This document shows, one piece after another, positions 1-64,000 of a stretch of 64,000 bases of DNA. This DNA is from Centroscyllium fabricii. Its lineage: Eukaryota. The notes beneath the pieces were generated by a model, which worked only from the letters and a program-made list of their open reading frames with translations, made no database searches and was not told where the DNA came from. Made by a program: the position numbers and the translations under genes. The stretch is from assembly GCA_051313645.2 (NCBI GenBank), contig JBNRSN020000045.1, positions 6,324,001-6,388,000 of the forward strand. The letters run 5' to 3'. Each line of letters opens with the position of its first letter. The first letter of the stretch is position 1.

Positions 1-614
1 ATGGATGCAATAAAACCGAGGGTGCCTTTCTCTGTCGATACAGTTTATATTAACACTCAAATGATAGCTGTGGATCTGGTTTCAGTGAGGAAAGGTTAAA
101 CTGTACTATGGACGTGACAGGCACCTCAGATGTAAGAACTAGAACAGCCTTCATATGAGAAGGGAGGAATAGTTTCACCACTTTAGAAAATTCCTATAAT
201 CATGGAACACTTGAATGTTCAATAGCCCATGGACCCACTGTATGACCACTGCAAAGACTACAGTAATAGGAGGAAGAATTGTCCTTGTAATAGCCTCGCA
301 TGGCCAAAAATTACCACAGGTAGAAGATGATTTTAGAATAAATCTACAAGATTATGTTTATATATTCTGATATGACATCCCTGAATTACCTGAAGCATTA
401 ACCGAGCTAACAGGTCAAGGGTGCAGCTTTCACACAATATTATTATAAATTGGTGCAAGGACAGAAATACACTGCTGACGGAATTCCAGACATCTAGATT
501 CAGACCCAATGGTGGGATATAGGAACAAATATGGACATTTCTCCTTTGATTAGAATAATGTCACATATGCTGGTCATAGCCCAACTCAAAGTACTAATAT
601 GCTTATTACTATAG
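1..614 (+). pseudogene. 3' part of decayed env-like ORF of an LTR retroelement (copy 1, truncated by window edge)
   Basis: Aligns with 40405-41012. Ends in QTQWWDIGTNMDISPLIRIMSHMLVIAQLKVLICLLL* (Trp-rich membrane-proximal region plus hydrophobic anchor). Stops and frameshifts upstream. Confidence 0.6.
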
Positions 615-826
615 ACCTGCTAACGGAAACACCTGATGCCTAATACACAATCACGTTTACATATGATCACAACCCAAAACAACTCAGAGTTCCACACATG
701 AGAGGGAACCAATCCATATGTAAGAGTTTAGTTTTGAGGGGTCGGCAAATGCCTCACACTTAATATAGTGATTGGAGAATAAGATTATTGTATGATTTAG
801 AAAAATATTTTTGTATATATTTAAGA

Positions 827-1516
827 TGTGAAAGTGTATGCCAAAAGTATGAAAGCCTGAATAAAATGGAGAATGACTGAGAGAAAAGCAGGATGGGAAA
901 ATAAGCCAATCTGACTGAAACTCGCTCTGTTTTCAGTTACTGAAGGAATGGAATGAAATGCTAAGTTTCTGGGGATTATCAGGAACGTGCTATTCAGTAA
1001 TGTGATAGAAAATTGATAAAATAAGCACCTCTCAGTGATAACATTACAAAATGGACAGATTGTTTGGACAACATCTTTGGAAATTATCTTTGGAAAGAGA
1101 ATATCGAAAGATAACAGGCACTTTGATATGAACAAAGTGTAGCCGAGTGGACTCAACAAGGTCATTAATCATGTACCAGGTTCCGGAGAGCTTTCTGCAG
1201 TCAGTAAGGCACAAGGGAAAACGTGTATAAAGTTACAGATATTGAACACTGAAGGCAGCACGAACCTTGAATCAGAGTTAAAGGACATTCAGTTTAGTGA
1301 TAGCAGCAAGAGGATAAACAGACCGCGCCTCCTTCACTCGGAAGGAATGCCAAAGCTCAAAAGAACAAGACTGTGACTATCTCCTTGTTAATTATTACTT
1401 CTCTGTGCTGTAATTTAACGCTTCATAAACCTGTTTTACATATACACAATATACCTGAACCCAGAGAGATTCGTGTAGTCACTGACAGATTATTATAAGA
1501 GCTTTTTAAACTTACA
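827..1516 (+). mobile_element. Putative 3' LTR of the env-bearing element (copy 1)
   Basis: About 690-bp block downstream of the env-like ORF, bounded by TGT...ACA, with an internal TATAAA. Near-identical block at 41220-41908. Confidence 0.5.
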
Positions 1517-2349
1517 ATATTGAAGGCGGCGTAGTTTTGGGGTCAGGATTAGGTGAATCTCTTTGTTTGCTCTGCGTTAAGGGAGCCGGATGGGACTGTC
1601 ACTAAACGGAAGAAGTAACTCGAGGGCGGGTCAGTGAGTGAGATTGGGAGGGAGAGATGGAAAAAGACATGTGGGAGCTGGAGGAGGGTCAGGAGCTGAG
1701 GGTTTGGGAAAGCTGACAAACTGAAGCAGCGGATGAGGAGACAGAAGATTCAATGCAGGGTGAGGAGAGAGTGGGCTTCACAGGGAGAGACTGCAGCAGA
1801 GTGTGAGAGGAAATCTGATTCATGATCCCCCAGCAGCACAACTCAAACAATGCATCCAACCATTAATTTGTGTGACTTTTCGTGCCAGTGAACAGCAGAC
1901 AGTGTACAAAATATCTTCTATTAATTTACTCAACACATTCAGTTTTTAAAAAGAAATCAATTAATTAAGTCAACCACGTTCATTACTGATTTCCGCTGAC
2001 CCAGTGTGCTTAAAATACAATATTCTAATAATCCATTACAATGAATAAATCACTTATTCTATTCGATAACTACATTTGTACAATCATTGAATCAGAAAAA
2101 TAAACATTCATCGAAACAAACTGGGGAAGTCATAGTGAAATGTTTTCACAATCTGTCAACATGCTAATATCAACTTCAAAGCTAATTTCTTCATCATAAC
2201 TGGACTGGAAGTTTCAGCAGATCATTCGGATGTATTAGTCACACCTCTGCCTCTCTCACTGTCTAGCTTAGGTTTACAAGGACTATAGCAGCAAAGCGAG
2301 GGGATAACTATCAGGATGAACATTCTTGGTCTATTTTCTTGAAAACATA

Positions 2350-2745
2350 TGTTTGATGTGTGACCTACAAGAGGGCTTTAAAATGATGACCGATTTAGAC
2401 AGCGTCGACACAGAGAGAGTGTATATAATGGTGGGAGGAGCTTATATCGAGACCACATCAATATAAGATATTCAACAAGAAAGCAGGCAGGAAATTCTGG
2501 AGAAACATCTTTCCCCAGAGTTTGGTGAGAATGTGGTAATCGCTATAACAGGGAGTGGTTGATGTGACTTGCAGCCATGCATTTCAATGGAGGCTAGATA
2601 AGCACATGAGCGAGAAGGGACCCGAGAGATATGTTAGTAGAGTTAGAGGAGGAAGGATGGGAGGGGGCTCGAGTGGAGAATAAATGCTGGCATGGACTGG
2701 TTGGGGAGGATGTCCTGTTTTTGTGCCTTGTATCATATGTAATCC
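2350..2745 (+). mobile_element. Old, decayed CR1-type LINE 3' end
   Basis: Degenerate match to the ORF2 C-terminus and 3'UTR of the younger CR1 copies in the window. The counterpart in copy B is split by insertions at 42818 and 45446. Confidence 0.55.
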
Positions 2746-3762
2746 TAACGATCTATCTTTTTCTATGTTCCTACCTCTATTAAAACCTCCCTCTCGTTCT
2801 CCTTCACTTTGCATGTCTCTATTGCTGCGCTCTATCTCCCCACATCGTCTCCCAACTCCTGCTCAAGACTCTATCCTGATTAGGTGTGTGTTCCATTAGT
2901 CAACCAAGTCTTCATCTGATCACCTAAATTGATCTGCAGTGCATGCAATCAACAGAACCGAATATCTCTACCAGAAAGAGTTGACAATAATTGAATTTAC
3001 TTCTCCTGTAATTATAAAGTCCAGCATTAGATGGCGCCGTTGTTCAATTAACTTCAAACCACAATCACCGCTGCTAATTATAATCTTCACAGCAACAGAA
3101 CGGCTCCTGATTGCAACAGATACAGTGCAAACTATTACAGCATAACCTCAAAACACTTCATTTTACAATGAAGTCCAGTGTCAGCAAGTGAATCCACCTT
3201 AACTGAATCAGAGAAGGAGATGTGATGGTGTCTGAAACAAACGCAGTTCAGTCGCCAGCCCTCTGAAGCGGAGTCACATATACACACAGCAAAAAAATAA
3301 TTCACAACAGTGAGAAACAATCACACAATTAAATCTAACATAAACTGCAACATGTTGCTGTGGAGGGAGGACACTGAGACGCTGAGCTGTCTCGATATGA
3401 ATCATTGAAAGCACAATTATGAAAAAAGATTAGAGGACAGCTGATTTCCAGAACATAAATCTGGCAACAGCTCCTGATGGTCTGATACCTGCTCTGAGCC
3501 AAGATTCCTGATTAACCTGATTCCAATATTTTCAGTAAAGGGAATGATCCAGTAACAATGCCAGGGTTGAATCCACACAGATCATTACAGATAAAGCAAT
3601 ACTCATACAAGACCACAAGAGCAGAGACTGAGGACATCCCATCATTCAGCTGCTGGAACGGAACAAGCGGCTGTGGAAAACATTCACCGAGTTAAACAAT
3701 ACCAAGCTCTGCAGCACAGTCAACACCGATTTACACCATTGACAGCTGAGATCCCCGCTTAC

Positions 3763-3832
3763 CGGTAACGCCAACGGCTGCAATAACAGGGTAATAAATG
3801 TCTTCTATCTGATAGATTACTGGATATCCCAT
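3763..3832 (-). CDS. Exon 1 of a second GPR139/GPR142-like GPCR paralog (exon 2 outside the window to the left)
   Basis: ATG at 3832. Encodes MGYPVIYQIEDIYYPVIAAVGVT+G followed by a GTAAG donor. 70 nt, same length and phase as 46879-46948, 21/23 aa identical. Confidence 0.88.
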
Positions 3833-3917
3833 TTCTGTGAGGAACAGCGACTTCTGTTGGAGAGGAACCCACAGCTCCGGCAGGCTGTCTGAGTTGATTC
3901 ATTCTACTGGGCCCTGA

Positions 3918-3923
3918 TTTATA
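3918..3923 (-). promoter_or_regulatory. TATA box of GPCR paralog
   Basis: TATAAA about 86 nt upstream of the ATG. Conserved at the same spacing in the other copy (47034-47039). Confidence 0.65.
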
Positions 3924-4169
3924 CAGGGGATCATCTCCACTGACGCTTAGAGGTTATACCTCTGAGCATTGCTGTTAGTTCCAGTCACCTAAACAAACAC
4001 ATTACATCAGGACGTTTGACGCCGATGTAAATGATGTGTTGAATAAAGCACAAACATCTCAAACTCCAGGACATTATCTTCATTTGACCGCACTTCGGAA
4101 TGAGGCTGACAGATGGGCTCATACAGGAACTTCCAACAATGTAAACCGATCCAACACTCTGCAGTGAAT

Positions 4170-5210
4170 GTCCAGCCCTCCCCAAGACTCGCTCGCCCAT
4201 CACACTCGCCCTCACTGAGTCACAGTGTCTCCCAATCTGCCAAATTATTACATTTAAAATTCCTAGCCATAGGTTTAATGTCCCTCAGCCCTCGCCCTCT
4301 CCACCTTCTCCTCCAACCCTGCAGTAAATCCACCCATGCTCTGTCCACACCTCTGCCACAGGCCTCTTTCGCTGGGACTGTCTTATCTTGGTCCCAATCT
4401 TACCAATCTGATGGAAACCAGAGAATCTCCTGCAATGGCTTCTCTTCCCGCACCAGCACCGTTCACTCTCGAATCTCTGAACTTTCCATTCATGCACCTT
4501 CCTCATCCTCCTTTAAATGCTGCCCTTTCTGACATTATCTACAGACCTGGGGTCAGATTCCACATGTCTGCTGACAACACCCAGCTCCAGCTCTACACCA
4601 TCTCTCCACACTCCACTACCTAAGTGTTGTCAGACTGCAACATGTCTACATGAGCTGGGATTTGCTCCAATTAAACATTGGACAGACCGAAGCCATTACT
4701 TTAGGCCCCAACACAAACTCAATATCATGGTCACCGACTCCATCCCCCTTGCTCGCTATTATCTCAGGTTGCTTATGACGTTTGAGGCCTCTGAGCCCTA
4801 TTCGTACCGGACATGACATTCCTCCCTCATACGCTCTCCATCATAGCTGGCTCTTCTTCCGACCCCATAACATCGCCAGTCTCTGCCCCTGCCTCAGCCC
4901 ATCTGCCCCTTTAACCCTCCATCCGGCATTTACCAGCTTCAGACCCTCAGTCCTCTCCTCTGACATTGCCCTCTCGGTGGGACCTCCATGTGCTTGCTTC
5001 TACGGTTAGAGTCTGATCAGCGCCAGATAATCTCCAGCAACGGCTTCTCTCACCCTCCACCACCCTCCACAGCACCGTTCACATTGATGACTCCAAAGTA
5101 TCTATCCTAGCTCTCATTTATTCCTCTTCTACATGCCTCCCGTTGAAGCTTCCAGTGACAGATATGGGACCAGCTCTTTGATATATGTTGATGACACCAG
5201 ATTTACCTGC
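4170..5210 (+). mobile_element. Decayed L2-clade LINE fragments
   Basis: GVRFHMSADNTQL (~4550) and YVDDT (~5185) resemble the L2 RT YADDTQLY motif, and FFRPHNIASLCPCLS resembles the L2 FHLRNIARLRP.LS block. Duplicated at ~47270-48360. Confidence 0.65.
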
Positions 5211-8200
5211 CTGTTCCTCTCTGTCTGACAGTGTCTCTGTCTATCTGTCTCAGGCTCCATCGAGGATTGTTTCTCTGTTTCTGTCTGTCTCTTTCTCTCT
5301 ATTTCTGACTCTCTCTCTGTTAGTTTATCTGTCTGTGTCCTTGTCTGAATCACACTGTCTCTATCTTTGTCACACTATCCATCTCTCTGTCCCCACTCAC
5401 TCGCTCTGTCCGTCTGTCTTTGTATCGCTCTTTCACTGTCTCTGTCTCCGGATGCCTGCCTCTGTCTGGCTGTCTCTGGATTCCTGTCTCCGTGTCTCTG
5501 TCTCATTCTGTCTGAAACTCTACATCTGTCTTTGTCAGTCGTGTTTGTATTTTTGCCTCTGTCTCTCTAGCACAGTCTGTCTGTCTCTGTCCATCTGTCT
5601 CCGTCTGTCTGATTTTGTCTGTCTATCTCGGTCGGGTCTGTCTGTCTGTATGTCTCTGTTTCATTATATCTGTCTTTCAATCTCGCTTTCTGTCTCTCGC
5701 TCACTCTGTCTCTCTCTCTCTGTCTCTCTCTCTGTTTTTATGTCATTGTGTGTCTGTCCATGTCCAGCAGCTCTGTCTCTCTGCCTGTCTCAGTTTACAT
5801 ATCTGTGTCCATCTGTGTCTTTGTTTCTCTTTCTCTGTCTGTCATAGTCTGCTAGTTGTTGTCAGTCTAGCACCCTCTGCTTGTCTGTATTTCTGTCTGT
5901 CTCCATATTTCCATATCTGTCGCAGTCCGCCTCTCTCTTTCTGACTGTGTCACTGAACGTCTGTCTCCGCATGTCGGTCTCATCCTCTTTCAGCTTGGTA
6001 ATCCCTGTCCGTCTGTCTCTGTTTGTCTGTCACTGTCTGTCTCACTGTTTGCCTCTGTATGTCTATATCTCTGTCTGTCTCTGTGTTTGACTGCCACTCT
6101 CTGTCGGTCTCCGTCCTTTTTTGTTTTTATCCATTTGCCACTAACTCTCTGACTGTCTCTGTGCTTGTTAGTTTCTGTCTGACTGTCCTTAACTCTCTGT
6201 CTGCCTCTATGCTTTTCTCTGTCTGTCTCTGTCTCTCTCTTTCTTTGTGTCACAGTTTGATTGTGTCTGGCTGTGTCTGTCTCTCTCTGTCTGCCTGTCT
6301 ATATCTGTCTCTGTATCTTTGTTTGCATCAGTCTGCCTCAAGCTCTGTCTGTCTCTGCATCTGTCTGTCTTTATATAGACTGTCTGTTTCTTCTTTCTGT
6401 CTCTGTTTATCTGCGTCTATCTGCCTGTCGCTGTCTGTATCTGTCCCTTTCTGTCAGTCCGTCTCTGTCTGTCAGTCAGATTCTATCTGTCTCTCTGTAT
6501 CTCTGGCACTCTGTCTCTCTGACTCTGTCTCTCTGTCATTGTCACAGTTTGTCTCTGTCTGTCTTTATTCCTGTGTACATCTGTCTATTTTTGTATGCCA
6601 GTCTCTGTTTTTCTGACCCAGGCTCGTTGTCTGTCTCTGTCTCCTGTCCGCCTTATGCCCGTCTGTTCGCCCTCTATGACCCTCACTGACTCTCTCTGAC
6701 TCTCTCTCTCTCTGTCTCTCTGTTTCTCACTTTCTGTTGCTGACTGTGCCTCGGTCTGTCTTCGTCATTGTCTTGTTGGTCTGCATTTGCCTGACAGTCT
6801 CTGTCTCTCAGACTACCTCTGGTGACTCTGTCAGTCTGAGGATTATTCTCTCTGTACCTCTGCATATCTGATATGATTGTCTGTCCCTCTGCCTGCATGT
6901 CTCTCTCTCTCTCTATGCCTGTCTATCTCTGTCTGTCTGTCTGACTGACTCGGTCTCTTTATCTGCTGTCTCTGGCTCTGTGAGTCTGTTTCTGTCATTT
7001 TCTGTCTGTCTGAGTCTGATCCATATATTCCAGTCTCTGTAGGTCCTTTTCTCTCTGTCACACACTGTACTTTCTGTCATTGTCTGTCTTAGTATGTGTG
7101 TATGCCTCTGTCACCATCTGCCGGACTGGCTCTATCTCTCTGTATATCCCTTTCTGATCTTCATCTCAATGTGCGCCTCTGACCGTTTCTCAGTCTGTAA
7201 CAGTCTGCTTTTCTGTGTCTCTGTCTGTCCCTGTATATCGCTGTTTGCCTCTCGGTCTGTCTTCCTCTCTTTATGTGTCTGACTTCCATTTTTGTGCTTG
7301 TGTATCACTGTCTGTTTGTCTCTGTCTCTCTGGCTGCTCATTTCACTTTATTTTTATCTGTCTCTAATTGTTTCTGTCTGTGTCTCTGACTGACAGTCTA
7401 TATGTTTCGCTCTGTGTCTGTTTCCATCTGTCTGCCTGATTCTGTATGAATTCCAGCCTCTCTCTCTGTGTGTCTGTCTCTCTATATCCATGTCTCTGTG
7501 TCTCTGTGTGTTACTGTGTCTCTGACTCTCCATCTCTCGGTCTGCCTCTTTCTATCTGTCTCACTCTCTCTCTGTCTATCTCACTGTCTCTGAATGCCAT
7601 CTACCTGTGTCTCTGTGCCTGTCTATTTCTGAAGTCTCAACATCTCTGTGAATTTCTCATTTTTCCGTCTGCTTGTCTCTCTGTCTGCCTGTCTGCCTGT
7701 CTGCCTGTCTCTCTGTCTATCTCTTTCTGTATGTCCCTGACTCTGTGTATCTCTATCTGCCTGTCACTCTATGTCTCTTTGCCTGTCTCTATCTGTCTGC
7801 CTCGCCATCTCTAATCTTTCTGATGTCTCCGTCTGCCTGTCTCTCTGTCTGCCGGTCTATATGTCTACCTGTCTCTCTGTCTATCTCTTTCTGTCTGTCT
7901 CTGTATGTCTGTGTCTCTATCTGCCTGTCTCTCTATGTCTCTGTGCCTGGCTCTATGTGTCTGTCTCTCAATCACCCTGTCTTTTTAATGTCTCCATTTG
8001 CTTGTCCCTCTGTCTGCCTGTCTCTATGCCTGCCTGTCACTCTGTCTGCATCTCAGTCTGCCTGTCTCTATGTCTCCATGTCTCTGTCTCTCTTACTGCC
8101 TGCTTGTATCGGTTTCCCTATCTGCCTCTCTCTGCCTGACGGTCTGTATATCTTCCCTATGTCTCTCTCTGCCTCTCTGCCTGTCTTTCACTCTCTCTCT

Positions 8201-8900
8201 GCTGCTCTGTCTCCCTCTGTCACTATGTCTGTCTGTATGTATGTCTGTCTATCTTTCTCTGTGTCTCTGCATTTCTGTGACACGGTAACTGTCTCTCTCT
8301 GTCTGTCTCCGTGTTCGGCTGTCACTGTATTTCTGCCTCTTTCACTTTGTTTGCATCTGTCACTAAGTTTATCTCTGTCTCTGTCTGAATGCCTGCATGA
8401 CTCACATTGTATCCGTCACTGTCTCTCTCTCTGATTCTCTGTCTCTCTCTCCCTGTCTGTCCCTGTCTCTCTCCTTCTCTCTCTGGCTCTAACGTACAGT
8501 CTCTCTATCTGTTTTCTCTCTATCTGTCTCTTTCTCTCTGTCTGTGGCTTTGTGTCTCTGCATGCCTGTCTCTGTCTTTCTCTCTATTTCTCTGTCTCTG
8601 AATGTCTCTCTGTCTCTCTCTCTGACCCACTTTCTGTCTCTCTCTGACTCTCTCTGTCTCTGTCTCTCTCGGACCATTTTTCTGCCTCTCTCTCTGACTC
8701 TCTTTATCTGTCTCTGACTCTCTATGAACATCATTCTGTCTCTCTATGACTCTCTATCTGTCTCGCAATTGGCTCACTCGGCCTCTCGCTATTTGTTTCT
8801 CTCTCAGTCTTTCTCTCTCTTTCTGTCTGTCTCTCTCTGGCTCTCTTACTGTCTCTCTGTATCTGTCTCTCTCTGTCTCGCTCTCTGCCGCTCTGCGCCA
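5210..8900. repeat. CT-rich low-complexity tract (TCTG/TCTC degenerate microsatellite)
   Basis: About 3.7 kb of degenerate (TCTG)n/(TC)n. Source of the spurious S/L/C/V-rich ORFs. Confidence 0.95.
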
Positions 8901-8904
8901 GAGT

Positions 8905-9277
8905 GTCCGACAGGGTGGCGCAGTGGTTAGCACTGCTGCATCGCAATAAGGAACTCCTGATTTCGAATTGTGCTTGGCCCGGGACTTTTCTGCGTGGAGT
9001 TTGCATGTTTTACCCGTGTTCATGAGGGTTTCTTCCGGGTACTCCGGTTTCTCCCACCACCCAAAGACATGCAGTTTAGTAGAATTGGAAATACTAAAAA
9101 TTGTCCATGAGTATGTGTGTGCGAGATATATTACTTAGAGTTGGGGTTTTCTGGTTATAGGTTGTGAGGGTGGGAGGGGGGAGCTGGGTTTGGATAATCA
9201 GCCATCATCTCACCAAAATGGCGGAGCAGGTTCGAAGGGCCAAATGGTTTACTCATGCTCCTATCTTCTGTGTTGCT
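8905..9277 (+). mobile_element. tRNA-derived SINE with V-domain and CR1-type tail (HE1-like)
   Basis: A-box TGGCGCAGTGG, V-domain-like GTGGAGTTTGCATGTT...CCGGTTTCTCCCAC, and a 3' end ATGGCGGAGCAGGTTCGAAGGGCCAAATGG shared with CR1 tails in the window. Confidence 0.85.
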
Positions 9278-9386
9278 ATTTATTTCTGTCTGTCTGTTTT
9301 GCTCTGATTATCTGTCTCTGTCTCCTTCCCTCTGTCTCTGCCTTTATGTCTCAGCTTGCCTGTCTCTGCTTGTCTCTCTATTTATT

Positions 9387-9972
9387 GATCTCACCTGGTC
9401 ACTAAACACCTCCTCTCTGGTTAAGAAGGCCCAACAGCGCCTGTACTTCCTAAGGAAGCTGAAGAAAGCCAGGCTGTCATCCGGCATCCTCTCCAACTTC
9501 TACCGCTGCACAATAGAAAGCATACTGACAAGCTGCATCACTGTCTGGTATGGTAATTGCACTATCTCGGACCGGAAAACACTGCAGCGGGTAGTCAAAA
9601 CTGCCCAAAGAATCACCGGTACACAGCTACCGTCAATGGAAAGCATCTACCTCAAACGCTGCTTACGGAGGTCTCTGAACATTATTAAAGACCCCAGCCA
9701 CAGTCTGTTCGCCCCCCTGCCCTCCGGGAGACGCTACAGAGCAATTCACACCCGTACGACTAGATTTCAGAACAGCTTCTTCCCCAGGGCTGTCAGCCTT
9801 CTGAACTCTAAAAAGAAACTCCGGTACCTGCACGCCTGACAATGTACTTTATTGTATGCAATTTGCATGTAATTTATTTGCACTACTCTCGGGGGAGTCG
9901 AGTCTTCGTCTCGTTGTATTGTACTAGTACTCTGCAATGACAATAAAATTTGAATTGAATTGAATTGAATTG
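9387..9972 (+). mobile_element. 5'-truncated Rex1/Babar-like LINE with (TTGAA)n tail
   Basis: ORF DLTWSLNTSSLVKKAQQRLYFLRKLKKA...SGRRYR...NSFFPRAV is typical of the Rex1 RT C-terminus. Ends in TTGAA repeats. Related copy at 58546-59672 (-). Confidence 0.88.
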
Positions 9973-9974
9973 AA

Positions 9975-10302
9975 TGATTGTCTAGCTGTCTCTGTCTGTC
10001 CATCTCTATATGTCTGCCTCTGTCTCTCTGGCTGCCAATTTCACTTGTTTGTATCTGTCTCTAAATGTGTCTCTCTCTACCTCTGTCCCTGTCGCTCTCT
10101 CTCTCTCTGTTTCTGTCTCCGTCTGTCTGCCTCTCTGTTTCTGTCAGCGTCAGTCTATCTCTTTCTCTCTCTTTCTCTGTCTCCTTCTCTCTGACTCTGT
10201 CTTTGGGTCTCTGCATGCCTTTCAATCCATCTCTGTATGTGTCTGTCTCTCTAGGTCTGTGTCTGTGTCTCGATGTTTCTCTGTCTCTGTCTGTCTGTGT
10301 GT
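9975..10302. repeat. CT-rich low-complexity tract (continuation)
   Basis: Same TCTG/TC composition as 5210-8900. Confidence 0.9.
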
Positions 10303-10790
10303 CATAGAATCATTGAACGATACAGCACAGAAAGAGGCCATTTAAGCCCACCGTGACCGCTCCAGCTAACAAAGAACTATCCAGTTTGATCCCACTTCCC
10401 AATTCTTGGTCCGTAGCCCTGCAGCTTAGAGCATCGCAAGTGCACTTCCAAGTACTTTTTAAATGTGGATAGGGTTCCTGCCTCTACCACCCTTTCAGGC
10501 AGAGACCTAGTGGAACTTCCCTGAACAGTCTACCATGCAAGTACATCATTCCTTAAATAAGGTGACCGTGACTGTCCGCAGTACTCCAGGCGTGGTCTCA
10601 CCAATGCCCTGTACAGTTCTAACAGGACATCCCTGCCTTTATACTCCGTTCCCTTTGCAATAAAGGCCAACCCTCCATTTGCCTTCCTAATTACTTGCTG
10701 TTCCTGCATGCTAACTTTTTGTGTTTCATGCACACGGACACCCAGATCCCTCTGTACCTCAGCATTTTGTAATCTCTCATTTTGCAGCAA
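10303..10790 (-). mobile_element. CR1 LINE fragment(s)
   Basis: QRDLGVRVH...LYRALVRPRLEYC motif and a CR1 3' tail on the minus strand, with an internal deletion. Confidence 0.8.
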
Positions 10791-11889
10791 GTATTAGTAC
10801 AGGTTCAATCTCTCTCTACACGGTGCCATCAAATTCTCCCAGGGCAAGTACAGCACGATAAAAGCTCCCGCTACCCAATCCCACCACACACACCCATGGC
10901 AGGCACAGCACAGACCATCACATTTGTTATTTCCTCCCATTTCCCCCTTTCAGCCATGATCTCATTGAATGGCGGAGCAGGCTCGAGGGGCCGAATGGCA
11001 TACTCCTGCTCCTATCTTCTATGTTTCCCTGCCTCTGTACTTGCTTAAATACTGTAACAATTTCCTGTTATGATGAAGGGTCATCAAACTGAATCATTAA
11101 CTCGGTTCCTCTATCCACAGATGCTGCTTGACCTGCTGAGTAATGTTCCCTGGAAGGTGCGTGGGTGCGCGGCGATCTGTAAGGTCTTGTGCACTGAAAT
11201 TCAGAGGTGGCACAGTGAGCTGGAGCGTGCGGAGGGGCCCAATACCCAATGACCCGCGAATGCTCACAGAGCTGTTTGTGAGCGCGCACAGCCGATCCAA
11301 ATTGGAACAACATTTACTGAGATACGGAGCCCTGGAACCCGGCGAGGGTTGTCTCAGGTTCTTTTCCGTACCTTTTCCGCGGAGATGCGTGTAGCCCCTC
11401 CCCGGGGACTGAGAAGTGGCTGCACTTTGCAACAACACAGGTGGAGGTGCAGCACGTATATATTGGTACGATGGCTGCTGGAAGGAGGCGAAAGCAAACA
11501 TTTCTTAGCCCCTCGGTGGAACAAAAATATGAGCATATTTTTTTGATTCAGAAAATTGTTTCAAGTCGGAAAACGATATGGGAAAGTGATGTTGAATGTT
11601 TAGTGGTAAGCTCCAGTTCAATTTTGCCAGCGCTCATTCTCTTTTTGAAACAGTTTATCATGGTTATTTAAATCAGGTTGTGAGAAAGGGAAAATGATTT
11701 TGCTCCGTCAGTACCTCCGAGTCACAGAGATGGAACCACATGGTTTATATAATAAAGCTCTCGCTACACTGCCGCATCAAACACTGCCACCCTAACCTCA
11801 GCGCCTTCTTATGAAGTTTAATCACTTTATTCACTTTCTGATTTGAGCACCGTTCAGCACTGGTTAGCTGCAGAGTAAAGCTGAGGCTA

Positions 11890-12812
11890 TGGGCAGCGTA
11901 GAGGGAGTTTTACTGTGTATAGAACCCGTGCTGAACCTGCCCTGGGAGTGTTTGATGGGACATGCAGAGAGAGCTTTACTCGATATCTAACCCGTGCTGT
12001 ACCAGCCCTGGGAGTGATGATGGTACAGTGTAGAGGGAGCTTTACTCTGTATATAACCCGAGCTGTATCTGCCCCGAAGTGTTTTTTGGGACAGTGTAGA
12101 GGGAGCTTTACTCTGTATCTAACCCGTGCTGAACCTGCCCTGGGAGTGTTTGATGGGATCGTGTAGAGGGAGCTTTACTCTCGCACACACACTGAAATAT
12201 ACACACGCACACACACTGAAACATGCACATGCACACACTGAAATATACAAACGCACACTGAAACATGCACACGCACACACACTGAAAAATACACACGCAC
12301 ACACTCTGAAAAATTCATATGGAACAGTGTAGAGGGAACTTTACTCTGCATCTAAACCGCCCTGAACCTGCCCTGGGAGTGTTTGATGGGACAGTGCAGA
12401 GAGAGGTGTACTCTGTATCTAACCCGTGCTGTACCTGCGCAGGGAGTGTTTGATGGCACACTGTAGAGGGAGCTTTACTCTGTGTATAACCCATGCTGAA
12501 CCTGCCCTGGGAGTGATGATGGGACAGTGTAGAGGAAGCTTTACTCTGTATCTATCTCATTGTGTACCTGCCCCAGGAGTGTTGGATGGGACAGTGTACG
12601 GGGAGCTTTACTCTGTATCTAACTCCTGCTTTACCTGCACTCGGAGTGTTTAATGGGACAGTGCAGAGAGGGATCTTTACTCTGTATCGAAACTGTGCTG
12701 TACCTGCCCTGGGAGTGATGATGGGACAGTGTAGAGAGACCTTTACTCTGTACCTAACCGGTGCTGTACCTGCCCTGGGAATGTTTGATGGGACAGTGCA
12801 GAGGGAGCTTTT
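11890..12812. repeat. ~67-bp minisatellite array 1, interrupted by a CA-rich ~22-bp repeat at 12182-12320
   Basis: Unit CTTTACTCTGTATCTAACCCGTGCTGTACCTGCCCTGGGAGTGTTTGATGGGACAGTGTAGAGGGAG. Isolated reverse copies at ~10800-10870 and ~11750-11790. Confidence 0.92.
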
Positions 12813-13000
12813 TAACTATGGGAGGCACACCAGGCAGGCACATGGCTGCTTGCATTAAGGGCTAATCGAATATGGGAGGCGCATCAGTCAAACGCTTGGC
12901 TGCATATATTAAGGGCCATTCAACTATGGGAGGCGCATCAGCCAAGCACATGGCTGCATACATTAAGGGCTATTCAACTATGGGAGGCACATGGCTTCAC
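12813..13000. repeat. ~54-bp tandem repeat, about 3.5 copies
   Basis: Unit approx. AACTATGGGAGGCGCATCAGCCAAGCACATGGCTGCATACATTAAGGGCTATTC. Confidence 0.85.
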
Positions 13001-13249
13001 ATTCACTCAGATGCTGTCCTTTTTCTTGCAGGCCAAGCTCTCTCATAACAGGCGGGAGCAGCAACGCACGGGAGGTGGACGGGCTGATCTACACACCCTC
13101 ACTAATTTGGAGGCGAGAGTGCACAGGATCGTTGTCAGCCAGGTCAATGCAACTTACTAACTGTCTCCAGTCCTTGCTCCCTTACTGCCCCCCTGTCCTC
13201 ATGCTGAAGCCAATCTTGTACCTCCCTGCTTTCAGATGGTGAACCAGAT

Positions 13250-13990
13250 GGTTTGATGGTTTTTGTTCTTTTACCTATTACTGATGTTAAACTAATGGGC
13301 CTATAGTTCCCCGGGTCTGTCTTGTCACCTTTTTTAAAGGTGGAGACGACATTATCCTCCTTCAAGTCTAGTGGAACCATTCCAGATTGCAGTGAGCTAG
13401 TGGAAATACAGGCTCGGTGCTGGCCCAGCACATGTCCCATCTCCCTGACGACTCTCGAGTGGCTATCGTCTGGCCCGGCTAATCCGTCCATTATCAAGTT
13501 CTTAATTCTTTCTAAAACAATCTGTTCACCTCTGTTAATACTGCTTTTATTGATAAAATTAGTCAATTCTAATAGTTGAGCATTTTTTTCAAGGGTGAAG
13601 ACCGGTGCAAAGTACTCATTTAATATTTCCGCCATACCCAGTGAGCCCTTTGTAATAAGTCATTGAACACTGTTCAATGGCCCAATCCACACTTTGAGAG
13701 TTCTCCCACTCTTCACAAGTGAAAACGCTTTTCCCATTGCTTCCACAGTTGTCTATAATCATCTTTTCCGTGAGCCAGTCAGCCACCTTGGCTTTTTCTG
13801 ACCACATTTTCTTCTTTTTGACTTTGGCTTCATATATGTTTTCTAAATTTTTGATCTTATTCTGAAAACCTTCCCATTTCTATTCTATGATATTACATTA
13901 AGGGATCGGTCAATAGAGATGCAGTGGCAGACATTTGGGGATATTTCAGAATACACCGAATATATACATTCCAACGAGAGACAAATTGGA
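13250..13990 (-). mobile_element. Decayed CR1 ORF2 internal fragment
   Basis: MAEILNEYFAPVFT...FKKGDKTDPGNYRPISLTSVIGK, the CR1 pre-RT region. Confidence 0.8.
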
Positions 13991-13998
13991 AGGGGAGG

Positions 13999-14272
13999 AC
14001 ACACGCGCACACACTGAAAACAACACGCACAAGCTGAAATATACACACGCACACACACTGAAATATACACACGCACGCACACTGAAATATACACACGCAC
14101 ACACTGAAATATACACACACACCCTGAAACATACACACGCACACACACTGAAACATACACACACACACAGGCTGAAATATACACACGCACACACACAAAC
14201 ATACATACGCACACACACTGAAACATACACACGCACACACTGAAACATACACACGCACACTGAAACATACAT
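13999..14272. repeat. CA-rich ~20-22-bp tandem repeat
   Basis: Unit CACACACTGAAATATACACACG, same as 12182-12320. Confidence 0.92.
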
Positions 14273-14700
14273 ATGGAACAGTGTAGAGGGAACTTTACTC
14301 TTTATCTATCCCGTGCCGTACCTGCCCTGGGAATGTTTGATGGGACAGTGTACGGTGAGTTTTGCTCTGTATCTAACTTGTGTTGTTTCTTCACTGGAGT
14401 TTTTGATGGGACAGTGCAGAGGGAACTTTACTCTGTATCTGACATGTGCTGTACCTGCCCTCGGAGTGTCTGATGTGACAGTGTAGAGGGAGCTTTACTC
14501 TGTATCTAACCCGTGCTGTACCTGCCCTGGGAGTGTTTCATGGGACAGTGTCGATGGAGCTTTACTGTGTGTCTAACCCGTGCTGTACCTGCCTTTGGGT
14601 TGAGAGATATGGGAGCTTTACTCTGTATCTGACTGGTGTTTTTCCTACCGTGTGAGTTTTTGATGGGCTGGCTTAAAGAGAGCCTTACTCTATCGATTCT
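14273..14700. repeat. ~67-bp minisatellite array 2
   Basis: Same unit as 11890-12812. Confidence 0.9.
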
Positions 14701-14864
14701 TTAGCAAACCTTGACAGATTGCAGGTCCGGAGATTCAACGCAGACAGATACACGGAACATGCGGGGCATCTTCCAAGGTTCAGTGGGAACATTTATCAAA
14801 CAGGCCAATTTTAAAATGATACGACAGGATCAGTCCAATGTGGATTGGGTTCAGTTACTTGTCA

Positions 14865-15850
14865 CCCCTCTGTCTCAGTCCCAAAGTAATACCACTGCCC
14901 CGCTTATTCCCATAGCCCAGTGTCAATCCCCAACTAATCGCACTGCCGCACTCTCTCCCCACAGCCCTGTATCAATCACCAACTAATTACACTGCCCCAC
15001 TCTCTCTCCATAGCCCTGTATCAATCCGCAACTAATCCCACTGTCCCACTATCTCCCCATAGCCCTGTATCAATCCCCAACTAATCTCACTGTCCCACTC
15101 TCTCTCCATAGCCCTGTATCAATCCCAAACTAATCCCACTGCCCCACTCTCTCCCCATAGCCCTGTATCAATCCCCAAATAATCCCACTGCCCCGCTCGC
15201 TCCCCATAACCCTGTATCAATCCCAAACTAATCCCACTGTCCCACTCTCTCAGAATAGCCCTGTATCAATCCCAAACGAATTCCACTGTCCCACTCGCTC
15301 CCCATAGCCCTGTATCAATCCCAAACTAATCCCACTGCCCCACTCTCTCTCCATAGCCCTGTATCAATCCCAAACGAATTCCACTGTCCCACTCTCTCCC
15401 CATAGCCCTGTATCAATCCCCAAACTCATCTCACTGCTCCGCTCATTCCCCACAGCCCTGTATCAATCCCTAACTAATTCCACTGCCCCACTCTCTCCCC
15501 ATAGCACTGTATCAATCCCAAACTAATCCCACTGCCCCGCCCATTCCCCATTTCCCTGTATCAATCCCTAACCAATCCCATTGCCCCGCTCTCTCCCCAT
15601 AGCCCTGTATCAATCACCAACTAATCCCACTGCCCCACTCTCGCCCCATAGCACTCTATCAATCCCCAAACTAATCCCACTGCTTCAGTCTCTCCCCATA
15701 GCCCTGTATCAATCCCCAACATATCCCACTGCCACGCTCTCCCCCATAGCCCTGTGTCAATCCCCAAATTAATCCCACTACCCCGCTCTCTGCGTTAGAC
15801 CTGTTTTAATTGCAAACTAATCCCACTGACCCACTCTCCCCAATAGCCCC
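14865..15850. repeat. ~49-bp minisatellite, about 20 copies, derived from a CR1 ORF2 terminus
   Basis: Unit CCCTGTATCAATCCCCAACTAATCCCACTGCCCCACTCTCTCCCCATAG. The minus strand reads IQGYGERVGQWD*. Confidence 0.9.
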
Positions 15851-16894
15851 GCAGGAACTTTACTGTCTAATATATTATCCTAAGATCTTTAAATCACATA
15901 TGAAATGGTCTGACTTGGTCCAAGTTTTAACACATTTCTTTTATTTTATTTCAATTAACCAAACATTTTTTATCCTTTTATTACCAAAAATATGCCAGAA
16001 AGCATCTCAGTCTGCACGATTATTGATGTTAGGTGCGTTTACCACAAAAGTCTGCCTCAAAAAACTTCTTTCTGAATACATAGTTTGGAGGGAACCATAT
16101 AGTGTGGCCCATTTTACAAATAAAACTTGATTATTTACTAAATTATTCAGCTACGTTTCCCTTCCCAAGGGCTTGAACAGCAGATCTTACCAATTTATCT
16201 CATCAATTTTAATTTCACACAGAAATTATGCCTAGACATTGTCAATTTACAAAGTGTAAAGTAACAATTGTGTTTGGATGCAAGTTGTTGTTCCTCCTCT
16301 TCCAGCAAAGTGTCTTGGGAGTAACAATCGTCCCCAATAATTTAACCCAATAACTTAAAGTCTGAAATCCAATATTGTCACCACCGCACGACCCTCGATA
16401 TCTGCCGATGCTGCAGGTAATTATTCAACCTGCTGGATCTCTTGCTCTGCCATCACCCACCAGAACCTCCAGGAAACCGTGGTCCCCTGTTTATAGGAGC
16501 AATGAAACAGAAAATCTATTGTGGCTCTGATTAAAAGCCTAATGGGCTAATTTGACAAGTCATAATCTCCTTCTGTCACCGTAGTGAAATATCCGCTCCG
16601 ATTAAGAAACTTAAATATATTATGACCCCTGTAGATTTACATGCAACAGTACAAAAGTGGGTCCTTGCTGAATGAAGAAAACATCAGTCATCGGAAAGGC
16701 TGAACTGCTTTGTGGGTTGAAAAGTAGATGGAGTGAAGCATTGTCTGACGTCATTACATCACTTCAGTTAAATTTAGGAAATCTTTCCCATAAAACAAAC
16801 TCTTTCAGTTCTTTAATTTTTTACAGCGTAAATCGGTTCCAACATCCCTATGAAATTGAAACTTTCTGTGAACGAATTCTGCTCCAATATAAAA

Positions 16895-19800
16895 TGTCAT
16901 AGCAGACCATTTGGAAAGTGGTGACATGATAGGTACAAGTCAGCAGGGATTTGTGAAAGGGAAATCAAGCTTTACAAATCTTCTGAAATTTTTTGAGGAT
17001 GTTTCCAATAGAGTAGACAATGGAGAACCAGTTGATGTGTTGTATTTGGACTTTCAGAAGGCTTTATACAAGGCCCCACACAAGAGATTGGTGTGCAAAG
17101 TTAAAGCACATGGGATTGGGGGGTAATGTGTTGAAGTGGATTGAGAACTTGTTGGCACATAGGAAACAAAGTGTAGGAGTAAATGGGTACTTTTCAGAAT
17201 GGCAGGCAGTGAGCAGTGGGGTACCGCAATGTTCGGTGCTGGGGCCCCAGCTGTTTACATTATGTATTAATGATTTGGACGAAGCGATTAATGTTGTATT
17301 TCCAAATTTGCTGATGACACTAAATTGCGATGCAGTGTGAGCTGCGAGGAGGATGCTAAGAGGCTACAGAGTGACTTGGACAGGTTAGGTTGATGGGCAA
17401 ATGTATGGCAGATGAAGTACAATGTGCATAAATGTGCGGTTATCCACTTTGCTGGTAAATATAGAGAGACAGACTATTATCTGAATGGTGACAGATTAGG
17501 GAAAGGGGAAGTGCAACGAGACCTGGGCGTCATGGCACATCAGTCACTGAAGGTGGAAATGCAGGTACAGCAGGCAGTCAAGAAAGCAAATAGCATGTTG
17601 GCCTTCATAGCGAGGCGATTTGAGGACAGGGGTAGGGAGGTGTTGCTACAGTTGTACAGGGCCTTGGTGAGGCCACACTTGGAGTATTGTGTGCAGTTTT
17701 GGTCTCCTAACTTGAGGAAGGACATTCTTGCTATTGAGGGAGTGCAGCGAAGGTTTACTAAATTGATTCCCGGGATGGCCGGACTGACATATAAAGAAAG
17801 ATTGGATCAACTGAACTTGTACTCTCTGGAGTTCAGAAGAATGAGGGGGGATCTCATAGAAACCTTAAAAAAGCTGATGGGTTTAGACAGGTTAGATGCG
17901 GGCAGAGTGTTCCCAATGTTGGGGAAGTCTAGAACCAGGGGGCACAGACTGAGGATAAGGGGTAAGCCATTTAGGACCGAGATGAGGAGAAACGTATTCA
18001 CCCAGAGTGGTGAACCTGTGGAATTCTCTACCACACAAAGCTGTTGAGGCCAGTTTGCTAAATATAGTCAAAATGGATTTAGATGAAATACTTACAACGA
18101 GGGTGCTCAAGGGATATGGCGAGAAAGCAGGAACGGGGTACTGATGTAGCATGTTCAGCCATGAACGTGTTGATACATAGATACATAGATACATAGATGA
18201 TAGGAGCAGGAGTAGGCTATTCGGCCCTTCGAGCCTGCTCCGCCATTCAATGAGATCATGGCTGATCCTTCAGTTCAGTATCCCGTCCCTGCCTTCTCTC
18301 CGTAACCTTTAACCCGTTTTGCCTGCAGAAATATATCTAATTCCCTCTTAAATATATTTAATGAGCTGGCGTCCACTGCCCTCTGTGGCAGTGAGTTCCA
18401 CAGGTTCACCACTCTCTGGGTGAAGAAATTCCTCCTCATCTCTGTCCTAAATGGTTTAGCCGTTATCCTTAAACTGTGTCCCCTAGTTCTGTACTCTCCT
18501 GCCATCGGAAACATTCCTTCTGCATCTAGTCTGTCCAGGCCTGTCAGAATTTTATATGTTTCTATGAGATCCCCTCTCAATCTTCTAAACTCCAGTGTGT
18601 ACATCCCCAAACTACATAGTCTCTCCTCATAGGTCATTCCTGCCATTCCTGGTATCAGCCTGGTGAATCGCCGCTGCACTCCTTCCATGGCAAGAACATC
18701 CTTCCTCAGATGAGGCGACCAAAACTGCACACAGTACTCGAGGTGTGGTCTCACCAGTGCCCTGTACAGCTGTAGTAAGGTGTCCTTGTTCCTGTATTCT
18801 AACCCTTTTGATATGAAGGCCAGCATACCATTTGCCTTCCTGACCGCCTGTTGCACCTGCATGCTCGCCTTCAATGACTGCTGTACAAGAACTCCCAGGT
18901 CTCTCTGTACTTCCCCATCTCCCAATCGATTGCCATTTAAATAATAATTTGCCCTCCCGTTTTTGCCCCCAAGGTGGATAACTTCACACTTATCCACATT
19001 ATAGTGCATTTGCCATGTATTTGCCCAGTCCCCCAATTTGTCCAAATCGCTCTGGAGCTTCCTGATCCCCTCCTCTGAGCCTACCCACCCTCCTAGTTTA
19101 GTGTCGTCTGCGAATTTGGAGATGCTGCATCCGATTCCCTGATCTAGGTCATTAATATAAATTGTGAACAGCTGGGGACCCAGGACAGATCCCTGAGGTA
19201 CCCCACTTGTTACTGCCTGCCATTCAGAAAATGAGCCGTTTATTCCAACTCTCTGTTTTCTATCTGCCAGCCAGTTCTCTATCCACGTCAATACTTTTCC
19301 CCTTATCCCATGCGCCTTGATTTTACATGCTAGTCTTTTATGTCGGACCTTATCGAAGGCTTTTTGGAAGTCCAGGTACACCACATCTACTGGCTCTCCC
19401 CCATCTATTTTACCAGTTACTTCCTCAAAGAATTCTAATAGATTCGTCAAGCACGATTTACCTTTTGTAAATCCATGTTGACTCTGTCCTATCCTGTCCC
19501 CATTTGCCAAGTGCTCTGCTATTACATCCTTAATGATGGACTCTAATATTTTGCCCACCACCGATGTAAGGCTTACAGGTCTGTAATTACCCGCTTTTTC
19601 CCTACCCCCCTTTTTAAATAGTGGGGTAACGTTAGCTACCCTCCAATCCATGGGCACTGTTCCCGAGTCTATCGAATTCTGGAAAATTATCCTTAACGCA
19701 TCTGCTATCTCTAGGGCCACCTCCTTGAGTACCCTAGGATGCATGTTATCAGGCCCTGGGTATTTGTCAGCCTTTAGTCCCTTTAGCTTCCCCAACACCA

Positions 19801-20060
19801 TATCCTTAGAGATATTGATTTTTGTCAGTTCCTCCCTTGCAATTGTCCCTATGGTTCCCAATATCTCAGGGAGGTTTTTTGTGTCTTCCCTTGTGAAGAC
19901 AGACCCAAAATATGCATTTAATTGGTCTGCCATTTCCTTGTTTCCCATTATATATTCCCCAGAATCTGACTGCAATGGACCGACTTTGGATTTCACCAGT
20001 TGAATGGCGGTGCAGGCTCGAAGGGCCGAATGGTCTACTCCTACACCTATTTTCTATGTA
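16895..20060 (+). mobile_element. 5'-truncated CR1/HER1-like LINE (frameshifted RT); 3'UTR interrupted by a younger antisense CR1
   Basis: [26 protein letters not shown] and LVRPHLEYC motifs across broken frames. The 3'UTR resumes at 19999 and ends in TTTCTATG. Confidence 0.92.
18174..19998 (-). mobile_element. Young 5'-truncated CR1/HER1-like LINE with uninterrupted RT ORF (18275-19996, 573 aa)
   Basis: Intact RT motifs (GVPQGSVLGP, FADDTK), (ATCTATGT)n tail, and GTTGA duplicated at 18169-18173 and 19999-20003. No endonuclease domain present. Confidence 0.96.
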
Positions 20061-21263
20061 AATATGTATCTATTTAGCCCACTTTCCTCAATGTGAAAGA
20101 CTCCTGTCTGGAACTGGCGACTCGAATGCAATTTAAAATAACCAGAATCTCGCTGTGGCCACACTGAAAGGCGGGTTTTCACCATTTATTAGATGGGTTG
20201 AACCTCAAAAGTGACAATTTAATTAGAACAATATTTTATTGATTAAACACAATACAGAACAGATAAAATGAACCAACATAGCGTTTGCACCCAATAAATG
20301 ACATCTTTCCTTTTCATTCTTCAGGGGTGATTTTCCAAATGACTCGACAATTATTGACATTCTTTGAACATTAATTTGTGTTTTCAGTGGAACAAAACTG
20401 TTAACATTCTTCACAAAACGGAAAAGAGGGCGGAGCCAGGGTTGCCCCAATAACCATCACAGAAGCTTATCACAAAGTCAGTGATCTGAACTCTTGCAGC
20501 ATTTATCAGTAGAAAAGGGACAGATTCTTTCCTTTCTCCTGCCTCGTTCCATCATAGACTACCTGAATCTAATTTCCACAAACCAATCTGCAATTTCTGA
20601 TTTTAGCTATTTCAACACATTTGGAAAATTAGTCATTGAAAAGCCAAACATACTGATTATAATTTGATTCTTCTGAAACTTGTTAATGTTATCAATCTGC
20701 ACATTTTTCACACTCTACGCTCTGAGGTCACTTTATTATCTTGAAAATTTAGATCAAATCACATCTCGCCACCTTCGTTTAAAAAATGCCAGGGAATACA
20801 TTCATATTCTGTATAATCTCACCTGGTAGATTAACCCTTGAATTTTGGAACATCTCTGCACTCCCTCCAAGGCCGACATATCCTTCCTGAGGTATGTCTA
20901 TCCAGGGATTTCTATAGCTGAAGCATTGTTCTAACTCCTTGTATTGTATTCTTGTAGATAAAAAGGTCAGCATTCTTCAGCCTTTTTGATTATTTATATT
21001 TTTTAACAGTTTGATTAATTCTAATTTGAATGATCTATGTGCATCGATCCCCAAGACTCTCTGGACCTTCACTGTTTCTAGCTGTTCACCATTTAGAAAA
21101 TATTATCCAGTTCTATCCTTTTAAGTTCCAAGGTGTCTGACCTTACCTTTGCTTACATTTAAAAATCCATTTCTCAAAGGCTTGCCCATTCAATTAAGCT
21201 ATTAATATCTCTTTGTAATTGATGTTTCCATCTAAACTGCTTAGACTGCCGCCTATCCTAGAG

Positions 21264-22004
21264 GCCAGCAGCTTTCTTAGAAATCACAGGCTTTCGGAGC
21301 GCTGTACCTTCATCAGCTGAAGTGAACAGATGCATATAGGCACATCATTTATAGTCAGAAAACACTACTAGAAGAGTAGGGATAATTTTTCTAACTGCCC
21401 TTCTTTACACGTCGGCAGAGAGACAATCACAGCAAACAATATGTGAATGGTGTCCAAACAGATCAGTAAGGAAACCATTACATCAAAGAACAATGAGCTG
21501 GAGTCACAAGGGGTCAAATGTTGCAGTGCTGGGGTGCGTATGAAAAACAAAAAACAAAAATCAAACTGGAAATCTTTTAAAAAATTGAACTTTTGTTGCT
21601 GGCAATCACTTTAAATGTTTTAATGATTTCTAGTTTGATTTTTGTTTCTTGTTTTTCATACAGACCACAGCAATGCAAGATTTGAACTCTTGTGACCACA
21701 ACTCATTGTTCTTTGATGGAATGTTTTCCTGACTGACCTGTTTGGACACCATTCGCACCTTTGATTGCTGTGAGTATCTCTCTGCCGTGGTGTGATAAAG
21801 GGCAGTTCGAAAAAGTATCTGTAATCATCTGGCATTTTTCTCCGTCTATATATTCTGAGACTATATGCATCTCTTAAGTTCATCTGAAGAAGGAGCAGCT
21901 CTCCGAAAGCTAGTGATTTGTGATAAAGTTGTTGGATTATAACCTAGTGTTGTGTGACTTCTTACATATGTCCATCCCAGTCCAACACCGGCACCTCCAC
22001 GTCA
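21264..22004. mobile_element. Non-autonomous Penelope-like element with inverted ends
   Basis: 10-bp direct repeat TATCCTAGAG at 21254-21263 and 22005-22014. Ends are inverted copies carrying CTGANGA...GAAAGC cores. Confidence 0.7.
21880..21916 (+). ncRNA. Putative minimal type I hammerhead ribozyme
   Basis: TCAT-CTGAAGA-AGGAG cagct CTCC-GAAA-GCT-A-GTGA: both conserved core boxes, a short stem II, palindromic AGCT stem III and a 4-bp stem I. Confidence 0.55.
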
Positions 22005-22439
22005 TATCCTAGAGTCATCAGTTGAATTGCAATTACAGCGCTTTGTAATTGTGTAAAGTGATTGAAAAATACAACAGGGCCTTTAAAGAGATTTGTAAAT
22101 ATAGGCCAATATTTTTAAAAGTTCTAATTAATTACCTACCACGGCAATCGTAACTTCAAGGCGGAACCTTGGAGTGAAACTGATATTTTGTGAAAGAAAT
22201 ATTTGTTTTGGATAGTCCCAGCTTTTCTGCACCAGCGTTTTTAACATAAGTTGTAGTTCAGTGAGTTATTATCCAATACTGGTCACATATTCTTAAATTA
22301 AAAAGAGCATTGCCAGTCTACTGTATTTACACTTTTATATAACCTGGAATTATAATTTCTAACGATTCTAATGACTTCGGATCTATGGTCCTCTCAACAT
22401 TTATTGAGTCTGTCACCCTTAATTCTATCGCCTTTTGAT

Positions 22440-23170
22440 ACTTTTTATACTCATCGCATATCGGGTTTATGGTGTGAGCACACCCGAGCTTAAACCCGCA
22501 GGAAGCTGCCGGTGCGCACGCTTCAGGCTTTCCTGTGCCGCCCAGCGGGGGGGTCAGAGCTTCCTGCGAGGTCCACCGCAGGAAGCATCGAGCTACAGGA
22601 GCGCCCAGACTTCCTACTGTTTTTATTAACTTTTTCTACAGACCAAGAGAAGAAAAATCAATGCTGGGAAAAAGCAGTCGTTAACACACTTTTTCAGCTG
22701 GTAAGTGCGTATTTTATTGATTTTAATTGTTGTTTCTTCAGGTTTTTAATTGTTGATAACTTTAAAGACAGGTAAATATTTTTTTAGACCTGTTGGAAGT
22801 GAGAAAAAAAATTCTGCAAATTTTTTTTTTTCTTTAATATAGGTTACTTTTGTTAGTTGGGGTAATGTTTAAAAAAGGTGGTGTTTGTAAAATTTTATTT
22901 TTGTCTTTAGGTGTCTTTTGAGATTCTCCCTTTTTAAAACTCGCACAGATTTCTCTGTGGAATTTTGAACGGAGAATTGCTTCCACTGATTGGTTCCCTG
23001 CTCAAAAGCCACTTTGCACTAATTACGCCGTTCAGAACTCGCACGGAGCTTTGACATGCAAGGCTAATGGGTATTTTTCAGTGCAAACAAGCAATACTGA
23101 AAATGGGCAATTAAAGTGCGTTAAACAGCACTGCACCCGCATGAAAGGCTCCACTGCAATTTCTGGTAAT
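22440..23170. mobile_element. MITE-like non-autonomous DNA element
   Basis: GC-rich arms with an AT-rich core. The core resembles 57230-57500 in reverse orientation (AACTTTAAAGACAGGTAA). Boundaries approximate. Confidence 0.5.
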
Positions 23171-23699
23171 TATATTTTACTTTCCCTCTTTGGAGGTGAC
23201 CATTCTCTCCTTCTTTTCTTTCCATTCATCCCTGCAATGGATCATGGAATCAAAGAGCCAAAATTGATGTGATATTCCCTGGTCGCGAGTAAAGAAATCT
23301 TCCCCCAATCTGCTATCAGATTGCTTCAGCTCCCACGTGTGTGTGTTCCTTTTTCCTGAATCCTGCTGCATTGCCTTGGATTGTCGATGGTGAAAGCAGT
23401 CTCGCTCCTGTCCAGAGCTCTTTCCCGATTGACCGATTAATGGTTGTGGTTCGACTTCAGTCCCGTTTCGACGTCTCTGTTTTTCAAACAGCAACCAGAT
23501 TAGGGCCTTCCTTCGGCTCGCCTGTGTTGCCTTAAACAGTATTCTGTTTGTTTAATTGAAAAGCAACGAGTTCCGTCGTCTGGTTCAAGTCATTTTATTA
23601 TTTAACTTCAGCAGTAAATGCAATCAGAGCAATGTACTATCGGATTAAAGTCTCAGACGGTGCAGGCAAAATTATCCCTGGGTCTTGTCTTGTTGCTTG

Positions 23700-24769
23700 A
23701 ACAATGCAAAAACTCTGGCTAATATATTAGTGATGGTCGAAGGTTGTTTTTGTGACTGGAAGCCTGTGTCCTGTGGGGTACTACAGGGATCGGTGCTGGG
23801 TGCCTTGCTGTTTGTAGTCTACATTAATTATTTTGATATGAATGTAAAGGTATGATCAGTAAGTTCGCAGATGACACGAAAATTGGTGGGGTAGTAAATA
23901 GCGATGAGGGAAGCCTCAGTCTACAGGACAATATAGATGGGTTGGTTAGATTGGCGGAACGGAGCAAATGGAATTCAACCCTGTAAATTAAGGTGATGCA
24001 TTTTGGAAAGACTAGCAAGGCAAGGGAATAAACAATGAATGGTAAGATCCTAGGGAAGACAGAGGATCAGACAGACCTTGCTGTGCATGTACATAGGTCC
24101 CTGAAGGCAGCAGGACAGCTGGATAAGGTGGTTAAAAAGGCATATGGGATACTTTACCTCATTAGCCGAGGCATAGAATATAAGAGCAGGGAGGTTATGA
24201 TGGAGCTGTGCAAAACGCTGGTATAGCCACAGCTGGAGTACTGTGTGCAGTTCTGGTCGCCACACTCTATGACGAATGTCGTTGCTTTGGAGAGGGTGCC
24301 GAGGAGATTAACCAGGATTTTACCTGGGCTGGAGCACTTCAGCTGTGAAGAAATAATGGACAGTCTGGGGGTGTTTTCCTTGGAGAAGAGACGGCTGAGG
24401 TGGGGCCTGATTGAGGTGTACAACATTATGAGGGGCTTAGATAGTGTAGATAGAAAGGCCCGTTTCCCTTGGTACATGTGTCATTAACCAGGGGGCATAG
24501 ATTCAAGGTAAGTGGCAGGAGGTTTAGAGGGGATTTGAGGAGGAACTTTTTCACCCAGAGGTGGTGGAATCTGGAACTCACTGCGTGAAAGGGTGGTAGA
24601 GGCAGGAACCCTCACAACACTCAAGAAGCATTTAGTTGAGCACTTGAAACGCCATAGCATACAAGGCTACGGACCAAGTGCAGGAAAATGGGATTAGAAT
24701 AGACAGGGCTTGATGGATGGCGCGGACACGATGGGCCGAATGGCCGCTTTCTGTGCTGTATAAATCTAT
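23700..24769 (+). mobile_element. CR1 LINE 3' fragment (second subfamily)
   Basis: FADDTKIGG and LEYCVQFWSP motifs. Close similarity to 60240-62120. Confidence 0.88.
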
Positions 24770-25614
24770 GGGCGCGAAATTGGCACCTTAGCGCCTGATA
24801 TCGGCTCAAATGGGGCAGCGCCGACATAACACCCTAATTAGCGCCGGCCGCTAAATTGGCATGATGTTTAGTGCCGGCGCTACACGCTAGTGCTGCGTCG
24901 CCTGATGACCAACGTGGCAACGCGGGTGCAACGGCCTCTGCCCGCTTTTGGCCTTCCCACCTTCGCAGCGCCAGCTTTTGCAAGAGCTGCAGCGTCATTG
25001 AGTGGCTGCTGCAGTGCTGGTAAAAGGGCCACCCTCCCTGTTCGGCCCGAGCGCGGCCAGCTGATGGGAGGAGTCGGCATCAGCGGCCAATTGATGGCGC
25101 CTTGCAGAGATCGGGACGGCTCTGTGATCACTGGCATCCCGCAGAGAGCGCGGAGAGAGGGGGCCAGCTCTCTGATCATTGGTGTCTGGGTGGGTCGCGG
25201 TGACCCCCACCTGGGGTGCCGCTGCGACCCACCAAGACGCAAATGGTGAGAGAGCTGCCCCCCTCTCTCCGCTCTCTGCAAGATGCCACTGATCACGGAG
25301 CCGGCCCCTCTCCCCGCTCTCTCCGAGACGCAACTGCTCAGAGAGCGCGGAGAACAGCTGCTGCTCCCTCTTTAAAGCCTCCTCGGCTGCAGAGGCGAAG
25401 GGGAAGCAAGCAGTTAGTCTGCGCCCGGAAATGGCCATTACCGCCGGGATATTAGCCGCCTGACTCTAGTGCAGGGCGGGAATTTGCGCCGAAATCATCA
25501 AGGCCACCGCTAGCACCAATATCTGCTGCGTCGGCGCTAATTTAGCGCTGGCGCTAAATTTTTGCACAGCGCCAAATTTACCGCCCATTTTGTGCGCTCC
25601 CGAATTTAGCCCCC
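24770..25614. mobile_element. GC-rich MITE (PIF/Harbinger-like) inserted in the CR1 tail
   Basis: Imperfect terminal inverted repeats (GGGCGCGAAATTGG...CCGAATTTAGCCCCC), 3-bp TAT duplication, and an internal inverted repeat ~25110-25165 / ~25258-25310. Confidence 0.7.
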
Positions 25615-26732
25615 TATGACTGTAGTAGTCTCTGGCCATTACATATTCCAGATAGAGGAATATGAATTTTCTTCAACATACATCAACAACGTCAGATGCA
25701 CGTAAAAACAGTGAGGCCTTGCTGTGGTAAACGGAACCCTGCTAGCCGATAGACGTTCTTACCATATCATAACATTGACAATTTAAACATTCTATAAATA
25801 AAATATCCAAGGCCAGTTGTTTCCGAGCATCGTCTGTTGCTGAGTGAAATCGCTCTATCTGTCTCTCTCGCTCACTATCTCTCCCCCTCTCTCTCCAAAG
25901 ATACCCACCACATTTTCCCTATATCGAATGAAATATACATGAAAAACTTTCATAAACGGAATTAACTGAATTCCATATGCCAACACCAATACATTTCTGA
26001 AATCCCAATGGTTTTCTCCTGACCGAATAGGCTTCTGGAACCGCAATTGATTTAAAGAATGGCAATGGATTTCTACCATCCCAGCAGTAAGGTAGAACCC
26101 CAGTTAAATTTCCTGTCCCTATTGATATCTGAAATATCAATGGATATCCACCATCACAATTTATTTCCTTTGAATTCTTCCAAGGGTGAAAGACGTGGAC
26201 CTTTAGCCATCCGATTTCCATGTGAGTGTCTCTTTGTGGAGCAGTCTGATGGTCCCACCTGTAGTTAGATGTAATGTGTTACAACAGTCGCACTGTTTAT
26301 CTCGGTGAAGAGGTCATGCTGGTCAGATCTTGTTATGATGAGGACAGTGAGAGGATTAATTTGGTGTTCCAGTGAAATCATTGTTTGAAGTAAATAAAAA
26401 AGATTCAAAATAATGGAGCTTACAAACTGCGTTAACTTGGACAGGCTAGATTTTAACCCAGAGAATGCAGTGCATGGCGTGAATGAATCCCTGAAATGTG
26501 AACTTCTGTCAAAGGTAAAAGGACTGAAATTTGTTATTTTGAAATAAAGCGCATGTTGAAGACATTTTCTTTCGATTATGCAATTCTAGACTTTATTTTA
26601 AAGGTTAGACATAAAACTGGACTGAGCCTCAGATTTTGTTGATACAGCATTTAGTTGTTATCACTTTACACATCATTTTTAATTAATTTGTATGAAATAG
26701 AATATGGACCATAACAGAGCAGGAAAAGCTAA

Positions 26733-27192
26733 AGAAATTGCATTTATATAGCTCTTTTCCCAATTACCGGTCTTCACAAAGCACTTTGCAGACAATTAAA
26801 TATGTTTGTAGTGTCGTCACTGTTCTAATGTCCGAAACACAGCAGCCAATCTGAGCTCAGAAACTCCCCCAAACAGCAGTGTGATAATGAGCAGATCGTC
26901 TGTTTCTGATCTGTTGATTGAGGGATCACTGTTGGCAAGGACACTGGGGAGAAGTCACCTGCTCTTCTTCAAGGTATTGCCCTGGGGTTTTTTACGTCCA
27001 CCTGAGCGGGCAGCCGGATTTTTGATTTAAAGCCTCATTTGAAATACGGCACATCCAACAGTGCAGCACCCCTTCAGCACTACACTCGATTATCAGCCTA
27101 GATTGTTGTGCTCAAGTCTCTGGAGTGGACGTGAACGCACACACATCTGATTGAGAGGGTAGTGGGCTTCCCACTGTGCCACCGCTGACACT
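26733..27192 (-). mobile_element. Deu-domain SINE with L2-type tail (SacSINE1-like)
   Basis: The minus strand starts with a tRNA-like head, has a central block GGACGTAAAAAACCCCAGGGCAATACCTTGAAGAAGAGCAGG resembling the Deu domain, and ends in CTATATAAATGCAA. Confidence 0.7.
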
Positions 27193-27409
27193 GTACAACC
27201 CAGGACAGTGCTGGGGGTCTCTGTGCATCTCTGCAATACAGACAAATGGTAAAGAGCATTTGGGAATCGTCCTGCACTGTGTGATGGTCAGGATCAGTTA
27301 CACAAGACTGAGTGACTGGATTGTGCAGCCTCCAGGCGTCACTTTTGGAATTAGACCCAAAAGTGTATTACCCCGGAATAGACATATCCAGTGCACTGTA
27401 TGTGTTAAA

Positions 27410-28020
27410 CTCACTCTCTGTCCCTAACTTTATTGCTCTTTTTACCATTGTCTGCCTCTCATGGTCTCTGTCCCTCTGTATATTTCTCTTCCTCAGTCTT
27501 CTTTCTGTGTGTTTCTCTCTCTTGCTTTCCCCACCTCTGGTATTTTCTGCCTCTCTATTGCTGTCTTTATATTTTTCGATCTGTCACTCTGCCTTTTTTC
27601 TGCTAGACTCTCTCTCACTCTGTTGCTGTCAGTCTGCCTCTGGTTGTCTCTGTCATCTCTGTCTCCTCTGTCCACCAGCCACATTGTCGCTTTTACTCGG
27701 TGTTGGGCCAGTTCTTTTCTCTTTCGTTTTCTGTCTGTCTCTGTTTATTTCTGAGTCTCTGTTTCTTTGTGCGTCTCCTTCTCTCTTTCTGTTTGCTTCT
27801 GTTTGTTTCTTTTTACCTTTTCTTCTCTCTCTTTCTCTATCACACTCTTTCACTGTCCTTCCGTTCCTGTTTTTGTATTTCTCTTTCTCTGTATTATTAA
27901 TGTTGACTCCTTTTCTTTCTCACTTATTTACATCATTCTGTCTTTCATTCCCACACTTTCCCACTTGCTTTTATCTCTCTTGTTCCTTATTTCTCCCTTT
28001 CGATTATCCGCCTCCTTCTA
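27410..28020. repeat. CT-rich low-complexity tract
   Basis: Pyrimidine-rich degenerate repeat. Confidence 0.85.
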
Positions 28021-28149
28021 ATGTTATCAGAAACAATACTCAACGTTAATTCCAGTGTCCACGGACTTCACAGATGTATTGCCATTCTTAGACATTATGG
28101 GTATTGTATGTTTTATATAAATACAAACACACTTAACAATATAATTATG

Positions 28150-29195
28150 AAATATAATCAGGAAATGTTGGAAACTCTCAGCCAGCCACGTAGCATCTGT
28201 GGAGAGAGAAACAAATTTCTCGTTTTAAGTCGAATAACCTTTCATCAGAGCTGGAAAAAGTTAGAGCTGCGACAGGTAGTCGGCAAGTGCAGAGGCAGGG
28301 AAAGGGGTGGGGGAAAGGACAAAGCGGGGGTTCTCTGATAGGGTGCAAGGCTGGAGAGATTGAATGACGAAAGAGATGATGGTGTGACGCAAAGGGCGAT
28401 GGGAATGCGACAAGGAACAGAAGATGGGTCGAGAAAATGTTTAAATGGGAATGGCAGAATTATCACAGGCTGCCGGCCGACAACAATGGGAGCAGGGGAT
28501 TGTGTTGTGAAATTGGTGAACTCGATGCTGTGTCCGGAAGGCTGCAATGTGCCAAATCGAAAGATGAGGTGCTGTTCCTCGAACTTACATTGAGCTTCAT
28601 TGGAGCAGTGTAGGTGGCCGAGGACAGATAGGTCCGACTGGGAGTGGAGCAGAGAATTAATCTGACAGCTGACCAGAAGCTTAGAATCACCCTCACGGAC
28701 TGAACGTGTCTGCATTATAATAATGAATTTGGAATTAATTTTTAAATTATTCTGTTCAGATGCATAACACTTATATTCATTTATAGTTATATTACTTAAT
28801 TAGATGAACAACCCCCCTATTTAGATTAGGCACTAACAGACGTCTGGGTTCATCATTGAGTTTAACTGTTACAGATCAGATTCCCCAGCCCCATTTTTGC
28901 AGGCGACAGTTGTTGATTCTGCCATCGCCATTTGCAAAACATAATCTCTCCTGCCTTCAACCCGATGACAGACTGTCCCTTTTGTTCCTCCTCCCCACTC
29001 CCCTAGTCCCTGCCTCTGCACCTGTTAAACCCTGTTACATCTCCAACCTTTTCCAGCACTCCGGGAGGGTCATAGTCCTGAAACGTTAACACTGCCCCTC
29101 TCTCTCCACCGATGCAGCCTGACCTGCTGAGTGGTTCCAGAATTGTCTGTTGTTATTTCAGATTTGCAGCATCCGCAGTATTTTGCTATTTTTTA
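28150..29195 (-). mobile_element. Penelope-like element remnant (end of GIY-YIG endonuclease plus inverted terminal repeat)
   Basis: Minus ORF HSQSDLSVLGHLHCSNEAQCKFEEQHLIFRFGTLQPSGHSIEF matches the Penelope ORF C-terminus. 28875-29195 is an inverted copy of the 3' region. Confidence 0.75.
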
Positions 29196-29966
29196 TCCAT
29201 TAATACTTTAGCTACATAACTGACACCACACTTCATCGTATCATTCCTTGTATGGAGTGTTAGATGATATGAAGGTGGAGCTGAACAAGAGCGATTTCAA
29301 TAAAATGATTTTTAACATCGTGTCTCCATGGAGATATCAGGACAGATGTCCGAAATCTTGGAGAAGGAGGACTGCTTTATGAAGCAGAGAGTAGTAGAGA
29401 TGCAGAGAAGTTTAGGGTGGGAATTGCAATAATTAGGTTCCAGGCAGCTGTCTTTGTTCATTCTTTCTTGCTTTCCTTACTTCTTTCTTTCTCTTTGTCT
29501 CTCACTTTCTGCCTCTTTCTGTCTATCCATTTTCTCTCCATGGATGTTTCTGTCTTTTTCTGTCTCTACCTGTTTTAATCTCTGCTTCAATGAACATGTA
29601 TTAGCTTGTCACTGTATTGTGCCTCTTCAGCTTCTCTATTCTATCTTTTGCTCTGCTCCTTTTTTCTATTGAGCTGCTCTCTGTCGGTTCTGGTGTTCTC
29701 TCTGTCTTTCTCTGTCATTCTGTCAGCGGGTTAACCGCAGCCTTTTCAGGTGAAGGCCAGCTGAGCTCTTCAGCGCCCCCTTTGGACAAACAATTCATGT
29801 GTCGTCTGCAAAGTGACCCGGCTCAATGGGTCGGATTTCCCATAAAATGTGACAACTCGGGTCTGGGTCCTGCTAATGTCTAATGTACTGTCCGTCCAGT
29901 GGGGACTACAGGAGGCGGGGAATGAAATGGGCTGCAGTTCTAGTGCTTCAAACTCTTCCTCTCTTT

Positions 29967-30868
29967 CTATGATTTAACTATTTTAACAATGAGCTTGAGT
30001 GGGTATTTCACCGCGTTCTTCAGCTCCTCCCTGAATTTAGTCTGGGTCACAGCGTAAATACACGTGTTGGTGCAGGAACTGAGAACCTGCAGCATTCCTG
30101 ATGTGGATTCTGTGATATAAAGAGGGTCAGAGTAGGAGGAAGGATGCATCTTTGTAATTCGCTGATGGATGTAAAATATAACCTGTGTCACCCATAACAA
30201 TATGAAACTGCCGGTTATACTGTAGAGCAAAATGATGGATTTCTTTCGGTTCTCCATCTCTGTGTCCTTGGGATTCTCTCCATCGCTGCGGCCCCGGAGT
30301 CCCCTGCGGACTCGACTGGACAGTAAAATCCGCCTGACCGTCAGAGCATTGAGCAGCAAAATCAGGAAGAACGGGACACAAGGGGTTAAAATGCGGTGAA
30401 ACATCTCAAACGCTGCCCATGCGGGGGAAGAATAGAAACTCGGCTTAATGAAACAATCCCAGGGAACATTATCTATTATATAGCCAGGTTCAACTGTAAA
30501 GTACCAGGGGACAGACTCTAAACAGCCCAGCACACTCACTGTTCCGATCACCACTGCCGCCGTTTTCTCGGTGCAATATTTAGTTTTAAGTTTCTCACAA
30601 CAAATGGCCACAAACCGATCAAAGGTGAAAGCGACTGTGAGCCAGACAGAAACCATCGTGGTTGCAAAAATCAGGCAGATAACGAGACTACACACGGGAG
30701 TAATGAACAGGAATGAAATGGGGAGATAAAACCCACCAATCCACCTCAATATGGGATCAGTGATGACAACCAGGAGATCGGCCGCTGCCATTCCCACCAG
30801 GTAGCGAGTGATACATTTGGAGAGACCGCACTTTCCTCGGGACAGGATCACAATCGCCGCCAAGTTAA
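29967..30868 (-). CDS. Exon 2 of class A GPCR, GPR139/GPR142-like (TM1-TM7)
   Basis: Open frame with hydrophobic helices, MAAAD (TM2), DRF (TM3), PC..I.L.N (TM5), F..LW (TM6) and NTCIY (TM7). Acceptor CTTTTTCTCTCTCTTACAG lies immediately before 30868, and its phase matches exon 1. Confidence 0.95.
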
Positions 30869-30989
30869 CTGTAAGAGAGAGAAAAGGGGAATCAGAGAAA
30901 TGGCTGATCAGACGTGGAGACAAAGCAGCTGATTGACAGGATCTGGGCTGAAAGGTCCACATTTGTTGCTGCATCAAAACTGGCCAACA

Positions 30990-31150
30990 CAGCCAGGAAG
31001 TGACATCATCAAAATGCGAGCAGTTGAGGGCGGGGCTGGTGACCTCATCAAATTCGGACACTGCAGAAAGGAAGTGACATCATCAAAATGCCCACTTTAA
31101 GGGGCGGGGCTGCTGACCTTTCAAAGATTGCCACGGGAGCCAGGAAGTGA
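30990..31150. repeat. Short repeated motif cluster GGAAGTGACATCATCAAAATG / GGGGCGGGGCTG
   Basis: Alternating motifs occur 2-3 times here and again at ~33690-33790 and ~35985-36205. Confidence 0.65.
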
Positions 31151-31329
31151 TCTTGTGGAATCTGTAGATTACTAACCGGAGAGATGTGGTCCACACGCAG
31201 GAACGATTAAACAAAGGTCTTTACTCCAAACACTCGGTCAACAAAACTGACTGGACAATCTCCCGCCACATGTGATGACCGCATCATGCGTTAGCACCTG
31301 GATCCACGCTTCCCGCTCTCTTAAAGTGG

Positions 31330-33557
31330 GACTGCCCCGTACAGTGAAAGATACAACAACAGTTAAGGGGAAAGCCCCGTACAGTGAAAAGATACAATAA
31401 CAGTTAAGCGGAATGCCCCGTACAGTGAAGATACAATAACAGTTAAGGGGAATGCCCCGTACAGTGAAAAGATACAATAACAGTTAAGGGGAATGCCCCG
31501 TACAGTGAAAGATACAACAACAGTTAAGGGGAATGCCCCGTACAGTGAAAAGATACAATAATAGTTAAGGGGAATGCCCCGTACAGTGAAGATACAATAA
31601 CAGTTAAGGGGAATGCCCCATACAGTGAAGATACAATAACAGTTAAGGGGAATTCCCTGTACAGTGAAAAGATACAATAACCTTTAAGGGAATGTCCCGT
31701 ACAGTGAAGATACAATAACAGTTAAGGGGAAAGCCCCGTACAGTGAAGATACAATAACCTTTAAGGGGAATGCCCCGTACAGTGAAGATACAATAACAGT
31801 TAAGGGGAATGCCCCTTTCAATGAAGATACAATAACAGTTAAGGGGAATGCCCCGTACAGTGAAGAGATACAATACCAGTTAAGGGGAAAACCCAGTACA
31901 GTCAAGAGATACAATAACAGTGAAGGGGAATTCCCCGTACAGTGAAAATACAATAACCTTTAAGGGGAATGCCCCGTACAGTGAAGATACAATAACAGTT
32001 AAGGGGAATGCCCCGTACAATGAAGATACAATAACCGTTAAGGGGAATGCCCCGTACAGTGAAGAGATACAATACCAGTTAAGGGGAATACCCCGTACAG
32101 TGAAGAGATACAATAACAGTTAAGGGGAATGCCCCGTACAGTGAAAATACAATAACCTTTAAGGGGAATGCCCCGTACAGTGAAGATACAATAACAGTTA
32201 AGGGGAATGCCCCGTACAATGAAGATACAATAACAGTTAAGGGGAAAGCCCCGTACAGTGAAGATACAATAACAGTTAAGGGGGATTCCCCGTACAGTGA
32301 AGATACAATATCCTTTAAGGGGAATGCCCCGTACAGTGAAAGATACAATAACAGTTAAGGGGGATTCCCCGTACAGTGAAAAAATACAACTAAAGTTACG
32401 GGGAATGGCCCGTACAGTGAAGATACAGGAACAGTTAAGGGGAATGGCCCGTACAGTGAAAAGATACAATAACAGTTAAGGAGAATACCCCGTACAGTGA
32501 AGATACAATAACAGTTAAGGGGAATTCCCTGTACAGTGAAAAGATACAATAACCTTTAAGGGAATGTCCCGTACAGTGAAGATACAATAACAGTTAAGGG
32601 GAGAGCCCCGTACAGTGAAGATACATTAACCTTTAAGGGGAATGCCCCGTACAGTGAAGATACAATAACAGTTAAGGGGAATGCCCCTTTCAATGAAGAT
32701 ACAATAACAGTTAAGGGGCATGCCCCGTACAGTGAAGAGATACAATACCAGTTAAGGGGAAAACCCAGTACAGTGAAGAGATACAATAACAGTGAAGGGG
32801 AATTCCCCGTACAGTGAAAATACAATAACCTTTAAGCGGAATGCCCCGTACAGTGAAGATACAATAACAGTTAAGGGGAATGCCCCGTACAATGAAGATA
32901 CAATAACAGTTAAGGAGAATGCCCCGTACAGTGAAGAGATACAATACCAGTTAAGGGGAATACCCCGTACAGTGAAGAGATACAATAAAAGTTAAGGGGA
33001 ATGCCCCGTACAGTGAAAATACAATAACCTTTAAGGGGAATGCCCCGTACAGTGAAGATACAATAACAGTTAAGGGGAATGCCCCGTACAATGAAGATAC
33101 AATAACAGTTAAGGGGAATGCCCCGTACAGTGAAGAGATACAATACCAGTTAAGGGGAAAACCCAGTACAGTGAAGAGATACAATAACAGTTAAGGGGAA
33201 TGCACCGTACAGTGAAAAGATACAATAACAGTTAGTGGGATTGCCCCATACTTTGAATATACAATAACAGTTAAGGGGAATGCCCCGTATAGTGAAAAGA
33301 TACAATAACAGTTAAGCGGAATACCCCGTACAGTGAAGATACAATAACAGTTAAGGGGAATGCCCCGTACAGTGAAGAGATACAATACCAGTTAAGGGGA
33401 ATACCCCGTACAGTGAAGAGATACAATAACAGTTAAGGGCAATGCGCCGTATAGTGAAAAGATACAATAACAGTTAGTGGGATTGCCCCATACTTTGAAT
33501 ATACAATAACAGTTAAGGGGAATGCCCCATATAGTGAAAAGATACAATAACAGTTAC
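31330..33557. repeat. 39-41-bp minisatellite, about 55 copies, in GPCR intron
   Basis: Unit GTTAAGGGGAATGCCCCGTACAGTGAAGATACAATAACA. Variant runs recur about 872 bp apart (31651 vs 32523). Confidence 0.97.
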
Positions 33558-33794
33558 ATTTGTGCCTAACACCCTAGTAGAATATCCGAAGGATGTTATG
33601 AGTCTGTTAATGAGAATTGTGCACATAAATGTTATATACAGCTACAAACAACGGATGGTGGTCCTGTCACAATATTATCGAAAAGGCTGCCGTGGGGAGG
33701 GAGGCTGCTGACCTCATCACAAATGGGCACCGCCTCCAGGAAGTGCAATCAGCAAATCGGCCGTAGTTGGGGGCACAGCAGCTGACATCCTCAC

Positions 33795-35700
33795 ATAAGA
33801 ATATGTGAAATAAGAGCAGGAGTAGGTCATTCGGTTCGCGAGCCTGTTCCGCCATTCAATAAGTTAATGGCTGACCATTGAACTCAACTCCACTTTACCG
33901 CCCCATCTCCATATCACTTGATTCCCCTAAAGGCCCAAAATATGTCTATCGCAGCCAGGAATATAATCAACAACTCTGCATTTACACCCCGCTGGGGCGG
34001 AGAATTCCAAAGATTCACAACCGTCTGAGTGAAGAAATTCCTCCTCATCTCAATCATAACTGGCTGACTCTTTATCCTCAGACTCTGCCCGCTAGTTCTA
34101 GACGCACCAGCGAGGGAAACAACCCTTCAGCATCTACTCTGTCAATCTCTTTCAGATTTTTGTAAAGTTCAATGAGATCACATCTCATTCTTCTAAACTC
34201 CAGATCATGGGATCATTCTGCACAATGTCTCCTCATAGGACATCCTTCTCATCCCAGGGATCAATCTAGTGAACCTTGGTTGCACCGTCTCCAAGGCAAG
34301 TATATCCTTCCAAATATATGGAGCCCAGAACTGTGCCCAGTATTCCAGGTGTGGTCTCACCAAGGCCCTATAGATTTGTAGCAGGACTTCCTCCCCCCAT
34401 TAGTCCACCCATTGTAATTACAGGATAATACACCATTGGTCTTCCTTATTTCTTACTGTTCCTGTAGGCTGGATTTAAGTGTTTCTTGCACGAGGCAAAA
34501 TAAATATCTCTGAACACCAACACTGGAAATTTTCTCACCATTGAGAATATATTCTGGTTTTCTATTCTTGCTACCAAATTGAAATATCTCACATTTCCGA
34601 CATTATGCTCCATCTCTCAACTTACGGCCTACTCAATTAGTTTATCTATAACCATTTGCAGGCACGTTGTGTTCTCCTCACGGCTTACTGTCCCACCTAG
34701 TTTTTTATCATCAGAAAAGTTGGATACCACACTCGGTCCCTTCATCTAGGTCATTAATGTGGATTGGATGGAAATAGCTGGAGCCCCAACACAGATCCTT
34801 ACGGCATCCCACTAGTACCAGCCTGCCAACCGCAAAAAGATCAGTTCATCCCGACTCTCTGTTTTCTGTCCGTTACCCAATCCTCTATCCCGCTACCCAA
34901 ACAGCCCGAATCGTGTGTAATAGTTTTTTATTTGTAAACATATCGATTGCCTTAACGGAATCCAAAACAAATAGATCAACCTGTTCCCCTTTATCGACCC
35001 TGTTGGTTAGATCTTCAAACGACTCCAATAAAGTTATCAAACATAATGTCGCTTTCATAAAACCAGTTTGATTCTGCCCAGTCATGTTATGATTTTCTAA
35101 GTGACTCGATACCACCTCCTTAACAATGGGTTTCAGCAGATTCCTGACCATTGATGTCAGGCTGACTGGCCTGTCGTTCCTTGTTTTTTTATTATTTCAC
35201 TCCCTTCTAGAATAGCAGCGTTGCATTTGGGACGTTCCCATCCGCTGGGGACTCTCCAGAATCTAGGGAATTTTGGAAGACAACATCAATGCATCCAATA
35301 TCACTTCAGCAACCTCTTTTAGAACCCTAGCCGCTGATTATCCACTGATGAGCTTTAATCCATGTTTTCCAGTCTATCTCTGCAAACTCGCCCCTCATAC
35401 CTAAGTAATTGGCTTTATTTCTGTTTAAGAATATTGTATTAGACTTAGACAAGTCACTCTTAAAATCAATGTAAAATTCTATTATATTATGATCACTCTG
35501 CCCCAGAGTGTTCTTTAATATGAGATTGCTAATTAACCCTTTCTCTTTAAGCGATATGAGATATGAAATAACCTGATCCCTGGTTGGTTCCATGACTTAT
35601 TGTTCTACGAAACTGTCCTGGAAACGTTGCATGAAATCTTCCTCCACACTAACTTGCCAATTTGTTGTGTCCAGTTTATATGAAGATTAAAGAGCCCAAG
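33795..35700 (-). mobile_element. Decayed CR1 LINE
   Basis: CR1 3' tail at 33795-33870, RT remnants, and an endonuclease C-terminal LGQSDHNIIEF motif at ~35500. Confidence 0.82.
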
Positions 35701-36419
35701 ATTATTGCATTTCCTTTCTTGAAAGCTCCTATCAAAGCCCTAGTTATTCGATTCGCCAGGACACTGGTCCTAACCTGGTTTATGCAGAGCCATTCCCGAT
35801 GGAACAGCTCAATCCTACCACAGTGCGGCTGTAAAAACAATACACCATTATTTGAGCCAGGCATTTACCTCTCTGATCTGCTTGTCCCTATGCCTATTTA
35901 CGAGTGGCTCAGGAAGCAATCGAGAGATTCTGCTTTTAATTTAGATCAATAATGACCGCTGACTCCTTGATGATACATTAGCAAAATGTCCGTAGTTGGG
36001 GGCATGGCTGGTGACTTCATCAAAAGTGGATGCGACCAGGAAATTGCATCATCAAAATGGTCGCTGGGCAAGAGGCAAGGCTGGAGTCCTCCTCAAAACT
36101 GGCCACCACCGGTACGGAGCAACATCATCAATATAGCCAATGTTGCGGGTGGAGCTGGTGAACTCGGCAAAAATGGACTCCGCCACCAGGAAGTGACATA
36201 AAAATGACCGATAATAAACGGACCAGGGCAGCAATATCTGGCAGGGAAATGCTTGCAACACAAGGGATTATATTAAGCGTAGTACGGGGCATGGCAGCTC
36301 CGCATTTTGGCGTGCTCCTCCTGTGAACTGTGGGGTGACCGGAAGACAGATGCAGATACTAGGGCATGTAACATTGGAAAATAACACAACATTAAAACTA
36401 CAACCAGGTAGCCAAAGAC

Positions 36420-36725
36420 GGTTACAAATCGCGATAGATCATATGGACAACGTGAGCAAGTTGGTAGCCATTAACCTAGGCAAATAGCGTGGAGAAATAA
36501 AGCGATATTATGAAAAGAGGCAAAACCATTTGAGTATGTCATTGGAGGCCGTGTAATTTTAGAAAACTCCTCACCAAAAAAACACACACTCGAGATAAAT
36601 TGGACGGGTCCTCATACCAGAATAGATCAATTAACTATTGCTGTGTATCTACTGAATGCCCATGGGGTCCGAGAGGAGAACCTAAACTGAAATGTTTCCA
36701 TATCAATCAGATGAAAACTGTTCAG
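36420..36725 (+). pseudogene. Integrase C-terminal remnant of the env-bearing LTR element
   Basis: Broken frames read KRYYEK / PFEYVIGGRVILENSSPKKHTLEINWTGPHTRIDQLTIAVYLL / FHINQMK, a GPY/F-type integrase tail. Confidence 0.6.
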
Positions 36726-37049
36726 AATTAAGATGATATATTTTGGTTTACCCACAGGTTATAGATGTGTCTCCATATGCTGAAACTGAAAAATGGATGT
36801 GCAGTCTGTTCTCCGAAGGTAACAAAACTTTTCCATTGTCATTAACATCTGTACACTGGACGAAGGAGGCAGATGCGCCTTAATCTCCATCTAAGGAATG
36901 GAACATCGAAATGTTGGCGGACATAAACAATCAAAGAACGATAACAGTAGCAAATTACTGTGAATGCTGGAAATCTGAAATAACAACAGGAAAAGCTGCG
37001 AATATGCAGCAGGACAGGCGGCATCCGTGGAGAGAGAAACAGAGTTAAT

Positions 37050-38775
37050 GTCTTCACAGAGGAGGACACAAATAGCCTCCCAGAGATGTCGGGAAACATA
37101 GGGACTAATGAGAGGGAGGAACTGAAAGAAATCAATATCTCTAAGGATATGGTGTCCGGGAAATTGAAAGGATTAAAGGCCGACAAATCGCCAGGGCCTG
37201 ATAATCTGCATCCTAGGGTGCTTAAGGAAGTGGCCCTGGAGATATCAGATGCTTTGAGGATCATTTTCCAGAACTCAATAGACTCTGGAATGGTGCCCAG
37301 GGATTGGAGGGTAGCTAATGTTACCCCACTATTCAAAAAGGGGGGTAGAGAGAAGGCGGGGAATTATAGACCGGTAAGTCTTACATCAGTTGTGGGCAAC
37401 ATGCTAGAGTCCATTATTAAGGACGTAATAGCAGATCACTTGACTAAGAGTGATGGGATCGGACACAGTCAACATGGATTTACAAAAGGTAAATCGTGCT
37501 TGACTAATCTATTGGAATTCTTCGAGGATGTAACCGATAAAATAGATAGGGGAGAGCCAGTAGATGTGGTTTATCTGGACTTCCAGAAAGCCTTTGACAA
37601 GGTCCCTCATAGGAGATTGGCAGGAAAAATTAAGGCTCATGGGATTGGGGGCAAGGTATTGGCGTGGATAGAGAACTGGTTGGCAGATAGAAAACAGAGA
37701 GTTGGGATAAACGGGTTGTTTCCTGATTGGCGGGCAGTGACTAGTGGGGTACCACAGGGGTCGGTACTGGGACCCCAGCTGTTCACAATATATATTAATG
37801 ACCTGGATGAGGGAATTGGATGTAACATCTCCAAATTCGCAGATGACACTAAGCTTGGAGGGGGAGTATGCTCTGAGGAGGATGTCGGGAAGCTCCAGAG
37901 TGACCTGGACAGATTGGGGGATTGGGCGAACACATGGCAAATGCACTATAATGTGGATAAATGTGAGGTTATCCACTTTGGTAGCAAAAACAGAAAGGCA
38001 GAGTATTATTTGAACGGCAATAGATTGGGAGATGGGGAAGTGCAAAGAGATCTGGGTGTTCTTGTGCACCAGTCACTGAAGGTGAGCATGCAGGTGCAGC
38101 AGGCGGTCAAAAAGGCAAATGGTATGTTGGCCTTTATATCAAGAGAGTTTGAGTATAGGAATAGGGATGTCTTGCTGCAGCTGTATAAGGTCTTGGTGAG
38201 GCCCCACCTTGAGTATTGTGTGCAGTTTTGGTCGCCGCATCTGAGGAAGGATGTTCTTGCCATGGAGTGAGTACAGCGACGATTCACCAGGCTGATACCT
38301 GGGCTGGCAGGAATGACTTATGAGGAGAGATTGTGTAGTCTGGGCTTATACTCGCTGGAGTTTAGAAGATTAAGAGGGGATCTCATCGACACTTATAAAA
38401 TTCTGTCAGGCTTGGACAGGTTAGATGCAGAAAGGATGTTTCCGATGGCCGGGGAGTCGAGAACCAGGGGGCATAGTCTAAGGATAAGGGGTAAGCCTTG
38501 TAGGACTGAGATGAGGAGGAAATTCTTCACACAGAGAGTGGTGAACCTGTGGAATTCCTTGCCACAGAGGGCGGTGGAGGCCGGTTCATTGAATATATTC
38601 AAGAGGGAACTGGATATATTTCTTCAGGCTAAAGGGATTAAGGGATATGGGGAGAAGGCAGGGACTGGGTACTGAACGTGTAAGATCAGTCATGATCTCA
38701 TTGAATGGCGGAGCATGCTAGAAGGGCCGAATGGCCTACTCCTGCTCCTATCTTCTATGATTCTATGATTCTATG
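37050..38775 (+). mobile_element. Young 5'-truncated CR1/HER1-like LINE
   Basis: RT ORF 37086-38675 broken by a single in-frame TGA at 38268-38270. (TTCTATGA)n tail. Very similar to 18174-19998. Confidence 0.96.
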
Positions 38776-38993
38776 TTTCAGGCCAGTGACCCTCCATCAG
38801 AACTGGAAAAAGCTGGGCATGTAGCAGATATTTAGCACGAGCAGAGCCTGGGGGGGGGGGGTCGTGGTCTAGGAGGGGAGGGAGGAATCCCTGACCCCAT
38901 TTTTCAGGCTGTATGATATTGCAATTCTCCTTTGCAACATTTTATCATTCCTGCCTCTTACATAAGCACAATCTGTTATTTGAATTCCTTCCT

Positions 38994-39028
38994 TTTCTGA
39001 TGAAGGTTTCCAATCCTGAAACGTTAAC
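38994..39028 (+). ncRNA. Putative minimal hammerhead ribozyme core
   Basis: CTGATGA-AGG tttccaat CCT-GAAA-CGT-T-AAC with palindromic ACGT stem III. Stem I is partly decayed. Confidence 0.5.
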
Positions 39029-39093
39029 GCTGTTTCACTCTCCACGGATGCTGACTGGGCTGCTGAGTATTTCCACCATTTTCTGTTGTTATT

Positions 39094-41012
39094 AAAGAAC
39101 TATAACGGATCATCCGAGACGTATGAGGGGGATGTTCCAGTTTGGATCAGAAATAGTACAAAAGATAATTTAACAAAACCTTACTTGACGGGTTGTTGTA
39201 CATTGCAGGAAAAGGTGTACAATTGGGAAATAAAAGAAGGATGTGGTGTGTGTACCAGGAGCGGAATAAGGAACAGGAGAGGCCCAAATGTGTGGAAATT
39301 CCCCAGGAAAATAATGGAATCTGGGAAAAGTTACAAAAATCAAATCAGGGATTAGAAGCTTCGGAAAGTATGGGATCTTTACAACTATGCTGACCTCGGT
39401 GGTGAAGCAAACTTTCCCGCCAGTATTCTTGTAGTTAGACAACAATTGTCATCGGCTTTAAAAATCAGGATGTTGATTGGCCTCATATTTCCAAAAATGA
39501 TGTAATGTTTACGTCAGCAGGATATGAGATTCCCGCAGACCGTATAGAGATCACGCTGACAGAACGTAAATCATGTATGATGACTTTTAAACATGACAGA
39601 AATGATAGAGATTTAGGGAATACATATAGCATTTAGCATAATGGAATTCGACAATGCAGTAACTGAATGTGTAGGGGACGATGGGCATGTCTATAGTTCT
39701 AAGCATACAGCCTATTATACAGCAAGTCAGTCAGAACCACGAGAGGGTGTACCCGAGGAACAATGTCCCCAATTGTCATCAGGTCCTGGGAGCGGTCTTG
39801 CAATTATACCCACCTATAAAGCAGTGTATCATCAAGTAATACCAGAAGTGCTCCCTGTTATACTAAATTTAACAGAGGCAATAATTCCAAAATGTTGCCC
39901 TGACAAAACAGCACAACTAACTCAGAGATGCTGCAGTAGGTTTTTAATTAGAACTGAGAAAATGCGACCTTAACTTTCAGTACAGAGGAAGCAGACATGC
40001 CTCTGATCAAGCAGCCCATAATGACGTATGCATTAGTTACGGGAATTGGCTGATTGAACAAACTTGGGAAAGCCTTCATACCATCAATCAGGGACGTCTC
40101 TCCACTTTGGTCACTAATAAATATTTAACAGGGCTATCCAATCACTGTGATGATGCAGAACCATGTAAGATCCAGAGTTTGATTAGGACCCACCCTGTCA
40201 AGCACGAATGCCACAAGGTATGGAGTCAAAGGTTGATGGGACCAATACTACACATTCCTAATCTAATGACTCGAACTGGCCCTAAAACTTTATTTAGGAT
40301 AGAGAATATATGAGCAGTACAGGGGAATAATATTGCCCGATTTCTCACGGCACTACAATGGCAAGTCCAATTAGGAAAACTAACATGGATTGAACCAAAC
40401 TTCCAGGGATGCAATAGAACCGAGGATGCCTTTGTCTATCCATACAGTTTATATGACCAATCAAAGAATAGCTGTGGATATGGTTGCAGTGAAGAAAGAT
40501 TAAACTTTACTATGGAAGTGCCAGGCCCTTCAGATATAAGAATTAGAACAGCCTAAATATGAGAACGGAGGAATTGTTTTACCACTTTAGAAAACTCATG
40601 TAGTCATGGGACACTTGAATATTCAACAGCCTATGGACACACTGTATGAGCACTGCAAAGACTACGGTAATAGGAGGAAGAATTGTCCTTGTAATAGCCT
40701 CAAATGGCCAGAAATTACCACAGGTAGAAGATAATTTTAAAATAAATCTAGAAGATTATGTCACAAGATTTGGATCTGACATCCCTGAACTACCTGAAGC
40801 ATTAACCGAGCTAATAGGTCAAGGGTGTACCACTCAACAACTTTATCATACATTGGTGCAAGGAAATAAATAAATAGCTGAGGATATTCCAGACATCTAG
40901 ATCCAGACCCAATGCTGGGATATAGGAACAAATATGGAAATTTCTCCTTGGATTAGAATAAGTTCACATGTGCTGGTCCCAACTAAAATTACTAATATGC
41001 TTACGACTATAG
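39094..41012 (+). pseudogene. Decayed env-like (class I fusion protein-like) ORF of LTR element (copy 2)
   Basis: Broken frames with N-glycosylation sequons and Cys clusters (EVLPVILNLTEAIIPKCCP; LHTINQGRLSTLV; ILHIPNL...LFRIENI; EPNFQGCNRTEDAF..P...SCGYGC) and a C-terminal hydrophobic anchor. Lies between the integrase tail and a putative LTR. Confidence 0.6.
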
Positions 41013-41219
41013 ACCTGCTAACGGAAGCACCTGATACAAAATCACGTTAAAATATGATCACGACCCAAAAAACCTCAGAGTTACACACATGAAAGGGAAC
41101 TAATCCATATGTATGAGTTTAGTTTGGAGGGGTCGGCAAACGCCTCACCCTCAATGTAGGGATTTGGAGAATAAGGTTATTTGTATGATTTAGTAAAATA
41201 ATTTTGTATATATTTAATA

Positions 41220-41908
41220 TGTGATATATATGCCAAACGCTTGTAAGCCTGAATAAAATGGAGAATGACTGAGAGAAAAGCAGAGTGGGAAAATAAGCCA
41301 AACTGAATGAAACCTGCTCTGTTTTCAGTTACTGAAGGAATGGAATGAAATGCTAAATTTCTGGGGACTATCAGGAACGTGCTATTCAGTAATATGATAG
41401 AAAATTGATAAAATAATCACCTCTCAGTGATAACATTACAAAATAGACAGATTGTTTGGACAACATCTTTGGAAATTATCTTTGGAAAGAGAATATCTAA
41501 AGACAACAGGCACTTTGATATGAACAAAATGTCCCTAGTGGACTCAACATGGTCATTAATCATGTACCAGGTTCCGGAGAGCTTTCTGCAGCCAGTGAGG
41601 CACAAGGGAAAACGTGTATAAAGTTACAGATATTGAACACTGAAGGCAGCACGAACCTTGAATCAGAGTTAAAGGAAATTCAGTTAAATAAAAGCAGCAA
41701 GAGGATAAAGAGACCGCGCCTCCTTCACTCGGAAGGAATGCCAAAGCTCAAACGAACAAGACTGTGACTCTCTCCTTGTTAATTATTACTTCTCTGTGCT
41801 GGAAGTTTAATGCTTCATAAACCTGTTTTACATATATACAATATACCTGTACCCAGAGTGATTCGTGCAGTCACTGACAGATTATTATAAGAGCTTTTGG
41901 AAGTTACA
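41220..41908 (+). mobile_element. Putative 3' LTR of env-bearing element (copy 2)
   Basis: TGT...ACA-bounded block matching 827-1516. Confidence 0.5.
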
Positions 41909-42817
41909 AGACTGAAGGCGGGGAAGTTTGGTGACAGGGGGAGTTGAATTTAGTTTGATGCTCTGGGTTAAGGGAGCCGAAAGTGGCTTTCACTAAACGG
42001 GAAGAAGTAACTTGGGGGCGGGTCAGTGAGTGAGATTGGGAGGGAGAGATGGAAAAGGACATGTGGGAGCTGGAGGAGGGTCAGGAGCTGAGGGTTTGGG
42101 AAAGCGGACAAACTGAAACAGCGGATGAGGAGACAGAGGATTCAATGCAGGGGGAGGAGAGACTGGGCTTCACAGGGAGAGACTGCAGCAGAGTGGGAGA
42201 GGAAATCTGATTCATGATCCCAGCAGCACAACTCAAACAATACATCCAACCATTAATTTATGTGGCTTTTCGTGCCAGTGAACAGCGCACTATGGACAAA
42301 ATGTCTTAAATTAATTTAATCAACACATTTAATTAAAAAAATAAACTATATTAATTAAATCAAATACGTTCTTTACTGAATTCCGCTGATCCAGAGTGCT
42401 TAAAATACAATATTCTAATAATACATTACAATCAATAAATCACTGATTTTATTCTATAACTACATTAGTCCAATCATTGAATCAGAAATGTAAACATTCA
42501 CCAAAACAGACTGAGGAACTCAACGTGATAAGATTTCACAAACTGCCAACATGATAATATCACTTTCAAATCTCATTTCCACATTATAACTGGACTGGAA
42601 GTTTCAGCAGATCATTGGAAAGGATTAGTCACAGGGCAGCCCAGCCTCTCTCGCCGTCTGTCTTAGATTTACAATGATTCTAGCAGCAAACTGACGATAT
42701 ACTATCAGGGTGAACTGTCTGGGTCCCTTTTTTTGAAAAGGTAAGTTTGATGTGTGACCTACTAGAGCGCTTCAAAATGATGAACGACTTTGAAATCGTA
42801 GAGACAGTGAGAGTGTA

Positions 42818-45133
42818 ATTCAGCAGAGGAGGACGAAGGGCTTACTTAAGGCAGGGAAAATAGAATATGAAAGGAAGCTTGCAGAGAACATTAAAACTGA
42901 CTGCAGAAGCTTCCATAGATATGCAAAGAGAAAGAGGTTAGTAAAAACAAACGTAGGTCCCCTGCAGTCAGAATCAGGGGAAGTCAAAAGGGGGAACAAA
43001 TAAATGGCAGATCAATTGAACAAGTACTTTGGTTCGGTATTTACTAATGAGGACACAAACAACCTTCCGATCATAAAAGGGGTCAGAGGGTCTAGTAGAA
43101 AGGAGGAGCTGAGGGGAATCCTTATTAGTCGGGAAAATGTGTTGGATAAATTTATGGGGCTGAGTGCTGATAAATTCCCAGGGCCTGATGGTCTGCATCC
43201 CAGAGTACTCAAAGAGGTGGACTTGGAAATAATGGATGCATTGCCGATCGTTTTCCAACATTCCATAGACTCTGGATCAGTTCCGATGGAGTGGAGGGTA
43301 GCTATTGTAATCACACTTTTAAAAAAAGGAGGGAGGGAGAAAACAGAGAATTACAGCCTGACATCGGTAGTGGGTAAAATGATGGAATCAATTATTAACG
43401 ATGTCATTGCAGTCCATTTGGAAAGTGGTGACATGATAAGTCCAAGTCATCATGGATTTGTGAAAGGGAAATCATGCTTTGCAAATCTTCTGGAATTCTT
43501 TTAGGATGTTTCCAATAGAATAGACAAGGGAGGTCCAGTGGATGTGGTGTACTTGGAATTTCAGAAGGCTTTCGACCAGATCCCACACAAGAGATTGGTG
43601 TGCAAAGTTAAAGCACATGGGATTGGGGGTAATGCATTGACGTGGATTGACAGCTGCTTGGCACACAGGAAACAAAGAGTAGGAGTAAATGGGCAGTTTT
43701 CAGAATGGCAGGCAGTGACCAGCGGGAAATTGCAAGATTCGGTGACGGAGACCCAGCTGTTTACATAATATATTAATGATTTGGACGCAGCGATTAAATA
43801 TTGTATCTCCAAATTTGTGGATAACACTAAATTGGAAGGCAGTGTGAGCTGCGAGAAGGATGCGAAGAGGCTAGAGTGATTTGGACAGGTTAGGTGAATG
43901 GACAAATATATGACAGATAGAAGTACAATGTGGATAAATGTGAGGTTATCCACTTTCGTGGTAAAAATAGAAAGACAGACTATTATCTGAATGGGGACAG
44001 ATTAGGGAAATCGGAGGTGCAACGAGACTTGGGCGTTATGGTACATCAGTCACTGAAGGTGGAAATGCAGGTACAGCAGGCAGTTAAGAAAGCAAATGGC
44101 ATGGAAACATAGAAACATAGGAGCAGCAATAGGACATTCGGCCTTTCTCCGCCATTCAATGTGATCATGGATAATCATCCAAACCCAGCACCCTATCCCT
44201 GCCTTCTCCCCATACCAGTATCGAGCATGCACCGAAATATATCCCACCCTATCCCCATAACCCCACATATTCAATTCTCTTAACAGTATGGTTCAATTTA
44301 TCATGGCCAATAAACCTAACCCACACATATTTGGACTGTGGGAGGAAACCGGTGCAGTCGGAGGAAACCCACACAAACACGGGGAGAATGTGCAAACTCC
44401 ACACAGATGGTACCCGTGGCTGGATTTGAACCCGGGTTTCTAGTACTGTGAGGCAACAGCGCTAACCACTATGCAACCGTACCGCCACATGTTGGCCTGC
44501 ATGGCGAGGGGATTTGAGTACAGGAGTAGGGAGGGTTTGCTACAGTTGTACAGGGACTTGGTGAGGCCACACTTGGAGTATTTTGTGCAGTTTTGGTCTC
44601 CTAACTTGAGGAAGGCCATTCTTGCTATTGAGGGAGTGCAGCAAAGGTTTACTAGATTGATTCCCGGGATGGCCTGACTGAAACATCAAGAAAAACTTGA
44701 TCAACTGGACTTGTATTCTCTGGAGTTCAGAAGAATGAGTGGGGATCACATAGAAACGTTTAAAATACTGACCGGTTTAGACAGGTTAGATGCGGGCGGA
44801 ATGTTTCCAATGTTGGGCAAGTCCAGAACCAGAGGGCACAGACTAAGGAAAAGGGGTAAGCCATTTAGGGCAGAGAGGAGGACAAACTACTTCACCCAGA
44901 GAGTGTTGAACCTGTGGAATTCTCTACCACAGAATGTTGTTGAGGCCAGTTCACTAAATATATTCAAAATGGAGTTAGATGTAATACTTACAACTGGGGG
45001 ATTAAGGGACATGGCGAGAAAGCAGGAATGGGGCACTGATGTAGCATGTTCAGGCATGAACTTATTGTATGGCGGTGCAGGCTCGAAGGGCCGAGTGGTC
45101 TAATCCTGCACCTATTTTCTATGTTTCTATGTA
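42818..45133 (+). mobile_element. CR1/HER1-like LINE, decayed, specific to duplication copy B
   Basis: RT motifs across broken frames and a TTTCTATG tail. The empty site in copy A at ~2420 reads AGAGTGTATATAATGG. Confidence 0.92.
44104..44487 (-). mobile_element. HE1-like SINE nested in CR1
   Basis: tRNA-like head (B-box GGTTCAAATCC), V-domain and CTATGTTT tail. CATG duplicated at 44100-44103 and 44488-44491. Confidence 0.9.
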
Positions 45134-45445
45134 TACAATGGTGGGAAGAGCTTAGTTAGAGACCACATCAATATAAGATATGCACCAAGAAATCAGGCAG
45201 GAAATTCTGGAGAAACTTCTTTACCCAGAGATTGGTGAGAATGCGGAAATCGCTATAACAGGGAATGGTTGATGTGACTTGCATTCGTGCATTTTAAGGG
45301 AGGCCAGATAAGCGTATTAGCGAGAATGGACTAGAGAGTTATGACAATAGAATTAGTTGAGGAAGGATAGGAGGGGGCTCCAGTGGAGAATAATTGCTGG
45401 GTTGGAATAGTTGGGCCGAATCTCCTTTTTCTGTGCCGTATCATA

Positions 45446-45761
45446 GAATAGAATCATAGAATCCCTACAGTGCAGATAGAGGCCATTTCGGCCCATCGAG
45501 CCTGCACCGACACATATCCCACCCTATCCCCAAAACCCCCACAAATTTAACTCCCCAAAAACTAAGGGTCAATTAAATGGCCAAACAACCTAAACCACAC
45601 ATCTTTGGACGGTGGGAGGATGGCTGGGCACCCGGAGGAAACCCACTCAGACATGGGGAGAATGTGCAAACTCCACACAGATAGTCACCCGAGGCCGGAT
45701 TTGAACCCGGGTCTCTAGTGCTGTGAGGCAACAGTGCTAACCACTATGCCACCGTGCCGCC
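45446..45761 (-). mobile_element. V-domain SINE, specific to copy B
   Basis: Head GGCGGCACGGTGGCATAGTGGTTAGCAC, B-box GGTTCAAATCC and TTCTATGA tail. Absent at the equivalent site ~2735. Confidence 0.88.
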
Positions 45762-46878
45762 CATATATCCTATGCAATGCTACCTATCTATCTTTTTCTA
45801 AGTCTCGATCTCTATTAATCCCCACTCTAGTTCTCCTTCTCTTTCCATTTCTCTAGTGCTGCGCTCTATCTCTCCGCATCATCTCCTATTTCTTGCTCAA
45901 TAGATTTGTTCATGTCATCCCAACATGCTGCGCCTGCATTATGTTCACTATTCCCCTTTTCAATGACTCTATTCTGATAATCAGTAGCTTCGTTGCTGAG
46001 GCCCCTTTGAATAGCTGTGTGTTCCTGCACATCACCCAAATCTTCAGCTGATCACCTGCATTGATCTGCAGTGCATACAATAAACAGAACCGAATATCTC
46101 TGCCAGAAACAAATGACAATAATTGAAGTTACTTCTCCTGTAATTTAAAGGTCCAGCATTAGATGGCGTGGTTGTTCAAAATCACCGCTGCTAATTATAA
46201 TCTCCATAGCAACAGAAGGGCTCCTGATTGCAACAGATACAGTGGAAACTATTGCAACATAACCTCAAAATATTTCTTTTTATGATAAATTCCAGTGTCA
46301 GCAAGTGAATCCACCCACACTGAATCAGAGAAGGAGATGTGAAGGAGTCAGCAACAACCGCAGTTCAGTCGCCAGCCTTCTGAAGCGGAGTCAGATACAC
46401 ACAGAATGAAAAGATATTTCACAACGGTGAGAACCAATCACACAATTAAATCCAAGATAAACTGAATCACGTTGCTGGGGAGGGAGGACATCGAGGCGGT
46501 GAGCTGTCTCAGTATCAATCACACAAAGCACAATTAGGAATAAAGATTAGATGACAGGTGTGTTCCACAACATAAATCTGACAACAGCTCCTGATGGTCT
46601 GATACCCGCTCTGAGCCCAGATTCCTGAGTAACCTGGTTCCAATAGATTCAGTGCAGGGAATGATCCAGTAACATTGCTACGGTTGAAACCACAAAGATC
46701 ATTACAGATATAACAATATTCCTACAAGACCACACGAGCAGAAACTGAGGACATCCCATCATTCAGCTGCTGGAACAGAACAGCCGGTTGTGGAAAACAT
46801 TCATCGAGTTAATCATTCCCAATGCAGCAGCACACTCAACACCGATTTTCACCATTGACAGTTGAGATACCCGCTTAC

Positions 46879-46948
46879 CGGTAACACCAACGGCTGCAAT
46901 AACAGGATAGTAAATCGCTTCTATTTGTAAGATGACAGGATAGCCCAT
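46879..46948 (-). CDS. Exon 1 of GPR139/GPR142-like GPCR (joins 29967-30868)
   Basis: Encodes MGYPVILQIEAIYYPVIAAVGVT+G then a GTAAG donor. G+TT gives Val in frame with exon 2 and completes TM1 (YYPVIAAVGVTVNLAAIVIL). Confidence 0.92.
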
Positions 46949-47033
46949 TTCTGTGATGAACAGCGACTTCTGTTGGAGAGGAACCAACAGCTCCGGCAGG
47001 CTCTCTGAGCTGATTCATTCCACTGGGCCCTGA

Positions 47034-47039
47034 TTTATA
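47034..47039 (-). promoter_or_regulatory. TATA box of GPCR gene
   Basis: TATAAA about 86 nt upstream of the ATG, within a block conserved between paralogs. Confidence 0.65.
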
Positions 47040-47269
47040 CAGGGGATCATCTCCCTTGTCGTTGAGAGGTTATACCTCTGAGCATTGGTGTTAGTTCCAG
47101 TCACCTAAACAAACACATTACATCATGACCTTTGACGCTGATGTAAATGATGTGTTGAATAAAGCACAAACATCTCAAAGTCAAGGACATTAATTTAATT
47201 TGACCTCACTCGGGAATGAGTCTGAAAGCTGGGCTCAGACAGGATCTTCCAACAATGTCAACTGACCCA

Positions 47270-48360
47270 ACACTCTGCTGTGTATGTCCAGCCCTCCCCA
47301 ACTCCCGCTCGCCCTTCACACTCGCCCTCACTGAGCCACAGTGTCTCTCAATCTGCCAAATCATTACATTTGAAATTCCTATCCTTGGGTTTAAATCCCT
47401 CCATGTCCCTCAGCCCCCGCCCTCTCCACCCTCTACTCCAGCCCTGCAATAAGACCCCCTTGCTATTCCAACGCCTCTGCCACAGGCCTCTTTCGCTGGG
47501 ACTGTCTTCTCTTGGTCCCAATCCTTCCGATCTGATGGTAACCAGAGCATTTCCAGCAATGGCTTCTCTTCCCACACCAGCACCGTTCACTCTAGAATCT
47601 CTGAACTTTCCATTCTTGCACCTTCCTCTTCCTCCTTTAAATGCTGCCCTGTGTGACATTATCTACAGACCTGGGGTCAGATTACACATGTCTGCTGACA
47701 ACATCCAACTCCAGCTCTCCACCATCACTCTCCACCCTCCACTACCTCTGTGTTATCAGACTGCAACAGGTCTACATGAGCTGCGATTTGCTCCAATTAA
47801 ACATTGGACAGACAGAAGCCATTACTTTAGGCCCCAACACAAACCCCATACCTGGGTCACCGACGCCATCCCCCTTGCACGCTATTATCTCACGTTGCTT
47901 ATGACGTTTGAGTCCTCTGATCCCTAGTCGTACCGGACATGACATTCCTCCCTCATACCCTTATCATCATAGCTGGCTCTTCTTCCGCCCCCATAACATC
48001 GCCAGTCTCTCCCCCTGCCTCAGCCCATCTGCCCCTTTAACGCTCCATCCGACATTTACCAGCTCCAGACCCTCCGTCCTCTCCTCCAATCCACCGCCAC
48101 CTCATTCCTCTTACTTTGCTCTCTTGGTGGGACCTCCTGTGTTTGCTTCCACGTTTAGCGCCTGATCAGAGCCAGACAATCTCCAATGGCTTCTCTCCCC
48201 CTCCCTCACCCTCCACAGCACCGTTCCCTCTGATGATTCCAAAGGATCTATCCTGGCCCTAATTTATTCCTCTTCTACATGCCTCACGTTGAAGCTTCCA
48301 ACGACAGATATGGGACCAGCTCTTACATATATGTTGATGACACCAGATTTACCTGTCTGT
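47270..48360 (+). mobile_element. Decayed L2 fragments (copy B)
   Basis: Aligns with 4170-5210. Confidence 0.65.
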
Positions 48361-48876
48361 TCCTCGCTGTCAGAAGGTGTCTCTGTCTATCTGTCTATGT
48401 ATCCGTCGAGGTTTGTTTCTCTGTTTCTGACTTTCTCTTTCTATCTATTTCTGGCTGTCTCTCTGTTTGTTTCTCTGTCTGGGTCCTTGTCTGACTCACT
48501 CTGTCTCTATCATTGTCACTCTCTCTCTTTCTCTCTCGCTCTGTCCCACTCTCTCTCTCTCTCCGTCTGTCTCTGCACCTCTCCTTCTCTGTCTATGTCT
48601 GTCTCTGGATGACTGTCTCTGTCTGGCTGTCTCTGGATTCCTGTTTTCGTGTCTCTGTCTCTTTATTTCTGACACTCTATATCTGTCTTTGTCTGTCGTG
48701 GTTGTATGTTTCCCTCTGTCTGTCTAGCACAGTCTGTCAGTATCTGTCCCTCTGTCTCCGTCTGTCTGATTTTGTCTGTCTACCACTGTCTGGTATTGTC
48801 TGTCTGTATGTCTCTGTCTAATTCTATCTGTCTTTCAATCTCGCTCTCTGGCTCTCTCCCTCTGTCTCTCTCGCTT

Positions 48877-49480
48877 TGTAAGGGTTTGTGATAGGATGCA
48901 AATGCAGAACACCGGAAGTCCGTTTTAAGAAATAAAATATCCTTTTATTTCTAAGTATCAATCTATATCTACATCTATACAAAATCTTTACTTTCATTTG
49001 TGTAACAGAAAACAAACAAGTCTATGATCCCGAGTACAGGTAAATAGTAATACACAAGTCCAAACCAGAGTCCAGGTGGTAAATAGAAACAAGGCCAGAA
49101 ACCAGGTGCCGATATTCTCCAAGTAAATCCACACTTCACGAAGAGATGAATCCTCAGTACAGAGTTCAGCAATAATCCAATACGAACAGGAACAGGTATA
49201 AATCCAATTCGACAGGAACAGGTATCAATCCAATTCGACAGGAACAGGTATAAATCCAAAATTCGACAGGAACAGGTATAGCAAAACAGAACACAGAATC
49301 AAGTGACAGGAAATAACGATCTGGCAAAGACCAAGAGCCAGCAGGAAGCTTATAACCAGTTCCAGCTCAATTGCTTGATTGGAGCTGGCCAATCCGGTGT
49401 AAGACATGATAATAGAGATAAAAGCCAATAAACAGAAAAAGAAGCATCTAGAAACTTAAAGGGACAGTCCACCCATGACA
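48877..49480 (-). repeat. 3' LTR of Gypsy element
   Basis: Direct repeat of 54026-54629. Contains about 4 tandem ~25-bp units AATCCAATTCGACAGGAACAGGTAT. Confidence 0.97.
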
Positions 49481-49566
49481 GAACCCCCACCTTAAGGGAC
49501 GACTCCTGACGTCCCCAAAAACCCCAACAGCCGGAATCGGGTGGGCGGAGGGGTGTGGGGGAGGGA

Positions 49567-52500
49567 CTAACAGTCCTCGGGACCCTCGTCAACTACCATC
49601 TCCTCATCGGACTGAAAAGGATCGTCCTCCTCAGCCGATTCAATCACCTCGTCATCAGCTGCCACTCCCGTGTCCAGGGCTTCCTGAATCAGTACGGGGC
49701 CGAAACCCTGTCTAGACTTCCTAGGGATCGCCGTTTTCTTATTCGGCTGGCCGGGGTGTTTCCTGTGAAACTCAGCAATGAGTTGAGGGTCCACAATATG
49801 GCGAGCAGGAACCCAGGACCTCTCTTCCGGTCCATACCCCTCCCAGTCCACCAGGTACTGAAGTCCCTTCCCTCGACGACGGGAGTCAAGTAGACGACGA
49901 ACCGTGTAGACTAACCCACCGTCGAGCATACTAGGAGGTGGAGGAGGTGCGGCAATAGGTACCAAGGCACTCTCCCGAGTAGGCTTGATGTGCGAAACGT
50001 GGAATGTGGGATGGACCCGCATGGATTTAGGGAGCATGAGTCTCACCGCAGCAGGGTTGATGATTTTCAGCACCTCGAAGGGTCCGATAAACCGGGGAGC
50101 AAGTTTCTTTGATTCTACTTGTAGAGGCAGGTCCTTGGTGGAGAGCCAAACCTTCTGCCCAACCCGATACTCCGGAGCCTCTGAACGACGACGGTTGGCA
50201 GCAGCCGAGTATCGATTCGCTGAGCGAAGCAACGAAGTCCGCGCCTGATCCCATGTTCTGTGACAACGTTGAATGAAGGCCTGGACGGACAGACAGGATA
50301 CCTCCTTCTCCAGGTCCAGAAACAATGGAGGCTGGAATCCATATGCGCACTGAAAAGGAGAAAGTCCGGTAGCGGAGCTGGTCAGCGTGTTGTGCGCATA
50401 CTCTACCCACAGAAGTAACTGGGACCAGGAAGAGGGATTCTTGGAGACCATGCACCGAAGAGCCTTCTCCATCTCTTGGTTCATCCTCTCCGACTGTCCA
50501 TTGGACTGAAGATGAAATCCCGACGACAGACTGACAGTGGCCCCGATCAGATTACAAAACTCCCTCCAGAATACTGATGTGAATTGAGGACCTCGATCGG
50601 AGACCACGTCCAACGGAAGCCCATGAAGCCGAAACACGTGCTGTAACATGAGTTCCGCTGTTTCCTTCGCAGAGGGCAGCTTTGGTAGGGGTATAAAATG
50701 GGCCATTTTACTAAATCTGTCTACCACAGTCAGGACCGTGGTCAATCCCTTGGATGAGGGTAGTCCGGTGACAAAGTCCAGGGCTATGTGGGACCAAGGA
50801 CGATGTGGTATCGGTAGAGGTTGTAGAAGACCAGCTGGAGCCCGACGAGACGACTTGTGTTGGCTACAAACCGGGCAGGCACTAACAAACTCCCGGGTAT
50901 TCTCCTCCAGCGTGTCCCACCAGAACCTCCGCAAAATAACCTCCTTGGTCCTTTGTGCCCCAGGATGGCAGGAAAACTTGGAAGCATGAGCCCACAGAAG
51001 AACATCAGGTCGAATGTTTGTGGGTACAAACAGACGGTCGGGAGGACAACCGCTGGGCCCACCCTGATCCCCCACAGCAGCTCTCACTCTCTCCTCGATC
51101 TCCCATGTGACCGCAGCAATAAGGCAGGGAGCTGGCAGAATATGGTCTGATCCTGGAGCAGAACCCTCCTCCTTCAGGAACAGGCGGGATAGAGCATCGG
51201 GCTTGACGTTGCGGGAACCAGGCCTGTAGGAGAGAGTGAAATTGAACCTTGTGAAGAAGAGAGACCATCTAGCCTGGCGTGAATTTAGCCTCTTTGCCAT
51301 GCGTATGTACTCCAAGTTCTTGTGCTCAGTCCAAACAAGGAACGGCAGCTTGGTCCCCTCCAGCCAATGGCGCCACTCCTCTAAGGCCATCTTGACCGCT
51401 AGTAATTCCCGGTTCCCGATATCATAATTCATCTCCGCCGGGGACAGGCGCTTGGAGAAATAAGCACATGGATGTAGTTTCTGATCAGAAGTCGACTTTT
51501 GAGACAAGAGAGCTCCTACTCCCACATCAGATGCATCCACCTCCACGACGAACTGTCGATCCGGATCAGGTACCTGGAGAATGGGAGCAGAAGTGAACCG
51601 GGACCTGAGTTCCTGAAAAGCCTCCTCTGCGGCGAGAGACCACCTGAACGGCACCCTTGATGAGGTAAGCGCCGATAACGGTGCTGCTACCGTACTGTAG
51701 CCACGAATAAATCTACGATAAAAATTTGCAAAGCCCAGAAACCATTGTAATTGTTTGCGTGTCTCTGGACAAGGCCAAGACGCAACAGCTGTCACCTTTT
51801 CTGGGTCCATCCGCACACTCCCTTGCGCAATGATATATCCCAGGAAGGAGACGGTAGAGACATGGAACACACATTTCTCAGCTTTAACGAATAAAGAGTT
51901 CTCCAATAGTCGTTGTAAGACCGTCTGAACGTGGTGCACATGCTCCTCCTGAGATTTAGAAAAGATCAGGATGTCATCCATACAGACGAACACGAATCGA
52001 TTGAGCATGTCACGAAGGACGTCATTGACCAGGTCCTGAAATACCGCCGGGGCGTTGGTCAACCCGAACGGCATAACGAGATATTCGTAATGTCCAGAGG
52101 GGGTGTTGAAGGCGGTCTTCCACTCATCGCCCTCCCGTATCCGGACCAGATGGTAAGCGTTGTGAAGATCCAATTTAGAAAATATGGTTGCCCACTGTAG
52201 CAACTCAAACGCTGAAGAGATAAGAGGAATAGGATACCGGTTCTTCACAGTAATATCTTTCAGTCCCCTGTAATCGATACATGGTCGGAGCGAACCGTCC
52301 TTCTTTCCCACGAAAAAGAATCCAGCCCCCGCTGGTGATGAAGAAGAACGGATGATCCCCGCCGCCATCGAGTCACCGATATAGGTCTCCATGGCTTCCC
52401 TCTCAGGTGCTGATAACGAATACAGACGTCCCTTTGGTGGGGAAGAACCTGGCAACAATTCAATGGCACAATCATAGGGGCGATGTGGAGGTAGCGACGT

Positions 52501-53060
52501 GGCTCTAGCCTTACTGAACACTTCCCCAAAATCATGATAATCGGTGGGAACCGCAGGAAGATCAGAAGCGGGAATAGGTGTGGCAGACTGGCGGATTATG
52601 GTAGCTTGCTTCAGGCAGACCTGGTGACAGGAGGAACTCCAGCCCAAAATGGCTCCCGTGTTCCAGTCGATGTGGGCATTGTGACGGCGAAGCCAAGCGT
52701 GTCCCAGAATCAGAGGAAGCCGGGGTGATCTTAAGATATGAAAACGAATACTCTCATGATGGTTTCCTGACAGAAGCATATGAATCGGCGACGTTTGATG
52801 AGTCACCGTTCCCAGGATGTTGCCATCAAGAGTGTTGGCAGGAACCGGTTGTGGAAGTGGATCCCGGTCGATCCCCAGTTGTGTGACCAGCTCCTCATCT
52901 ATGATGTTGACATCCGCCCCAGAGTCAATGAAGGTGGCGAACGTCTGAGATCCAGAGGGAAGAAGAAGTCTGGCCTGGCACAATGGTCGTGGATCAGGAG
53001 AGAGTCTAGTCGGCGTTCGACTCACCAGTACGACTCCATCTACTGGTGAGTCCGGTCTTT
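49567..53060 (-). CDS. pol: Gypsy Pol polyprotein (protease, RT, RNase H, integrase, chromodomain), entered by -1 frameshift
   Basis: FIDSGA protease; MPFGL and CMDD RT; VDAS RNase H; HHCC and DDE integrase; GPF; chromodomain [17 protein letters not shown]. The frame is -1 relative to gag. Confidence 0.95.
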
Positions 53061-54008
53061 TACTGGACATTGAAAAACAAAATGGCCGGCCTGACCACAG
53101 TATAAGCAGAGATTCTCCCTGCGGCATTGCTTATGCTCCAATAGTGAGATACAGGTGCGACCCAACTGCATAGGTTCGGGGCCCCCTGGCTCAGACCCTG
53201 CTGTCGCCGAATCTCTGGACGCCACGAATCTATCCTGAATCTGTCTCGAAGGATGTCGACCCGTTGTTCCCAGCCTTCTCTCACGTCGACGTGCCTGGAT
53301 ACGTAGATCGATCCTGGTGGCTAGGCTAATGAGATCATCCAGGGTGGAAGGAAGATCATATGACACCAATTCATCTTTGATGTAACCTGCCAGCCCATGA
53401 AGGAAAACCTCACACAAAGCAACCATATTCCAATTGCTCAAACGGGCCCTGATACGAAAATCAATCGCGTAATCAGCAACAGTCTGATTGCCCTGGCTCA
53501 TGCTCATGAGTCCCTCAGCTGCTTCAGCCCCAAAGGTTACCTTGCCGAAAACCCTTCTTAACTCAGTGGAAAATGTCCTGAAAGAAATGCAAGCCTGAGT
53601 CTCCCTCTCCCACTCGGCTGTTCCCCAAAGACGAGCTCTTCCCGTGAGATGATTGATAACTAATGCTACATTTGCCCTTTCGCTGGCAAAGGTGCGAGGT
53701 TGTAACGAAAATAAAATGGAACAATTTGTGATAAATGGGTCACACTGTTCCGGTTCACCGTCATAAAGTTCCGGTACCCCGACTCGGGGTTCGGGTGTGA
53801 GGCCTTGTAGGAGAGACATGGATGCCGACTCCGATGCTGAAACCAGCTCTGGTGTAGGAGAAGCCCCTGCCGGATCCGACGCTGCTCGCGACTTCCAGGC
53901 GGAGGTTAGCTGCTCCATTTTGGAGACCATTTCCCCCAAGGCCTGACCTTGGTGTGATAGGGCGTCCTCGATGTGTGCCAGACGTCTCGGTGTGTCCGCT
54001 GGGTCCAT
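53040..54008 (-). CDS. gag: Gypsy Gag (322 aa)
   Basis: MDPAD start just after the 5' LTR, capsid-like region, PEPMQLG motif and [14 protein letters not shown] zinc knuckle. Confidence 0.95.
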
Positions 54009-54025
54009 GATTGGCCAGATCGTTC

Positions 54026-54629
54026 TGTAAGGGTTTGTGATAGGACCCAAATGCAGAACACCGGAAGTCCGTTTTAAGAAATAAAATATCCTTTTATTTC
54101 TAAGTATCAATCTATATCTACATCTATACAAAATCTTTACTTTCATTTGTATATCAGAAAACAAACAAGTCTATGATCCCGAGTACAGGTAAGTAGTAAT
54201 ACACAAGTCCAAACCAGAGTCCAGGTGGTAAATAGAAACAAGGCCAAAAACCAGGCGCCGATATTCTCCAAGTAAATCCACACTTCACGAAGAGATGAAT
54301 CCTCAGTACAGAGTTCAGCAATAATCCAATACGAACAGGAACAGGTATAAATCCAATTCGACAGGAACAGGTATCAATCCAATTCGACAGGAACAGGTAT
54401 AAATCCAAAATTCGACAGGAACAGGTATAGCAAAACAGAACACAGAATCAAGTGACAGGAAATAACGATCTGGCAAAGACCAAGAGCCAGCAGGAAGCTT
54501 ATAACCAGTTCCAGCTCAATTGCTTGATTGGAGCTGGCCAATCCGGTGTAAGACATGATAATAGAGATAAAAGCCAATAAACAGAAAAAGAAGCATCTAG
54601 AAACTTAAAGGGACAGTCCACCCATGACA
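54026..54629 (-). repeat. 5' LTR of Gypsy element
   Basis: Direct repeat of 48877-49480. TATA-like TATAAG at 54498-54503. Confidence 0.97.
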
Positions 54630-54737
54630 CGCTTTCTGTTTGTATCTCCATGTATGTCTGTCCATGTCTACCAGCTGTCTCTCTGCCTGTCTCAGCTTAC
54701 ATATCTGTGTTCATATGTGTCTTTGTTTCTCTTTCTG

Positions 54738-54985
54738 ACCAAAGATGTGCGGGTTAGGTTGATTGACCATGATAAATTGACCCTTAGTGTCAGGGGGATT
54801 GAATATGTGGGGTTACGGGGCTAGGGTGGGATACGTGTCAGTGTAGGCTCAATAGGGATCGAGGGATATGGGGAGAGGGCAGGGGCGGGGTGCTGGGTTT
54901 GGATGATCAGCCATGGTCTCGTTGAATGGCGGAGCATGTTCGAAGGGCCGAATGGCCTACTCCTGCTTCTATATTCTATGTTTCT
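54738..54985 (+). mobile_element. 5'-truncated HE1-like SINE
   Basis: CCAAAGATGTGCGGGTTAGG V-domain end followed by a CR1-type tail ending TTCTATGTTTCT. Confidence 0.8.
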
Positions 54986-55341
54986 GAAGTAAGTGCACTA
55001 ACGATTTAAAAGATTCGTACCAGAATGGGAGGATGCAACAATCTGGATAGACTGAACAGGCTGGAATACTTTTCTCTGGAAAATAGAAGACTGAGAGGGG
55101 GTATGTTGGATGTCTTTATATATTATGAAGTGTTACGATAGGATAGAAGTAGAACAGTTTTTTCCACCTTTAGGGGAGTCCAAAACTAGGGGGAAATAAC
55201 ATTAAATGGTTGCAAAGAAATCTAACACGCAATTTATTCGTGAGAATGTTGTAACTCGCTACTACAAGGTGAGGTTGGGGTGAATATCATGGATAACGTT
55301 AAGGAGAAGCTACATTAGTAAATACAGGAGAGTGGAAAAGA

Positions 55342-56115
55342 ACATAAGAGCGGAGAGCAGGAGTAGACCATACGGCCACTCGGGCCTGCTCCGGCATTCA
55401 ATACGATCATGGATGATCATCGACCTCAACTCCACATTCCCGCCCGATCTCCGTATCTCTTAAATTCCACTTGAGCCCAAATATCTATCAATCTCAACCT
55501 TGATTATATTCAAAGACTCAGCATTCACAGTCCTCTGGGGAAGAGAATTACAAACTTTCACAACCCTCTGAGTGATGAAGTTACTCCTCATCTCAATCTT
55601 AAATGACCCACCACTTATCCTGAAACTATGTCCTCTAGTTCTATACACTCCATCCAGGGGAAACAGCCTATCAGCAAAGACCCTGTCGATCCTCTTCAGA
55701 ATGGTGTAAGTTTGAATGAGATCACCGCTCATTCTTCTATACTCCAGAGTGTACAGGCCCATTCTACACAAGCTCTCCTGATAGCACAGCTCTTTCAGGG
55801 CAGGAATCAAGATATGGAACATTTGTTGCACCGCCTCCAAGGTAAGTATATCATTTCTTAGATACCAGAATTATTTACAGGACTCAAAGTGTGGTCTCAC
55901 CAAGGCCCTGTACAATTGTAGCACGAATTCCTTCGTCTTTTGCTCCAACCCCTTGCAATAAAGGCCAACATGACATTTGTCTTCCTTATTGCTTGATGTA
56001 GCTGCATGCAATCGTTCTGTGTTTCTTACACGAGGATACCGAAATCTCTCTGAACACCAAAGTTTGAAAGTGTCTCAGCATTTAAAGAATATTATTTTTT
56101 TCTATTCTTCCTACC
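55342..56115 (-). mobile_element. CR1 LINE 3' fragment, inside an older plus-strand CR1 remnant (~55000-56230)
   Basis: LYTLEYRRMSGDLI...FITQRVV motif and CR1 3'UTR. Confidence 0.82.
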
Positions 56116-56500
56116 AATAGAAGGAACTGTTGACAGGGTGAGTTAAATTAAGATGGGATGAGGCTGGTATGGAACATAAACACCAGCGTAGACTTGTTTT
56201 CTCGAATGGCAGGTTTCTGTGCTGTAAATTCCGTGAATTTCTAAGTAACTTTCCGAAGGTAATTGGATCGATACTTGAAAAGCAAAGCATTGCAGGGCTT
56301 TGGGGAAGGCGCGGGGGAGTGGAAGTAATTAGCTCTTCGAAAGATTCGGCAAAGGCAGGATGGGCCAAATGACCTCCTTCTGTGCTGTGTGACTCTATGA
56401 TGGTCCAGTACATTGTTAGGATACAGTGATGTGGGATAGATTCAATGGATTCACACCGGAGAGAGGCCGTTTGAATGTAGATTGTGTGAGGAAATATATT

Positions 56501-57643
56501 GGCCCAAAAATTAGACTTGGAGCCTTCCTGTGAGTGCATGGCTCCAAGTTACACTTGCCCTGCACTTCTGCCGTTCTGCAATTATGGAATGTGAAATCCC
56601 GAGTTGTACCGCTGCTGCAAGCTCCAAGCGACCTGCTGATGCAACTCAACGGCGTAGTTAGTGCGAGATATCGCACGGGCCCACGTGATAAGCAGGGAGC
56701 CAATCAATGGAAGCAATCCTCCATTCATAACTTACACGGAGAAATCTGTGTAAGTTATAGAAACATAGAAACTAGGAGCAGGAGAAGGCCATTCGGCCCT
56801 TCGAGCCTGCTCCGCCATTCAATGAGATCATGGCTGATCATCCAAACCCAGCACCCTGTCCCTGCCTTCTCCCCATATCCCACGATCCCTATCGAGCCTG
56901 CATCGACACATATCCCAGCCTATCCCCCTAACCCCACATATTCAATCCCCCTAACACTAAGGGTCAATTTATCATGGCCAATCAACCTAACCCGCACATC
57001 TTTGGACTGTGGGAGGAAACCGGAGCACCCGGAGGAAACCCACGCAGACACGGGGAGAATGTGCAAACTCCACACAGATAGTACCCGAGGCTGGATTTGA
57101 ACCCGGGTCTCCAGTGCTGTGAGACAACAGTGCTAACAGCTATGAAAAGGAAGAGCTTCAAAAACACATCTAAACACAAAAATAAAATTAAAAAAGCACC
57201 ACTTTTTGTAACAATATTCTAACTAACATAAATTACCTATTTTAAAGAAAAAAGAAAAATTTAGAAAAAAAAATTAAAGTTTTTAACTGGCCTAAAAGAA
57301 AACTTACCTGTCTTTAAAGTTTAAAAAAATTAAAAACCTATTAAAACAATACTTAAATTCTATATAATAAATACTTACCTGATAAAAAGGGGTCGTTATG
57401 GCTGATATTTTTCAGCGTTAAATCTTCAATACTTACCCCGATAAAAAACTTGGAAAAAAATCGGAAGTCCACTGCGCACCTCCTGGTGCACAGACGAACG
57501 TGATCCAGCCGGCTGCAGCTCGCGATCCTCCGCTGGCCGTCATCGGAATTACAGGTAGCAGTGTGGAGCAGCTGGAAATTCGGAGCTCGGGTGCGTGAGT
57601 GCCCGGCTCAAAAACCTCCCGTGGTCATCGCAATTTTTGGCCC
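56501..57643. mobile_element. MITE with GGCCCAAAAATT termini and ATT target duplication
   Basis: TIRs GGCCCAAAAATT / AATTTTTGGCCC (one mismatch). ATT at 56498-56500 and 57644-57646. Confidence 0.75.
56757..57143 (-). mobile_element. HE1-like SINE nested in MITE
   Basis: Close match to the SINE at 44104-44487. Confidence 0.9.
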
Positions 57644-57732
57644 ATTACGTATTTACAGCCTTCACAAGACCTCGGCAAACCCACATGGGAGAGAGCGAGT
57701 TTGAGTTTTGCATCTGTGGAATGTTATTCAAG

Positions 57733-58446
57733 GGGCCGGATTTTCCAATCCCAGGAGTGCGGAGAGGGTGTGTATGCCGCAAGGACTTGGCAATTGCCGG
57801 ATTCAGGCATGCGAAGCGCCTGTGCTAACACATGGCACTTCCGATCCATCCAGAATTCTCTTGACAGTTTATCCGGCTGCCCAGGAAAAAGGCCTCTGCG
57901 GGCTAGGATTGCCTCTATCTACACTACTTCTGACCGGTAAAAACCTTTACAAACCTTATGCCTGGTAAAAACAGGCATAAGATAAGGTGTGCTTTTACCA
58001 GCAGAAGCATTAAAAAAAATAAAGAAATAAAAAAATTCACTCCTGTCTAATTTAAAATACGTTTTAAAAGATAAGTTAATTTTTCACAGCGTCAAAATCT
58101 GTTAATTTCGTTTTCAAAAAAGTATTTTCCTTTTTTACAATATTTAATTCAACGTAAATGTAACTAATTTTAAATAAGTGATGTTTTTTAAAATACTATT
58201 GAATCTTTATCTGCTTTTAAGTGATCCCCGTTCATGCATTTGATGGATCTCTGAGTAGAGACCTTTCTAAAGTGTGATGGGGGATTCCTTTCTTTGATTC
58301 GTTCCCCAGGACCAAGTGATTCCAAGGGAATCGCAACCACCCCAGCGATACCTGGGCCTCTGCGCAATTCGTAGATCAGAAGCCCAGGATCGGAAGTCGC
58401 AGGAATACGGAACCAGCAGGAAGCCTCCGATCGGAAATTCAGGGCC
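57733..58446. mobile_element. Second MITE (GC-rich arms, AT-rich core)
   Basis: Imperfect TIRs GGGCCGGATTTTCC / GGAAATTCAGGGCC, flanked by AAG/AAT. Confidence 0.6.
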
Positions 58447-58545
58447 AATGTGTCCAGCAGTCGAGCCTTATATCCGCGAGTTAACACGGGAGCTAAATGG
58501 TTTAAATATGTGTTGCGGAAGAAACGATACTACAGATGATGTCAC

Positions 58546-59672
58546 TTCAATTCAATTCAATTTTTTCAATTCAATTCAAGATTTATTGTCATTGCAGAGT
58601 ACTAGTACAAGACAACGAGACGAAGACTCGCCGCTCCCGAGAGTAGTGCAAATAATTTACATACATTTGCGTACAGTAAAGTACATTTCAGGTGTGCAGG
58701 TACCGGAGTTTTTTGTTAGAGTTCAGGAGGCTGACAGCCCTGGGGAAGAAGCTGTTCTTGAATCTAGTTGTGTGGGTGCAAATTGATCTGTGGCGTCTCC
58801 CAGAGGGCAGGGGGGGCGAACAGACTGTGGCTGGTGTGTGGGGTCTTTAATAATGTTCAGAGACCTCCGTAGGCAGCGTTTGAGGTCGATGCTTTCAATT
58901 GACTGTAGCTGGGTGCCGGTGATTCATTGGGCAGTTTTGAGTACCTGCTGCAGGGCGTTCCGGTCCGAGATGGTGCAGTTACCATACCAGACTGTATTGC
59001 AGCTTGTCAGTATGCTTTTGATTGTGTAGCGGTAGAAGGTGGAGAGGATGCCGCATGTCAGCTTGGCTTTTTTCAGCTTCCTTAGGAAGTACAGGCGCTG
59101 TTGGGCCTTCTTAACCAGAGAGCAGGAGTTTAGTGACCAGGAAAGGTCTTCCGAGATGTGGACCACGAGGAACTTGAAGCTGGACACCATTTCCAACTGA
59201 GCCCCTTGGATGAAGATGGGGATGTGTCTTCTGCTTTCAGTCTTCCAGAAGTCCAATATGATCTCCTTAGTTTTCTTGGTGTTCAGTGCCAGGCTGTTGT
59301 CGGCACACCAACCCACGAGGCGCTGGATCTCGACCCTGTAGGCTGACTCATCGTTGTTGGTGATCTGGCCAACCACCGTGGTGTCGTCCGCAAACTTGAT
59401 GATCGTGTTGGAGCCATTGACAGCCGCACAGTCGTGGGTGAAGAGGGAGTAGAGGAGGGGGCTCAGCACACAGCCTTGTGGGGCCCTCTTGTTCAGGGTA
59501 AGGGGGGGAGGTGATGTTGCCTAACTTCACAGACTGTGGTCTGTTGGTTAGGAAGTCCAGGGTCCAGTTGCAGAGGGAGGTGTTCAGGCCGAGGGTGAGG
59601 AGTTTGGTAGACAACTTGCTGGGGACGATGGTGTTGAATGCTGAGCTGTAGTCAATAAACAGCATTCTGACT
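58546..59672 (-). mobile_element. Rex1/Babar-like LINE, 5'-truncated
   Basis: [37 protein letters not shown] and KKAQQRLYFLRKL motifs, with a (TTGAA)n tail. Confidence 0.92.
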
Positions 59673-60130
59673 GTAGAGGGATTGTATGTCCATACTGAAA
59701 AGGAGGCGGTTGTGGCCGGGAAACTGGAAACTTTTAAAGTGGCAGAGGGGGACGGAAAAGTGGCAGATGTAGGTGGGAAGAGATTGGACAAGGGGAGAAA
59801 AAATAGTGTTAAAATAGGAAGAGATATGATCCGTGGGGCAAGAACAGGCTGAAATGGTGGGTCTACCAGGGCAGTCCTGTTTATGGATCTTGGAAAGGAG
59901 GCAGAAGTGGGCTGTGCGGGGTTGGGGAACTATGAGGTTGGCAGCCGTAGGAAACGGTGGACTGATGTTCAGTAGTGGTGTCAAGGTACAGGTGGAGGTA
60001 GGAGGAGCTGTCGGAGAGTTGGATTTCAGCTTCGGCGAGGTAGAGGTCAGTTCGCCAAGCAACAACAGCGCCACGCTTGTCAGCAGGTGTAATGACAATG
60101 TCGGGGTTGGATCTGAGAGAATGGAAATTG
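59673..60130 (-). mobile_element. Penelope-like RT fragment
   Basis: [30 protein letters not shown]...[11 protein letters not shown] matches Penelope RT motifs (LPKIHK..P.RPIVS; MDV.SLY). Confidence 0.8.
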
Positions 60131-60239
60131 ACATCACTCTTCAGCAGCCAATCACAATCATTGCCTCATTAGCATAGGGCTGCGGGGGCAGCCTATTGAT
60201 TCCGAGCGTGCAGCGGGTTTGTGGCATTGTGCATCTGAA

Positions 60240-62120
60240 ATAGAGTTTGAGAATAACACTGGTGATCAACATAAAGGATAATCCGAATGTGTTTTATAAG
60301 TATATTAATGGCAAGAGGATAACTTGGGAAAGGGTAGGGCCCATTAGGGACCAAAGTGGCAATCTGTGTGTAGAGCCAGAGGATGTGGGTGTGGTTTTAA
60401 ATGAATGTTTTGCATCTGTGTTCACTATGGAGAAGGATGATGCAGTCATGGAAATCAGGCAGGGGGACTGTGATATACTTGAACATATTAGCATCGAGAG
60501 GGGGGAGGTGCTAAATGTTATAGCAGGCTTTAAAGTGGATAAATCCTCAGTCAGACACGGGATTTATCCCAGGCTGCTGTGTGAGGCAAATGAGGAGATT
60601 GCAGGGGCTCTGACACAAATTTTCAGAACATCTCTGGCCACAGGTGATGTGCCAAAGTACCGGAGACAGCTAAAGTAATGCCAATATTCAAGAAAGGTAG
60701 TAGGGATAAACCAGGGAAGTACAGACGAGTGAGCCTAACATCAATGGTAGGGAAATTACTGGAAAACATACTGAGGGACAGAATTAGTCTCCACTTGGAG
60801 AGGCAAGGAATACTCAAGGATAGTCAGCATGGCTTTGTCAAGGGAAGGTCATGTCTGACCAATTTGAATGAATTGTTCGAGTCGGTAACTACGTGCATGG
60901 ATGAGGGTAGTGCAGTGGATGTGGTATACATGGATTTCAGTAAGGCTTTTGATAAAGTCCCACATAGGAGACTGGGCAAGAAGTTAACTGCCCATTGTAT
61001 CCAGGGCACCTTGGTACATTGGATCCAAAACTGGCTTAGTGGCAGAAGACAGAGGGTGATGGTCGAAGGTTGTTTTTGTGACTGGAAGCCTGTGCCCAGC
61101 GGGGTACCGCAGGGATCGGTGCTGGGTCCCTTGCTGTTTTTAGTCTACCTTAATGATTTGGATATGAATGTAAACGGTATGATCAGTAAGTTCGCAGATG
61201 ACACAGAAATTAGTGGGGTGGTAAAAAGCGAGGAGGGACGCCTCAGTCTGCAGGACGATATAGATGGGTTGGGCAGAGGGGCATAACAGAGCGAAATGGA
61301 ATTTAACCCTGAATAGTATGAGGTGATTCAATTTGGAAGAACTACCAAGGCAAGGGAATACACACTGAATGGTAAGAGCCTAGGAATGACAGAGGATCAG
61401 CGGGACCTTGGGGTGCATGTTCATAGATCCTTAAAGGCAGCAGGGCAGGTGGATAAGGTGGTTTAAAAGGCATATGGGATACCTGCCTTCATTAGCCGAG
61501 GCATATAATATAAGAGCAGGGAGGTTATGATGGAGCTGTACAAAACGCTGGTGATTCCACATCTGGAGTACTGTGTGCAGTTCTGGTCGCCAAACTATAG
61601 GAAGGATGTGATTGATTTGGAGAGGTTGCAGAGGAGATTCACCAGGATGCTGCCTGGGCCGGAGCACTTCAGCTATGAAGAAAGACTGGACAGGCTGGGG
61701 TTGATTTCCTTGGAGCAGAGAAGGTTGAGGGGGGGGGGGGGTGACTTGATTGAGGTGCAGAAAATTATGATGTGCATAGATAGTGTAGATAGAAAGGGAC
61801 TTGTTCCCTTAGAAGAGGAATCAATAACATGGGGGCATAGTTTCAAGGTAAGGGGCAGGAGGTTTAGAGGAGATTTGAGGAAGAACCTTTTCACCCAGAG
61901 AGTGGTTGGGATCTGGAACACACTGCCTGAAAGGGTGGTAGAGGCAGGAACCCTCACAACATTCAAGAATCATTTAGATGAGCACTTGAAGTGCCATAGC
62001 ATACAAGGATACGGACCAGATGCAGGAAAATTGGATTACAATAGACACGTTTTGATGGCCAATGCGGACACGATGGGCCAAAGGGTCTTTTTCTGTGCTG
62101 TATAACTCTATGAATCTATT
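60240..62120 (+). mobile_element. CR1 LINE (decayed ORF2 and 3'UTR)
   Basis: QHGFVKGRSCLTNL, GVPQGSVLGP, FADDT and HLEYCVQFWSP across broken frames. CTATGA tail. Confidence 0.92.
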
Positions 62121-62734
62121 GGAGAGTCTAGCCACAATATTCCATTAAAAATGGCGCTTTGTCAGAGGATTGAAGACACCGGCCACAATCTTCCAAACTA
62201 TATGGGGGTGATGGCAGGGGTGAGAAGACTCTAACCACATTTTAATAGATATTAGGGGGGCTGAGTATTGAAGACCTTGGCTACAATCTTCGAAATGATA
62301 TGCGCATCGAGCACATCATAGCTTCTCTTCATGTGGTTTATTTTTTTAGTCGCTGCTCCTTTACCCGTCTGTTACACTTTGTATATCACTGCGAGCCTTT
62401 CCGCTGCTGAAAGGTCTGTCCTGTGGGGCCAGAGGAGGCGGAACTTAGGGGCTGACCGTATCTGCGTATCAGCTCTCCTCTCCCAGCCCGCTCAAGGTCA
62501 GATCCGTGCAAACAGGGAAATGCTTGCAAAAGTAACTTCAGATCTGTTTGGATCCCACTGGGATAGAAACGAATATTTGTCTTATTAGAACAGACACGGA
62601 GTCACAATTCACTCGTGTCATCGGAACAGTAGCACATTTAATCCGATTCTATGTTTTTTGTCCGTTAAACAATCTTCAATCATGCTAGTATTTTATTCGC
62701 AATCGTCTGAGCCCTAATTCTCTATAATAACCAC

Positions 62735-64000
62735 GTGCGTGGCACCTGCTCGAATGCCTTCTGAAAATCCAAATACACAACACCCACTGGACCCCTTATC
62801 TATTCTGTTAGTTACAACCTCAAACACGATTTCCCTTTCATAAATCCCTGTTGACTCTGCCCAATCCTATTATTATTTTCTAAGTGCCCTCTTATCACAT
62901 GCTTAATAACAGATTCTAGCATTTTCCCTACTACTGATGTCAGGCTAACTGCTCTGTGGTTCCCCATTTCCTCTCTCCGTCCGTTCTTAAATACTGGGGT
63001 TTACATTTACCACCTTGCAATCTGCGGGAAACGTTCTAGAATCTATGAAATTTAAAAATGACAACCGATGCATCCATTATCTCTGTAGCCAATCCTTTTA
63101 AAATCGTAGGATGTAGGCCACCAGATCCAGGGGGATCTATCGGCTTTCCGTCGCATTAATTTCTCCAGTACTACTTTTCTACTAATACTAATCTTTCAGT
63201 TCCTCCAGCTCGCTTGACCCTTGGTTATCCACTATTTCTGGGGATTTTTTACTCTTCTTCTGTGAAGACAGACACAACATATTCATTCAATTTTTCAGCC
63301 ACTTCCTTATTCCCAGTCATAATTTCTCCTGTCTCAGCCTGTAAGGAACCCACATTTACTTTCTCCAATGTTTTTCTTTTTACATATCTATAGAAGATTT
63401 TAGAGTATGTTTTCATGTCTCTCGCTAGTTTACCCGCATATTCTATTTTCCTTTTTCTTCATTACTTTCATGGTTCCCCTTTGCTGATTTTTAAAATCCT
63501 CCCATTCCCCAGGATTGCTACTCTTTTTGGCAGCTCCATAAGCATCTTCCTTTGACTTAATACTATCTTTAACTTCTCTTCTTAGCCACGGTTGGACCAC
63601 TTCTCCTGTGAGATTTTACCTACTTAAAGTAACATGTATTTGTTGTAATTTATGTCTTAATTCTTTAAATGCTAGCCGTTGCCCGTCCACGGTGTTACCT
63701 TTTAATGTAGATTACCAATCTACCTTAGCCAATTAGCCCCTCATAACTACATAGTTTGTTTTGTTTACATTTAAGACCCTAGTTTCGGATTTAACTAAAT
63801 CCTTTCAAATTCATATAAAATTCTATCATATGGTCACTCTTCCCTAAAGGCCCCTTTACTAAAAGGTAATTAATTACCCCTTTCCCGTGGAACAATACCA
63901 GATCTAAAATAGCCTGGTTGCTCAACATACTTATCTGGAAAACTATCGTGCTAACATTCAGTTAATTCGTGCTCCACACTATTACCGCAGATTTGATTTG
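62735..64000 (-). mobile_element. Decayed CR1 internal fragment running off the window
   Basis: The minus strand resembles the CR1 endonuclease-to-RT linker and early RT (LDFQKAF, SLTSVVGKMLES). Confidence 0.8.

Follow-up and report, generated by a model that had tools for sequence, protein, structure and literature searches.

The stretch of Centroscyllium fabricii DNA analysed here, 64,000 nucleotides in length and called the window below, raises the question of whether it contains a functional receptor gene, to what family that gene belongs, and what the family may sense. An open reading frame of 364 aa lies on its minus strand, and the original prediction held that this frame starts in intronic sequence and that the real N-terminus is a 23-codon exon 16 kb away with matching splice phase. 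Both statements agree with our results. The frame begins at an intronic GTG at 31061 (370 aa from stop to stop), and an exon of 23 codons plus 1 nt, followed by a GT donor, is joined in phase 1 to an acceptor composed of a pyrimidine tract and an AG ending at 30869, exon 2 starting from 30868. The spliced frame of this gene, named gene A, is stop-free and has 323 aa, and its protein can be aligned with two RefSeq shark proteins (80% and 75% identity) from residue 1 to residues 322-323, a single gap being needed. When the N-termini of three independently annotated shark proteins were searched against the whole window by tblastn, they matched this exon (1A) and a second copy of it (1B) with E-values from 4e-10 to 4e-7, and no match was found outside these two; such matches mean that the exons are not chance resemblances. 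The best explanation of these sequence features is a functional two-exon class A GPCR gene, the parts of which are listed in Table 1.

Table 1. Positions of the receptor gene, its paralogue and the duplicated segments, counted from the first base of the window.
Feature	Position	Strand	Remarks
Coding exon 1 of gene A	46879..46948	-	70 nt; encodes short N-terminal part plus outer half of TM1; GT donor in phase 1
Intron of gene A	30869..46878	-	16,010 nt; many LINE fragments, also 39-bp minisatellite
Coding exon 2 of gene A	29967..30868	-	Val24 to stop; inner TM1 to helix 8; Pfam 7tm_1 E 4e-22; seven-helix model
Intronic read-through behind false 364-aa ORF	30869..31061	-	GTG start; outside mature gene model
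Putative core promoter and 5' UTR of gene A	46949..47045	-	TATAAAT at 47039-47033; function inferred
Candidate polyadenylation signal ATTAAA	29574..29579	-	about 390 nt after gene A stop; weak
Coding exon 1 of paralogue B	3763..3832	-	L7Y, A11D; ATG and donor intact; exon 2 outside window if existing
Putative core promoter and 5' UTR of paralogue B	3833..3929	-	TATAAAT at 3923-3917
Segmental duplicate, copy B (exon 1B and flanks)	3..5834	.	matches 40407-48879 and 54632-54736 at 85-88% identity; oriented as copy A
Segmental duplicate, copy A (exon 1A and flanks)	40407..48876	.	broken by about 2.3 kb of LINE-type sequence, 42818-45129, absent from copy B

Reading the 364-aa frame as a single-exon protein is disfavoured, since the hydropathy of TM1 drops from 2.23 to 1.58 when the intronic residues replace exon 1. 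It is further disfavoured by the homologues. Out of 3652 candidates, the search for homologues yielded 2628 clusters; the best 120 of the 2628 were examined (the listed homologues below), and 63 of the 120 have an exon-1-like stretch directly before Asn1.50. A minor product of gene A might still start within the intron. Only 49 of the 120 have a Met start that places Asn1.50 at residue 25, as in spliced gene A; the other models look mis-modelled, probably because so short a first exon is easily missed. RefSeq proteins of sharks labelled "probable GPR139" are 75-80% identical to gene A over their whole length, have 323-324 aa and share its N-terminus; these labels are automatic and do not denote a described family.

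Assignment of gene A to class A has been supported by several methods. Exon 2 is a 7tm_1 domain (79 bits in Pfam against a cut-off of 30.5), and its structure model is a helical bundle with a mean pLDDT of 68. All 49 listed matches of a Foldseek search were class A receptors with GPR139 at rank 29, so that the model and the fold search confirm the predicted class only, the latter being uninformative within class A. The residues D54 (D2.50), D107-R108-F109, C83 with C162, and W249 are each present in 117-120 of the 120 listed homologues, and the residues for activation are intact in gene A (D2.50, D-R-F at 3.49-3.51, C3.25 with the ECL2 cysteine, P5.50, W6.48, N7.49 and Y7.53). Thr occupies both 6.50 and 7.50 in gene A, and the canonical P6.50 and the proline of NPxxY are therefore absent. 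GPR139 itself is without P7.50, so this loss characterises the group and leaves the assignment to class A untouched. Thr at 6.50 is found in 107 of 119 shark proteins, and activation may differ from that of GPR139 because P6.50 has been lost.

The second exon foreseen by the original prediction, with L7Y, A11D, an intact ATG, donor and TATA, was found with all of these features at 3832-3763, and belongs to a paralogue named B. Exons 1A and 1B have 11 nucleotide differences, nine of them at third positions, which gives pS 0.45, pN 0.07 and pN/pS 0.16 (P about 0.001-0.008 under neutrality), and exon 1B thus looks constrained by purifying selection. In either copy TATAAAT precedes the ATG by 91 nt, and the putative promoter and 5' UTR is 95% identical between them in comparison with 89% across the whole aligned block; because the whole block is already 89% identical, conservation of the TATA motif counts for little as proof of a promoter. 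Bases 3-5723 align with 40407-48879 in the same orientation in three blocks, and the match picks up again at 5728-5834 against 54632-54736. Copy A has therefore received an LTR element at this site since the duplication took place. No second exon 2, pseudogene or clear remnant was found in the window by tblastn or six-frame profile search (next-best iE 1.1). If spaced as in copy A, exon 2B would be some 9.5 kb to the left of base 1; as it was not seen in the window, B may have been duplicated only in part. Exon 1B cannot serve gene A as another first exon, since it sits downstream of exon 2A on the minus strand. Judging from 22 codons, B is most likely a second functional copy produced by tandem segmental duplication. 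A tandem cluster of receptors had been predicted: the tandem duplication is indeed present, but the window itself holds only one complete gene and one lone exon 1. All long ORFs tested in the window encode retroelement proteins, and LINE and LTR elements are abundant at the locus.

To which known receptor gene A is related has been considered on the basis of sequence. GPR139 is the best match among solved structures (PDB 7vug and 9m42), weakly so with E-values of 1e-9 for the single sequence and 4e-17 for the profile, and is the top PDB match for the gene A protein, for the family profile and for the two groups of relatives described below. Both coding exons of gene A meet at an intron in TM1 just before Asn1.50. 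GPR139 also has two exons, and its orthologues are 70-96% identical to the human protein across bony vertebrates (PMC7318219). Human GPR139 obtained only 41 bits with the single sequence and 65 bits with the shark-family profile, whereas the full-length representatives of two other, non-shark vertebrate groups obtained 212 (P0217) and 178 (P0231). Since these two groups score so far above GPR139, gene A is not a GPR139 orthologue by sequence. The predicted likeness to GPR139 and GPR142 thus stands as far as GPR139 being the closest solved structure by sequence, and fails as orthology to GPR139. The agonist site of GPR139 has been described as E3x32, F3x33, H5x43, W6x48, R6x51 and N7x38 (PMC7318219), and gene A keeps three of the six (F91, H181 and W249) while I90, Q252 and G281 differ, the TM5 register being that of an ungapped P5.50/N5.58 anchor (another alignment shifts TM5 by three with gaps). 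Human GPR139 resembles gene A in its two exons (PMC7318219), its lack of the NPxxY proline and F3.33/H5.42/W6.48, and differs from it in E3.32, R6.51 and N7.39, which gene A has not kept. With only three of the six residues retained and no orthology, sensing of aromatic amino acids is not simply transferable to gene A.

The family is large. Of the 120 listed homologues, 119 carry a species name, and all of these come from sharks, rays or skates of 13 elasmobranch species (assigned by hand). Among the best 120 of 2628 matches, 45 belong to Heterodontus francisci, 37 to Heptranchias perlo and 14 to Mobula hypostoma. When distinctness was judged at 90% core identity, at least 43 of the 45 in horn shark, at least 34 of the 37 in sharpnose sevengill and at least 13 of the 14 in Mobula hypostoma are different from each other; these counts are lower bounds from the best 120 of 2628 matches and imply nothing on the share of the family in the other 2508. 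No chimaera protein occurs among the named matches in the best 120 of 2628. By eye, at least seven listed horn shark matches seem to be on one contig and at least six on another, which fits several clusters and is not proof of adjacency.

Two phylogenetic trees have been constructed, and the expanded elasmobranch set forms a clade in both, with support of 100/96 in the 66-row tree (45 clade rows) and 97/97 in the 24-row mixture-model tree (10 clade rows), some clade rows being unnamed representatives placed by similarity. Deep subfamilies in the tree are common to sharks and batoids. The clade is sister to an amphibian-sturgeon group with 98/90 in the 66-row tree and 89/84 (unstarred) in the mixture-model tree. 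Long-branch warnings accompanied both trees, in which unnamed distant representatives served as the root and GPR139 and GPR142 proper are absent, and we regard the sister link as likely, not firm. A tree uniting the two single-copy groups as one clade was rejected (p-AU 0.004, for a grouping picked after the first tree had been seen).

The representative of the likely sister group, P0217, is a protein of the newt Pleurodeles; among its 25 matches, 20 amphibian species contribute a single cluster each and sturgeon contributes one. These proteins, again labelled "probable GPR139", are 34% identical to gene A and share with it a short N-terminus and the absence of P7.50, but differ from the shark family in having a single cluster per species, an almost invariant pocket and a retained P6.50. 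P0231 comes from coelacanth, and its relatives occur in sharks, ray-finned fishes, amphibians, turtles and squamates; among the named matches in its best 120 of 145, neither mammals nor birds are represented. This second group is 30% identical to gene A and likewise has a short N-terminus and, in 78 of 86 proteins, Thr at 6.50; unlike the shark family, it forms a separate clade, has mostly one copy per species and mostly lacks W6.48. Sharks hold their own orthologue of the P0231-type gene (P0270, P0273 and P0277). Three extra GPR139/142-type gene sets have been reported in coelacanth, gar and fishes, in a text in which sharks are unmentioned (PMC6504862), and the P0231 group is possibly one of the GPR210-type sets of that paper. 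These comparisons remove two arguments of the original prediction, in which NTCIY in place of NPxxY and a very short N-terminus were considered to fit an expansion. GPR139 and both single-copy groups are also without the proline, and the single-copy relatives share the short N-terminus, with Asn1.50 mostly at residues 25-28. As judged from these alignments, both features are ancestral and give no support for expansion.

Evidence on function has been sought in the distribution of variable positions. In the 120 listed homologues, the outer half of the receptor has a mean column entropy of 1.50 bits against 0.60 in the inner half (125 and 148 columns, P 2e-16). Since outer halves vary more in many receptors, the two single-copy groups were used as controls. 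For 119 shark proteins the entropy was 2.00 bits in the pocket, 0.89 in non-pocket positions and 0.51 on the cytoplasmic face, whereas it was 0.04 against 0.56 (pocket against non-pocket) for 20 amphibian proteins and 0.72 against 1.27 for 86 proteins of the P0231 group. Omitted from these sets were one unnamed shark-type match, 34 matches without a species name, and the sturgeon and four elasmobranch matches of the P0217 search. When samples of 20 were compared, with 25 pocket-facing positions numbered by offsets from motifs and not from a ligand-bound structure, pocket entropy was 2.25 times the non-pocket value for sharks, 0.07 times for amphibians and 0.57 times for the P0231 group; a comparison of paralogues with orthologues in itself favours higher variability among the former. 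The P0231 group is more diverged overall than the shark set (median identity 58% against 68%). Of the three groups compared, only the expanded family thus has its greatest variability in the pocket, and a variable pocket with a conserved cytoplasmic face is the pattern expected, from sequence, of a repertoire for many ligands. Together with the copy counts and the tree, this control supports the earlier proposal of a lineage-expanded repertoire.

The same data bear on two explanations that do without many ligands. One is that the receptors sense endogenous metabolites or hormones, for example in sensing gut or pancreatic amino acids as GPR142 does or in habenular signalling as with GPR139, with copies retained for dosage or partition among tissues. 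The hydrophobic floor of the GPR139 site (F3.33, H5.42 and W6.48) is present in gene A, and among the 120 listed homologues these residues occur in 58, 85 and 120, respectively; L-Trp and L-Phe elicit responses from GPR139 and GPR142 (PMC7318219). The polar positions E3.32, R6.51 and N7.39, however, are replaced by I, Q and G and vary with 2.5-3.4 bits across the family, receptors for one ligand hold their pocket fixed as the amphibian sister does, and one ligand needs no dozens of copies, so we consider this explanation quite improbable. The other is that the copies are a largely neutral by-product of segmental duplication driven by repeats in retroelement-rich DNA, redundant copies drifting under relaxed constraint. 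The abundance of LINE and LTR elements at the locus fits it, as does the visibility of B only as exon 1 and flanks, but purifying selection acts on exon 1, several core residues never change across the 120 listed homologues while the pocket varies, which drift would not localise in such a way, and the deep subfamilies are common to sharks and batoids. We regard neutral accumulation as improbable indeed.

The model we propose is that a birth-and-death family would have arisen in elasmobranchs from one ancestral GPR139-related gene, which has been kept single in amphibians (with one sturgeon match too). Each copy, having no N-terminal domain, would use the upper helical pocket to bind small ligands of its own, which may be hydrophobic or aromatic molecules or short peptides in view of the retained F3.33/H5.42/W6.48 floor, and all copies would signal via one shared G protein, perhaps Gq/11 by analogy with GPR139. 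That this repertoire detects chemicals from outside the body in a chemosensory epithelium (nose, taste, skin or gut lining) is, in our estimate, about evenly balanced between true and false. A short N-terminus is typical also of OR-type receptors. Duplicated copies, species-specific expansions, a variable pocket and a conserved cytoplasmic face are features that the family shares with vertebrate OR, TAAR, V1R/ORA, V2R, T1R and T2R and with nematode srw. By sequence, gene A is not a member of the OR, TAAR, V1R, V2R, T1R or T2R families, since Pfam returns 7tm_1 only and its nearest solved relative is GPR139. Look-alikes in the Atlas carry an Srw domain; srw is an expanded nematode family related to FMRFamide/myosuppressin receptors, for which environmental peptide sensing has been speculated by the authors (PMC2576165), and a link of GPR139 with the MIP, proctolin and FMRFamide receptors of invertebrates has been described (PMC12208981). 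As an analogy only, a "probable GPR139" gene is reportedly highly expressed in the osphradium of a snail (PMC10638732). The top-50 list for brain and olfactory epithelium of catshark contains no GPCR at all, and neither shows nor excludes low-level expression (PMC11979771).

A narrower proposal is that these genes are a fifth vertebrate olfactory receptor family, recruited independently in elasmobranchs from a GPR139-related receptor and expressed sparsely in olfactory neurons; we put it forward as tentative and on balance doubtful. Variable pockets also fit receptors that act inside the body, as immune or somatosensory sentinels that would sit on leukocytes, mast-like cells or somatosensory neurons and, like the MRGPRs or formyl peptide receptors of mammals, detect peptides of microbial origin or related to damage. 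Birth-and-death evolution fits such a role equally well, which in cartilaginous fishes may be vacant, since they are reportedly without MAS1 and its relatives, an orthogroup that includes MRGPRs (PMC8455134), and the wider receptor group includes peptide receptors (PMC12208981). No immune-type neighbours are present in the window, the long ORFs tested there being all retroelements, and sequence searches place GPR139 above chemoattractant receptors, so we consider the sentinel role unlikely, while giving it more weight than endogenous sensing or neutral accumulation.

The gene type is already in databases under the automatic RefSeq label. No prior description of the expansion, of the single-copy sister or of the pocket signature was found in the literature searched, which includes few subscription journals, so that one may still exist. 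The term "gpr" is absent from the main text of the catshark sensory genome paper (PMC11979771), and the name of the family was not found in the supplements of PMC12361510 (11 of 12 files) or PMC13188829 (8 files). The whale shark GPR142 orthogroup in the supplements of PMC8455134, having 70 proteins in 35 taxa, is not the expansion. Two whale shark orthogroups, OG0000181 and OG0000365, are large 7tm_1 groups in few taxa. Cartilaginous fishes are considered relatively poor in GPCRs, and a paucity of GPCRs is stated in the whale shark paper (PMC8455134). They reportedly have the smallest olfactory receptor repertoire among the surveyed vertebrate groups (mean of 43.8 complete genes, range 20-62, in 10 species), and have many olfactory neurons despite this small repertoire (PMC10869828).

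At least 43 distinct copies in one shark, from the best 120 matches alone, are about as many as the whole known olfactory repertoire of a shark, and chemoreceptor surveys restricted to the six known families would miss these genes. If they were a fifth olfactory family, their number would match or exceed that of all shark olfactory receptors known so far taken together, and would explain how many olfactory neurons can exist with a mean of about 44 receptor genes. The single-copy amphibian sister with its fixed pocket offers a route to the ancestral ligand, and an old puzzle of shark olfaction becomes directly testable with existing shark RNA-seq data. If the role is immune or somatosensory, the family would still be a large undescribed radiation of receptors.

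Ten of the 11 differences between exon 1A, the first exon of the two-exon receptor gene A, and exon 1B, its counterpart in paralogue B, fall within codons 2-14 (46907-46943 versus 3791-3827), and silent-site divergence in exon 1 exceeds that of the flanking sequence (0.45 versus 0.11, P 0.002). The clustered differences may represent a conversion patch with a more distant paralogue as donor, a reading tempered by three further patches of a similar kind in the same 2.8-kb block. In both segmental duplicates (copies A and B), an out-of-frame ATG precedes the start codon; since it lies 21 nt downstream of the start of the TATA box, it is probably located just 5′ of the transcription start. The putative 5′ UTR contains a pyrimidine-rich run ending in CAG, and because this stretch resembles a splice acceptor, an extra non-coding exon farther upstream is possible.

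The repeats and upstream ATGs are listed in the table below. A full-length Ty3/Gypsy-type element with a chromodomain lies 1.9 kb from exon 1A on its upstream side, and has open gag and pol frames, LTRs of 98.5% identity, TG...CA termini and a 5-bp target duplication. The insertion is recent, because copy B has an empty site at the corresponding position. The 39-bp minisatellite is 460 nt away from the acceptor of gene A, and the arrays between the two genes consist of a 66-67-bp unit in three blocks and a 49-bp unit in 20 copies. Among the LINE reverse transcriptase frames, one of 592 aa was confirmed by Pfam, those of 428 and 134 aa were recognized by blastn similarity, and many shorter LINE copies are spread over the window. 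Both self-inverted segments are possibly non-autonomous DNA transposons.

Repeats and upstream ATGs in the window
Feature	Position	Strand	Details
Upstream out-of-frame ATG	47018 (A), 3902 (B)	minus	70 nt 5′ of start codon, both copies
Ty3/Gypsy-type LTR retroelement	48877-54629	minus	frames, LTRs, target duplication
Its gag frame	53040-54170	minus	open
Its pol frame	49567-53130	minus	open
39-bp minisatellite	31328-33556		about 56 copies, gene A intron
Repeat arrays	11889-12811, 14273-14593, 14870-15849		between genes A and B
Long LINE reverse transcriptase frames	18275-20053, 36984-38675		
Self-inverted segment	21265-21935		imperfect, 79% over 674 nt
Self-inverted segment	25113-25307		imperfect, 82% over 198 nt

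The PMC8455134 supplement includes two 7tm_1 orthogroups that are rich in proteins yet confined to few taxa, OG0000365 (157 proteins, 12 taxa) and OG0000181 (199 proteins, 17 taxa), with no entry for either in the human gene list; either one could be the expanded elasmobranch GPR139-related family. In the amphibian sister receptor (P0217, P0388-P0406), the pocket is almost invariant and strongly polar, its Arg, Lys, Asp, Glu, Asn, Tyr and Trp positions being identical across all 20 proteins, which suggests a single conserved ligand; no amniote or teleost protein was among the 25 matches of the P0217 homologue search. In the second single-copy group, that of GPR139-like receptors including the coelacanth, P0273 and P0371 (one shark, one frog) are named “transmembrane protein 183A isoform”, hinting that the gene of this group adjoins TMEM183A, an adjacency that would provide a synteny handle for the group.

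Follow-up and report, generated by a model that had tools for sequence, protein, structure and literature searches.

The 64,000-nucleotide stretch of Centroscyllium fabricii DNA analysed here (the window) contains the 3′ half of a dead, 5′-truncated endogenous retrovirus. The family to which this copy belongs probably groups with the snakehead retrovirus SnRV (class III, clade Huo), and for its Env a class Ib protein resembling the paramyxovirus F protein is predicted. It would be a new member of the known SnRV clade, with implications for how retroviral Env arose. Elements of this clade were already known from cartilaginous fish, as indicated in PMC4422223 and PMC6001957.

Results

Remains of the provirus in the window

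The provirus lies within an intron of a rhodopsin-family GPCR gene (Table 1), as the first-pass annotation had proposed, and is antisense to that gene. Homology with independent copies sets in within the last part of the integrase core, at 36336, rather than at 36420, where the element had been thought to begin; in fuller family copies, the integrase runs on upstream of the equivalent position into the rve domain. The integrase tail was found where it had been described, with the motifs WTGPH at 36601 and HINQMK at 36699 on the plus strand. The same was true of the splice acceptor-like motif, which 9 of the 15 related loci share when up to 3 mismatches are allowed.

Table 1 Features of the provirus, its duplicate and the host gene (window coordinates)
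Feature	Position	Strand	Remarks
Duplicated copy of 40407-42817: end of env, LTR (about 763-1516) and common flank	3..2423	+	87.6% identity, 2430 nt
Host GPCR exon 2, rhodopsin family	29967..30868	-	7tm_1 E 6.5e-22; acceptor at 30868
Integrase core end and C-terminal domain, degenerate GPY/F	36336..36730	+	Interrupted by stops and frameshifts; 5′ limit of the element in this copy
Putative env splice acceptor, 17-mer ending CAG	36741..36757	+	Use presumed
env 5′ part (surface subunit), broken	36758..36945	+	Joins 39091 onward in insert-free copies
Nested insert, foreign to the retrovirus	36946..39093	.	~430-bp outer repeat and inner LINE RT fragment
Remaining surface subunit to conserved Cys helix, broken	39107..39975	+	Homology and alignment
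~300-bp deletion junction	39975..39985	+	Furin site, fusion peptide and first heptad repeat gone
Transmembrane-subunit ectodomain (Cys-rich, predicted F1-like) and broken anchor	39985..41030	+	Homology
3′ LTR, 754 bp, TGTAG...TTACA	41155..41908	+	Homology edge and paired copies
Host GPCR exon 1 (ATG to GT donor)	46879..46948	-	

The env remains were compared with a related open env. Positions 39737-39925 are 44% identical to its residues 283-346, and the transmembrane region is 27-42% identical to residues 453-795. Residues 347-452 are unmatched in the window, which corresponds to a deletion of about 100 codons; the deleted segment is also absent from all 8 duplicate-type loci and present in all 14 other loci. 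The motifs LPVILNL (39851), ILHIP (40245) and LFRIEN (40290) occur in the order previously described. The broken, Cys-rich reading frame was likewise real, but it reads CWD (40913) and not WWD, and the anchor that had been noted behind it is broken. As had been stated, no gamma-type CX6CC motif is found in any plus frame of 36301-41200; it is also absent from the env alignment A1.

A TG...CA block downstream of env proved to be a genuine LTR: the homology of 6 independent loci ends at 41908-9, and one provirus elsewhere carries the same LTR sequence at both of its ends. A 5′ LTR, gag and RT are missing from the window copy, and no second LTR was found upstream in the window besides that of the duplicate. 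It is an inert fossil, unable to encode a working Env.

The nested insert has a 13-bp target duplication on its two sides (36933-45 / 39094-106), and its empty site is visible in other copies. An inner LINE RT fragment, presumably CR1, interrupts the outer repeat at about 37049-38780; one duplicate (L002) carries the outer repeat and lacks the LINE. The insertion had been correctly recognized, but the label Penelope for the outer repeat remained unconfirmed, Rfam yielding no match in the insert.

The sequence at the start of the window had been taken for a second copy. It sits in an intron of a paralogous GPCR gene, whose exon 1 is at 3832-3763. Flank and host gene are common to both, from which we conclude that one insertion was duplicated and that no second integration took place. 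All of the 40 scored matches continue past the LTR end into the flank, which also favours duplication. In the duplicates L015 and L017, Pfam detected no retroviral domain in the 5 kb that precede the integrase end.

Independent copies have a retroviral organization

Genomic copies of env linked to pol and to paired LTRs were found, as the earlier reading had called for. Independent copies of the family display paired LTRs, a 4-bp target duplication, a Lys-tRNA primer site, a CCHC Gag, RT, a tether followed by RNase H, and integrase. The order LTR-gag-pro-pol-env-LTR, with target duplication and tRNA primer site, is seen in L047/L051/L052 and in L058. One family copy has a double RNase H (PF17917, E 6.8e-13, then PF00075, E 1.7e-9). 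Both copies read from a related young family have gag and pol in one frame with an in-frame TGA between them, the window's own family being too decayed to show its gag-pol frame. A furin site, a fusion peptide, a heptad repeat, a long Cys-rich ectodomain and an anchor are found in the Env of family copies and of the young family.

Long pol frames near env in eight other loci (L014, L019, L021, L027, L029, L041, L043 and L045) were nested Gypsy insertions and not pol of the family; such pols, seen in several loci, show 21-31% identity.

The reverse transcriptase probably groups with that of SnRV

A single decayed copy, L047, whose DNA is 79-85% identical to the window, provided the RT used to place the family (~145 residues), in a tree drawn without ERV-L, Ovex1, CmiERV, class II retroviruses and lentiviruses, and fish foamy-like elements. 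Over ~140 columns, this RT is 49% identical to that of SnRV, the nearest named reference, 36% to lokiretroviruses and 24-30% to Gypsy elements. In the tree, which had been proposed as a check, the family falls in a 12-row clade (support 99/93) that lies inside Retroviridae (100/98), beside SnRV (89/86). AU tests rejected its grouping with lokiretroviruses, foamy viruses or Gypsy elements (p 0.0001-0.003).

We considered the possibility, raised at first pass, that the element is an enveloped Gypsy retrotransposon of the errantivirus type. F-type env genes are widespread among invertebrate Gypsy elements, according to 10.1101/2023.10.26.564294, and Baculo_F/Gypsy env clusters occupy rows 3 and 8 of the Atlas search with the young env described below. 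Yet the RT lies inside Retroviridae (AU p 0.0014 for a Gypsy/caulimovirus grouping), a family copy has a tether and a PF00075 RNase H, and the Gypsy pols found near env are separate insertions. This makes a Gypsy origin extremely improbable.

The other proposal, that of a first lokiretrovirus from cartilaginous fish, had initially seemed attractive to us, due to the double RNase H and to the NYNRIN-like automatic names of relatives of pol. Both agree, as does an F-like Env with an RXKR site, a fusion peptide and a coiled coil, with lokiretroviruses as described in PMC7947760, where all 6 cartilaginous genomes screened are reported to lack them. This reading was overturned by the RT motif, which is of the LPQ type as in SnRV, unlike the CPFG or MPFG of published lokiretroviruses, and by the trees (AU p 0.00013 with the whole family, 0.0035 with the L047 row by itself). 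Furthermore, the best genome match to a lokiretrovirus RT, among 150 scored, reached 41-42%. The comparison was made through RT, Env being likened by description only; we consider a lokiretrovirus highly improbable.

A third possibility is that the family forms a separate class III lineage, either fish foamy-like or of an unnamed clade, with SnRV as a distant neighbour. With foamy viruses in the tree, the branch uniting it with SnRV had a support of 89/86, which is less than the star threshold, and without them the branch did not resolve; the Lys primer site and the best PDB match of the Env model, a foamy Env, also fit this reading. Against it, a clade with the foamy RTs of tetrapods (7 sequences) was rejected by the AU test (p 0.00022), Gag has a CCHC motif, gag and pol are in frame in the young family, and Env is homologous to that of SnRV. 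We regard such a separate lineage as unlikely, and retain a grouping with SnRV as the probable one.

Env is homologous to SnRV Env and is predicted to be F-like

The Env family aligns to SnRV Env over 350 columns (HH probability 94%, E 1.3e-7) with the furin site and cysteines in register, and none of 300 shuffles reached the real Smith-Waterman score. Shallower profiles gave non-significant results (E 0.26 and 0.31), their HMM score being equalled by 42 of 300 shuffles. The transmembrane ectodomain of the family comprises ~400 residues, unlike the short gamma-type subunit.

The fold was approached with the young env, to which pieces of the window's family are 27-48% identical; this related env served as the Atlas query and provided the model searched. 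In Atlas, which compares language-model features, its top match was F0 (0.93; 202/256 features). SnRV Env as a query gave 0.94, flagged there as weak evidence. The Env models were of low confidence, with pLDDT values of 32.3 for a family copy (single-sequence) and 43.8 for the young env. With the latter, Foldseek against PDB listed foamy Env, F or coronavirus S2 as all of the top 10 matches and as 33 of the 41 rows listed; the TM-scores were 0.1-0.24 and none had E <= 0.001. VIA aligned 129 residues of the model with Newcastle disease virus F (Z 7.2, rmsd 3.7), and F or foamy Env made up 8 of the 9 rows aligning at least 120 residues, the best Z (7.9) being that of an unrelated helical hairpin.

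By sequence, no F protein was recovered with significance: Pfam matched no fusogen family in the window fragments or in the young env, Pfam F0 (PF00523) matched 1 of 36 Env homologues (E 0.056), and phmmer and hmmsearch of env against PDB sequences did not find F. The earlier proposal of an F-like, non-gamma env in an LTR element is thus supported by Atlas and by fold matches, but not by a significant Pfam or sequence match to F.

It could be argued that the lineage is correctly assigned but that Env resembles F merely by having long helices and, after them, a beta region rich in Cys, its actual fold being different. The low pLDDT and TM-scores and the sequence results are compatible with this. 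However, three methods converge on class Ib proteins, and the VIA matches span the cleavage site, combining a pre-cleavage strand with post-cleavage helices and a strand (model residues 47-287), as in F. A different fold appears unlikely. The language-model features, together with fold matches that are weak yet consistent, favour an F-like fusogen of class Ib.

Discussion

The family shares with SnRV its type of RT, a zinc-finger Gag and a homologous Env devoid of CX6CC, and the young family also shares an in-frame gag stop ahead of pol (TAG in SnRV, TGA in the young family). They differ by the length of the Env frame (1134 residues in SnRV, 790-863 here); a short tail and one furin site, with no 3′ ORF seen, also set the present elements apart from SnRV; the Lys primer site of the window's family is another difference. 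Lineage I of CmiERV from the elephant shark, an SnRV-related clade Huo (class III) ERV, is related here by description, not by sequence. Lokiretroviruses share the double RNase H and the Env layout, but differ in RT motif and tree position. Foamy Env (subclass Ib; PMC11468914) has a long transmembrane subunit, as here, and was the best solved-structure match of the young env model, whereas the family has an RT rejected as foamy, a CCHC Gag and, in its young relatives, gag-pol in one frame. Chicken Ovex1, likened by description from PMC2717909, resembles the present elements by an SnRV-like Gag-Pol with an in-frame stop and a degenerate GPY/F, and by its ORF3, a large env lacking CX6CC, CKS17 or a clear signal peptide; its Gag, unlike that of the family, has no zinc finger.

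The ancestral virus may have produced Pol by read-through of the gag stop, as suggested by the in-frame stop of the young family, and Env from a spliced mRNA. Cleavage at an RQKR-type furin site would have exposed a fusion peptide followed by heptad repeats, and the ~400-residue transmembrane subunit may have refolded like F1. After integration, the window copy would have lost its 5′ half and its cleavage and fusion-peptide segment and received the nested repeats, and the provirus was probably copied as a passenger during duplication of the GPCR gene cluster.

PMC7947760 presents four scenarios for how retroviral Env arose and is unable to choose among them; PMC9040795 favours independent gains. 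The F-like nature of foamy Env has since been demonstrated (PMC11468914), and we found in the literature searched no statement that the Env of SnRV or of the class III clade is F-like. If the SnRV clade were F-like too, it would be a third retrovirus branch entering cells with a measles-type fusion protein; three deep branches would have a common fusogen, and a single ancestral gain would be the simpler reading. A broader reading, slightly less likely than not, is that F-like Envs of class Ib are used throughout the clade, by its members from sharks, rays and frogs as well as by SnRV, an extant orthoretrovirus that would still enter cells in this way. As lokiretroviruses and foamy viruses are already F-like, F-type Env would then be ancestral to retroviruses and later replaced by the gamma or beta type in other orthoretroviruses. 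The claim of an F-like fold is directly testable, since SnRV is an extant virus with a solvable Env structure. It also offers a fold hypothesis for the 57 Env homologues, mostly unnamed, and would account for Env-based screens missing such elements; of those looked up, 9 of 10 came from sharks and frogs.

Anatomy of the element in the window

The first-pass annotation had placed in a GPCR intron an element with integrase-tail motifs, an acceptor-like 17-mer, a nested insert and a terminal TG...CA block, and had reported the absence of CX6CC. These features were all recovered (see table), and the window element indeed contains no CX6CC. The TG...CA block is an LTR, since one provirus elsewhere begins and ends with it, and the element lies antisense in the intron, as the exons of the two-exon, rhodopsin-family host gene are on the minus strand. 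Homology to independent copies starts at 36336 and ends at 41908-9, the latter limit being seen in 6 loci. No 5' LTR was found upstream within the window, and gag and RT are absent from this copy.

Features of the decayed provirus and its host gene (window coordinates)
Feature	Position	Strand	Remark
Integrase-tail motifs	36601, 36699		
Acceptor-like 17-mer	ends 36757		
Nested insert	36946-39093		13-bp target duplication; insert-free site in other copies
LTR	41155-41908		same block at either end of one provirus elsewhere
GPCR exon 1	46948-46879	minus	
GPCR exon 2	from 30868	minus	

Tandem two-exon rhodopsin-family GPCR genes, presumably GPR139-like, occupy 29967-46948 and 3763-3832 and belong to a much duplicated cluster. 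The window also holds a separate chromodomain Gypsy element (48871-54319, minus strand; LTR segments 97% identical, gag and pol frames open) and tandem arrays of 39-bp and 49-bp units (31328-33556 and 14870-15849).

Independent copies and related families

Independent copies elsewhere in the genome, 72-87% identical in DNA, provide the parts missing from the window, and the search for complete copies yielded loci linked to pol and paired LTRs. One of them (L047/L051/L052) has RT, integrase, a 4-bp target duplication and an LTR pair at K2P 0.059 over 815 nt, i.e. an age of about 13-134 million years with two rates borrowed from the consulted part of PMC4422223, which may not be the element's own. 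Locus L058 encodes a CCHC finger, and its primer site agrees at 17/18 bases with a tRNA-Lys(CTT) of the same genome; in locus L061, RNase H is preceded by a tether-type domain. A young related family shows gag, an in-frame TGA, pol (PR-RT-tether-RH-IN) and an env with RQKR and an anchor; those close env relatives that carry names belong to a skate and a sawshark, so that the host is probably an elasmobranch. The ancestor's gag stop may have been bypassed by read-through, which the section of PMC2717909 consulted states for SnRV (snakehead retrovirus), and env would be expressed from a spliced mRNA.

The young family (L031-L038, L050, L066 in this genome; env 27-48% identical in pieces) is represented among the 131 matches listed (5244 candidates) by open env frames reaching 863 codons, and has one LTR pair at K2P 0.003; two of four fetched copies lack most of pol and keep gag and env. 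A third subfamily with the same Env type (L048, L049, L114-L127) is decayed.

The family probably groups with SnRV

Lokiretrovirus membership or an enveloped Gypsy lineage had been suggested at first pass. Over about 140 columns, the family RT shared 54-56% of residues with the young family and 49% with SnRV; identity fell to 36% for lokiretroviruses, 31-34% for gamma-type and 24-30% for Gypsy elements. The references comprised 7 of 16 foamy-type records, which we take to be such from a motif, and gamma/epsilon-type and caulimo-type records, likewise assumed from motifs. They also comprised a 10,688-nt record agreeing with SnRV in published length and RT motif, and three loki-type RTs near-identical to rows in the portion of the PMC7947760 supplement consulted. 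The loki RTs of that supplement have CPFG or MPFG where SnRV has LPQG; the family motif is LPQ.

A first tree had 59 rows; for the second, 23 redundant or long rows of 62 were removed, and for the third, 5 more were removed and 7 foamy rows added, giving 41, all without ERV-L, Ovex1, CmiERV, fish foamy-like and class II viruses. In the 41-row tree, lokiretroviruses (100/100) were sister to Retroviridae (100/98), as already published. The family fell inside Retroviridae. The 12-row clade (99/93) to which it belonged also took in elements of frog, coelacanth and turtle and was sister to SnRV (89/86). AU tests rejected its grouping with lokiretroviruses (p 0.00013; 0.0035 for the L047 row alone) and with Gypsy/caulimo elements (p 0.0014), so that neither suggested placement held. 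Grouping with the seven foamy-type RTs was also rejected (p 0.00022). The family is very probably a member of the SnRV clade. Two other genome RTs (L095, L096) are 41% identical to a loki RT, versus 33-36% for the bulk.

Env is homologous to SnRV Env and probably resembles paramyxovirus-type F

Fifty-seven Env homologues emerged when 1.84 billion proteins were searched by profile; nine of the ten looked up were named, from sharks and frogs. A 36-row profile matched SnRV Env (probability 94%, E 1.3e-7, 350 columns) with cysteines and furin site in register; shallower profiles did not reach significance against it.

The annotation had also called the envelope F-protein-like. By language-model feature comparison (Atlas), F0 ranked first for the young-family env (0.93, 202/256 features) and likewise for SnRV Env, at 0.94 with a weak-recognition flag. 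The 49-row Env model was poor (pLDDT 43.8). With it, the first ten rows of a PDB structure search, and 33 of the 41 matches listed, belonged to foamy Env, F or coronavirus S2; no row reached E <= 0.001. Against a viral library, five matches did reach E <= 0.001; each was a viral glycoprotein, feline foamy Env among them, and their TM-scores lay at 0.1-0.2. In the wide VIA structure search no row reached Z 8 and the majority were helical hairpins; of nine rows aligning at least 120 residues, eight were F or foamy Env, the best being Newcastle disease virus F (Z 7.2, rmsd 3.7, 129 residues). Pfam and PDB sequence searches gave no significant match to F. An F-like fold, indicated by Atlas and by the weak fold matches, is considered highly likely. 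Env would be cut by furin, and its transmembrane part may refold in an F1-like way.

SnRV-related ERVs of cartilaginous fish are already in print (PMC4422223, PMC6001957), as are F-like Envs of lokiretroviruses (PMC7947760) and foamy viruses (PMC11468914), all consulted in part. No F-like Env of SnRV or of its clade turned up in the literature searched, which took in no subscription papers. The parts consulted of PMC12193657, PMC13709493, PMC10435555, PMC9040795, PMC12440569, PMC11089739 and PMC12287698 contain no mention of it; nor do those of preprints 10.1101/2024.03.17.585361 and 10.1101/2023.10.26.564294, whose supplements, outside the search, may bear on the point. With this element, what kind of Env was ancestral in retroviruses becomes a question that can be tested on an extant virus.

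One Env N-terminus (L036:1356-3725, residues 96-174) weakly matches Ig_3 (E 0.23), and a shark homologue (P0086) is named Ig-like domain-containing. Three shark host proteins (P0002, P0003, P0111; Niban-like, cadherin-related and an Fbxo15 isoform) are annotated with pieces of family Env, by either exonisation or gene-model error.

Decay and duplication of the window copy

Compared with a related open env, the window copy matches residues 283-346 and 453-795. The unmatched residues 347-452 contain, by alignment, the furin site, fusion peptide and first heptad repeat. This segment is missing in the window and in 8/8 duplicate-type loci (L029 being only weakly informative), and is kept in 14/14 other loci. 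Virologically, the window copy is inert.

It is a single old insertion, multiplied together with its host gene cluster, because a second copy (3-2423), which lies in a paralogous GPCR intron, has 900 bp of flank in common with the main one, and because all 40 scored matches to 41050-42000 (614 candidates) continue past the LTR end into the flank. Env divergence among older duplicates is 12-17%. In three of five old duplicate sets the LTR diverged less than env or flank (5.9-7.8% versus 12-14% for env), for which gene conversion or constraint may be the cause; the LTR of the other two sets has no reduced divergence (13.1 and 17.2%).
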